Assembly: GCA_051362555.1 (NCBI GenBank)
Contig: CM120640.1
Location: forward strand, 71,340,788 to 71,404,787
Source of the DNA: Lingula anatina
Lineage: Eukaryota; Animalia; Brachiopoda
Direction of reading: 5' to 3'
DNA length: 64,000 bases
Part shown: piece after piece, positions 1 to 64,000 of the stretch
Layout: the number at the start of each line of letters is the position of its first letter
Numbering within the stretch: the stretch's first letter is position 1
Notes under the pieces: model-generated
What the model saw: the letters and a program-made list of their open reading frames with translations, nothing else
What the model was told of the DNA's origin: nothing
Databases searched by the model: none
Position numbers and translations under genes: made by a program

Positions 1-76
1 ATGGATGTAGGGTTCATATAAAACTGGCGGATCTCAAAAATGAAATTATTCTGCCCCCAAAAGACTCCCAAAACTT

Positions 77-294
77 GCACCCCATTTCCATAGATTAGAT
101 TGACCTACTTTAGATCGACCTAACTCCCTGGGGGTTCACGCTAAATAGCTGTCAGCCGAGCGGACACGAAAGTTAATTACCCCCTTTACAGCTTGTAGTA
201 GGCGGTACGGACATTTAAGTCGGATTATCTGAAAGTAATTTAGTGAGACTCCCCGCGGGGATAGATCGATCTAAAATCTATGGGAATAGAGCCC
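77..294. mobile_element. Fold-back (palindromic) MITE, related to the element at ~18925-19164
   Basis: Arms CCCATTTCCATAGAT...TAGATCGACC and ATAGATCGATCT...ATCTATGGGAATAGAGCCC are imperfect reverse complements. Internal motifs (GCTAAAT, TAATTAC, CAGCTT, AGTAGGCG, AGATCGATC) recur at 18925-19164. Ends are approximate. Confidence 0.6.
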
Positions 295-1271
295 AAGTGT
301 TGCGTTTCTTTTTTCCTTGAGTATACATGATAGCTACTGATGTTTTGTCGTTCGGAGTTAAATTTTTGAAATGATGTCCTGTCTCCTCCGATAAATGAAA
401 TAACTATGCATATCATTTAAATGGAGAACTATCTCTTTCTATAAATCAAAACTTGCAGAAAAATAGCTTTACTATGTAACCCGGTTTGGAAACGTTATGT
501 GAAATTCAATTACACCGAGATTTTAATTTCACCGAGTCGGAGAGAACAAACGTCCAGGGAAAATCAAAATATTATATCGTCTACATACACAGTTTTACAG
601 CTGTTACTTATAATCGACCTTTAGTAGACCATGAAAAGTAATTGTGTATGAAGTCTTGGTGACGGCTGTGACTTCTGTCACCGTTCTGTTTTGACAGGGT
701 TCAACACTCGGTCACCAGGAGGTAGAGCGGCCAGCAAATAATGACCATCCGGTACTGTAATCCGGTGTCACACACTGTGACGACATTCGTCGTAATCCTT
801 GTCCGCCAGCAATGGCTTAAACTATCGTGAACATATTCATGTGTGTATCAAATCCTCTCTGCATACAAAGGTTGTTATGTTAGACCATAAAAGCATTTAG
901 AAGAACATCAAAAACTTTCACCTTGGGATCAGCTTGTCTTTTATGAAACACCTTTCAGACAAATAATCCGACTTAATAAGTCAACAGTAACCAAGACTGT
1001 TCAGCGGGGAGCTAGCATGGGGGTTTTGTAAAACACACATAATATGTTGAATAGGGCGGAATAATAAACTGTTCGTGGTATTTATTTTTCGCCTTTATAG
1101 AACTTTGTTGTAAACTGGCTAAGACGGGCTAGGTTAGTTACCTGTGAGTACAGCCGGTACCAGTGGAGTTATATGTGTAGTAGAGGGTTTACAACACCCC
1201 AGCTAAGACACAAGAACTGAGGTTTATTTCAGATATTAATTTGATACAGCTGATGTGCTGATGGTGGAACC

Positions 1272-3537
1272 ATGGCCGCCGAGCAGGTAAAAAAATATTT
1301 TTGTTATTTTATTCACCTTCACTCTGCGCTGTCCAGATCATGGGGAGGTTTTGATAACACTAATTTGGTTTTCTGGAGGTCACTTCATATGAAAACACTT
1401 GCTTACACCAAGGACCCAATAAATGTGTCCTTAATTGTTTTTTTTATTATTTCGCACGCTTTATTTTCCTCTGATGCAGAAGTTTTACACAGATGGATTC
1501 AAACAAGTATATTTTAGCTGATAATGCGTAAACACAGTAAAAGAGGTTTAAAAGAAAAATAAAACGATCACAGCTGATAACATGCTTCAGAATTTTCTGA
1601 AGTAAGTTTCGTCAAAATTTTAAATAATACCGTTCTCTTAATTTACAGCTAACATCCCATACTTAGAAACTTAAAACTTGTAACTGAAAATGTTTCACTA
1701 AAAAAAACTGGTTGCCCTTCCGACTGCTCTGTAATTCTGTAGATAATTCTTTAAATTAATGGTTTTGTTAAAGTGAATATAGTGACGCCCTACAGAGGAG
1801 AGAGAGGAGCGCGGTATCACATCCAGTGGTTGGCGCAGTGCTTCAAAAGGCTTCCAGAAAATACGACATAAGGGGTAAAAACAAAGGAGAAAAATAGGAC
1901 TTTTTGTGGTAAATTATAGCAAATAATAATATAAATAGAAATAGAAAAAAATAATGATTTTATATCTAAGATGCCTTTCCAACAACCCCTAAGCCATTCT
2001 TGTACCGAATAGTTAATGATACAGTAACTAAATACATATATTGCATGTACAAAAAACGTATCTCAGTTTACTGTGAGTTTTTTTACTTCTTACTTCTAAG
2101 CTTTATATTAGAAGCTACAATCTGCATGTACAGCTAAGGAGATAATATGGACAAATGTATCCACATAAAATGTTCCGCAGTGCGTACTTTTTTCATTATT
2201 TTTCCCCCACAATCAACATGAGGTGACATATAAAATCAACTCTGTATCATAAAAATAGGGAAGAAAGAATTTTTCAAAGAAAATGCCAAAAATAGGAATA
2301 TCTATTTAAGAACAGGGTGAAATAAGAACAGTACAGTCCCGTGCCGCCCTGTTGTGTGTTGGGGCACGAGAGCACGCGGGTCACGGTGAGCAGCATGTGA
2401 CGTCTGCGACCTATTCTATCCAAAACCTCCTTGTTGTGAGCTTTTCTTTGCAAACAAAAGGGTCGTTCAGAAAACATATTTGGTAGCTTTATTACTTATA
2501 AACCGCTCAGAATCGTGGAATTCAGATAAACATGTAGTGATGGCGTGTCAGGGGTACACCAATGTGTTGATTTTATTTTGCTTATCCGCATTTGCCATAC
2601 AACGCAAGCAAACAAACGTTTTTTTTCACCCAACCCCAGCACAACTCACAGTAACTTAATCCTTTTCCCTAATTATTTTTTTCTGCCAGCTTATTGATGT
2701 TATATATTTATTTGTCTGCCGTTTAAGGTTATGTAGACATAAGAAGTCCTCGCCACAACTTGTGTTTGCTTAGCTTTAGACGTGTGTAGTATTTTGTACA
2801 ACTTTTTTGCTCGATGATATTTCCCAGTAATATTTGAAGCAAAACCTTCATTTTTCTTTGTCCTCTTTAATAAAACGTACTTGTATTGATCACACATTTT
2901 ATCATTTTAGAATACAGACAGTTTGAGCGTGAAGGCATTAAAGGACCACACGGACCGCACAGAAGCCTCCCCCAGTGGTAACCGCACCTCATTTCGGCCC
3001 CGGGCAGCGTCTATCATCTCAGAGTCCGGGTCCGTGGCCTCAGGAGGACCCAATGTTAAGGGTGACTTGAGGAAGATGACCACACAGAAGATGGTGATGA
3101 CTGGACTACGTAAGATGAGTATTGTGGCCAAGGACGTGCTGACAAAGAGGAGGATGAGCAAACCCGCCATTCAGTTACAGTACGAGAACACGTACAAAAT
3201 GCACCCGGATGAAGGTACCAAGTTTGCGTCCTACCGAGTAGAGGAGGCGGTGAGAGGGGAGCTGGAGAAACACCTTGAAGATATGAAATACGACCCTACA
3301 AAGACTGCTCGGCTCACTAAGCAAATCTGTGACAAGATTTTAGACAAAGTGAAGGATCTAAATTTCCCGCGTTATAAGTTTGTGGTGCACGTGACAATGG
3401 GACAGAACGGCAACCAAGGGATGGTGGAGGCGAGCAGGTGTATCTGGGACGACAAGACAGATAACTACGCCTGCATTACGTATAAAAACGCCTCCCTGTT
3501 TGCCATAGCTTGTATTTATGGGATGTACTTTGAGTAA
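1272..3537 (+). CDS. Tctex-1 domain dynein light chain (TCTEX1D1/DYNLT5-like); exons 1272-1286 and 2911-3537
   Basis: ATG GCC GCC GAG CAG|gtaaaa joins in phase 0 to ttttag|AAT ACA GAC AGT TTG. Protein has YENTY, PRYKFVVHVTMGQ, SRCIWDDKTDNYA and NASLFAIACIYGMYFE*, the Tctex-1 family signature. Exact paralog unresolved. Confidence 0.9.
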
Positions 3538-4185
3538 AGACGGGGCAGAAAAGAATGAAATCAAAAATAGTGTCAAACACGTGCCATGACAATGCGTTTT
3601 TGTTTTAGGTGATGTAATCACAAACTATGGACTTTTATTACTCAACTCCGATCCTTGAACGCATCAAACACTGGGAGAAACTGGTATTGATTAAGTCCCA
3701 CCACAGACTTTAAACCAACTGTTTAGTGTTTGCGGGTATCCAGTCGCGTTTGCATTGAAAAAAGTTTCGATCTTCTTGGCCCGGCCTTCTGGCAGTGAAA
3801 ACCTGGATCCGCAACCTGATAAGTTTCATGTCGAGAAGGAACAACCTATCTTCAGTGTAAACGCAACTGCACAATTATCTTGGTATGCATAGCACGAAGG
3901 TTGGGTGTGTAACACAGGGAACTTTAGTTCCACATGAAGATCATTGATTATTCAATAAATATTACCTCGTTTATTTATATCCGGTGTCATTTCTATATAA
4001 CAGAATGGGTTATTGCTTTCATGATAACATATGTTTTTATTGCTTGTTAACTGATAGGATCCAACAAAAAGGTTAGGATGCTTGTTTACACTAATCACCA
4101 GTAATAACCCTTGGAAAATAAATTTTATGTCACCAAAGTGAACAGAATTTAAAAACAAGGAAAGGTGATTGTTTTATGAAAATTA

Positions 4186-6083
4186 GGGGAGAGCGGGGTG
4201 GGTTGGAACGCGGGTAAGTTGGAACATTGGCTTTATTTCTTAAATCACAAGACCGATCATGTGCTCCTTCAGCATAAAAATGTCACGTGGCATGGTCATT
4301 CATCCGGTAAACTTGTGGAAGTTTCGAAAATGCAGTAAAAGTTTTATGCGAAAAAAACTTATTTTTGCTACTCGAAGTAAGTTTTCATATTTTTGACATT
4401 CATCGTGCTGTAAACTAAAGTATAAGGATTATATCACTGAAATTGTGCATAGCGTTAAGGACCACCTTGATGTTCAAAAAGCTGTTGTTTTTTTAAAACA
4501 CTTCCCACGTGTTAAAGAAATACAGTGTCATAAGTAGGCCATGACGTCATGGGGGCTGGTCGGAACATTTGACATGGGGCCAGTTGGAACACTGTCAGGG
4601 GTGTTCCAACCCACCCCGCACGGTGTTTTTCATTTTTTAAACCTCTCTAAATATTTTAATTTCAACTTTGAAGAGAGTAGTAACGTAGTAACCCAGTACA
4701 ACTCCAACTGGAGACGGAATCTAGCTGATAGAACATCTCCATGATGCCGGAATGTACATGCGTTTAGAGGATACAAGGGGGGATGGTCACTGCTTGTTAA
4801 ATGCAGTTTCTAGCTGTTTGGTCGAATAGGGGTCTGCATGCCCACTGTTGCTTTTTGCGATAAATTGCTTTTAGATGTGGAAGGAAATGTCGATTATTAC
4901 TCTGCTTCTAGCTGAGAGCCTATGTTATGGATAAACTATACAACACCAATTCTGCCGATATTGTTTTAAATGCTTTGTGTAATGGATTGGGGGTTGCTGT
5001 TAATGTTTAGTGAACGAGGGTACAAAATCCGCCAGAAAAGACAAACATTCACCTCGTAACTTAGGCAAAGATTCAGTTGAAATCTCAGTTGCCCTCACCG
5101 GAAGAGGTGCTACAACACACTAAAGCGCACTTAAGAAAACCCCAAAACAGCTCAAGTCCAGAGGCTCACCGTCGCAGTCCAAAGATTAAAAGAAGAAAAC
5201 GATGCAGTGCAGTACTAACTGACACACCTGAAAATGAGCTACTCGAAAAAGAAAAGGCCAAGCCCAACAAAATTAAAAAGGACAAGCGCAACAAAAATAA
5301 AAAACAGTTAAAGATTTCTAGTCGATAGAGAAAATCAAGAAAAAGGAAATTAAAGATGACCAGCGATTCTGTGTCAGAAGAAGAGTGGGGAGCCGTTCAT
5401 TAACAGCCGACCAAAAGAGAAATGGGTTAAATTCATTGTTTGTCTAAAGTGGTCACATGAAGACTGCACAAAGGTTGACCAAGTGTACATGTATATGTCA
5501 GAACTGCGATTTTGATTCTGAGTTGTTGAGTTGAAAGAGATACAGTTTTCATTTGTAGGTCTAACATACTGTTGTTAATAGGTTGAGATATATGAGTTCA
5601 ATTTCTTTTCTCTTAAACTACACCACTTTTGTTATCATTATGAAATGAAGTGTAACTGGATATGGTTTATATATCGAAAAGACTATTTGAAAGCAAATTG
5701 TAAACGTAAAAAATGCTTACAAACTATGGAGATACGAATACAAAGTAACACTTACTTGTTGGGAAATTAATATAGATAATCCTACTCTTAAAATGAATTA
5801 TACTTTGAATTTATATGCAAGCGTTCCAACTCGCCCTCTTGTTCCAACTCACCCCACTGCCTGTTCCAACTGACCCCGCGGGTGGGGTGAGATGGAACGT
5901 TTCAGGAGGCAACTTTGAGCATTTATAACTCTAAAATAAAAAGACCTACTTGATGTTTTATTTCATAGATGAGTGCGGCATATAATTTTCCCCTATCAGA
6001 TTTTTTATTTTTGTCCCCAAAGCTTTGACTGCTGAGATATCGCAAAAAAGGTGAAAACTGTTCCAACCAACCCCGCTCTCCCC
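4186..6083 (+). mobile_element. Internally deleted pogo/Tc1-mariner superfamily DNA transposon (~1.9 kb)
   Basis: TIRs GGGGAGAGCGGGGT(G/T)GGTTGGAAC at both ends with TA flanks, and several subterminal GTTGGAAC/GTTCCAAC motifs. Degraded transposase C-terminus: KRRKRCSAVLTDTP (5077-5328) then a PHD-like remnant KWVKFIVCLKWSHEDC...YICQNC (~5420-5515). Confidence 0.85.
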
Positions 6084-6796
6084 TACATTATATAGAGTTC
6101 CGTTCAATGTTTTTTAAAAAAAGACTTCACACCTTTACATCGCTGTTACGAGGATCTGTGAATGTTACACGGCTGACGTAGGGATGGATATGTCTGGTTA
6201 AGATATATGGTCTGTTCTTACTTTTAACACATCTGAAAGCCATTGTATCCAACTTTTCACGTCACAAACGGCCATTCCTCCGTTCGCTTTTCCCGGCTCA
6301 CCTAACACACTTTCAGAAGCATTTCTGATCCTACCAAATTATAATTATCTCTTACAATTTGGCGACGGTACTCAATTCGTTACAGAGGCGTTTTTTGCCT
6401 GCATAAAAAAAAAAAAAAAAAAAAAAAAAGCATGATTCTTAGAATCTCTGAAAAAATTCAACACCAGACCAGCAGTATTGTAATTATCACCATCATGATA
6501 ATATTGCTGTTATGTAGGCACTCCTAACCGTGCAATCACAAGCATTGTGCCATCTCCTGATTACTGACGTGATTATGACGCTCACCATTCGACAAACTTC
6601 AAGTGTTGATTCAGCAATAATTATGGTTTAATATACCAGTAGACAGGTGTGTTGTACAGGTGTGTTGTACAGGTGTGGTGTGACAGTGGGAAAATAACTG
6701 TCGTACACCACATTGAATTAATGTGAACTTTAAGTAGGCCCTATCTACGTACATGTAGCAGTGGTACTTTAGCCAGATTACAGGAAAATATAGAAA

Positions 6797-8076
6797 ATGC
6801 GAGGAAAAGGTTTGGTGGCATTTCTGGTGTTCTTTATGGCGGCATGTTTTATAGCTGTCTCAACGTGTACCGAGCCTATGACGCTACAGCAAATCGTCCA
6901 GTCTGGAGACGCGTTCTTCTGTGTTAACAACAAGCCGCAGGGTAAGTATACTGCGACTAAAACGCTGTGGTAAAAAAGCTGCAAAAATAAGATTACCCGA
7001 CTATTCTGTCAAGCAACCAAAAAGTGGGTTGAGAATGTCAAAAGCATCTTTTCAAATTTTAAGTAAATCGTATATAGAAAATCTTTTCAATTTTCAAGTG
7101 AATAGCAAGTAGAAGTTTCAACGTAAATTACAGGCCATGATTAAAAACCCACGATACAGCTGGCTACCACTTGTGTCAAAAATACAGTGGCAGATTTAGA
7201 GGGGGGTTCAGGGGGATCCTGACATTGCAAACGGAGATCCTTCCTGACAGAATAGTGTGTTAAAAAGAGAATACCGTTAATCCATCTTATTTTATCACAT
7301 CTTATTTCAGCATGCGAAAATCGCCGCCCCCAATGCGTCGTGGATCCGTGTCAACGTCATCAGTGTGAACGTGGCCAGTGCATGTGAGCCGTGCTTTTTA
7401 CATTTATTATGAAATATCAGCCAGACCGCCTTTCATGACTACTTTTATACAAAATTCCCAAATTTGATTTGAGGTCCTATTACCGGGAAACATCCCTAAC
7501 GAAAAAGTCCTATAGGATCCTAAAGGTCTTTTTCGTAAGAAAACACACATGCTATTAATATGTATTGTAAAGAGATAATTGTTATATTTGAAATATACAC
7601 AAATTTGTTATTAATGGAAGATTGCCAAATTACTTGTCTGGACATTTTTTAGTTTATTTGTATAAATGTTCATTTGTCCAAATATGGGGACATCGTTAGA
7701 AGTAAGATTCATTTCAGCATGAAAATAATTATAATAAAAATACACAAAATTTCATCAGTGATACCCTCTTCACAGGGCGCCCTAACTGGGACCAATGCGA
7801 CTTTGGATTAACATCATTTAAACCAGTATTACTTTTTTATAAACGTCAGTCTTTCATTGATAATTACTTGGAATTTTAAGATGCACCCCATCATAACATC
7901 AAAAACACAGCGATTGTTTCATTTATGTTCCACCTTAGCTGCAATGCACATAACTTGTGACACAGTCCTACTTAAAAGTATTTCTGTGTGTTGTAATTGA
8001 CAGTTTCTTTTACAGATCTGACTGTATATGTCGGCCACTGTGTGTGTCTGACGGACCCAAAGGAGCCATCTGCTAA
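6797..8076 (+). CDS. Small secreted cysteine-rich protein, 92 aa; exons 6797-6941, 7311-7383, 8016-8076
   Basis: Canonical GT-AG junctions (G|gtaagt, tttcag|CA, AT|gtgagc, ttacag|A) join in frame: MRGKGLVAFLVFFMAACFIAVSTCTEPMTLQQIVQSGDAFFCVNNKPQACENRRPQCVVDPCQRHQCERGQCISDCICRPLCVSDGPKGAIC*. Hydrophobic signal peptide; AATAAA at ~8192. Confidence 0.85.
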
Positions 8077-8374
8077 CGTCGTCTGCTGGTGAAAATCATG
8101 GTGTCATTTGCTAACAATACCCAATATAATCACCAAGGACACCGAACACTGACCATGCAAAGCATCATCATTGCCACAAACTTTTTGGTGAAATAAACAT
8201 TTTGAAACTATTATAGTGAGATCATGCTAGTGCCTTCCATGACTTGATTCTGCCTCTGAAAGTACCTATTGCAGTATAGGGATGTAAACTCTACGAGTAT
8301 CTTAGCTCCATCTTCATCTAAATGAGTATTTGACAGCAATCACATCTTTTAAAACAAGCAATGATGTCACAGAG

Positions 8375-11300
8375 TTAATCCTCTTTTAAGATTGTTTCAA
8401 AAAGTGCAGTTTCCAATCCTGTGGCTGATGTGATCCCTACAAAATAAAATTAAAACTAATGAATTGCCTCAAACATCAATTTTTGTCAATTTTTCAATCA
8501 CTTTCAATACAGAAGGCCTTAACAGACTGTTTTCCAGTTTATCAGAGAGACAAGGTCAATTCAATCTTTTTTCCTGTAATCTATAACAGTTTCTTACCAA
8601 GGGTGACAAACAATCCTGCGATGTTAATACATATTTCTCTGTCCTCATCCGGATATTTCCCATCATGCAGCAGGAGGTAGAAGATGTTTACGTAGGACGC
8701 CCCACCCAGGAGACCAACATAGATCATGTACGCTGGCAGGAGATACTCGGGAATCACTTTAAACTGAAAAAAAATTTAATTGAAATAAATAAGGTTTCTA
8801 CTGGTTACTATATGTATATACATGTATTGTAACACTCTTTTCCTACAATCTTTGAAAAACAGTCAAAGCTGTCATAGCACACATGACAAGTTTTAAAGCT
8901 TATTATTGAATTAACTTGGTTTCCACTCCATGTAAGCCTCCATAAATGTCCAGTTTGAGTGTTACCTACATGGACATCCAGCAGCCAGACCACCATGTTG
9001 ACCAGCTGTAATAGTGTTAACACCTCCACACGCCTTATCTGGATGATCTGTACTGAAGACCTGGATGCAAACACACCCGCCTAGAACCCATAGCAGACAG
9101 ATGATACATAGACAGCTTGAATACTGAATTATTAGGAACCAAGGGAGTGGTCCAAATATGCCACTTTATTATTATGTAAAAAATTGAATTGCTATGGATA
9201 ATCTTTCAAATTTATAAAACAAGTATAAAAGAAAATTGTAAATATCTTGTACCCAATCAATGCACAACAAAAGAATCCACTTTGTATTAATGTTTTTAAA
9301 TATCACTATGGATTTTTTTAGTTTGAATTTTCTAACACTGTATGCAGGAAAGTACCTGATTTGTTGCAAAAAAAAAAAAAAAAAAAAAAAAAATCCAAGG
9401 TTATATATGAATTCACCTTCACCTGGCCGTCCCTACATTTACTGGCATGAAGGTATAGGGGCACATGTCTGATTAGTCAAGGGTATCGTACATTCATGTA
9501 AACCACTGCTGTGACAATTACTACACTGTGCCCCTGGGGTGTAAAGATCATATCTAAACCAAGCTGAAGTTTATATATAACTGGGTTACCTGGTAGCAAA
9601 ACTGCAATGCTGCATAAAACTCTGGACAGCCCACATTATACGCACTCTTTGCTTCCACTTTGGAGGCACAAGCTCTGGCCACATATTCAAACAGATACAC
9701 CAAGCTTAACTGGAAATATACACAGGATATGTACTTGTATAGTGTAATCCAGAAACAGTTGTCATCTTTTTAGAAATATAATAATCTACTATACCTAGCT
9801 GTAGCAATTGAGTGGGAGGTTGGTGTTGGGGTGGGGGTACTGCTTACATTGATACTGTGCCATATAACCAGTTTAAAGCACCTCCAGTATCTCTGAGGAC
9901 GTGTCTCTGGGGGTAGTAGCACAGGGACAGAGGTGATATATACTGGTAGTGTGGTGGGGGTGGGGTACAGCTTACATTGATACTGTGCCATATAACCAGT
10001 TTAAAACACCTCCAGTATCTCTGAGGACGTGTCTCTGGAGGTAGTAGCACAGGGACAGAGGTGATATACTGATGACCAGTGACACTGTGACCTGCACCGT
10101 CGCCAGTTGTGTCATCTTCTGGGTGTTCAGAGGAGGACCTGTCTGCAATAAAAAAAATTATTTCATAGTGATGTTTAGCTGGGTAATATTTAAGTCCACA
10201 ATTTTTACACTGACTATAGCTCAATTCTGTAGGCCCAGTTCCTCCCTGGTTGTGACAGCTCATATAACTATCTCAGCCAGCCATGTAGCTACAAGTAGGT
10301 CTCCACTAACAGGAGATTACTACCTTATTAGGCAAGCCACTTCATTTCTACATACACTTTTCCATACCTGAACACACTGAGTGTAATTGGAAATCACCAT
10401 AAGGGCTTGAGTAAGAGTCATGATGGCACTAGCACTGTGACTTGATTTGTTTCAACCAGCAACAAAACCTTCTTTACTAGCTACTCATGGCTGATTAAAC
10501 CACATACTGTTTATCTATTCTATTCAGGAAAAACCATTTACAATGGAAATCTGCCTCTTCATCTGGTTTTAGCAGTGTGGGATACTGTATGTTGTTCTCT
10601 GAGCCAGAGGCAACGAGGGGTTTATACGGTACACTACTTTTCTCAATCCTCTGTATCCTTTCTGCCCTGTGTTTGTGTGGAGCCTTCACAATGAAGAAGA
10701 ATGACACCCAGTAGATCAGCACCACTGGCATGGTCAGCAGGAAGGCATACCTGGAAATAACACCAATGTTATATTGTGCCATCCAGTAGATCAGCAGCAC
10801 TGACATGGTCAGCAGGAAGGCATACCTGGTTACAACACTGATGTTATATTGTGCCAGACAGTAGATCAGCACCACTGGCATGGTCAGCAAGAAGGCATAC
10901 CTGGAAATAACCATCAAGTTAAATGGAATTCAGTGCTGGAAAATAAAAGATAATTATTGATCTTTCTTTGAAACACACCCACATTTTGCATAATTACATT
11001 TCGTTATAAAAACAAAACTTCAAATGCCATTTATTTATATGTTAGCAATTTTGACACTATTTTAATTGTATTTTAAATAGCATCATTAAAGTTTGTTAAA
11101 AATTAAAGCAAGAACAATACAAATCTAATATTTCTCTAAAATTCTCAACAATTCTCTCAGACTTGTAGTAACCAACCATCATTCTGTTTTGTTTCAAACT
11201 CAAAACTGACATATACAAAGGCACAGATTCAGTCATATGTAGCTTTTCCTTTATTTCTAAAAAGATGCAATGCGCATTTGAACATTACATAGTACAGTAA

Positions 11301-14300
11301 ATCTTTAAAGAAAATGGGAAGATCTAAAAAATAATGTGCACTGTCTCTTAAAGTAATTATCTTGACCATCACAAAACATAACAAATGTATATTTTTGGTC
11401 AGCATGTCAATGAAACTTACCTGTCCAATTCTTTTAGTTGATCTTGTTTGTCCTCAGCCTTGGTTGTGTTTTGTACAACACAGCCTGCAAAGAAGAATTA
11501 GATAGTAGTCAAAACTATATATTTCATTTTTACCTTCAAACTTATTTTTGATTAAAAATACTCAAAACCAAACATACTGAAATGCCTTATGTAAGAAATG
11601 AGACAAGAAGCTCTGCCAGATCCCGTATTTTCCTTGCCACACCCTCTACACTTTCCTTGCCACATCCCCTTGGTTGCCTATGAAAGGCATGAAGGGACAG
11701 GGAAAAGACTTGAGGTACTCAGGAATCTTATTAGTAACTTTAAATTGTTCTTTCCCCATCACCACCTGCTAAACCAATAGTTGAAGGAGAAGACAGAAGA
11801 TAGACAAGGAACGAATATATTCTCACCAAAGATGATGAACAGCTGAGGAAGAAGACAGAAGATAGAATAGGAATGCACTTGCCAAAGATGATGAAGAGTC
11901 CAGCTCCCAGCAACCCCGCCATTCCTGTGCCACTAGCATATGCATTGACCAGCTTGCCAGGAAACCTGGACAGGTAGCCAAGGAGAACACTGCAAAATAA
12001 AGGAATTCTGACAAGTGTAATCTGTTACAAGTCAATTTTAAGATTTTCCATACTATATCATCTACACCTATTCATTCTTTTCAGAAATTCTTAAAAGCAG
12101 AATTCACATATTACACATTTGAACTGAGAAGTCCACAGGTGTGATTTAGACAGATATCTGTGATTTAGACGGATTTTTGTGATTAAAACTGATTTTTTGG
12201 TTTAGGGACCCCAGCTGGCATGCAATATTACTGGATTAAATCACAAGACTGCTGTAGATCACAGGGAAATATGATGAGGTATAATGAGGCATGCTAGACA
12301 GACTTACTTCTCTCCAAATGCTGCACTGGACCCTGCTACCACCTGTAACATAATGATACATCTGTTACTAAAAGAAAGTCTTTGCTCTACAAGTATGTTT
12401 TACAGATGGGGTCGTTCAAACTACAATAGCCTGGTTAGAAAACTGGACAGCTCTTACTGCCAGGAATTGTTGTGGAGTTACATTGCACTAACACTAACAC
12501 AGTAACAGGTGATTGCTGTTAATTATCAATAACAGCTACAGTATTTAACATTTCAAGATAGAAAATACAAGGAAAGCAAAGCAAAAAAAAAAACAGCTAC
12601 ATGTAACTCTCTATGCAAAAATTGGATTAAAAAAGACTGCCCCAAATCTTAAGGTGGAAATACTAGTATTATTTGCATGCAAGAAGGTTAAAGGCTTCAT
12701 CTGCATAACTACAGCACTATATTAGGATTTGTAGTCAGCAGTCAATGTCTAGGAATCGAGCAACACACAGCATTTCATAAGTGAAAAATAAAAATATTAA
12801 TCCTCAGAATGTTACAAAAGAGTTATGAAAAGGTAAAGACTCACAATACATGCAAGGGCCATGCCAAAAGATGAAGAGAAAGCTATGCCAAGCAAACCTG
12901 AAACACAGAGGCAAACTTCTTGAAATAAAGGCTCAGTTAATTTAACAGTATTATTTTAAATAGGTGATATTTGCAAATAATATCCACAAGTTTGTTAAAT
13001 AATATGAAGCAAATCCAGATAAAACAGACAAGCTAAAAAAGGACATTAAAGGAATAAAATGTTGTCTAATTAATTTTTTTAATTATTTTCCCGATCCTAT
13101 CATTATTATTTTCATCTGTTTGTAACTGAAATCATATTTCTCCCAATATTAAATCAGATAAGTGAGCTGTCTGTGAGACACCTCCACTGAACAGTGAATA
13201 CTTGTTATGGTTAGTAACACTAGTTAGTAACAGTGTGGATCAATGGCCCGGGTCTTTGGTGGAACAATCTTTCAAGACTAGAGTAACTGCACAATGTAGT
13301 GATGTACTAGTCCAGTGTGAACAATGCCTTTCCATTTCCAATATCTCCATTCAAAATAGAAGAAATACCAGGGGCCGGTTTCACAAAGCAGTAGTTAGTT
13401 AGCGATCGGTAGTTAGCCTCTCGCTAGTTATAGTGCCGTTTCACGAAGCAGTCGCTAGTTCTCTCGCTCGTTATTTTCTCGTTGTTACCATGGATATTTA
13501 ACGACTGGTCAGACCAGTCACTAACTCTAGACTTTCATCGTACGCATGCGTAATGAGTGAAATAAAAAGATTGCTTAGTTACCATTGTCTGTCGTTTAAC
13601 TTTGTATCCAATATGGCGGCTACCTTTCTTGCTATCCATACCGCCAGACGGCAACGTAGACTACGAAGTTTTCATGAAAGGCAGGATCTATTATTATATA
13701 CATACTATGATGCAATTTATGAGAGGTTGCGCCTAGCTGTGACAAAAAGAGAGGCAAAAAGGTGGTGGAGATCCTTTACGACGACCTCAAAGCAGACGTT
13801 CTTATGCATTTCCAGCCACCAAAAATTGGAGAGTTAGTGCTTTCGTGACACTTTTACGCAAGAGTTCCACTTCCGGCAGACGGTTTCGAGACTACGGTGA
13901 GTAACGAGAGAACTAGCGACCGAACTTTACGACTGAACTTAGCGATAAGTTAACTACTGCTTCGTGAAACACCCCTCGAAAATCGCTAAGTTTGCTCGTT
14001 AGCGAGGTAGTTCAGTAGTTAGTTGTTCTAACTAACTACTGCTTTGTGAAACCGGCCCCAGGTACCATCAACCAAACTCACCTCCTAACATCAGAAGTCC
14101 ATTGATCACAATCCTTATAGCATATGGAACTTTCAGCAGAAAGAATGTGTTCAAAGCTTAAAAAGAAAACATTTCCATTCAATAATCCATTTCAAAGTCA
14201 TGTCTCTGACTTAATTGTGTAAAATGCAATGTAAACAGTGCCATTTTTTAAAAAGTTGTGTACCATAAATACTAACAGGTCAGCTACATTTTATCACAAA

Positions 14301-15716
14301 AAGCTCTGCAAGGTACAAAAGTTCAAATTTTATAACTTACATTTGACAACAAAAGCTGCAGCAACATTGGCTCCAAAGACCAGGCCAACAAAGTTCGTCT
14401 GGCCATACCTGAAAATGGCAGTAGACAAATAGCTTTTCATTCTACAGTAAACTGAAACATCTACAGTAGGTACACAAGCACAAAGAATAATACTACAGCA
14501 TGGATAATTAGGGCTCAGAGACACTTTCCTGTTGTGCTTAAGTTAAAAGGAGTATCTGGATAGTGGTTACTGAAACAGGGACAGATGGAGGCCATCTTCT
14601 CAGTCTTCTGAATATGTCTTCATAATTGGTGATTGACCTGTTTTAATTCCTCGTGATTGGTGATTAAGGAGGGGGGGGGGTATTCCCTACCTGAGGCTCT
14701 ATTAACTGACATAAAACAACACCTGCTATTACCTTGATATGTGTCAATGAAAACACAGAACGCTTCTTACAATACCAAACTACTTAAGTAGACTATAGCA
14801 ACATAATACATGGAAATAGGAAACAGTTATACAGTATGCATGTACATGCTGTACATTAGTGCCAGATGCAGGGTAGAACCGGCTGGATAGCTCAGGCGGT
14901 AGAGCACTCGCCCTGTTAGTGAGCAGTCCCAGGTTCGAATCCCTGGTCTGGCAGGTGATTTTTCTGCACTCACCCCAAATCGCTACATACATTACCTTCA
15001 AAATTGAGGGTGAAGTACGTTTGGTACCATGTACGTACATGTACTTACTCGCTAGCTATGGTGCTTGCAGCTGAATTTATCACAACGTACGGAAGGTTGT
15101 TAATGGCTCCCATCAAAAACAGCCCGATCTAAAATGATATGACAATGAGGAATTCAAGTAATATACATAGATGTACGTTTCACTTTCAATAATTCAAGCT
15201 GTAAACATTATGATTATGCAACACGACTTGGTTCCGCCGCATCCGTAAAATTGCTAAAATTACTTGCCCAAGCAATCAATGTATCTGACGATGATATATG
15301 CTCCTCTGTACAATGTCCAGACCTACGACATGGCACTGCTGTGATGGAATGTTTATTGATCATAAAGAACCTTAACATACAAGGTACAGATCATCGATAG
15401 CGTACAAGCAAATATAAAATGGTCACAGAAATACAATACTAGATATAATGGATTAAAAAAAAAAAAAAAAAAAAAAACTACATGGAACATACGAATTAAA
15501 CTTACACCTAAGAATGGATATTTTACTGACCGACATCCAACTATAACAAGGCACCATAACACTACTAGCAATAATAACGCACAATTACAATGAGAAATAA
15601 ATAAATAATTATATAGGTTATATACCCAGCTACAGTAGTGATGTTGGACGCCAACTCTGACCAGGCGTTCACAATGTACTCACCCAGTTCCGCAAGATCA
15701 TCGAATCGACAGCCAT
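8375..15716 (-). CDS. CLN3: CLN3/battenin (BTN1)-family membrane protein, about 14 coding exons
   Basis: Spliced exons give MAVDSMILRNW|IGLFLMGAINNLPYVVINSAA, SSAAFGENVLLGYL, AYASGTGMAGLLGA, LSLVYLFEYV, YQ|AGVFASRSS, VGLLGGASYVNIF and EDREICI, all CLN3-family motifs. Stop TAA at 8375-8377. May be a divergent paralog rather than the ortholog. Confidence 0.9.
9835..10070 (-). repeat. Tandem duplication (128 bp x2) of a CLN3 exon 3' end plus its donor
   Basis: YITSVPVLLPPETRPQRYWRCFKLVIWHSIN|gtaagc occurs twice (GCTTACATTGATAC at 9842 and 9970). Confidence 0.95.
10707..10915 (-). repeat. Tandem array (75 bp x3) of a CLN3 acceptor plus exon start
   Basis: GAAGGCATACCTGG at 10741, 10816 and 10891; in-frame RYAFLLTMPVVLIY repeats. 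Confidence 0.95.
13372..14058 (+). mobile_element. Non-autonomous PIF/Harbinger element in a CLN3 intron
   Basis: TIR GGGCCGGTTTCACAAAGCAGTAGTTAGTTAG (~31 bp, perfect) with 3-bp TSD CAG. Internal remnant MAATFLAIHTARRQRRLRSFHERQDLL...DAIYERLRL resembles a Harbinger transposase N-terminus. Confidence 0.9.
14881..14990 (+). mobile_element. tRNA-derived SINE head or tRNA pseudogene
   Basis: A-box TAGCTCAGGCGG, B-box GGTTCGAATCC, D-arm GCTC/GAGC and anticodon stem CTCGC/GTGAG. Acceptor stem imperfect, extra C in the T-arm, non-canonical anticodon loop. Confidence 0.7.
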
Positions 15717-18700
15717 GTTCTGATTTGTCAATCCCTAAAAAAGAGAAGCACCACTTTTCAGAGTTGCATCAAGGAAGAAAATCCCTTTCGAGCGTCACAT
15801 GCCAAGCGTCCCTGTAGCTGCGAGAGAGAAAAAGATGACCGATGACCCTGTTCAAGCAGAACACGGAAGTACTGCATAAATAACCAGCCTTCAAACAACG
15901 AAGAGCGCATTGTCGATAATTTTGCAGTGGTAAAAAAGACACCGTAAAGATGTGCTTAATTAGTTCTGTCCCGTCAATAATTTGGTTGGAGTGGGGGTTA
16001 TTTTAAATTGTGGAGATATTTACTTTTTAATTTCCTTATTTATTTGACTTTTTATTTCGTCATATTACCTTTTTTGCGTGGATGAGTGATTTTCACCTTG
16101 GACGATTAATCATTCTAATAATTCGCTTTTTTATCCAAGCTTTTACTAAGTAACCATTTGCGGGGGTGAAACTCACAAAAATAAATAAATAAATAAATAA
16201 ATAAATAAATACTCATGCCTGATACAAACTTAAATGAAAACAAATTAGTGTAATAAGCTATGTGAAAAATAAAAAAAAATACTGACAAAATATTTTCACC
16301 TTTATTGTGGCGAAAGCCTACCAAAAATGACATCTGTCACGTACATGACTCATAAAATATGTAATAATTAAGTTTGTTTATTTTTAACAAAAGTTATTTT
16401 TACATGCATCCATAAATAATTACATTATTATCGAAGTAGGCCCCCTGGTACCAATAATATGTTTTCAAAATTAACAACAACATGCGCAATGTAAGTCTTA
16501 TACATGTACACGAATCAAAATATTTACGTTGCCCTGTGAGATTTTTACGTTACCAGTTATTGTAATGTGTGGATAAGAACATATATAGTTTCTGCGGGTG
16601 TGAGATGATTATAGAACCTGTCCGTCTCGTCACGTAACGCCACCGTGCGGCTCAATGGATCTGCCATAATGGTATTTCTGAAAAGAATGGGGATTAGAAT
16701 TAGAAGAAGAAAGCCTGAAAAGAAAAACCTAGTGTCGGTGCTTTCAAACGCGGTGTAAGTGCTGCAATTTTTAACGATAGAATGGATACCTTTTTTTTAT
16801 TGAAGAAATCATAAAGGAGTCAAAGTGTCGCGAGAGAATGAAAGCAAAAACTTTTACTCAAAATTAATTGAAAATAATTTTACCGGTTGTTTATTTCACA
16901 CGTATCCTACCAGTAATTGCAGTAAACTTCGTGAATGCGTGATTATAATATTATAGGAGGAAGGGAGTGCACGATGGGCCAGGTTCCTCCCCCGCCCCCC
17001 CCCCCCCCCCCCCCCCCCCAGCCTCAATGACAGATTCTCCCTCCCTTAACACAGCATAACAAACCAAACGAGACAAAATCAGCAATTTTCCATCACTGAT
17101 ATTAAACTGTATCTCTCCTTGTCTGCTATTTAATATTTACCTAGAGACGTAGGGCAAGCATTTTAGTTTTTGTCTACCGTCCTTTCTAAGTAAAACCCTG
17201 AATACGGCAGAGGGATCATTCTCTACTTTGCTTTGCATGTTCACCCGCCTTGCCTGGACACCAGCTATCAACTTTATATCAACCATGAATGTCAGTTCCC
17301 CCATTAGAGCATCATTACAGGTGAATTATCTGCAGTTTTATCTTTACTTTTCCTGTGTAGTTCCTATGTTTCGCTATCAGATCAAATGAAAAGTGCAATT
17401 GCTTTTGTTTTCTTAGCAATAAATGTAGTGGCTGAACTATAAGGGCCACGTGCTTGCCAAGACACATTTCGGAGCCATTTAGTGACGAAACTTTTTAAAA
17501 ATGACGTTTTAAGTGAGATTTTCAGAAGAATGACACACATTTTGTCAAACGTTGGCCTTTATGGTGCAATGTTCCTCATTTCCTTGTGTAAAAGGCGCGT
17601 CTTTGTGGATCCTGTCATAACGCAAAGCCTCGCATACAACCTGAACTCATTCAACGGTTCAGTGGGGACATTGTCGCGTGCATTTTGCTGCAGTAGATTA
17701 CAGACCTAGAAGCGAGCAGCGGACCACTACAGCGTGTCTGATGTCTTGAGGAGCTGGAGCGTCTTAACCCTGCGTCTTCCCGGTCTACTGAGCCGAGCAG
17801 TACAGCACTGGGCCACTGCCACTGTTAGCATGGAGGAGAGAGTGATTCCGGGGAACTAGTCTAACAGGTAATCGATTTTTTGATCTGATTTCTATCTTTT
17901 TTAAAATCATTTTTCCTCGTCTACCCGATAAAGGGACGCATGATTCTGAACCAAGCTGTTAAGACCATGTTTCCGACGAATCTAATTCGATGTTCTTTTA
18001 GATTGTGTCTGTTATTCTGGGTATGTAACGTTCTACATGACTAACTACTCCAGTCTCCACACATTAAGCACTTGTTGTAAACGTGCACCGTCACCGCCTC
18101 TCCCCTTTAGTCGGTTTTGTGCGGAAGATTTATGTTGAACTAGTTACATTTGCTATATATATACTGCTAGTATGCCGTTAGTGAGAGCAGAGAGATTTAG
18201 TGTCCCTGGTCGTGACATAAGCGTTCGCCCTAGCGTTAGCACTGACATAGATCAAGGAGATGAATAGTTTGGAGTGGTGCAGTGTGTAAAGCTATAGAGC
18301 ACCCTCCCCTGTACATACGAACGCCGGGTACAGTGTGACGAGGCTCCAAGGGACAGTATGAGCAAATCAAGACACGAGGTGACGACGACGTCTGCTGTAT
18401 ACGAGATTGGGAACCAGGGGACAAAGCCGTCTTAACAAATCACTGGCACGAAACGCAATTAAAAAGAAATCAAAAACACCAAAGCCGGCTATTGTTCCAA
18501 AAATATAGGTTATTTACTTCAAGTTAACGGCCCATTAGAGAATTTCAACTGCAGTCAGTTTCAAAAACTATGTTGAAGCCCAAGGCTCAGCGTTTTTATC
18601 AACTCGTTCAGTGACTTGACGGACCAGCTGGTACAGTGCCTGTAACCCCAGAGAAACCGAGGACTTAGAAATACCACTGGAATCCCTGGACGGCAGGATG

Positions 18701-18924
18701 TAGTTAGTTCTTCATTGGTAAGCAAAAGGCACCATCTGTTGAATACACTGCTACACGCCAACGTCGCCATTGATTTCCTTACTATGTCGTAATGAGACTA
18801 GAATTTGGGATAAGAGGCGTGGGACTTAGTTTTCCTCTCAGATAACTCAGTTATTAAAACATCTTCCTCAGTATTTGCTTTGAAAGAACTTCATTTAAAC
18901 ATTGGCTAGTTAACTCAATAGACA

Positions 18925-19164
18925 GGACTCCCATACTTAGATCGATCTAACAGGATCGATCCATCTCCAAGGAGTTTCTCGCTAAATTGCTTTCAGGTTA
19001 AGCGGCTTAGATGTCTGGCACACCCACTGAAGCTGGTGAACGATAATTAATTACAACTTAGCAGCTTCAGTAGGCGTAACAGACATCTGAGCCACTTAAG
19101 TAGATTGCAGTTTAGCCAGAATCCCCTTGGAGATAGATCGATCCACAGTTAGTACGATAGGGTC
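18925..19164. mobile_element. Fold-back MITE
   Basis: Nested inverted arms (GATCGATCCATCTCCAAGG/CCTTGGAGATAGATCGATC; ACTGAAGCTG/CAGCTTCAGT); same family as 77-294. Confidence 0.7.
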
Positions 19165-19888
19165 TGGGAAAGGTCTCAAAAGAGACGTGCGACGTATTTC
19201 CAAAGAGAAAGGAGGACGTACGTTACTTTCTGGGGACTTAACTATGATTAAAATGAAAAATTCTAGTTATAGTTATTTCCAATCGTTTTCCACACATTTT
19301 GATCAGTACAGGGGTAAAAGACAGAAGCAGGGTCATCAACCGCGTGTTGTCCCCATTGACGTCACTGATGGTTAGCACGCACTTCTGTCGCCTACGCCAT
19401 GGGCCGCGATCAACACTTGCAAAAGAAAAGAAAAGTTCATAAAATTATACAGTGTAGACTGCAACAAACCACTTCAGATAAACACGGATATTGAATCCAA
19501 TAACTGTAAGATGGAGATATGTAGAAAAGCTACTTTTAGTCATTACCACGCCCTTGTTACACAGGTACCAAATATCATTATGTTATTGATGTGCTGTTAT
19601 ATCGTTTTTGCGCTGCGAAAGACGGCCATGAAAAAGAGGTCAAAAGACACGCGAGTGTATCCCCCCTCTCTTCTTATATATAGAGACATTGAAGGCCCCA
19701 TGTGTCTGTATATAGTCTGATCACTTTATTTGTCGATGGCGCTGTCGCCGATGTTGTTTTACTTTAAATGTACTGAGTAGCATTGTTTTGTTAAAAATAT
19801 TCCTTTCAAAATCATCATACTTTACGAAAGTTATTGATTTTATTGTGTTATTTTGGCGACGTTGGCCCCATAAGTGCAAAACCGTATA

Positions 19889-20137
19889 CAGTGGCGGATT
19901 TAGGGGGGTCGATTTCTGACAATAATAACACCAATGGTCCCCTCTTGAAATTAGAATTTTGACTAGCTGAATCATAGTTCTAAACCGTTCGAAATAGCAC
20001 CGTTCGCCCTCTAAAATACCAAATATATTTGATTTGCGGTCCTTTAGCGGGCCCCGCACCCCACGCCAAGGGGGAGGGGGTTGACTTCGCATCCTTGGAC
20101 CCCCCTCCCCCTTCAAATAATCCTGGATCTGCCCCTG
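19889..20137. mobile_element. MITE with CAGTGGCGGAT/ATCTGCCCCTG termini; partial copies at ~7185 and ~59955-60112
   Basis: Imperfect TIR flanked by CGTATA on both sides. Internal CCCTCTTGA.ATTAGAATTTTGACTAGCTGAAT is shared with ~60033-60066. Confidence 0.75.
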
Positions 20138-21837
20138 CGTATATATGTCTTATTTTCAAATTACTGAGTGGTTTTATACATTAATAAGGCAGATTCCTTT
20201 TTTTAATCAGAATTCCTACCAAACAATTGATTTCTTTTTCATGTATTTTGGTACCGTTTGTTCCATGATTTCCAAATCGTAGTTTTGCTGTTGGGGCTCT
20301 CATAGTACCCAGCTAAAATAAGATATGTAGTGCATTAAAGTAGGCTCTTAAAATCAGTTTTTTTATACACTATTCATCGTAAAATCACCCTGTTCTTTTT
20401 TAGGGGGCTGGTTCGGTCTATTTGAACTTTGTACAATTTTTCCTTCAAATGTAGATCGCGGCCGTTGGACTGCGTATAATACAGGTATTAAAATGAACAA
20501 AAATTAACTTTATACAATTAGCCTTTTCAGGTCCCATAAAGCGTTCTTTTCCTTCAAGGAGTTGCCAGTCTCAGGGAATGTTTGGGTGTCCTGATCATTG
20601 ATATTCAACGTGTTAAAGGCCCCGATCATTTCAATCCTGTAGACCAATCATGACCAGTGGTAATATAAATTCGAAGGTTTTTTTTCTAGCAGGAAGGTTG
20701 GAGGGAGGCAGGGGGGGGGGGGTAAAGATATATAAGTAATGATGTGGGCCCGAAAATTGATAGACGCGATCCTGTCTTACATGTAGGGCCTACTTATAAG
20801 CTTTGCTTCATCAATTCCGCTTTAAAAGTTGGTTACAACAAAGTTACAGGTATAATATTACCAGTTTTCTGAAGTGAATCATAGATATTAGGTAATTATA
20901 TTGTCAATTAAGTAATTTAATGTTCATTAAGTTGTTGCACGTGAAAAGAATTGCGTGCACTCCCAGTTAAGATCTCAATGGCTGGTTCTACCATTTGTAT
21001 TAACCCCATCACGTACGGATATGTAACCCATTGCTCAGCTTAGGAACACGGAGAGCAAATTTGTGGAGATAAAATCACGCTTACTATAAACGTCATGAAT
21101 AGGGCACAATACCGCACCGCGAATAATTAGCCGCGTTCCTTTAGATGTGCAACACTACACTAAGTGGCAACTCTTTCCTACAGGTATCTATTGTTCAGCG
21201 GAGTGGAGTGGGGCCAGCGTTGGAGTGGCTGTAGAGGGGTATTTGCCGAGAGGTATTTACAACCCACTCCAAAGCTTTGGATAACAAGAAGGTGTTTGTT
21301 CTCTTCTTCCTTTTACTTTGGTGTAGTGATGTTTTGTATCGGTGTTATTGTCATGTTTGGCGAGGGTTTCCTCTCAGGTGTGTTAGTAAACTAATGTAGC
21401 TACGACAGCAAGTTGAAGACGGTGTGTGTAGGAACAAGTCAACCATCTAGCAGACCATGAATGGGAAGATGCTGACTTAGGGAAAACAGAATACAATTTT
21501 CATGCTTGTTAGAAATTAAGTTTATCTTGGTTTAGTGGCGTCACGTGTACCTGCCTATACGTTGCATTGGTGGATGCTGATATCCCCAAATCATGCAACA
21601 CATTCATTATTCCAGCTAAATCACGGCCCCACGCCTGTGAGGAAGACTAACATTCTATCGATTTCTCGTTATTCTTAGATACATGTCTGTCTGATCGTTG
21701 TTTCTTTGTGGAATGTCTAACTTAACAATGTTTTCTTTTTACTCAGGAAAGCGAGGAATCCAGGAAAGAGAGGCACATGCATCAGAAATGATCGTACATG
21801 AAGGCGAGTTCCATTAGAACTAAAACATGGACGGATA

Positions 21838-22212
21838 ATGGAGACTAAGATGACCATAGATAATAACTGCATTTTCAAAGTTGTATTGGGAGTGTCATGG
21901 GTAATCTTCGCCTCCTGTGTAATAGCGTTGATCATCGGCGTTATCTATTTACGGGAAGACGTGTTAGAGTTTGCCACAGTGCTCGGACTCATCATCTGCG
22001 GCCTTCCATTCCTGGTGATAGCGGGAACCATAGTGCACTTTACTTACGAGGAATGTACAAAAATTGGAAAGAAAAGAAAAGTGAAAAGAAATTCTCAAAG
22101 AAGAAGAGGCGAGGATACTATTGGCACGGAGATGTCGCAAGAGGAGGGACTCGTTTCTAAGGTTGAGGACATCTCGTTAAATGACATGGGTGACAGTGCG
22201 TCACCGGACTAG
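21838..22212 (+). CDS. Orphan 124-aa membrane protein with two predicted TM helices and a basic then acidic tail
   Basis: Two hydrophobic segments (IFKVVLGVSWVIFASCVIALIIGVIYL; FATVLGLIICGLPFLVIAGTIVHF) followed by KKRKVKR. Acceptor tttttactcag at ~21746 upstream; candidate non-coding exons at ~21184-21291 and ending ~17867. No family recognised. Confidence 0.65.
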   Translation: METKMTIDNNCIFKVVLGVSWVIFASCVIALIIGVIYLREDVLEFATVLGLIICGLPFLVIAGTIVHFTYEECTKIGKKRKVKRNSQRRRGEDTIGTEMSQEEGLVSKVEDISLNDMGDSASPD

Positions 22213-22881
22213 CGTTCAATCTATCAAGGAGCGCGCCCTCTCTCACACACATCACCAACACTTAATTTGTACTTGTCAGCGCGTTCTTCTCGATGTCATG
22301 CAGCAGCCACCATGAAACGCGCTGTCTTTGAACATATGGTATATAAATGAACGTTATGTGCAGTTTTTTCAATCAATAACCTCATCGCATTTGTTTTATT
22401 GGACTAAAACATCATCACATTTACTTTCATTTTGATGTATTATTGGAAATATAAGTTACATGTGCTACCCCCTGTTCAGCGTAGCTTGCTTTTTCTTTAA
22501 CGCCATACATGTCGTAAAGGTCTGTATAGTATTCCGCGTGAGGGCACCCAGTTTTTTAATATAAAAAAAACAACACCTTTTTTGTACATGCTTGACATAA
22601 CGTGGTTACAAGTTGAGGAAACGGAGCTCACTGAAAACCTATGGTAGTACCATTTTATTAAAGGGCATTGTATTTTGTTGAACATTAGAGTTTGCCTGTA
22701 CTATTTGTAAAACTGAACGAGTGATAATACTATCTCCTAAGTAAAATCGAGCGGTATACTAGCTGGGCCGGTCCACTTTTAGAGGAACGCTACGGGGAGC
22801 TTTACTCCCCGTCACAAGACTCCGCAAGTTCGTTGCCTGACTAGTTTTGTTAAGAGTGGGGCTCAGTTAAACCGACTCTAT

Positions 22882-23133
22882 GGGCCCGTTCACAGTGAAT
22901 TTTTCGACCTAACTTCTATGCACACACCGATCCGTGGTAAGTCTGGCTGAACGCAATCAGATCAACACGCCTCTTACTTACTGACGTTGAGTAGAAGACA
23001 GAAAAGCTGGTTATAACACAAGTATGTAGAAAGCAAAAGGTGTGTCAGTCTGCTTATCTGATTGCATTCAGCGAGAGTCCCCGTGGAGTCAGTGCGCAGT
23101 TGCTAGGTAGATAAATTCAATGTGAACGGACCC
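22882..23133. mobile_element. Fold-back MITE (Harbinger-like GGGCCC termini)
   Basis: GGGCCCGTTCACAGTGAATTT ... AAATTCAATGTGAACGGACCC; inner arms GCTGAACGCAATCAGAT/ATCTGATTGCATTCAGC. Confidence 0.75.
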
Positions 23134-23329
23134 TTTTACGTTATAGCCAGGTAACTGAGTTGTCAATCTCTCAAAGTGTATCGGTCCAGTTAAGTGGACC
23201 GCTATCTGTGAAAAGCGTCTGTTGCTGGTGACAGTCGTGGGAGGCGGTGCTGGTACTCATGAGCTCTCGTGCTTCATCATTACCCTCTACCAGGGTCATA
23301 GATGGAGTCTTTAGATATGCACATATATG

Positions 23330-23511
23330 CAGGCCCGAAGCCAGCAATTTCAAAAGGGGGTTTCTTTTTTGAAAAAGTGGACCTTTTCCCATAAAAACGT
23401 CATGTACCTAGATCAAATTTTTCCCAGAGTGGACCTTTTCCCAGCAAAAGGGGCGGTTCTTTTGAACCCCCCGAACCCCCCCCCCCCCCCCCCCCCCTGG
23501 TTACGGGCCTG
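23330..23511. mobile_element. Short MITE with CAGGCCCG termini (hAT-like)
   Basis: CAGGCCCGAAGCCAG ... CTGGTTACGGGCCTG; poly-C tract inside; no clean TSD. Confidence 0.6.
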
Positions 23512-24299
23512 TGTATGTCTCTGCCTAGTTATGTGCACTTATCTCTGTTGTGCACAGTAGAGATTTGTGTAATGAATAAGTGAGACATATCTGTGAATAT
23601 TTAGTGAAAACCCATTCTGTGGCCTTGGCAGAGAGTACTTCATCATTGCCTCGTTCAATTATGTGATCTATTTTCAGTGCTGTCATTTATAAGTTGTAGA
23701 AATTTTGAGTGATGAAAGCGCCTGAACGTGTCATTACTTCTCAACGCCAAAGGGTCGAAGTAAATGCCATTATATAAAGATGACACGGAAAAGGAGAGGC
23801 CCAGCCCTGCTGTAACTAGCTAGCAGTTACTGGGTACCAGACTGACCAGAGGCCGGCTGGGGGATGAAGTTAATTATTTCTATTTCTGCTTTATTTGTTT
23901 ATTATTATTATTATTGTTATTATTATTTACAAAAAAATCGCAGTGGACACAGAAATGTGCACAGATTAAGCCTTTGCCAGAGAAATGTGTGTGAATATCT
24001 AGTGAAAAAATCTGTCTGTGGTATTGGTAGAGGGTAGCATTCAGACATATCACGTGTCAGTGACCTCCACCCTAATATCATGTCATATCTCCACCCCGGA
24101 TTTGTTCTACTCGTGGTACCAAGTGAGACGCCAGAGGAATTAGGTCTACGTAGTTGTGGGGATCATCCTCTAAGGCAAATATCTCCAAAAATTCCCAAAC
24201 AACTCAATGGCTGGTACTGTGCGTGTCTGTTATCATAGAAATGTCGTATTCAAGCCTCGGGTACCAAAAATGACAATTATTCCGGATCAGTTAGCGTTT

Positions 24300-25800
24300 T
24301 TATGATTGTGTGGATCTTTTCTTATTCCACAGCCTGCACTCTGTGACGTCCACAGGAACTTTTATGTCGATTTTCCTAACGTTGGTTTGCACCGGCTTTT
24401 GATTCACACGAGAAGATTTATTCTCCCTGCCCGCATTCGGGCAATCCAGTTTATTGAGAAAATCGTCTGTTGCACTTCCAGATTGCACCCATGCCCGCAC
24501 GAAGGTGTCTGTATCCGCCCCGACGCCGTTATTTGGCAGCTGAGCACGTGCTGGGAAATAGCTGACATCGCCGGGTAGATGGCTAGGAAGTCGATAACCG
24601 GACACAGTGTTCTGATCAACGTAATTCCTTGACACGTTTTTAGGTTGTGGAAAACTCAAAGATCTCGAATGTTTTGTAAACGGTTTCTTAACGTACAGAA
24701 GGTCTTTGTGGGTGGCTTTCTTCTTCATTAGTTTTAGGGCACCTGTCACAAGTTCAGGTAGTTCTCTCTCCAGGTCTGTTCTACTGGGTCTGGCCACCTT
24801 GGACGACACACCCCCTTCATCAGGGAAGTTGATGAACCTGGAACCACAGTGATCCGCTTTTAATTTTCGGTCAATATATATCAATGCAAAATATTTCAAG
24901 GGGCATTTAATTCGAAGAGCAGGGGGGGGGGGGGAAATTAGAAAGACAATGACAACAGGAGTGTCACATGAAAGCTATTGTTCTTTCTATAATCAGGTTA
25001 ACGCATTTATGCGCGTCTTTGTCGATAACTACTTTGTGCAGTGGTGATATTTTAAGGGAATCAATAAAACTGCGTTTTATTTAGTCTATTAACTATATAG
25101 AATAGTGTTGACAGAGCGTGGTAGCATTCATCAATTGTTTTGATAACAGACTTCAGTGATCCTATTGATCTGAACTGAAAGCTCTCTTCTTCCTACCAAC
25201 TCAACAAAATTGTCATCGTGGTCAATTCAGCTGCGGAACTGGTTCTTAATACTAACTTCAACCTGCGCAGTAAGATAGCTGTGTCCAGGTAAACATAGGA
25301 GAGTAACATAATAGAGTCTATTACACCTGACATGTAACACCACTGTGAAGAGGTAACGTTAATTCCAGGTAGAGGAAAAGAAAGTAAATATGTGCAACAA
25401 TAATAATAATGTCAACTCGAAATGTGATACGAATCTCGGTAAACAACAGTTTTTACTTTTTACGCTTCTTCTACAATAGTGAGCGCGTTGGTTTTGGCTG
25501 AATTATAATATTGTTATACTGGCAGCAAACACGTTTCAAGTGGTGAATGGTATTTTCACAAATAAACTTATTCCAATTAAGATTCTAGATAAGAGTTCTT
25601 AAACATTCGGTATTACGCGTGACCTTTAGCAAATAAAACTTTTCAACTAAGGAAGTATTGAATAAATCATATCGGACCGAGGGCATACGCATACTGTGTT
25701 AATTGTTGAGCATTCTTCAGCTATGGTAAATAACGTAATGAACGCAGACCGCTTTGTTTGCAAACTTACACAGAAACTCTGCGCGAAGAAAATCTCGGTA

Positions 25801-25869
<69 letters not shown>

Positions 25870-26223
25870 AGACGATTAAAACTATGTCAATGAATAACTG
25901 AGCAGATTAAAAAATTAATACCTGTAAGACATTTTCTTTTCCAATCGTTTCCGAGGGAATTCAAAGAACCCTAGTTGAGGATTCTGGCCCGGCTGTGGCG
26001 CCTTTTCTCTCCTATTGGTTTGTACCTGCCGCATGAGAGGGGGTACTGCATCCTCCTCCTCTCCATCCCTACCCCCCAGGGGCGTGGCGACCTGAAGCTC
26101 TCTTAGCCAGTCCTCTGTCAGCACGATATGGTGGTGCATGTATTCCTCGTCCTCCTCCTCTGTCCTGGCCGCGTCCTCATGGCGGCGGTGACGGCGAGGA
26201 CAAGACGTCTGCTTAGCTGTCAT
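24300..26223 (-). CDS. Uncharacterised 279-aa protein; exons 26223-25922 and 24837-24300
   Basis: Two ORF-track ORFs join in frame: TAC AG|gtatta ... ggttccag|G TTC ATC (SYR-FINFP). Coding-like composition in both exons; no recognisable domain. Confidence 0.7.
25806..25867. repeat. (TA)n microsatellite
   Basis: Uninterrupted TA run. Confidence 0.95.
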
Positions 26224-28226
26224 GGTCGACCACTAACATCGCCATGTAATCTGACGTTCCTGTCTCGCTTAAAACACCTGTAGTAGTCAATGTTCAGTCT
26301 CTGGGAATTTCTTCTCGGCTTTTTTTGTATTATATCATATCCTGTCATTTATCGTTTACATGATAAAACTGTCCACGGCCTTCCGTCTCTCTGATGTGAT
26401 CTAAGAGTATCAGCTTACCTCACGGTAGTTTACAAAGAGATAGAACAATCCTCCCACCCCTTGTCTCCAGGAACGTTACTTCTGACAAGTTACAATGGCG
26501 ACATTTGATGGAAAACAGTATCAACTGAACAGGCACACGGTGATGCCGTCATAGAGATCGATGCGCTGTTGTTTACTTAACGCCCCAGACTGGAGAGATT
26601 TCGATCTGCGTTCAACACCATTGAGACGCTTTTAGCAATAAATTACTCTCAACCTGTGATCAATTCGAACCTCATCCGACCACTTGGTAGACAAGTGTGT
26701 ACTTTCTGAATAATAATCTAATCATTTGGATGTCGAACATACTAAGAAGTTGTTCCCAATATTAGTTGATTTCTGTAATATTTATATTTTTTATTGAGAG
26801 AAAGAAAGATTTCGCATTGGATTGTTTGATGTATGTCGATTCCCAGCTCTCACGCAGTATGTTTCAAATTTTCTATGGTGATATTCTACCTGAAAATTGA
26901 AACCATGAAACAAACATGACAGGTTTTCCCCGTCATTTTGAAGACTTTTCCTGCAAGAGTACCACGCTGTTCATCATATTTCTTTCAGTCGAGAACACCC
27001 GAAGTTGGAAAAGGTTTTGAAAAACCGACACTGTACTTACCTTTTCGAATGTATATTCAAATTAAAATTTAGTTGGAACATACGTGTACTTTTATACGCA
27101 TCAGCGATGTTATAAAATAAAGTCCGACGCACGACTTTTATTTCGCGTTTCCTTCTAAACCACATTATTAAATGTTGTACAATGTTGTTGTAACAAAACT
27201 GCTTTTATTTTCATATTAGTTTCCAGTATTATAACAGCGTCTATGTAGTACGAGATGCCGACGAATACCCGTCATAATTCTAAATATCGTGAGCACGTCA
27301 TTTCACTGAATACTACACGTTCTATTTGTAAAAGGCGAGTTAACAGCACACCAGCAAATAGACCTAATATCGAAAAACTACAGTACTGGATGAAAAACTG
27401 CCACAATGGTATTCGAGCTCTCTATAAATTATTTCAAGGTACAATCGCATGCACGAGATAGAATACGAACATTTTACGTTCATGATGAGAAACGGCGCAT
27501 GTTATGACTTCTTATGGCTAGAACAGTCTATTGATCACCCCTGCTGATATCATCACACTATGCCATGTCGGAACACGTAGTCAGGGGAGTCTTAGGCTGC
27601 AGCCACTGTGTTATAACGTGGGGAAATCGTATTATCTCACACGTGGAAGCTCCTCGTGGGTGGATGGCCCCGAGTAACTTTGTTGTCAGGCTTGTATCAT
27701 CACGGAAATTTCACCAGCCGACCTAACATTCTACGACCGAACTTTCCAACCTAACACTCAGACCTGACACTGTGCGACCTGCTGTTCGCACAATGTCAAC
27801 AGTCAAGACTGACACTATTTCACGTCAAATTTACTCCCTGGATTCTGGTACACAAATAATATTTCATTACATTTCCACGAGAACTATAAAATAGATTTAC
27901 AGTGCCTTTATGTCTCCATATTTATAAAATATGGTATTTCTACCAAGTCTCATCGGCACGTTTCTCATATTGCTCTGAAATCTCTGCACCATAAATAACA
28001 ACTCAGTCCAAGTTAATACACCAACAGTTTGGTTTCACAGCAGTAGTTTATTCTCAGGGAGGAAGCCCACGCAATAAAACTGGTTCATTTCATTACGGTG
28101 CGTGTAATATTGCACCTTGGGACTGTCCTGATGCCATTTGGTGCTTGTTATACCAGCTGGACGCCCCACCAGACCACGCACTAATGCATGCACACATACA
28201 TGCACACATACTGGTAGTATACTATA

Positions 28227-28748
28227 TCATGTTGTCTTTGGTTTACTGGGGAAGTAAGATGACACCAGGGGGGGCTGTGGTCGTGGGTTCAGTTTCGGCA
28301 CCACAACTTGCTGACTGAGTCTGGTAGTTTTCTGGAGAGGTATCTCAGCGGCCAGCTGTGTTGTAGGTGGCGTTGTGGTCTGTGGGGTCATGTGACGCAG
28401 GGGGACAGTGGCCTGTCCTGGCTGGAGGTACTTCTGGCTCAGAGGGGGGTCACTACAAACACAAAACAACACTGGTATAACAGCTTTGTGGAGCCAACAC
28501 AATGATTTACGGTCTATCCTTCATAGATATTTTACAAAAATATTGCTACAACACATTATGTGTAATCAAACAGAAAAAAATCAATGGCAGTTTCAAAATA
28601 CTGAAGTATGCGAAAATAATTATTTCTGGAAATTTCATTGTCTTAAATCTTCCTTACTTACAGTAAACGGAATGCATGTCATGTCTTTTTTAGAGAAACC
28701 TTACTCTAAAATGAATTTTTTTAGCCAAGTAAAAGAAATAGGGTCTGA

Positions 28749-28808
<60 letters not shown>

Positions 28809-31800
28809 TATGTCACATTCAAACTAATTCCAGTTTGGAATTAGACAAAAAGTGTTGATTGCTCCATGCAAGGAAAATTCTCATATCTAGACTCAAAAAT
28901 TACCCCATGTGCAGAAATCCCAGAAACAACCCCTTTAATAATCGACTTTTTAAAAAATTGAATTTGTCTTACTTTTCTTTGTTTTGCCTGTTTTGCTGCC
29001 TTCCCTGTTGTGTGTTAACTGGACTAATCTCCTCTGGTATAGGTGGCACTGGGGTGCTCTTACTCACAGGACCATGGGTCTGGACTGGCTTGTACTGCAC
29101 CTACAGAATACATGCTAAGTAGCTTACTGAGATAAAGGCTTTATACTGATGATACAGGTGGTTTAGTAGTGCCCTTACTCACAGGAGCCCAGGTCTGGAC
29201 TGGCCTGTACTGCATCTAGAGAATACATGCTCTACTGGGTTGTCCTATATTGTTAACTTACCTGTGGCTGTAGTGGTCTACTGGGATGGTGGGGGACAGT
29301 AGGAGTGGGCTCAAAACTGGGACGCCCTATACTGCTGACTGCTGGAGTGCTAAAGTTGTGCTGCAAAATAATAATAATAAAAAAAAAAATTAAACGGACA
29401 GAAATCACAGCTCAGAAATACCAGAGAATTACACAGACAGCATAAATAATCATGATATAAATATAAATGGCATCTTCACCTTCAAATGCCATGAAATTGC
29501 CATGCAGTCAACAAGGCTATCAAATCTAAGCTTTGGGGCAAAATCTATCAACAAGGAATAAATAATAAATGACCTTAACTCACCAGCTAGTCAGACTGAA
29601 GTATAAGTAATAAGTGGTTAACTCACCAGAGCAGAGCCAGTAGGTCTGAAGGAACTTCCACCTGATGACGGCATCTCAAAGGTGCCATGTGTCAGTTTCT
29701 GCTGCCCTGAGAGCTGGGAATCTGTGACCTGCTTATTCAGCCAGTTGATCACTATAATATATCAAATAACTTCTTTTGAAACCAGCAATAAATAAAAAAA
29801 AAGTTCTTTTTTAAAGATACAGATTTCATTAACCCCAGGCAGATGTCAAGTTTTATTCTGAAAGGTTTTCGAATCCCCTACAAAATAATTACACAATTAA
29901 ATTAGAGCCTCTTTTAATGTAGGGTTCTGACCATTCAAAGAAGTAGATGACTCTTTTACTTAAATTATAAAAATATAGTAATATTTCTAGTAAGTCAACT
30001 AACTTAATATCAATGGTTACCATTTTCATTTGTTTTAATTATTTGCCTGCTTTCCCCCAGTTTCTGTGTGGTAGTTTCTAAAGTTTCATTCAGCTTCCTG
30101 TTCTCTTCCTCTCTCTGTCTCAGTGTCTCCTTCAACTGCTGATTATCTGCTGTAGTCTTCTGGATGGTATCTTCTTTTTCTCCAAGAAGTTTTTCTTGCT
30201 CTGTGGTTATCTGATTCCTTAGTTTGAGCTACAGAATATTTACAAAACATCCCTTACAATAATTTTAAGAGAAGTAAATTTTAGGGTTTCCAAATATCAA
30301 AGCACATTTACATATAGCAAATAGTTCTCTTAAGAGCAATCCAAGATGATATTTTAGCAGTTTTACTGAATTACCTTCCAACTAATAAAGAACAATATTC
30401 CTGTCCACCCACCTTCCCATGGTAGGCTTTGATTTCTCCCTGAAGTTTCTGTATTATCTGGTTGCCTTTGATCAGCTCCTCAGACATGGCTTTTGTAGAC
30501 TGTTCAAACTTTACTATTTGCTGTTGCTTCTTCTTGATTTCTTCTTCATACTTGTGCTAAAATAGAATTATAATCATATCATAAAAATGCATTTTATCAA
30601 AGTGTTTTGTGAATGAACTTTAAATAAAACTTTGTTTATTTGACAATGTGAACAGAACAAACATCATCAATCAGATCCCCTGTCTAATCAGCCTAACACA
30701 ATCAATGTTCACACCTACCACAACCAGTTGTCACACCTACCACAACCAGTTGTCACACCTACCACAATGACCTGTTTCTTACCTTCTGTTCCTGCTCAGA
30801 TCCCAGTAAATCTGAGGACCTGGCCAGCACCTGATCTTTATCTTTCAGCTCCTGCTCCAATACAGCAACTTTAGTCTTTAACTGATTGATCTGCTTTTCC
30901 TGTTCATGATAATCTGAGTCCAGAGCAGAGTTTTCTTTACGAAGATTTACAAGTTCTTGTTTCATGTGATGATGTTCATCCTCTAAGCTGCTCAGCTTGG
31001 ACTTCAGTTCTCGTATCGTTGCTTCTGACTTGTACTTTCTGTCTGTCAAATCCTGTAAACAAATGAATTAAATTATCTTAGGTTGATAATGATTTCAAAT
31101 ACTATGGAATTTAAACTTGACAACACTTTGACATTTTATGCCCCAAAACATGTCTACTTATCAAAATTTTGACCCAATGTAATAATCTCCCTGCTACTCT
31201 TAACTAGAATTCCCCCTTAATCAATATTTGTACATCATTGAAACAAAGTGTGGTAACAAAACCCAACCTTGTTCATGCTCTCTAATTCATAGAGCCTGGT
31301 TTCTGTTTGCTGGACAATCTTCATGTGAGCTTGCTCCAGCTCCTTCCTCTCCCGCTCATACCTCTGCTGGTAGGAACTCTGTAACTGAAATCATCAACAA
31401 CAGCTGCTGAAGTGAATTGTAAAAGACAACATATACATGTGTGTAAAACATCAAGGAAGGATTTGGATAAAACTGATGACTGCATCTGACTTTTTAAGAG
31501 CACCTCAACATAGTCTGACCAGAACAACCCTGTTACTCACTTGCAGTGCCTTTTCTCTCTCGGCTGTCATTTCCCGTGCGTGCTGATTGGACAGGCTGTT
31601 GGTCTTGGACGTCCAGTCTCCTTTCAGGTTGTCCAGCTCCAAAGTTCTAGCAGACAACGCCTGTAACAGCACACAGTTAACAAACATTTATGTTTTGCAC
31701 TCACAGCACATTTCTTTTCATTAAATGATATTCTACACGATGAAGATGACCAATTTACAGCAAGCTATCACCACATTTGCTTTTTTGGTTACTATTGTTA

Positions 31801-34800
31801 ATTCACTGGAATGTCAAATCACCAGTCCTGAAAGTTTGAAGTTGCGTTTGTACTGCCACAAACCTGGTAACATTTAAGATTAAGTTTGAATGGAAAAATT
31901 ACCTGTTGTGTCTGGTGAAGCCTTTGCTTCAGCTCCGCCTCCGTTGTCTCCAGTTTTGTCTGCAGACTGGTATATTGGTCCTGGAATTACGTAAATATTA
32001 ACTAACCAACAAAATAATTAGATATATTCTTCCATGCAAATATCCACCAAGAAGTCTTTACAACTTATTTTATAAATGTCCAAATTATAATTCTGAAATG
32101 TTTGCCAGTACAGATTCCCTGTAATAGAGACACGGCAGAACTTATACCTTTAATAATTTTAAACAATCGGCCAGGTATTTCTTCACATCAGAGTCTGCCC
32201 CAGGCACCAGTCTCAGAGACAGGTGGGTCAGGTGCTTGAATGGGTTGGTCTCTATCACATTTAAACTGGCACATGTTTTGTCTGAACTCACTAGATGTAA
32301 TATAAACCTGGAGGTGAGAAGGAAAGCAATACCTATGATAATACATGCATGAGAAATTTCATAATTACTTCATAACATTGAAACCATATAAAACTGACAC
32401 AGGTTGAATTCAAAAACATTGCTTCCTGGATAAACAAATGTCCACAAACCAACAACCACATGACATTCAATCTTGTCTATATCGCTAAATTATTTACTCC
32501 TCTTCATGCAAATGGGTAGATGCAAGGCAGATCTTTCTATACAACGTACACAGTATTTCATGTTAGAATTATAATGTAACTGTTACATACATCTTCTAGA
32601 CCCCCCCCAAAAAAAGTGACAAGCCACCATTCAGCCCATGTCAATTGATAGATAAGGATGCAGACGCTTAGCTATGCTACAAAATTAAAGGGATAATAAC
32701 TCTTCGTATGAGTTCTACATTTCACAATAAAAACATTGTGAACAACTCACAGAAATATAATATATTCTCTTTTACCACAAAAATGGCAGTTATAGCTATT
32801 ATTCTTATATCTGAGCTTGTCTTTAGACCACGTGACCTCCATAGATGGCTATACTCTGTTATAATCTCTTAAGAGATTATAACAAAAAAACAAACTTTTT
32901 AGAAAAAAACAGGGAGTAACTTTGAATGTAAAAATGGATTTATAAACCATTGGTAAGTATGGGAAAATTGTTGTTTACTCCAGGGAAATTCATTTTTTGG
33001 CCAAAACGAAGAGTTATTATCCCTTTAATGTATATAAATTTCCAAATTACCATATTAATATAGCGTTAGCTTGCCGTATGTAAAACCTTACTTTGGTGAT
33101 TCTTTGTGCTGTTCCTGCAGACACAGCTCCAGAAGATCCACAAATCTCTGAGGAAAGGCACTGAAGTCCACCAGTAGGCCCTGCTGTGCCTTTAGGCTGC
33201 AATATGGAATGTCAACATTCAAACAATGACCAATACAATTCACTTCACACCAATAATAAAAATGCTTTTGACTTTGATGACTTCTTTTTACAAACATTAC
33301 CAAAATAATAATAATAATATAAATAAATAAATAAATAAAATAAAATAAAAAAGGTCCCATAACAATGTGCACATTACCTCTGAAAGTCTTCTTCATTCAA
33401 CCGTAGTGTGTACAAGAAAAAGAGGTCAGTTTCATCTGTAAGACGGACAACCAGCTCCTACGGAGAACGTAAACATGCTCATAAAATCAACAGTGACACT
33501 CTGAAAAAAGTGACACTTCGCAGAAAATGTGCCAGAGCTAGAATTTCAATGTATCAACTGGAAAGTTATCAAAACTTTGGAGGTCAGCAAAATGAATTCT
33601 GGGGTAGCGCTAGCAATTTTTTACGCTTAGCCAAATCACCACATTTTCGTCAATTTGTTAGCCAAATGACTTTAATTTGACTAAAATTAGTCAAATCAAG
33701 CCCTTTTTGTTTAGCCAATTTAAGTCAGTTTTAGCATTTGGCTAAATTTGCGAGTGTTAGCGCTACCCCAGGAATATAGTGTTAGAAGCATGGTTTAAAT
33801 TTCAGTTGAAGCATATGCTTCAAAATAATCTTTTTAGTCTATCAATTCCCTTTACAGGCAATGCCTAATCAAAAAGATTTTACCTTGGTATGTATTGGTG
33901 ATGTGATAGAATGCATCTCAAGGGTTATCAATACTGTCTGCTTCCTAAAATGGCAATTTAACATCTATTAAATAATAACATTGACAATGATTGTTCAAAA
34001 TAACACAAATATCTTTGGTTTAATTTTTAAAGTCGAAAAAGTATTCTGTTTCGAACAATTGCATTGTATCGTAAATGTGCTGTTTCAACTTTCGACTGTT
34101 ATTTCAACTTTACATAGACAAATACGACCTTGCATGTTTATTTTATTTGGGTCTTTGCTCTATGTTAATGTTAGAGGTTCGTTTGTGCTTTGACATAGCG
34201 ATCCGTTCAACCCAATTAGGTAGATCACAATCCGCTAGGGGCGCTACAGTCGTAACTGTCCACGGGCAGTGAAGTGTAAAACTGAAGTCGGCCTGCTGAC
34301 AGTTCGCCTATGGAACCCCTTTTTTAAATCTCTCTTTTAGCGCCGCGTAAAAAAACTAATACAAGCCATTAACTAAATAAGTTGTAAATCAAAGAGTAAA
34401 ATCCGGTCACGTGATTTTCCCATGTTGCAGTCTTTGACAAGTTTCGGTTCTGCTTGTTTTAAGCTTTGCCTCTACAAAATGATAAAAAATTTCAGTTAAG
34501 TGCTGGTATCATCTTTTTGAAATTTATATCCAGCAAAGTTTATGAAATTTGCTATATTATGTAGAAAAATCATGAAATTTGAAGGTTGCGAAGTATAGTT
34601 AATTTAATCCGCAATATTACATGATGTGAAAATTACCACAGGGAAATAGCTTTGCCCTGATTAGTCACAGGCTATGTGAGCCAGACAATAGGCTGAGCAC
34701 ACAAAGACACACAGGGTGCTCTGCTGCGCCTGAGTGATCACTGCTGGTCAGTGGGCACAGGTTTTGAGCTGAGAAGTGTGGACACTTTTGGTGGATTTTT

Positions 34801-35065
34801 GCAGTTAAAAAACTTCAATATCTTTGTTACTTGTAGGAATATTTAAAAAATTCCAAATGATTTCATCCGGTTTTTGCATTACCTTTCAGATGATATAAGT
34901 ATTTTAATTTTCTGATCAGTTTGAAAATTTTTCTGATATACCTAACCCAATGACACACGTCAAGTGAGAAGTTTACAGTTACCATTACCTCTCTTCCCGC
35001 TCTGCAAACTTCGCCGTGACAGGAAGAGGCCGAGAGAACAGTTTTTCGACTGCAGAAGACCCCAT
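28227..35065 (-). CDS. SASS6: Spindle assembly abnormal protein 6 (centriole cartwheel protein), multi-exon
   Basis: Exons give [16 protein letters not shown]...EER|KQTVLITLE...PIHTK|[27 protein letters not shown]|[22 protein letters not shown]|...[19 protein letters not shown] (SAS-6 head domain), then coiled-coil exons (30759-31049 etc.) and a P/S/T-rich tail ending [11 protein letters not shown]. Confidence 0.95.
28751..28806. repeat. (TA)n microsatellite in a SASS6 intron
   Basis: Uninterrupted TA run. Confidence 0.95.
29042..29232 (-). repeat. Diverged duplication (115 bp x2) of a SASS6 acceptor plus exon start
   Basis: CTTACTCACAGGA...GGTCTGGACTGGC.TGTACTGCA.CTA.AGAATACATGCT at 29059 and 29174. 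Confidence 0.85.
32689..33024. mobile_element. Kolobok-like MITE in a SASS6 intron
   Basis: TIR AGGGATAATAACTCTTCGT / ACGAAGAGTTATTATCCCT with TTAA on both flanks. TTAA TSD plus purine-purine termini fits Kolobok better than piggyBac. Confidence 0.8.
33599..33771. mobile_element. ~172-bp MITE, copy 1 (TIR CTGGGGTAGCGCTA)
   Basis: CTGGGGTAGCGCTAGC ... GTTAGCGCTACCCCAG; closely similar copy at 35723-35894. Confidence 0.85.
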
Positions 35066-35471
35066 CACAAAAAACTGAAACAAAAGGTTAAATAATGCCA
35101 CAGTTACATTATAAACATCAATCAACTTTGGCGCTCGTCAAGACGGCCATAATTGAAGGTGTCAGTACTTGTCAAGACAAGCTCATATAAACTTCACATG
35201 GTTTCCGTAGCCTTCTCATAATCACTTTGTCTTTTGGAACTGATTTGACAACTTATACACCTTAAATGTTTTTATCAAAAGCTGTCATTGTATAATTGTA
35301 AATCCACTGCGATAATTTCTCTAAGGTTTCTTTGTTTTTCTTTACACTCTATTGACCATCCAAACATTTACCTCGGTTTCAATACTTCTGAATCTAATCG
35401 AGCGGTATTAGCCTCCCGTGCTGACAGGGGCAGTCCCACGTCAGTGCTGATACCCTGATAATGCAGACGTG
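35066..35471. promoter_or_regulatory. Probable bidirectional promoter between SASS6 and the aldo-keto reductase
   Basis: Divergent start codons at 35065 (-) and 35472 (+), about 400 bp apart; CpGs locally retained. Confidence 0.65.
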
Positions 35472-38400
35472 ATGAGCGCCTTGACCAAAACTGTGGTACT
35501 TTCCAATGGGCTGCATATGCCCATTTTCGGGCTTGGTAAGTCTCACATGGATTCAAACACAATCATGTATTTTTGCAGACGAATTCATCGATCTTTTTTA
35601 CATGTACATGTAATTTTATAAATGGAGAAGTCACATATTGAGTAAAAAATCAGATCATAAAAAATTCCAGTGGCTTTTCGTTCCAAAAAGTGAATCATGC
35701 TTGAGAGCCTTACATATATACACTGGGGTAGCGCTAGCATTTTTTCCCCTAGGCCAAATCATCACCTTTTTGTCAGTTTGTTATCCAAATGCTTTTAATT
35801 TGAATAAAATTAGTTGAATCACGCCCTTTTTGTTTAGCCAATTTAAGTCAGTTTTTGCATTTGGCTAAATTGGCGAGTGTTATCGCTACCCCAGATACAT
35901 AACTGAAAGTTTGAAAAAGCTATACACCCATCAAGAGCATTAATCGTATTATCCTGAGCTCCTTCCCAGTAATCAATATATAAATATTTGTATAGATTTT
36001 TATAGTTGTTATAAAGTTGTTATGATTAGAGTAGAGAGCCTGTAAAATGTAACTTGTACACATTTTAGTGCTCAGTAAAAATGATTACATTGAGCACATT
36101 CTACGCCAAGATTTTGAAGCCAAGAGTGATGAATGTCACTACTATATTTCCATGCATGTGTAAATTACTCTGTACCTCTCTCTTTGTTGCCATAATAACT
36201 AACTTGATAATTTCAGGCACCTCACATTTGGGTGGTTACAGCCATTCTGCTGTGGTGTATGCCCTGAAAAACTGCGGCTACAGACATATTGATACGGCAG
36301 AGAGGTACGGCACAGAAGATAAACTACCACTGGCTATCAAGGTAAGTATATTACAGCTGTGTAGACATATTGATACAGCAGAGAGGTACGGCACAGAAGA
36401 TAAACTCCCACTGGCTATCAAGGTTTTGCAGGCCCAAAGGGGGGGGGGAGATTCGGGATGAGTTGAGGTGGGGGTCACATATACCTGCATGTACACTTTT
36501 ATTTCCCGGAAAATGTCCACTGTCAATCAAAAGGTTCTATGCCATTTTTTAAGTTGCGTTGTTTTTCAGAAAAGACACCTCCGACAGTTTGTAATTGCTG
36601 TCTACAAAAGTAGATAGTAAAAAATCAGAAATATCAAGATAAAAGATAGATATAGTTCACAACCTACAAAACGACACCATTTTCAGACTTTTTCCTGATG
36701 AGAAAAACAGTGCTTTTTCATTCTTTTTTTAGGGGATGGGAGGCTTACCATACAGTTTTTTTAATGCCTTCTGCAATCTCTAATTTCTTAAATTGGATAA
36801 GGCATTTTTCTTTTTTATTCCATTCATAGCATGTTTTATCAGCTTGCAAGTGTGCTGACAAGGTTGGTAATATTCTGGGTACATGCCAGCCTGTAGACAT
36901 TTCCATACAATGCAAAGTAATTGAATGGTTTTATTTTCTACAATTATGGGAAATGAAAAGCACAGTAATAACTTGATAAACCAAACATGCCACACCCATC
37001 CATAGATGAGTATCTTGATGGAATGCGCGTACAGTTTCCATGAACAATAACATTAAGGTTAAATGTCTGAGATAGGTGTTGTGATATAGATTTGTGTCTG
37101 CCACAATGTCGATACTCAGTGTAAATGTGAAGTCACACATACATAGTATGGAACATGTTGTGCCATGGCTCCTGTCTAGACGACATGTTCTGTATTAAGT
37201 TTGCTACATTACAAAGAGTAACACTCCAAGGACACAGATGGAGGTGTCTGAGAAAGAAATAGATCTAATTGTAATACATGCAATCTTTGCAAACTTGGTA
37301 CAAACTCCATAAAGTTTGGACCACCTGACTCAGAGCCATGCTCTTTACTAATGACTTCACATTGATTACTGACAATCCTTTGACAACGTTGACATAACAT
37401 TCAGGCATTAAAAAACTAGTCCATCTATACCAGTCTGCGCTAAAACATTTTAGTCTGTTGGTGCCTTTAATTAATTTTTTAGGATTGTAATAAAATATGT
37501 TTAAGGCATCATTGCAGTGATATAATGGAGACATATTGTTTGGCCCACTAGTTATTCTTTATAGTGTCAGACTTTATAGTAATAATTATAGTGCCTTGTA
37601 TGACTAACTCAACCACTGACTTTGAATGGCATGGTTCCAGTTATGGGCATATATAGGTTGCACCCTAGTATTAATCCATATGCTAAAAAATCTTCCTACC
37701 TTGGTGTTCTCTGTTGACATATCTTATGTTTGATTTCTTAATTGACGTATCTAAACATAAACTTTGAAAAAAAATATATTTAATTAATGTCAGATTTAAA
37801 TTAACAAACAGACTTCTTTCATTTTTTAAGGAGAGTGGTATTCATAGAGAAGATATATTTCTGACATCCAAGCTGTGGCCAGCTCATTACGGCTATGAGA
37901 AGACCAAAGCTGCCTTTCACAGCTCGCTTCAGAAAATGCAGACAGATTATCTGGGTAAGTGATGGATTAAACAAACTCAGCATCACATTAATGATAAGTT
38001 ATTTAATCTAACCAGATATTTCCACAGATAATGCTGTTTAATCTGTTAAGTAAAGAAAATGTTTACTAAAGAGAGGTTAAATCTGTCATTCTAAATTTAT
38101 GCATCATGTTTTTTACACTGTACCTGATCCACAGGAGTTACTGCCTAACTGTTTCCTTTGTATTCTGTAGACTTGTACCTGCTTAACTGGAGATACTGCC
38201 TAACTGTTTCTTATATCTATTCTGTAGACCTACTCCTCTTCCACAAGAGTTACTGCCTAACTGTTTCCTATGTATTCTGTAGACCTGCACCTGCTCCACT
38301 GGAGTTGCTGTCTAACTGTTTCCTTAATATTTTGTAGACCTGTACCTGCTCTACTGGAATTGTTTCCTTAATATTTTGTAGACCTGTGTCTGCTGCACTG

Positions 38401-41138
38401 GGGTTGCTGCCTAACTGTTTCCTTAATATTTTGTAGACCTGCACCTGCTCCATGAGAGTTGCTGCCTAACTGTTTCCTTAATATTTTGTAGACCTGTACC
38501 TGCTCCACTGGCCTTACTGTCCACTTGCTGAGAAAGATCCAAAACATACGCTACACGAGTCCTGGAGAGCTCTGGAAGATCTTTACGATGAAGGTGAACA
38601 TTCTTTTAACCAAAGTATTTTATGTGATAAGTCCAGCTTATAGTACTATATTACCTTGTTTTAAGAAGATTATCAGTAAGATCATTCATTAAAATCATTG
38701 AATGTTCACAATGGATTCAACTTTTACGTCTTAATGAAATACTAGACTATTTGTTTTATTATCATTATTATTATTATTTAGTGATGTTTTGGAAATTTGC
38801 AGTCAGTTCTTCAAAGTAAAAAAAAAATTAAAGAATTGGAATTATGCTAATAAACCATGTACAGGAATCTTTCAAATCAGGAGATTTTTCTTTATTTATC
38901 CAAAGGAAAGATAAAAGCAATTGGTGTCAGCAACTTCCTCATTCCTCATCTTGAAGATTTGCTAGAAGAGTGTCGAATCCGCCCCATGGTGAACCAGGTG
39001 GAACATCACCCTTACAACAACGAGAAAGATCTATTTCAGTTCTGTAAAGATAACAATATTCAATACGAGGTATATAACACATTGAACAGTGAGAGAAAGC
39101 TCTAGTTCAGTTCTGTAAAGATAACAATATTCAATACGAGGTATATAACACATTGAACAGTGAGAGAAAGCTCTATCTCATTTCTGCAAAGATAACAGGT
39201 GCTGTATGTAATAAAAAAAATTCTAGTGGATAGAAATGGTCGTCTGTAGCCAGTGTAAACGCTATAAATGTAAAAACAAAATGAGGTATAAATTTAAGAA
39301 CAAAATAATGCAAATGACACATAGAAGACAAAGATTTACCTCTCACAGTGTGTTAGGTCGGATAATATCACAGAGTCACTTATTTTCAGGGTTACTGCCC
39401 ACTGGCCAAAGGTCGGATACTTAATGAGCCCATAGTTGTGGAGATAGCTCAGCAGCACAACAAAACACCTGCTCAGGTGTTAATCAGGTGGTCGTTGCAG
39501 GTAAGAGATCAACACACACAGGGAGGGGTTATAGAGCTAGGAGCTGATCCTGTGGTATCCAACTACAGAGTGTTAATTCCTGTATTCCTGTTCACTATGG
39601 CCTTATTCAGAACAGGGGACTAACTAGTCTGAGGGTCAAATATGCCCAGCCCACTTGAATACTTCCCCATGGGATATCTATTCAGTGTCTGTTAGTGGAT
39701 TAGACAGCAAGCTTTGTAGTGGGTCGCCATAATTGTCCCTTGGACTTGTTAGTCCCCTTGTCTGAATGGGGCCTATGTTACATGTACAGGTTTAAGGCTA
39801 GTTTCCAGTAGTGTGCCTGGCTTGAGAGAGATGGTGGGTGTGAAGTGGCTTATCTTTTAAGAAAAAATATTTTATCTTAAAGGGACAACAAACGCAAACG
39901 AGTCACCATAACACTCACAGAGCCTTCTGTCTCACCACACTCATGCTTGAACATCACTTCTTCCAGACTGCTGAGCTTATATTGTACAATGTTATGTTTG
40001 TAAAATAAAAATTAAGATTTGCCAGAGATATAACCAGAGTTATCATGAAAATGATTTAATTCTTTTACAGGATGGAATAGTTACAATACCCAAATCTACA
40101 AAAGAATCCAGAGTACTGGAGAATTGTCAGGTATAGAGAAATGTTTTGTGTGCTTTGGTTAAACTTTTATATTTAGTTGTCATTACTGATACAATGTAAC
40201 AATGTACTGTACAGCTAGGTGCTTTCAGTAAAAGTTTTGCTTGCATTTGTTTATTTCTTAGTTGATATAACTGCTGAATAAAATTGTATGCTGTTTTTGT
40301 TGTTTTGATGTAACTGGTTATGGAGCTATTTTCCATTATTTTGAGTTAGTGCATCTTCTTTTATCAGCCTAAACACTATCATATACTTATTATGTTATAT
40401 GCCATACTGTTAGTTTAGTTCAGTCCCAGGTCTTGAAACCAAATTACAGTTTGTGTCTTTGGGTGACAGGTTTGTGATTGCAATCACCAAGTTAATGACC
40501 ACAAAATAAACCACGAAGAACAAGTCTCCTCACCTTCCCATTTGGCATATTTAGACAGCAAGCAATCCACTTAAAGCTGTCCAAATGGTTCACAGTTTAT
40601 ATGGTGATCACAAATCTGTGTCTCAAAGTCACAAAGAGCAATAATTTGCTTTAGAGGCCTGTTAAACCCCATTCAGAATGAGAATATCTGAGTGCTAACT
40701 GGTCCATGGTTAAAATATGGCAGACCTACATGAAAGGAGGATGGCTTAATCCTGTAATGGTCTTTTGGCCTCACACACCTCCCCACGTGTTGTCCCTGCT
40801 GGGGCAGGGTAATTAAATCTCGACTCCATTTGACCAGACACTTGGGGAGGCATGTGAGAGGCGGACAAAGTAAAACAGGATTAAGCGGTCTTCCTTTCAT
40901 GTAGGGTCTTCCATATTTGAGCCTTGGACCAGTTGATACTCGGATCTTCTCATTCTGAATGGTCCCTTAGAGTCCCACTCTCTCAGTAGTCTCCATCTTG
41001 TAATGTCAGGTGTTTGACTTCACCCTCTCTGACAGTCAGATGACCACCCTGCATGGCCTCCACACAGGTTTACATGCATCGTGGGATCCATACAGACCAC
41101 AAGACTTTATGACGCACATTGCACAAATGTGGGACTAG
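35472..41138 (+). CDS. Aldo-keto reductase (ZK1290.5-like subgroup), isoform with proximal last exon 41010-41138
   Basis: Exons: MSALTKTVVLSNGLHMPIFGLG|TSHLGGYSH...GYRHIDTAERYG|...IFLTSKLW...DYL|DLYLLHWP|GKIKAIGVSNF...PMVNQVEHHP|GYCPLAKG...TPAQVLIRWSLQ|DGIVTIPKS...ENCQ|VFDFTLS. Catalytic D, Y, K and H are present. Confidence 0.92.
35723..35894. mobile_element. ~172-bp MITE, copy 2, in AKR intron 1
   Basis: Same TIR and body as 33599-33771. Confidence 0.85.
36280..36428 (+). repeat. Duplication (81 bp x2) of AKR exon 2 3' end plus donor
   Basis: RHIDTAERYGTEDKLPLAIK|gt twice and in frame (36281, 36362). Confidence 0.95.
38115..38512 (+). repeat. Tandem array (~55 bp x7-8) of an AKR acceptor plus exon start
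   Basis: TGTAGAC(C/T)T at 38166, 38224, 38278, 38333, 38377, 38432 and 38487; only the last continues as DLYLLHWPY. Confidence 0.92.
39030..39198 (+). repeat. Duplication (71 bp x2 plus partial) of an AKR exon 3' end plus donor
   Basis: TTCAGTTCTGTAAAGATAACAATATTCAATACGAG|GTATAT at 39035 and 39106. Confidence 0.92.
39599..39773. mobile_element. Fold-back MITE (Harbinger-like)
   Basis: GGCCTTATTCAGAACAGGGGACTAAC ... GTTAGTCCCCTTGTCTGAATGGGGCC, flanked by TAT on both sides. Confidence 0.75.
40667..40966. mobile_element. Fold-back MITE just upstream of the AKR proximal last exon
   Basis: Arms CCATTCAGAATGAGAA...AACTGGTCCA...CCTACATGAAAGGA...CTTAATCCTG are mirrored as CAGGATTAAG...TCCTTTCATGTAGG...TGGACCAGTT...TTCTCATTCTGAATGG. 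Confidence 0.8.
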
Positions 41139-41608
41139 ACAAGGTGACACTCTTAGACTGGCTTTAGATATATCCTCAAAAAATGGCATGTTATAACTTG
41201 ATTACATTTAATGTTTGTTTTTTATTTGTCTAGTATGATTTGTTTTCTGTTTTTATATTGTTTCTAAAAATATTCTGAATATATCATTCTCTTCTTCCTA
41301 TGATCCCACTAACACAGATACATAAACAAAACCTCTCTCTGTCACAGTCTACAGTTGTGGAGGGAAAGGAACTAATTAATTTACATCAGCTAACTCCTAC
41401 TTTGATGTCTGGACCACTTAATTATCACTTTTAAGATCTGTTTGTATCTTAGCATGTGACTACATAAATGCTTAATGACACAAAAACCTTGTCAATACAC
41501 TTGTATTTTGATGAATCAGACTAATACATTCTGTGCTTGAGTGTTTCTTGTTTTTATCTTAAAAAGTTTGTCTTCCTGCTTTGGAAACAATTGTTGATTA
41601 TTTTTCAG

Positions 41609-41785
41609 GTGTTTGACTTTAATCTAGATAGTGTTGCCATGGCAATCCTCGATAATCTTCACTGTGGTCTGAAGATGATTCCCCAAGTCTCCTCCTCGAG
41701 GTCATATCTCTGCAGACATATTGGGGAGGAGGACATCGGCAACACTAGGACTGATTTCAGACAATGTCATTGTGTTATTAAGTAG
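41609..41785 (+). CDS. Alternative, paralogous distal last exon of the aldo-keto reductase
   Basis: tttttcag|GTG TTT GAC TTT; VFDFNLDSVAMAILDNLHCGLK aligns with VFDFTLSDSQMTTLHGLHTGLH of 41010-41138; same phase 0. Confidence 0.75.
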   Translation: MFDFNLDSVAMAILDNLHCGLKMIPQVSSSRSYLCRHIGEEDIGNTRTDFRQCHCVIK

Positions 41786-43426
41786 ACTTATACTTTAGGA
41801 TTTATTATTTACTTCAGTGGAATTATTTCCAAAGGACCAAATTGAATCCACATTGCAATGTTATTCCAGTGGTGCTTCCCCATATTTAATGTGATAAACA
41901 ATATGGTTTATAACATGGTATTGATCACGGGTAATTGACAATCAAAACATTGCCATTGATGCAGTAAAATTGGTAAAAAATAAACTTAACAAATTCGCCT
42001 ATTTCCAGTTTCTTAATAGCAACTTTAGATTTATTCACCATTTATTTGGAGAGTATTAATGCAATGAAGCTGGAGGCAAACAGTATTGAGATCCATTTTA
42101 GGTAAAACTATCATTTTGAACGAATTTTATGTATGTATATTTACATAATTTTAAAGCAATTAAATATATATTTGATTTCCTTTTTGATTTCCTTTTAGTG
42201 TGAAAGCGACTGTTGGAGTTAGTTAACTCTGACAGTGGTGAAACATCTTTATTGATATACTGTAAACTATAAGACTATAAAATATTTTAAGAACTTTGTT
42301 TCAGCAGTGTTTTATAGACAGATGTATAAAAGTTAATAAATACAGTCAGGAATCAAAAGCAAAAAAAATATGAATATACAAATGCCAACATTCCCACATT
42401 GTGACAACCATTATAAGTTGTAAAACACTTCAATTTCTGCCATTTAACAGCTCCAGATCTTTCTTCAAACAGTCAATTCTCACTTTTGATATTATCAGTA
42501 AAAAGTCCTGTGGTAGGAAATGTAACACTATATGATGTATTATTGCTAAAATTGTCAACTTATATAGATTACTTATAAGTATGATGTGATTTCACAATAT
42601 TGAATAAATGTTGACCCAATAAATATACTTACATGTAGCAAATCAAACATATTAGAATATTTCACAGATAGGTAGTCATTGCAAGCCCTTTGGTTTGGCA
42701 TGATCAAAGAAAAAAAAAATCAAGGTTTTTTCAACTGACAGATTATTCTCAAAACATAGCCAGGGGTAAATCAATATCAACCTGAACCTTTAATCTCCCC
42801 ACATAGTAAATATAATAGATACAAATATAGTGCATTACTAAAAAGATGTGTATCAAAAAGGTATATAAATATATTGCAAAGTCACGTGTGTTACCCTGAA
42901 CCTAGTGGTTACCTTTCACTTTTCAACTTAATATGAAAGTTACTGATCATCCATTAGCAAATCTTTGCTCCTTTCAGACCGATCACATCATTTGGGCAAA
43001 TCGTTTTCTAACATGATCAATGGTGCCTAAGTCTAGAAGTAATTCACAAAAGAAATGCCTGCTGATGTGGCTCAGTATGATCTCATGTACCAAAGGTTTC
43101 TGAACACATTCAGGCAGGTCTTAATAAATGATCCAAATAGAAGGTTTATCAAAATAGCTTGTTATTCATCAAACACGCTCCTTTCTAAAATAAGGTAAAA
43201 AATGTGGATTCAAACACTTTGTGGTCCTTTATCTACTACAATATTTTATCTCAATGTGTGATCCACAACATGGACCTAAATGATGTTAAAAACTTGGCTC
43301 ATCTCTATGGTTAGTTAGTCAAATATCACATCAGAGGCACTTGTAAAACTTGAGATTTTCCTTGCTACAATCATTTCCCCAGCCCAGCTCCAAGTCATAG
43401 TATGGTGACGTTGACCTCTGGTCAGT

Positions 43427-46400
43427 TTAGGACACTGCGATGGCAATGACCATGATGATGACCAGGATGACCGTCAGGGTGATGTAAATGGCCAACATGG
43501 TCGACTTGAAACGACGGCCCTGAAACAGGAATTACGGGAAACTTGAATACCATCAGTATTAAGTATGGACTGTGTGACATGATAAGAAAAACTTATTTCC
43601 GTATAATCTATTTATGGTTAACAGTCAGACATGTTAAGACAATGAACATCCAAAAATGTTTCCCTAAAATACTGTTAGTATTAATACAGCTTCTAGATTT
43701 TGTAGTCTGTCACTTACGGAGGGTTCAGGTTCCGGCACCTTCTCTGCACGGGGGTCAGTGCGCTTCTGCATCTCCCACTGTTCACGCTTGTCTGGAAGAA
43801 AATCATCAATGGCTTTACTTGCAAAAGTACTGAAGTTTATTTCAAGAAACTAAATATTGTGCATAGAAAAAACCATTATGGTGATTTTGACTTAAGAAAT
43901 TGTGTGGTTTTGTCTACAGAAATAACAGATCAAACTTTCATCAAAACCATATGACTGACTACAACTGAGACTACAACTACAGTGTTTAAGAACTGAAAGG
44001 CTGCGGGATATTCTCACCTTTGTTTCTCTTGTGTACACAGCACTGATGAATCTCCAGGGTAATCTCAGTGATAAACTGGACCAGGACCCAGATCAACATG
44101 ACCCAGGTCACCCACCAGGGTACCCCAGACTTGGCCAGGTTCATTCCAAAGAAGATGTTGATGGCTGAAATACCAATAGGTCATATGGTCAGCAAAATTA
44201 GAACAGGGAAATGAGAAATATTTCATACCAAAGAAAAATTTGATGGCTGAAATACCAATAGTTCACTGGGTCAGCAAAATTAGAACAGTGAAATGATAAA
44301 TATTATATCCCCCTTCCCCTCCCCTAGACACCACCTGGTGTTGTCAGAGTAAACAAGGTTATAGTAGGGGACAAAAAGCTTTCTGTCAAACTTTTGAATT
44401 TGAATACTTGTGAGTACATCAGTGAAACATTAATTTAATTACATTTTATTTATTTACACATTTGTCTGAGCTGTTCACAATATTGTTTTAATATGTATCT
44501 TGAAATTATGATCATTATAAGTTAAACCCTGTACGTACTTGCCAGAATGTGCGCCACAGTTCCAACAATCCAGTGGAACCAGTTAAAGATGGGCCGATAA
44601 TCATCCTCGGGGTGGCAACGAAACAGAGCCATGATTGGCTGAAAATAAGTTATGACTTTGATAACTGACATGTGCATATTCTTATTTCAATTCCATAAAC
44701 AAATTCATCACTTGAGAATCTTAAAAATCTGCATATTTTGATGAATCCTTTCACGTGCTGCTGTTTTACAACTACCACCTTCACAGAAAGCCATTCTAAT
44801 AAGTCATCATTCAAATAAAGAGGTCACATTAATTCTGGTGATAGGGGGATGCTTACATTCAGTACACACAGTATGGTCACTATGATACCAATGATAGGCT
44901 GATACATTCAGTACACACAGTATGGTCACTATGATACCAATGATAGGCTGATACTTACATTCAGTACACACAGTATGGTCACTATGATACCAATGATAGG
45001 CTGATACTTACATTCAGTACACACAATATGGTCACTATGATACCAATGATAGGGTGAGCCACAGCAAAGCCTGGAGAGTCCATCTGGAATAAGAGCAAGC
45101 CACTATTCACAATTGTAACACATTACAGAATGTTGTCTACCCTCAAATGAACACTTCTTAAAATTTCCTCAAGTAATTAAAACATTTCGTTTTGGTAAAA
45201 ATAAAAAAGCAGTGGAAAAGCTTACGTTGCTGTATCCCATCACTTCAATGAAGATGAGTATAAAAGCAATGATGGTCAAGATCAGGGTGTTGATCTGCAA
45301 GGTACGGTGGTTCTGAAATAAGAGCAGAAAATCCATGTGACATTTTGTAACCTTCATTTATGATATCATCCCTGGTCACTTCCAACAGTGTCCTTGTAGT
45401 GACCTTCTTACTTTACACTACATTTTTAACACATATAATTACATATTTAATAATGTTACTACATCACACCGTTCTGCACTATACTTCACACTGACACCAT
45501 TATTAACAAAGTCCTATTGCTGTTAGAAGCTTTCTTTCTTCAAAGAGGAAAAATGGAGAAGGAATTTTAACGCAGAATGATAATCTTGATCCTTACAGCA
45601 AACCAGACCCTCTCTCCACAGAGCCTGTCATTGGGCCACATTGGCTTGAAATATCTGGCAAATATGATAGCAATACTGGAGGTCAACACCCAGGCCAGGA
45701 TCATCAAGATACCTGAAATAAAACAACAGAAGGTCAACAATATGATGGCAATACTGGAGGTCAACACCCAGGCCAGGATCATCAAGATACCTGAAATAAA
45801 ACAACAGAAGGTCAACAATATGATGGCAATACTGGAGGTCAACACCCAGGCCAGGATCATCAAGATACCTGAAATAGAACAACAAAAGGTCAACAATATG
45901 ATGGCAATACTGGAGGTCAACACCCAGGCCAGGATCATCAAGATACCTGAAATAGAACAACAAAAGGTCAACAATATGATGGCAATACTGGAGGTCAACA
46001 CCCAGGCCAGGATCATCAAGATACCTGAAATAGAACAACAGAAGGTCAACAATATGATGGCAATACTGGAGGTCAACACCCAGGCCAGGATCAAGATACA
46101 TGAAATAAAACAACAGAAGGTCAACCACCTAATGAGGATTGGCAAAGTTTCAGCAACTTAAATGTGACACAATACTTGATGTTTTTTCTTTAAAAATATC
46201 TAAATTAAATCCTTTCCTGAAGTCAATGTTCACTTACTTTGACCAATGGGTAACTTATTTTACCTCCAATGTTCTCAGTGTTCACTTACCATGAGCTTTC
46301 ACCAGAGGGTAGCTGGCATGGCCTCAAATGTTCTCTGTGTTCACTTACCATGAGCTTTCACCAGAGGGTAGCTGGCGCGGCCTCCAATGTTGTCAGTTTT

Positions 46401-49400
46401 GATCAAGTTGGTTCTCCGTGGTGACACAGCTGGGCCACCATAGTAGTCAAATCCATGCTTTCCCACAGCACCAGCTGGAAGAAGTAGAAAGGACAGAGGT
46501 CAGCAAACCATTCTTTTCAAGACCAGTGCATTAACATATGGAAATACAATTTTCAGATCACCATTGATGAAATCTAATTATTAGAAAAATATATTATGTT
46601 TCACTCTTTACTGTTGCATTAATTGTTTTTAGTGAAGACTTCACATCACATTTCAATCAATTTATTCATTACTCCACCAAAAAGTCCAACATACAAGCAA
46701 CTGGTCCTTTGGCAAACAATATATGGTATTCGTTATTTAATGGTTTCATCATTTTAGCATCAGAGCTGGTGATTGTACGGGTGAACCGACACCAGATGGT
46801 GCTGTTGGCATATGTGGCGCCCTCTTTTACTAAACCACTGCTCTAAAATAAGAAATTAAAAACAAATGTGTAATAATATGTTTAATATCTTTCTAGCATA
46901 TATATACATTGACCTTTTAAATGGCAGTCTACTATCTAAGCTGGGTAAGTTCAATAATTTTTCTAACATTTGCCTTAAATCTTATATGATATTTGAGATA
47001 AAAGATTCAACAAGGCAGCAGAGCTGTCAAATGTACAGACAGAAGGCAGAAAACAATTATGCTAGTAAACAATATTTTTTTCTGGTCTGTTTTGATGCAA
47101 TTTTACATAATGGTCAACAGCATAATCACACCTAGTTTTTATTGTGTAATACTGGTAACATGGACATTCAGAATATGCAACAAGGGCTTCAGGAAATATG
47201 GATAATGGGGGGGGGGGGGGGGGAGAGATAATCGCTTGACCACTTTACTAGAAATCAGTCCAATAACAGTATTACTCATCCAGGATAAGATCAATTTTGA
47301 TCTTAAAAGCAGGGTCCGCCCATGTTAATACCAATTCTATAATGATTAAGACCATGTAAGATCATCTGTGATCTGAAATTGCAGATTCAGATCATTTTAG
47401 GCACACTACCTGCACACCTAGAGATAGCAAGAGTTGTGTTTACAGCCCAAGTGGAGACATCACAAGACAAAGAGCAAAGAGCACCTGCGTCTTCACTGAA
47501 AGATATCTACACTGTAGTTACAGCTCTCACTGAATCCATCAACCTGAACTGACTACCTACTCTAGAGCCTAACATCTTCACTGGTGAAATAAAATTAATC
47601 ACATTCTTCACTCCTAATACATAGTGAAATGCAAAAACAAACTGCTGTGGCCTTAGGCGAGAGACAACTGGGTTACTGGTAAGATAACCCTTATAACTCT
47701 GCTGAACACACATTCAAAGTCCATTCTCTCACACCAGTTTACTGCTGAAAAGAGTACTGCTTCACATAGAACAGTTCGCTACACGCCCTAAAAATGGCTA
47801 CAGCTCGCAATGACAGAGATGAAGAAGAAAGCCTATGAGCCAAAATAACTGAATATTTTGTCAGCTGTCCATTATGCCTTGAGGAGCACAAAGACCCGAC
47901 AGATTTACCATGTAGGCATACATTTTGTAAAGGTTGTCTGAAGACTTATATTTCAAACCCAACACCAGGAAGTAAATTCAAATGTCCGGTGTGTCAGAAA
48001 GAGACTGAAGTTCCTAAAGATGGCCTTGAGGGCTTCACTCACAATTTATTCATTGAAAGCTTGCAGGACACTGTACTTCAGTCAACAAATAAGAAAAAGT
48101 GCAGCTTTTGTGTTTTGGTGTCCCAAAAAGAAACAGTGGCTACTTCAAAATGTATCACCTGCCATGACTACCTATGTGAGAGGTGTTCTCCATTCCACTG
48201 TGGTACCACACTCACTAAAGATCACAGGGTACTAACTTTTCAACAACTTCACAGCAGTGAGTGCCAAAAAGAAATCCAAGAGCAGCAGAAAATTATCTGC
48301 CCAGAGCACAAAGGTGAGATGATACGATACTTTTGTTCAGACTGCAGTGTTCCTATTTGTTGTGACTGCAGAGACCTACACCATGATGGTCACAAACTTA
48401 TCTCCCTTGAAAAAGCTGCAGAGATGGTAAAACCACAACTTCTGACCAAATCCTGTGGCATGGAGAAAAAATTTGCAAGGGGTGAGAAAACAATAGCTGA
48501 AATTGATGAAATATTGGCAACCCTCCAGGAAAATGAAAGCTTTGTTCAGCAGAAGATCAAAGCTCGTGCAGCTTATCTACGTCAACTGGTAGATCAACGA
48601 GAGAAAACTCTACTGCAGGAGCTTCATCAAACCACCAGTGCTCACAGAAATACACAAATTTACAAATTTCCCGCAAAAACTGCAAAGCCACTTGCTCCTC
48701 TATCAAAACCACAACAGATGTAGTAAAGAACATCCTTCAGCATGGTGTCCCCATAGATTTACTCATGTTACACCACCAACTTGGACAGAGACTAGATGAG
48801 CTACAGTCCAATTCAGCTGTGGATGATATTCCAGAGGAACTAAAACTCACACTCACCACCAACACAGAAGTGGACCAAGAGATATCCACTGGGGCTGGCC
48901 TGGGGAATGTGCAGATATCTAGAAAACCAGCTTTGCCCAAGTTCAAACCACAGGCTGAATGTATACTAGAGTTTGACACTGGCTATGAGAGGCCAGTGGA
49001 CATTTCAGTGAGTCCAAACAGGGAGTATGTTACTACATATGACGCCAAAAATAAGGTAAAAGTTTTTAGTTCAGATGGTACAGTTAGCAAGGAGATCACA
49101 AGTGTCTCAGACACACAGTTGGAATGGCCAGTGGGGATCTGTCACTTCCCTGATGGAAGGATGGTTCTAGCTTGTAGAGACAATAAGAAACTGTTCATCC
49201 TGTCACCACAGTGGGATGTACAGCAAACTGTAGACGTCAACAACCCATATGGTGTAGCTCTCAATAACAGCTGCACTAAGATTGCTGTGGCACAGCATAG
49301 GAAAGGAAAGTCTGTAAGTGTGTTCAGTATTGATATGAAAGGGCAAATAACTTTAACTGATGTGATAAAAGACAAAGTTGGGGAGCAGTTGTTCAATAAT

Positions 49401-52400
49401 CCATATAAAGTGGCATATATGAGCAATGGGTGCCTTGTTGTTAGTGATGAAACACCAAAAAAACTTCACATCCTAACCCCATCTGGTGACCCACTGTATC
49501 AATACACAGGACCTGATAACAAGTTAGGTCCACCCTTTGGTATCTGTGTTGATGCATATGACAACATACTGGTTACAGACTGTGATAACCACTGCATACA
49601 CCTCGTATCCCCAGATGGGAAGTTCATCCAGTACATAGCAACCCAAGCTGATGGACTATATAAACCATGGGGATGTACCATCAACCAGGATGGAGATCTG
49701 GTTGTGACCCAAGTGGATGGAAAAGTGAAAATATTCCAATACTTGGAAAAATGACATTATTTGAAATGCTAAGAAACTGAACATCATGCACTCTTCTGTC
49801 ATATTTCAATAATGTAGTATACAAGAAAGCAAAGCATCCAAATGTAAAAATACAAAGCAGAAAATAATGATGGTAGTGTATAAAATATTTTTCGTCAATT
49901 TTGATGCAGTATTAAACAATAATAAACAGCATAATCAGGTGGATGGGAGTTAAAAGCCACATCTTGAAAATGCAAGTGTTTGAAAAAAAATTAAAAAGAA
50001 AACATAGCAAAAATTGTTCCAATAAAGCTGCTATTCAAACTTTTGATCTGGCTGTATTAAAATGATATGAATAACCCCACTGAGTTTGAGGATATTAAGG
50101 CACTATTATTCATCTATAGCATTGATGCTGGCATAACACAAAATAATTTTTTCTTTTGGAAACTTATTAGCAATATTAAACAACATTTACCAGTATTATT
50201 ATCACAGATTCCTTATTATGTGACACTGTTAATTTAGACTTGCACAAACTGTATCTGGCAGAGAGCTAAACTAGTGGGAGTTTACAGGGAAATCTCAACA
50301 TGTGTGTTTTATGTGATCTCATTTAATGGCCACTTGAAACTTAATTTGGCAAGAGACTTAATAGCTCTAAACTTAGCTAGTGATTACCAAAGGGAAAATT
50401 ACAGACTGACCACCCAAATGAGACTAGCAAAGGCCTTCAGGCCCATGAATTTCTAAGTCACACCTTAAAAATTCCAATATATACAATATATACCACAACA
50501 AGTTTTCCATCATTTTTATATAATCAACTAACAACATAGTTAAGATGCAGAAAATGTCAAAAGAACACTCTAAGATATTTAATTAGTTCAATAATGAGAC
50601 TGTTAACATGCCTAAGAATTAAATCTGAAGAAAAACTATTTATATACAAAATAGGCATAACTTCATCAAAACTTAACCGATCAAGCTTAATCTGTATACT
50701 AGTAAGACTGATCACTCCTGAGAGTAGCAAGTCAATTATATAATAGGCTGATCGGTTTTCCTTAAAATGTGTTAAAAGCACTGCATGTATGCTGAAAAAA
50801 ACCCAAAAACTGTATAACTTTTGTAAAAATGGTTTGATCAAGCTGATTTTCAAACTTGATCTGAGTTTTAGTAAGATTGATCACTCCTGTAGGTTACTAG
50901 ACAATAGGTCTATCAGTTTCCTTGAAATGTGTTATCAGTGTTGCATATATGCTGAAAAAAGCAAAAAAAAAAAGAAAAAAACACATAATCTTTTAAAAAA
51001 TGGTCCAATCATGCTGATTTACAAACTCGACTCGCATCTTATGAATATTCATCAGTTCTGCAAGTATAAGCCACAAGATAAAACGGTTTTCTTGTTATCA
51101 GTGGTGAAAGTACATGGTGACGACCACGACGGCCACGACAGATGCAGGTGACAGCTATATATACATACACATCTGTGTCTGTACATAATAAAAAGTCATC
51201 TAATATTGAAAGTTGACTAACTCCAATCTGTCCAGAGGTAAGTGGATCCTCAGAGTTGTAATACTGATGAACTGCTGTTGTTCCTTTGTCTTCATCATAT
51301 ATACATGCTATTACACTGTCATCACCCTAGGGAACAATATAAGAAGACAAAATTTAGCTTCTTTACTAACACTTGGGAATTTACTTAATTTTTTATTATT
51401 ATTTTTTACATGAAATTCCAAGCCCATTAACATAAAATGACAAATAAGGTCATGTTTAGGTGTGAAAATCAGTGAATTTAGTACTATTTACAACATTAGA
51501 TGTCCAATGTATTTGACACATAAGAGTGTAATTATATCAAGACGCAGCAGAGATATAATTTGCTGTCGGGTGTCACATACAGTGGATGACGAGTAGTTGT
51601 AACTGACTTATACCACAGCTGACACTTTGAACTACAGGATGATTGCACTTGTATTTAGCTACAAGCCCATCACATCATAATACAGGAGAGCCTGGAAGTG
51701 AAACACAAGTACAACTATCCTACTGTTGGAAGTGCTGGCTATGGGATAATTTAGTATTTTACATAACAGAGCCAGGTGACCATGTAAAAGAATTAGAATA
51801 GCATCAAAAATCAAAGCCTAACATTCTGTAGATTAACTACATCAGTACTAAGATTTCCTCTTTCCATTATCAATGTACAATCTTTTTAATTTCAAAAATC
51901 TACAGGACTTATGCATGAATCAATGAACATACTATAAAAAGAAAATAAGAAAACATAATCATTTAGTCTAAACGAAAACTATACAAAACCATCAACAGGA
52001 TTCTAAAAAAGTGAATCTAATCATTTTTGATGTTTTTAGTATGAACAGAAAAGATGAATTCATATAAAATGTTGCTCCAAATGCCACAGTTCATATCAGT
52101 CCTATAATCTATCATTGCTTAATACATGGATATCATATCCCCCACCCCTGTATGCAAGGAGTGTTTGTTTCACACTCACCATCTGTTTATCATTGGAAAA
52201 CCCAACAGCCACGTATTTCTGATCTCCCTCCATTTTACCAATCATTTCAAACTTGATTTTGTCTTCTCCATCTTTCTGCCATGACAACGCATATATACAC
52301 TGCCCTTGAACACAGCCTGCTGGCACCCTGTAGCAACCCTTACTATTACCACAACCATCTAACTTTACTGCTGGAATAGTGATCTGAAATAAAGAGTTAG

Positions 52401-54526
52401 AAAACATATATATAGTGAACACATCACCCTGTAGCAACCCTTACTATTACCACAACCATCTAATTTTACTGCTGGAATAGTGATCTGAAATAAAGAGTTA
52501 GAAAACATATATATACTGAAAACATCACCCTGTAGCAACCCTTACTATTACCACAACCATCTAATTTTACTGCTGGAATAGTGATCTGAAATAAAGAGTT
52601 AGAAAACATATATATACTGAACACATCACCCTGTAGCAACCCTTACTATTACCACAACCATCTAATTTTACTGCTGGAATAGTGATCTGAAATAAAGAGG
52701 AAGAAAGCATGATCGTAGCATTCTTATCTACACTGCCCACTTCTCTCTCTTTCTCTCGCACGCACGCACGCACACACACACTGTCCCCCATATATTGGAT
52801 AATGTGATAAATGAGGGCAGTGTATCACCTACCACTATAGGAGGTCCTGTCCCCATTGTGGTGGTGACAATATCTGGGGCCGTCGGATCCCTCACAAGAG
52901 CTGATATCTCATTATCCCAGAACACGGCCTGCGTCTGAACTATAGTAGCTCTGAAAGAACAATCAAGGATAATATCAGGTTATTTTTGTTAAGTTTTAAT
53001 ACTTCATAAAAACTGAAAATGGACTAGACAGCACAGCTTGCAAATATACATACCATATCCAGCAAAATGTTGCATCAGTATTTAAAAAAAATCAGCTTTT
53101 AAAAAAATAATCCCATTAAGCTGATTTTTGTAAGTAACCTGCCTCACTGGGTAGGGACTGACATTTGGATAGCAATGGCAAATGTGATGACTATGACACA
53201 GACAGACAGACACAGTGATCAGAATAAATAGACACATACAGTGGCTGTATATAACAACTTTCTAAAACTAAAAAAAAAAAAACTCACTATCTGATTCAAT
53301 CTAGCTGGGACAATACTGATGCAAAGAAATGATGAGATCGGCAATAATTTTTAAACAGTAACATTCCACTTTAACTGAGGCCTTTGTCAAAAGATAACAT
53401 GTCCTTAAAAACACCTACTTGAAAACCAAATGTCCCTGGAAGCTGGTTGGAGCATTCCAGGTTAGAACCACCTCTGATTTGTCACTGCCGCTACTGTGAG
53501 ATATGGCATTCTGAAAAATGACACAATTTAACGTTTGTCTCAACTTTACCAGTCAGTTTAAAAACCAACAATACAAGTCATTTGGGATATAAATTACCAA
53601 AAAATCATGTTTTTTTAAAAAGAAATTTTACTCTAAAATGTGGCAAAATTGTCTGCATGACCTAGTTCTATAATGAGGCTCTGATATTTACATCCAGTGT
53701 GGTACTCATTTGTTTCAAAGCTGTGACCAAATATAGGTTAACATCCACATAGGATTAAGGGACTTACACCAAGCGCTTTGTCACACAAAATTTTGGACCC
53801 AGAAATGGCGTCAAATCTTCCAATGGGCTCCTCTACGTTAAGTGATGGATCTGCTCTACGAGCCTGCACAAAAAAACCTTTAAACCTCTCTCCATTCTTT
53901 CCCTTTATGGTAACTGAAACACATGCATAAGAACTAAAATATAATGAAATTTATTTATTTCTCCATTTATTAACTGATTCATCAAGTTATTTAGTTAGTA
54001 GTTTTAAATATGTAAAGGATTATAAATAGTTCAAGACTGATGTTGTCAGTACGACTGTAGCACATCATCAGTGTACTGATGTATAAATTAGCTTTCTGGG
54101 TATGAAAATATTGTAAAATAAATGGTTAAGTAGTTGTAAAAAAAAAATTAAAGACTTGGCATCAAGATTATTTTTTCATCTAAAAAAGCAAAATTGGGCT
54201 TAGAACTGAGGAGTAAATGTGGCATGATATGATATGTAAAAGTGTATGTGCTGCCACCTCTGAGGATGTCACATATTCCTATCTACAGGGACATTTCATG
54301 CTAAGAGTTGGAGATATATCATTATAAACTCACGTGTGACACTGCCTCCCTCTGCATACTGGTCCACACTGGGGGTGATAGTGTATGGGGAGGGTCCACT
54401 CTGTCCATTGGCACCATGACCACTGGGGACCATACTGATACAGGCCAGCTCTGGGGGTCCACTACTGTACCCACTGGCCTGGCTGACCAGACAAACACAC
54501 AACACCAATAACTGGACTGTGGTCAT
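43427..54526 (-). CDS. FRRS1: Ferric-chelate reductase 1-like (signal peptide, Reeler, DOMON, cytochrome b561), about 15 coding exons
   Basis: Reeler: GYSSGPPELACISMVPSGHG...SPYTI, FKGFFVQAR, WNAP. DOMON: GCGNSKGC, YVAVGFSNDKQM|GDDSVIAC, CRFTR. b561: LVKAHG|ILMILAW...ARYFK...WFA|NHR, HPIIG, PIMALFRCHP...RPIFNWFHWIVG. Stop TAA at 43427-43429. Confidence 0.93.
44158..44305 (-). repeat. Duplication (82 bp x2) of an FRRS1 acceptor
   Basis: GATGGCTGAAATACCAATAG...GTCAGCAAAATTAGAACAG at 44160 and 44242. Confidence 0.9.
44852..45053 (-). repeat. Tandem array (53 bp x4) of an FRRS1 exon 3' end plus donor
   Basis: PIIGIIVTILCVLN|gt repeated; CTTACATTCAG at 44852, 44954 and 45007, and one copy has lost 4 nt of the donor. 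Confidence 0.95.
45661..46125 (-). repeat. Tandem array (78 bp x6) of an FRRS1 acceptor plus first b561 helix segment
   Basis: In-frame GILMILAWVLTSSIAIILLTFCC(S/F)IS repeats; each unit contains tttcag|GTATCTTG except the 5'-most (ttcat). Confidence 0.97.
46225..46392 (-). repeat. Duplication (59 bp x2 plus degenerate copy) of an FRRS1 exon 3' end plus donor
   Basis: TTCACTTACCATGAGCTTTCACCAGAGGGTAGCTGGC at 46281 and 46340 (ASYPLVKAHG|gtaagt). Confidence 0.92.
47794..49754 (+). pseudogene. Intronless TRIM-NHL gene (RING, B-box1, B-box2, coiled coil, NHL repeats), disabled, nested antisense in an FRRS1 intron
   Basis: ATG 47794; in-frame TGA at 47836-47838; RING CPLC...LPCRHTFCKGC...CPVC; B-boxes (CSFC...CITCHDYLCERC...H; CPEH...YFCSDCSVPICCDC...H); frameshift near 48650; NHL repeats (WPVGI, NPYGVA, PFGICVD, KPWG). 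Confidence 0.88.
52325..52700 (-). repeat. Tandem array (101 bp x4) of an FRRS1 acceptor plus DOMON exon start
   Basis: CTGTAGCAACC at 52328, 52429, 52530 and 52631; each unit is tttcag|ITIPAVKLDGCGNSKGCYR. Confidence 0.95.
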
Positions 54527-54933
54527 TGCTCTAACTAATACTGAAACAGAACACAACACCAATAACTGGACTGTGGTCATTGCTCTAACTGATACTGAAA
54601 CAGAACACAACACCAATAATTGGACTGTGGTCATTGCTCTAACTGATACTGAAACAGAACACAACACCAATAACTGGACTGTGGTCATTGCTCCAACTGA
54701 TACTGAAACAGAACACAACACCAATAACTGGACTGTGGTCATTGCTCCAACTGATACTGAAACAGAACACAACACCAATAAGTGGACTGTGGTCATTGCT
54801 CTAACTGGTACTGAAACAGAACACAACACCAATAACTGGACTGTGGTCATTGCTCTAACTGGTACTGAAACAGAACACAACACCAATAACTGGACTGTGG
54901 TCATTGCTCTAACTGATACTGAAACAGAACACA
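54498..54933 (-). repeat. Tandem array (54 bp x8) of acceptor, start codon and signal-peptide start of FRRS1
   Basis: tgttctgtttcag|TATCAGTTAGAGCA ATG ACC ACA GTC CAG TTA TTG GTG TTG repeated 8 times in frame. Confidence 0.97.
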
Positions 54934-57900
54934 CATATCTATGACATATACAGAGATGAGACCAGTCCTCATTGAAAAAATAGGATAATTGGTCGGGGGC
55001 CCAGGGTACACGATTCATAAGCATGACCCTGAAAAAGTTGGAATTCTGACAAAAGTCAGAAAAGCCTCATCAGTTCGTATAAGAAGATGAAGAGGGAATT
55101 ATAGTAAAATATTTCAGGCTTATCACAAGGCCTTCTTCGGACACACATATGATCCCCTGTACCCAATGTCATGTGGTGATGTTCTGCTCGGGATATCCCC
55201 CAGGTCCCAGTTCCACAGATGTGGTAGGTGGTATAGCAGGCTGTTGTGATGGTGGCTTGTTCAATAGGTTCATGAGCTGCCTCTTTCACTCCACTTCTGA
55301 ACTAGTCCTCCTCTGAGTCTAGGATCAAAATGTTTCTGATATGAAACGTGTCCAGAGCTTATTAAATGGGTAAATATTGCAGAGTCATATGTGTCACCTG
55401 AGTTGAGGTAGATGGATTGTCACCTGGTGACATTGGTGACAGCACAACTTCAGTTTACTTGAAGGCCTTGTGATAAGGGTGAAACGTAGTGACTCCAATG
55501 TCAAACATGAGTTCCATTTTTATCCCAGTTTTAAAAAACCTGGTTAATTCAAATTTTTTGTTTGGATATTTTATGACTATTGATTTATACCACAACTTTG
55601 ACAGTAAAATACTATATTGCTATATTTGGAGGTTCTGAAGCTCAACCTGCTCATATAGATGTGGAGTTCAATAGTAAAATTAAATGTAAATTCATTTTCA
55701 GGTGCAATTTTACACAGCATAAATAAGCAAACATCAACATTTATTTTATTTTATTTTTAAAACATAACATTAAAGACTGGGACAAAAGAGTGAACCACTG
55801 ACCATAACTTTATGTAACTAATGAATCCCCCCCCCCCCCCCCAAAAAAAAAGAAATAAAGGTTCTTATACTCATTCATTCATTCATTCATTCATTCATTC
55901 ATACATACATACAAAAGGGAATACAAGGTCCCTTGTACCTAAACTTGTACATTTTAATGGATAACTCATGTAAACGAGAATATCAAAATTATTCATCTCA
56001 AAACTTCTCTCTTCATTATCTTAACTAGAACACATGAACATACTGACCCTAACAGCAGTAGTTGATTGACATATAGATAAATACACCTCTACTTTCACCT
56101 CATTATATATGTACAGTAGTCTTGAAGGCATGGCTGTAATGGAGCCATATGAACTCTTTTAATACCCATTATTAATCTTTCTGCTTCAGTGACATCTTCA
56201 TTTTTTCTACACTACCTATACTACCTGTACCTTGTTAAAATGGCTATACTTGCAAATACAAAGATAAATTGTGTGTTAGTGATTCAACTGGTTCTTTCCT
56301 GCTGCTTCAAAGACATATATATCTTTATTCATATATATGTATTTATGCCTAGTACTTGAATAAAAAAACATTTTTGCTGAGTCAGTATTTAGACTAAGTC
56401 ATAGTTCACACAAATTGGAGGTCAATTTCTGTCACAGTGATATCACCCTGCAGTGACCTTTTTCCCCCCCTTTTTTGAAGCCTTTGGTCCATATTTACCT
56501 GTGGTCCATATTTACCAAGTGTCAAGAATCTAGACAACACCTTCTATAAACTGGAATTTCTACTTTCAATGGGGCTGGTGCTGACATTAAGTCACCTGGG
56601 TTGATTATAAATACACACATTAATACACTGTGTTCTTCACTCTATCCTAAAGATAAATACTGCACTGTCCAACAAGAGATATAGATCAAGTACAGGTCTT
56701 ATTAAGAATGTGATGTTTTTCAAAAACAAACCACATATTGATAAACTCTGAAAGTATTTCTTAGAGTGTAAATTACCCCTGCATATCTGAAATTGTCCCA
56801 ATTTTACACCTTACCTTTTAAGTATGTCCCTGCCAAGGAGAGAGTTGAAATCTAAGAGCTGTGAACTGCTGAGTCACTGTGGCTCCACCTAGGAAATCCT
56901 TTCAATGACTCTGCATCCTGACTTATTGTTACACTGACCTAAAACTTCATATACATTTGTTACGCACTACAAACCCTGTCTTCCTGACGAGAATCCAGGA
57001 TTCATGATAAATAACTCAGGACTTACCTCACCCTCTACTATTTATGGCTCACTCCCTCTCACAGAGCTTGAGCAACACTGACAACTTCAAATGTTATGAT
57101 TTGATCAAATTTAATTGGCATATTAAGTATGTTCTACATTAGCATTACTGTCAACATATATAATATAGGCCAAAAACCAACAGCAATAGGACTTAGATGG
57201 GTCAGAATATTCATGGATAGTTCTTCTCTCTCAGGAATGTGTCTGCTACAGAAAGTCTACCTGGTTTTTCATTCACCTGAGTTAACACTATGGTAATGGC
57301 TCTACAGTTACAAACTCTACAGTTACATTTTCAGGACTTGATGGAAAATACTTTAAAAAATGTTGTTAACTGTACACAGATTTTAAAACATTGCCATATT
57401 CACTTTTATCAAGTATAATTGTATAGCCTTGAATCTTCTGAGGGGCTGACATATTTTATTTATAAGCAGCTCATCAGCAAATTGCAAATTGGTAAATAGC
57501 ATACTTAAATCATTAATGTATTGTAATTACTCAACAACACCAGTAACTCTACAGAGCTTTGACTCTGTCTATGTAATGCTGACTACATGAAATCTGCCAT
57601 GTAGAATGTGGTTGTCAGCTTTCCTAACCTCCAGCCACCTCAACACCAGAACATTTACCACAGAGCAGGATGAGGTACAGAACCTCCAAATATAGCAACT
57701 GGCTGTGTAAACAGTGGCCCCACCTAGCTGCCAATTCACTCTATTAACTGGTTCAACACATGCTCCATATACTACATAAATATGGAACTCTTTCATACCT
57801 GCACATCATGGAGAGAGAAACTTCAATAAACAGAAAGGTTATTATATTCAAGGGCAATACAGACTTAAAAAAATATTGAGGAAGAGAAACAACTTTAAAG

Positions 57901-59444
57901 AACATGTTTTATGCGTCATCTTTTTAATTTTAGCAACTTTCTATTTCTCAAAGACTTTTAGAGACCAAACAACATGATGTGGCTATAGTGGAATATCCAT
58001 CTTACAGATCCAACTGAATCACTCCCATTAGGTTCATTCTAGCCTTGCCCAGTCACGTAATCTATATCACAGTATCTATAAGAACTGCCAGGTAATAACT
58101 AGCCAGAGGACAGGCAGCTCCCTGAGAAGTCTGAGAATGGCGCTAATAGATCACCTTATTTGGATTCACTCATATTAACCTCATGGATAAAAAATACACA
58201 TTCCTTCTACAGAGCTCACTCAATTAAAGACTTTATTTTGATGCCAACTTAAAACCTTAGCAGTCAGCTGGTACAGACGTTTGACCTTTGAAAATGTTTT
58301 AAAGTAATTTTTATACTAAATATCTTATGTATTCCAACTAAAGAACTAACTAATAAATCCACTCAAATTTAAGTACCAAATGGTCTTAATTCTAATCTGA
58401 AATATCAGGAATACATTGCAGTGTTAATTAAGTATGATTTTTAGAAATACTTTTTTTAAATAAGAAAATGTAGAAATACCAAATCCAAGTGCAAGCAATG
58501 ATTCATGTCATGAGTAGGAGGAAATAGAATTTTCTTCTACAGAAAAATGAACTTTGGTGCAGAAATCCTTTTTGAACACACAAACAGTTTTTTGGAAGAA
58601 AAAAAATATCCCATAATGTCAATAAATGAATTTTAGAGACTAACACTGATGCCTACTCCATATCTCCATCCCTGCACTTACCTGTCCACTTTTTAAGTAA
58701 CACACCTGCACTTACCTGTCCAATTTGTAAGGCAACTTAACAGGAAATTTCTCTCTTAAATTTTGTTCTTACTTGTGTTCACTTCTTTACCAGGATATCC
58801 TATTTCTCAGCATCATGTCATAAACTACTGCTGCTTGCTACTTATATGTAAATTTAGATTTCATTTGTAAATATTAAACCAAGCATTACAAAGCACTAGA
58901 GAGTGAGATGTTACTATCAGTTTGTTTTCACAATTTTGAAATTCTGCATTTTTGAAAAGGTGTGGATTGTACTGTGATGAAATATCCACACCAAGTGGGG
59001 TAGTAAAATAATTGTGTGCAACTCAATTATCAATAGTGCTCAATATATACAGTTCAATATAGTAAATATCCCAGCATAGGTCTTTTTATTAAACAAGTGG
59101 GTATTCAGTAATTTTATGAAGTTACTATAAAGATATATAACCAATTTTTTTCACTAAAACTGGTAAAAGTTGAAATTTGAGAAAACTTGACAAAGCAAGC
59201 AAACACTCCAGAAAGTAGAAGAGTCTTCAGAACCGGTTTTACAGCCACAGAGTTTTAACTTTCGTGCTACTCCCGAGTACAGAAAACACCTCACTGTTTT
59301 AGTATATCTGAATATATCTCGATTATCAAAAGATACCGCGTACTTCAAAAACACAGAATATTAGTGTTAAATAGTTATTATAAAGTTTATCACCAATCTA
59401 GTCTTAAATGCAATAAATATATGACAATAACAAACACAACATAC

Positions 59445-59510
59445 CTCCGACTGTTGGAAGCCCTGACCTACTTTTTGACCTGACGAAATCAGCTCAACCA
59501 CGCGTAAAAA
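59445..59510 (-). promoter_or_regulatory. Candidate non-coding first exon and promoter of FRRS1
   Basis: Donor GAG|gtatgt at 59444 within a local CpG-retaining patch. The ATG exon starts with an acceptor, so an upstream exon is required. Confidence 0.4.
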
Positions 59511-61030
59511 ATTATTTACAGTGTTTAATTTTACCTCGCCTTAAAATGGGAACCCTCCCCCCCCTCACAAATATAGGGACAGTATATGAAGGACTATACA
59601 CAAAGAAAGTAGTTGCAATTGTATGCAAACTGACAGCAAATATATATTTACCACCTTATTACAACTAAGGCAAATATTTGCAGAAATCGTCCAACTGCAG
59701 CAAAACACAGCGCTAATAGGTGTCGGTGCAACTAACACAACGTATAGTCATTTCAATACAAGGGCGTGTTCGCAACATAAAAATATTACCAAACAAGTAA
59801 ATTAAATAAAATGGGACAGGATTCCAATTTTGAAAATAAAACTTAAAACATAGACCAGATTCAAGTTGATTCCTAAGCCAACTGCAATTATATATATATA
59901 TATATTTGAATCAATTTTAAAGAATAATCCTGTTAACCCTGTATATAATGATGCAGTGGCAGATTTAAGGGGGGATGGGAGGTCCTGACCCCTCCCCTTT
60001 GGTTTCTTAAAAAAAAAAATCCCACCAATTGTCCCCTCTTGATATTAGAATTTTGACTAGCTGAATGATAGTTTTAAACCATACCATGCCACTGTTCACT
60101 CTCTAAAATACCAACAATTTTTAACAAGCACTAAAATGAACAGCTTGACACAAATGATTTTAATGAAATTTGTTTTAATATATACTCTTAATAAATCTGT
60201 AACTGTCAATATATACTATCATTATGCAAGCACAACCATTGAGAAAAACTTCTAAATTTTTACCTTTAATTTCTAGTATGTACATGGATGCACTTTAAGT
60301 TCACAACATCTTAGACAGAAAGATAAAGATAATGATGAATATTCTATGAATTTTCTCAAACTACAAACTGCCAACACTAATCTACTTAGTAGAGATGATC
60401 CATCTTTCTATTCACACACTAACTTCAAAATCCTGCATACAAATATTTTCAATATCAATTTTTTACCAATCAATATGATATCGTGGCAGTGGTTGTCACC
60501 TTGGGTGCCAGTTCTGTCATTTAGAACAAATTATTAAATCAGATACAGTACAAAAGAATGAAGCCAAGTGCAGACCTGAACATGATGAGCAGTGAGGTGC
60601 GAAAAACATTTTTGAGGAAAATTAATTTGGTGTCCAAGACAGGATACAATTTATATCATATTTTCTGAGGATTTCATGTGACCTAGTAAAAATTATAGAC
60701 CCATTGGCATTCAAGCATTATTGAACATCATTCATAAAAATATAAAATATTCTACTTTAATGCTGTTGTTCATCTAAAACTTTACATGAGACTATTTTGG
60801 AAAGAGTTCATTTCTTCTGGCAAAAAATATATGTATATCTCTTTCCAAACATAACATGTGACATAAAATGCTGTTCATAGATATCTTTTCCCTTGCTACA
60901 CATGATATACTTTGTGAGTTGTGACAAATGATTTTTTAAAAATCTGGAAAAACAAATAACCCTACAAAATCAAAACAACATTTGTGAGTTTTTGGCCCAT
61001 GATGAATAAGTTTTTCTTAATCTTTAAAAG

Positions 61031-61032
<2 letters not shown>

Positions 61033-61095
<63 letters not shown>
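61033..61095. repeat. (TA)n microsatellite
   Basis: Uninterrupted TA run. Confidence 0.95.
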
Positions 61096-61097
<2 letters not shown>

Positions 61098-61231
61098 TAA
61101 CAATTGTGCTGATGATATGATTCTTTCAAATTTTACTAAAATTCAGGCACATTTGTGGTCTGTGATCAGGCAGAAAGAACTATAGAATTTCATTCCGTAG
61201 GAAAAATGTCATCAATGTTTACATGTATGTA

Positions 61232-61407
61232 CGAGGGCGTCTCGATAGTCTGAAGGTTCATTGGTCCGAAGGTTCATTGGTCCGAAAAGTGGTAACATTT
61301 TCATCGATTTTTTAATCAAGGGTTCATTGGTCCGAAGGTTCTATAGTGAACATTCGGACCAATGAACCTTCGGACTATTGAACCTTCGGACTATCGCTAC
61401 GGCCTCG
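61232..61407. mobile_element. 176-bp MITE with TA flanks and internal 16-bp repeats
   Basis: TA|CGAGG...CGATAGTC.GAAGGTTCA ... TGAACCTTCGGACTATCG...CCTCG|TA; unit GAAGGTTCATTGGTCC repeated in both orientations. Confidence 0.8.
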
Positions 61408-61434
61408 TATGCACAATGTAAGTCAAACTCAGTT

Positions 61435-61858
61435 TTAAATATCAGTCTCCTCATTGTTAGCACCAGTGTCTATATCTGACTTGTCCCCTCCATAAGATGA
61501 TGAAGACGGAGAAGAGGAATCTTCTGAGGAAGAATCTGCATCAATTATCTAGAAATTTAAAAATGATGTCGTTTAATAAATGTGGTGTAGTTTAAGGACC
61601 AGTTGATACTTACAATATTTAATACAATGTAACCTAATTTTTTCTTTTGAAATCTGTCAGAATGAATGTTTTTGGATTTACTCCATTCATCATAGTTGCA
61701 CAGGAATAGGGCATCAAACAAACCCCTCGACCTTCTTTTCCCTTCCCTTCCTAATTTTATATTTTACTTCTTTCTATATAAGATACAAAATTGAGAAAGA
61801 AAATAAGCATTATTTAACTTATTCATGAAACAGCTTACTTTACTGCTGGAATAGTGAT
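61435..61858 (-). CDS. Probable 3' end of a truncated FRRS1/Reeler paralog (mini-exon ITIPA plus acidic Ser-rich last exon)
   Basis: 61840-61909 and 62097-62130 match FRRS1 intron/exon boundary 52667-52780. ITIPA|gtaaag can join tttctag|IIDADSSSEDSSSPSSSSYGGDKSDIDTGANNEETDI* (61548-61435). Confidence 0.4.
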
Positions 61859-61909
61859 CTGAAATAAAGAGGAAGAAAGCATGATAGCAGCATATTCTTA
61901 TCTACACTG

Positions 61910-62096
61910 AAAAAACTCTTTCTTCATCAGAACAGTTTCCGATTGGAATGGACTCAGTGACCAACAAGTAAACGCTGAAACTGTTGAAAGCTTTAGATCA
62001 GGACTACTATTTGACTAAGTTTCCCGTGCGCTCTCTTCTCTCCGTCTACTTCATACCAGTATTGGTGTCTCTAGACGTACACGAACAGATACAGAT
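61910..62096 (+). mobile_element. 5'-truncated LINE 3' fragment
   Basis: Encodes KNSFFIRTVSDWNGLSDQQVNAETVESFRS (typical non-LTR ORF2 C-terminus) and ends in CAGATACAGAT. Boundaries are defined by the empty paralogous site at ~52735. Confidence 0.75.
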
Positions 62097-62134
62097 GCCC
62101 ATTTCTTCTACGCACGCACGCACACACACTTCAC

Positions 62135-64000
62135 CCCTCCCTCCTCAGTTAAAAAACTATACACTATACAATACAACTATACAATTTTAGTCGTTTTTTA
62201 CCTGGTTCTGGTATTTTAGATGCATAATTCATAGACTGTGATTTTAGTGATTGATCCAAGATTTCAATGTATCCACTGGACGCTCTTTCTACTGCTACAT
62301 TTTGGAGCTTTTGGACATTTTTTGTTGGTGGACTAAGTACACATGGTGCAGCTATAAGTTATTCAACACAAGGAAGGTCACCAGTATACTGGTCAAATAC
62401 TGCTCAGTCTTAGTTGTTGTCAGAGTTACTGACCACTCAACCACAAGTCATGGCAATTAGTAGCTTTGGGACATTGAGTAGAAGAGTGCCACCCATCACT
62501 TACTGTAGAAGACAGCTTTTTCATCTACAACCAGAGCCAACATCTGATGTATACAATCTACCTAACAATGTCAAGAAACTGCTTTGTAAGTTCAAAATTA
62601 TCAGAAACTGTAGAGGAAGTAAAGGAGGAGTTGGACGAAATAGAAGGATAAAATATGTATCAAGTAGAAGAATAACATCTAGAACCAGTAGAAATGGGAA
62701 TGATGATTATCAAAGTGGTGTAAACTTTCTGAACTTAAAGTATGTGATAACTGAAAGAACTGTACAGGTACCCACAGTCAAGTTGGCACTTATGAACTGT
62801 AGATCAGTGAGGAATAAGGGGTCTATCATACGTGACTTGGTGAAGGATGACAATATTGATTTAGTCTCCTTAGTGGAAACCTGGATAACACCCGATCTTC
62901 AACATCATATGCTTGCCGATATTACCCCAACCGGTTACCAGTGTATTCATATACCCCGCACGATTCGGAGAGGGGGTGGAGTTGCTTTTCTTTCACAGGA
63001 CAGCTTCACAGTAACCCAACAGCCAAAAAGGATTGATCCATTGTCTTTTGAGTACATTGAGGTTTTAGTTACAGCTATATCAGTGACATTGCGTATCATT
63101 ACAGTATACAGAATACCTCCATCTAAAACCAATAATTTGCGAAAAATGTTATTCCTCAGTGAGTTTTCTGATCTCCTTGAGTACCTAGCACCTCTTCGAG
63201 GGAAACTTCTTATCGTCAGCGACTTGAATATACACTGGGATGATCAACACATTTCTGAAACCAAGCAGTTTGCTTCATTTATTGATTCATTTGGACTTAC
63301 ACAGTACGTGTTAGATCCCACCCATGTTCGCGGTCATACGCTTGATATGGTATTGGCTAGGGAAAGTGATTCACTTGTAACATCATGTGAGGTAGGGCAT
63401 TTACTTTCTGACCATCATGTTATCAACACCACGCTTAGATGTGGCAGACCGCACCCCAGTAAGGAGAAAGTCTCGTTCAGAAAAATCAAGGGCATTGATG
63501 TAAATGAATTACAACGACAGATAACATCACAGCTGGGTGATTTAAGTTTTGATAATTTGAGTCCTGAGGAATGTGTGCTTCTGTATGACAGGACATTGAC
63601 AACTGCACTTGACAACCTTGCACCTGTCAAAACTAAAACGTTTGTTAAGAAAGATCTGCAACCTTGGATGAATGATCACATTCTGGAGGCAAAGAGAGAC
63701 AGAAGGAAAGCGGAGAGGAAGTGGCATGATACAAGAATGTGATGGTGATACCAAGGCTTTATTTAGAACTGTCAACACTATTCTGGGAAAAACTAATTGC
63801 TCTAAGTACCCCAAAACAGATTCAGTGAAAGATCTTGCAAATAACATGAGTGACTTTTTCGTGTCTAAAGTCAGTAATATCAACGCTGAACTTTCTGAAT
63901 TAGGAAAGACTGTGACTACACCATCGCATCCACCTTTGTCAGAACTTTTACAAGAACCACAGTCACTCATCACTATATTTGAACCAACAACTACTTGTGA
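62135..64000 (+). mobile_element. Non-LTR retrotransposon (CR1/L2 group), APE endonuclease region, runs off the window
   Basis: ORF 62414-63742 has NCRSVRNK, ETW, RRGGGVA, VYRIP, DLNIH, PTHVRGHTLDMV, SDH and PWMN...AERKW. The frame breaks at ~63740 and continues as DTKALFRTVNTILGK. 5' boundary approximate. Confidence 0.9.

What the first reader, a model, noticed from the sequence alone, without database searches (positions are those of the whole stretch)
9835..54933. Tandem duplications repeatedly centred on splice sites in four unrelated genes
Seen: at least 13 arrays with unrelated unit sequences (53-128 bp, 2-8 copies), each made of an exon edge, a splice site and adjacent intron. CLN3 has 3 (9835, 10707, 11790), SASS6 1 (29042), AKR 3 (36280, 38115, 39030) and FRRS1 6 (44158, 44852, 45661, 46225, 52325, 54498). 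In acceptor arrays the complete exon is the 3'-most copy; in donor arrays it is the 5'-most, so the extra copies lie in the intron. I noticed few comparable long-unit arrays deep in introns or between genes, although these make up most of the window. Inference: a junction-biased mutational process (for example repair or slippage at exon-positioned nucleosome edges or co-transcriptional R-loops) creates banks of alternative splice sites. Tandem duplication is an established proposed route to intron gain, but I do not recognise this density and junction bias as a described system.
Basis: partly seen in the sequence, partly recalled or inferred. Interest (0 to 1): 0.85.

Follow-up and report, generated by a model that had tools for sequence, protein, structure and literature searches.

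The report
Splice-junction "mirage" repeats in a brachiopod
In four neighbouring genes of what is likely the brachiopod Lingula, 13 exon edges have been copied head-to-tail with their splice signals into the adjacent intron; this repeat type is already named "mirage" in lancelets and the RNA reads seen splice the extra copies out, but they sit at exon edges far more often than chance predicts and the cause is still open.

Summary
All 13 arrays exist, each straddling a modelled splice junction. One CLN3 exon is 100% identical to Lingula anatina battenin-like. In an objective scan, 12 of 16 long-unit duplications cover a junction, against 1.9-3.9 expected even after removing wholly exonic placements (P 5e-9 to 2e-5; one window, picked after the fact). 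RNA reads settle 6 of 13 arrays, and all 6 use the splice site next to the complete exon, including an in-frame array; depth argues against retention in two more. That is evidence against a working bank of alternative splice sites. DNA from other studies carries several arrays, appears to lack one, and RefSeq models show other unit combinations. The class is already described as 'mirage' minisatellites in amphioxus (PMC3087553, PMC3902484), and this scan noted it on other DNA (29 notes, at least 6 genomes). My searches found no brachiopod case in print. The 5'/3' orientation rule is geometry, not evidence. The cause of the junction bias is unresolved.

The parts
8375..15716 (-). CLN3/battenin-like gene, 14 coding exons
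   Evidence: Pfam CLN3 on P0004; several joints seen in RNA
9823..10068 (-). Donor array, 128 bp x 2; working donor at 9976 (5'-most copy); one DNA run shows a single copy
   Evidence: RNA joint 9709-9976, 4 reads; X3 contig skips 9841-9970
10702..10911 (-). Acceptor array, 75 bp x 3, in frame and stop-free; working acceptor at 10750 (3'-most copy)
   Evidence: RNA joint to 11421, 11 reads; other unit combinations in RefSeq P0003/P0004
11776..11898 (-). Donor duplication, offset 56-62 bp, about 75% identical; working donor is GC at 11883, intronic copy has GT
   Evidence: 3 reads with a loose end matching the complete-exon copy
28231..35065 (-). SASS6 gene, 15 modelled exons
   Evidence: Pfam SAS-6_N and Sas6_CC on single exons; no RNA laid
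29054..29231 (-). Acceptor duplication, offset 115 bp, 63 bp matched; modelled acceptor at 29100
   Evidence: splice choice inferred from the open frame only
35472..41138 (+). Aldo-keto reductase gene, 8 modelled exons
   Evidence: Pfam Aldo_ket_red; low RNA depth
36282..36424 (+). Donor duplication, offset 81 bp, in frame; outer donor weak
   Evidence: an X5 contig spans 36127-37658 at nearly the same length
38118..38519 (+). Acceptor array, 55 bp x about 8; outermost copy has lost its AG
39022..39197 (+). Donor array, 71 bp x 2.5
43427..54540 (-).
   Evidence: 11 introns seen as RNA joints; DOMON E 4.5e-7 at 30.5 bits, below the 32.7 cut-off; homolog search blank
44140..44304 (-). Acceptor array, 82 bp x 2; working acceptor 44164 (3'-most)
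   Evidence: RNA joint 44164-44539, 339 reads in 3 runs; X5 contig spans it with 1 gap
44839..45057 (-). Donor array, 53 bp x 4; working donor 45012 (5'-most)
   Evidence: RNA joint 44638-45012, 407 reads
45661..46125 (-). Acceptor array, 78 bp x 6, in frame and stop-free; outermost copy has lost its AG
   Evidence: joint not in the list shown; depth excess 4-24% of full retention
46263..46397 (-). Donor array, 59 bp x 2.3, in the same intron as the 78-bp array
   Evidence: not resolved by RNA
52324..52710 (-). Acceptor array, 101 bp x 4; working acceptor 52383 (3'-most); outer copy's intron part diverged
   Evidence: RNA joint 52383-52833, 432 reads
54497..54933 (-). Acceptor array, 54 bp x 8, in frame, each unit holding the start codon
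   Evidence: upstream exon outside the stretch laid; depth excess 5-23% of full retention
58671..58731 (-). Possible 14th case: 34-bp duplication of a donor-like AG|GTAAGT motif upstream of the FRRS1-like gene; counted as non-junction in the test
   Evidence: no exon shown here

Best explanation
These are 'mirage' minisatellites: real head-to-tail copies of an exon edge plus its splice site that lie in the intron and, in the reads seen, are spliced out; they likely arise as local duplication accidents concentrated at exons and are likely tolerated because the spliceosome pairs sites across the shortest complete exon. Step 1 (inferred): short tandem duplications from slippage or break repair start more often in or next to exons (47% GC against 35% in introns, and CpG-depleted, which suggests methylated gene bodies). 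Step 2 (inferred): copies wholly inside exons are removed by selection, leaving those that straddle one junction. Step 3 (shown for 6 of 13): the site next to the complete exon is used, so the extra copies are intronic. Step 4 (partly shown): unequal exchange then changes copy number and shuffles unit types between haplotypes. Step 5 (speculative): where the outermost splice site decays, full collapse would be harmful, which would let arrays persist.
For: Anatomy matches the published description: units span the boundary, both 5' and 3' boundaries occur, unit lengths vary. RNA joints use the proximal site in 5 arrays (4, 11, 339, 407, 432 reads) and a loose end in a sixth (3 reads). The in-frame 75-bp array is skipped, so nonsense-mediated decay cannot explain that case. 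Few reads fit two places of the 36000-55600 stretch (17 of 6983, 6 of 4425, 10 of 12061), and depth over three FRRS1 arrays is close to exon-only. Frame-keeping units 4 of 13, P=1.0 against one third. Length variation: an X3 contig skips exactly 128 bp, bin depths leave no room for a junction contig, and X3 depth is 71 against about 15 over the 75-bp array; RefSeq P0003/P0004 carry different unit combinations. Outer copies are the most diverged in FRRS1-101 (66% against 95-98%), AKR-55 (56% against 82-100%) and CLN3-75 (73% against 83%). GC and CpG values.
Against: The cause in step 1 was not tested; selection alone fails to explain an odds ratio of 13-34, so the required exon bias is large. 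The genotype of the RNA animals is unknown: an animal without the array gives the same joint. One search listed only the top 15 joints (112 hidden), so minor isoforms below about 220 reads are unseen; depth excess reaches 15-24% in three run-bin pairs. RefSeq P0004 includes one extra in-frame unit, which is either a model error or real use. Seven arrays are not resolved by joints. Outer-copy divergence is absent in FRRS1-54 and FRRS1-78. The X3 single copy comes from an assembled contig, and the two copies share a 36-bp exact stretch, so assembly collapse is not excluded. Only 2 of 7 acceptor arrays have a dead outer site, and the 8-copy FRRS1-54 has an intact one.
Confidence: 0.68

Rival explanations
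1. A splicing-coupled mutational process targets the junction itself (for example R-loops, paused polymerase or spliceosome-linked breaks), so duplications centre on splice sites rather than on exons in general.
For: Odds ratio 13-34 for junction placement; 13 of 99 junctions carry an array with no significant difference among four genes (P=0.21); donors and acceptors are hit about equally (6 and 7).
Against: An exon-biased rate plus selection gives the same pattern, and this window cannot separate the two. No shared unit sequence or fixed breakpoint offset: exon parts run about 16-100 bp and intron parts about 11-57 bp (set by eye). One window chosen after the fact.
Confidence: 0.17
2. No bias at birth; junction arrays simply last longer. 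The working exon is held by selection and keeps re-templating its copies, and decay of the outer splice site blocks collapse, whereas intronic arrays drift away.
For: Exon part is more similar than intron part in 8 of 13 outermost copies (Wilcoxon P=0.03; part lengths set by eye). Two large arrays (8 and 6 copies) have lost the outer AG. The one array seen as a single copy has an intact outer site. Collapsing SASS6-115 would leave a 46-bp intron.
Against: Constraint on one of two copies slows divergence at most about twofold (inference), short of the lowest bound of 3.6. Most arrays have intact outer sites. 5 of 13 go the other way in the identity comparison.
Confidence: 0.08
3. The arrays are functional banks of alternative or recursive splice sites.
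For: Four units keep frame and three arrays are stop-free across all copies; RefSeq P0004 includes an extra unit; 3 of 7 acceptor arrays start with AG|GT, which could regenerate a donor, against 5 of 43 other exons (P=0.07).
Against: 6 of 6 resolved arrays use the proximal site; frame keeping is at chance; units and copy numbers differ between haplotypes; mollusc orthologues lack the CLN3 insertion (8 of 8 non-Lingula rows).
Confidence: 0.05
4. The arrays are assembly artefacts.
For: One DNA run shows a single copy at 9841-9970. No long reads were available.
Against: Copies differ from each other by 2-40%. Contigs from two other studies span three 2-copy cases (X5: 36127-37658 and 43584-44881; X3: 10859-11957) and break at or pile up over the multi-copy arrays. 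RefSeq models carry repeated units.
Confidence: 0.02

Closest known systems
Amphioxus 'mirage' minisatellites (Adh3, globins BflGb6 and BflGb9, troponin C, PGBD5); PMC3087553 section 16 read whole, PMC3902484 passages; the original Adh3 paper (PMC117041) was not held and is known here only through those two
   Same: Tandem units spanning an exon-intron boundary; both 5' and 3' boundaries; unrelated units of varied length (10-160 bp there, 53-128 bp here); normal splicing kept; copy number differs between haplotypes; outer units partly excluded from homogenisation; gene models misled (PGBD5 there, probably P0003/P0004 here).
   Different: Different phylum (brachiopod, by a 100% exon match). Density is quantified here (13 of 99 junctions) with an enrichment test; the passages I read give single-gene cases only. 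Somatic instability was not tested here.
Intron gain by tandem genomic duplication (Rogers model; PMC3443670, passages)
   Same: Duplication of a splice-like motif in tandem, with the added DNA spliced out.
   Different: That model duplicates an exonic AGGT segment and makes a new intron. Here an existing junction is duplicated and an existing intron lengthens; no new intron is shown.
Earlier notes of this scan on sea urchin, annelid, skate and elephant-shark windows (AI notes, unchecked)
   Same: Same description and the same filing as mirages.
   Different: None names Lingula or a brachiopod (0 notes). They are not independent evidence.

Membership tests
Mirage minisatellites | Tandem repeat whose unit spans an exon-intron boundary and duplicates the splice signal | tested here: met
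   13 of 13 arrays; two are interrupted rather than clean tandem copies
Mirage minisatellites | Both 5' and 3' boundaries affected; unit lengths vary and are unrelated | tested here: met
   7 acceptor and 6 donor arrays, 53-128 bp; no cross-match between arrays in self-BLAST
Mirage minisatellites | Regular splicing is not disturbed | tested here: met
   6 of 13 resolved, all proximal; 2 more by depth; 5 unresolved; carriers' genotype unknown and minor joints hidden
Mirage minisatellites | Length instability between haplotypes | tested here: met
   CLN3-75: different unit combinations in P0003/P0004 and raised X3 depth; CLN3-128: single copy in an X3 contig, collapse not fully excluded. Two arrays only.
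Mirage minisatellites | Concerted evolution inside the cluster, boundaries excluded | tested here: inconclusive
   Seen in FRRS1-101, AKR-55 and CLN3-75; not in FRRS1-54 or FRRS1-78; mixed in FRRS1-53
Mirage minisatellites | Somatic instability (reported for Adh3 only) | not testable with these tools
   Needs single-molecule reads or small-pool PCR from one animal
Intron gain by tandem genomic duplication | Duplicated segment is exonic and a new intron is spliced between the copies | tested here: not met
   Units include existing intron; listed joints remove the whole array within one intron
Tandem alternative or recursive splice-site arrays | Joints to distal copies or intermediate joints in RNA | tested here: inconclusive
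   None listed, but one search shows only the top 15 joints, CLN3 depth is 4-11 reads and libraries are mostly poly(A)

The most novel reading that the evidence does not exclude
Lingula has a genome-wide, splicing-coupled duplication process that hits about one junction in eight, shared with amphioxus and other marine invertebrates, and a ratchet (decay of the outer splice site) that locks arrays in. It would be a major unrecognised source of intron growth and a natural library of identical splice sites for testing how the spliceosome chooses.
Probability: 0.2. Interest if true: 0.65.

Novelty: new member of a known kind. Interest (0 to 1): 0.35.

Why it matters
The class is known but little studied, and its origin was called unclear in PMC3087553. 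This window adds a likely brachiopod case, a measured junction excess that selection against exonic duplications does not remove, and RNA showing that even an in-frame array is skipped. If the excess holds genome-wide it makes two questions testable: whether exons or splice junctions are duplication hotspots, and how one site is chosen among near-identical neighbours. In practice such arrays can distort gene models, as the two RefSeq CLN3 proteins suggest.

Tried and rejected
No whole genome was held, so the genome-wide test could not be run. No RNA holder was listed by index; RNA runs came by species label and were laid directly. A homolog search with one FRRS1-like exon found nothing among 6 candidates, weak evidence. 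X12 gave almost no CLN3 reads (6). Rejected: frame selection (4 of 13, P=1.0); donor or acceptor preference (6 against 7); gene-specific effect (P=0.21). Not significant: arrays in shorter introns (median 213 against 315 bp collapsed, P=0.07); AG|GT starts (P=0.07). Literature: searches found no brachiopod or genome-wide mirage study; the library lacks most subscription papers, and for all but three papers I saw only search listings. PMC117041 was not held. Supplements of PMC3087553 and PMC3902484 were not opened; they hold the unit alignments and do not bear on the class assignment.
Full report
Observation. Tandem Repeats Finder reports 10 of the 13 arrays and self-BLAST the other three. I built exon models by hand for five genes; all translate open with canonical junctions, one of them GC-AG. 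A 54-residue CLN3 exon is 100% identical to two Lingula anatina battenin-like proteins, the next hits being 83% or less, so the window is likely Lingula. Each array holds one junction: 7 acceptors and 6 donors, units of 53-128 bp, 2-8 copies. SASS6-115 and AKR-81 match over only part of their offset.

More than chance? A scan of all offsets from 30 to 300 bp, low-complexity hits removed, plus one TRF-only array, gave 16 duplications (strict) or 20 (loose); 12 and 13 cover one of 99 modelled junctions. After collapsing the extra copies, expected counts were 1.9-3.9 and 2.3-4.7 under whole-window and gene-span nulls, with and without dropping wholly exonic and whole-exon placements; P ran from 5e-9 to 7e-5. 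Inflating junction number by 30% left P near 1e-7 to 3e-7. Odds ratios are 13-34, lowest 95% bound 3.6. So selection against exonic duplications does not explain the excess. The test is on one window noticed because of the pattern, and no genome was available. One 'non-junction' hit (58671-58731) duplicates a donor-like motif and may be a further case.

Real DNA? Copies differ from one another. Contigs of run X5 span 36127-37658 and 43584-44881, including two 2-copy cases, and end at the multi-copy arrays; an X3 contig spans the 11776 duplication. An X3 contig skips 9841-9970, exactly one 128-bp unit, and bin depths leave no room for a separate junction contig; this suggests a single-copy allele, though the copies share 36 exact bases and assembly collapse is possible. 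X3 depth over the 75-bp array is 71 against about 15 nearby, and RefSeq P0003 and P0004 carry unit combinations that differ from the window's. An artefact is unlikely and length variation is likely, on evidence from two arrays.

Which copy is spliced? In three RNA runs, joints 44164-44539 (339 reads), 44638-45012 (407) and 52383-52833 (432) use the site next to the complete exon. For CLN3, joints 9709-9976 (4 reads) and 10750-11421 (11 reads) do the same, and 3 reads with a loose end match the complete-exon copy at the GC donor although the intronic copy has GT. That is 6 of 13 resolved, 6 of 6 proximal. Depth over FRRS1-78, -101 and -54 is near exon-only, with excess from -1 to 24% of full retention, and few reads fit two places. 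Limits: only 15 joints were shown with 112 hidden; CLN3 depth is low; the RNA animals may not carry the arrays; AKR, SASS6 and FRRS1-59 are unresolved. RefSeq P0004 includes one extra 25-residue unit that 8 of 8 non-Lingula rows lack; the reads argue for a model error but allele-specific use is not excluded. Frame-keeping units are 4 of 13.

Mechanism. The orientation rule follows from duplicating part of an exon with one junction. What needs explaining is tolerance and bias. Tolerance: the proximal site is chosen even when retention would stay in frame, which fits exon definition (established knowledge; not tested here) better than decay of wrong products. Turnover: outer copies are the most diverged in three arrays, not in two others, in part as described for BflGb6. 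Bias: I favour a raised duplication rate in or beside exons, which here are 47% GC against 35% and have CpG observed/expected of 0.24-0.39, followed by the selection filter. This step is inference. A junction-targeted, splicing-coupled process fits equally on this window alone; longer persistence through a decayed outer site may contribute (2 of 7 acceptor arrays, both large).

Known kind. [quoted passage not shown] PMC3902484 (passages) adds PGBD5 and troponin C. I recalled the term before searching; the original Adh3 paper was not held. Four of six listed features are met, one is inconclusive and one untestable. Intron gain by tandem duplication (PMC3443670, passages) differs because no new intron appears here. 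Nine literature searches found no brachiopod case or genome-wide count, in a library that lacks most subscription papers. This scan has 29 similar notes in at least 6 other genomes, none naming Lingula; these are unchecked and not independent support.

Verdict. Real, enriched at junctions within the window, spliced out where resolved, and a new member of a known kind. Interest 0.35, resting on the unexplained bias and on the arrays as a test of splice-site choice.

Noticed in passing
window 47801-49754 (+): Intronless RING/B-box/NHL (TRIM-like) gene inside FRRS1-like intron 6, opposite strand, split over two frames; X5 depth 1500-4300 against about 90 in single-copy bins points to a multi-copy family.
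   Followed up: partly
window 41010-41138 and 41610-41757 (+): AKR has two candidate last exons in tandem with similar starts, possibly alternative terminal exons.
   Followed up: no
window 61828-61909 (-): Displaced 90% copy of the outer flank, acceptor and first 20 bases of FRRS1-like exon 5, 9 kb upstream, followed by a donor-like motif.
   Followed up: partly
window 12344 to about 14085 (-): Three X16 reads join these places, which would skip CLN3 exon 12845-12897.
   Followed up: no
window 11883 (-): GC-AG intron in CLN3 whose duplicated intronic copy carries a GT donor that the 3 reads seen do not use.
   Followed up: partly
window 30709-30767: 22-bp x 2.7 perfect intronic repeat that ends about 16 bp from a SASS6 donor without including it.
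   Followed up: no
window 13366-14064: 37-bp inverted repeats around about 700 bp in a CLN3 intron, MITE or DNA-transposon-like; further palindromic elements at 18953-19144, 39599-39773, 40669-40962, 61230-61409.
   Followed up: no
window 62414-64000 (+): 442-residue ORF that by recall resembles a LINE endonuclease/reverse transcriptase N-terminus, with a frame break near 63740; not searched.
   Followed up: no
window 1272-3537 (+) and 21802-22212 (+): Two-exon Tctex-1 domain gene and an unnamed small ORF with two hydrophobic stretches; neither has arrays.
   Followed up: partly
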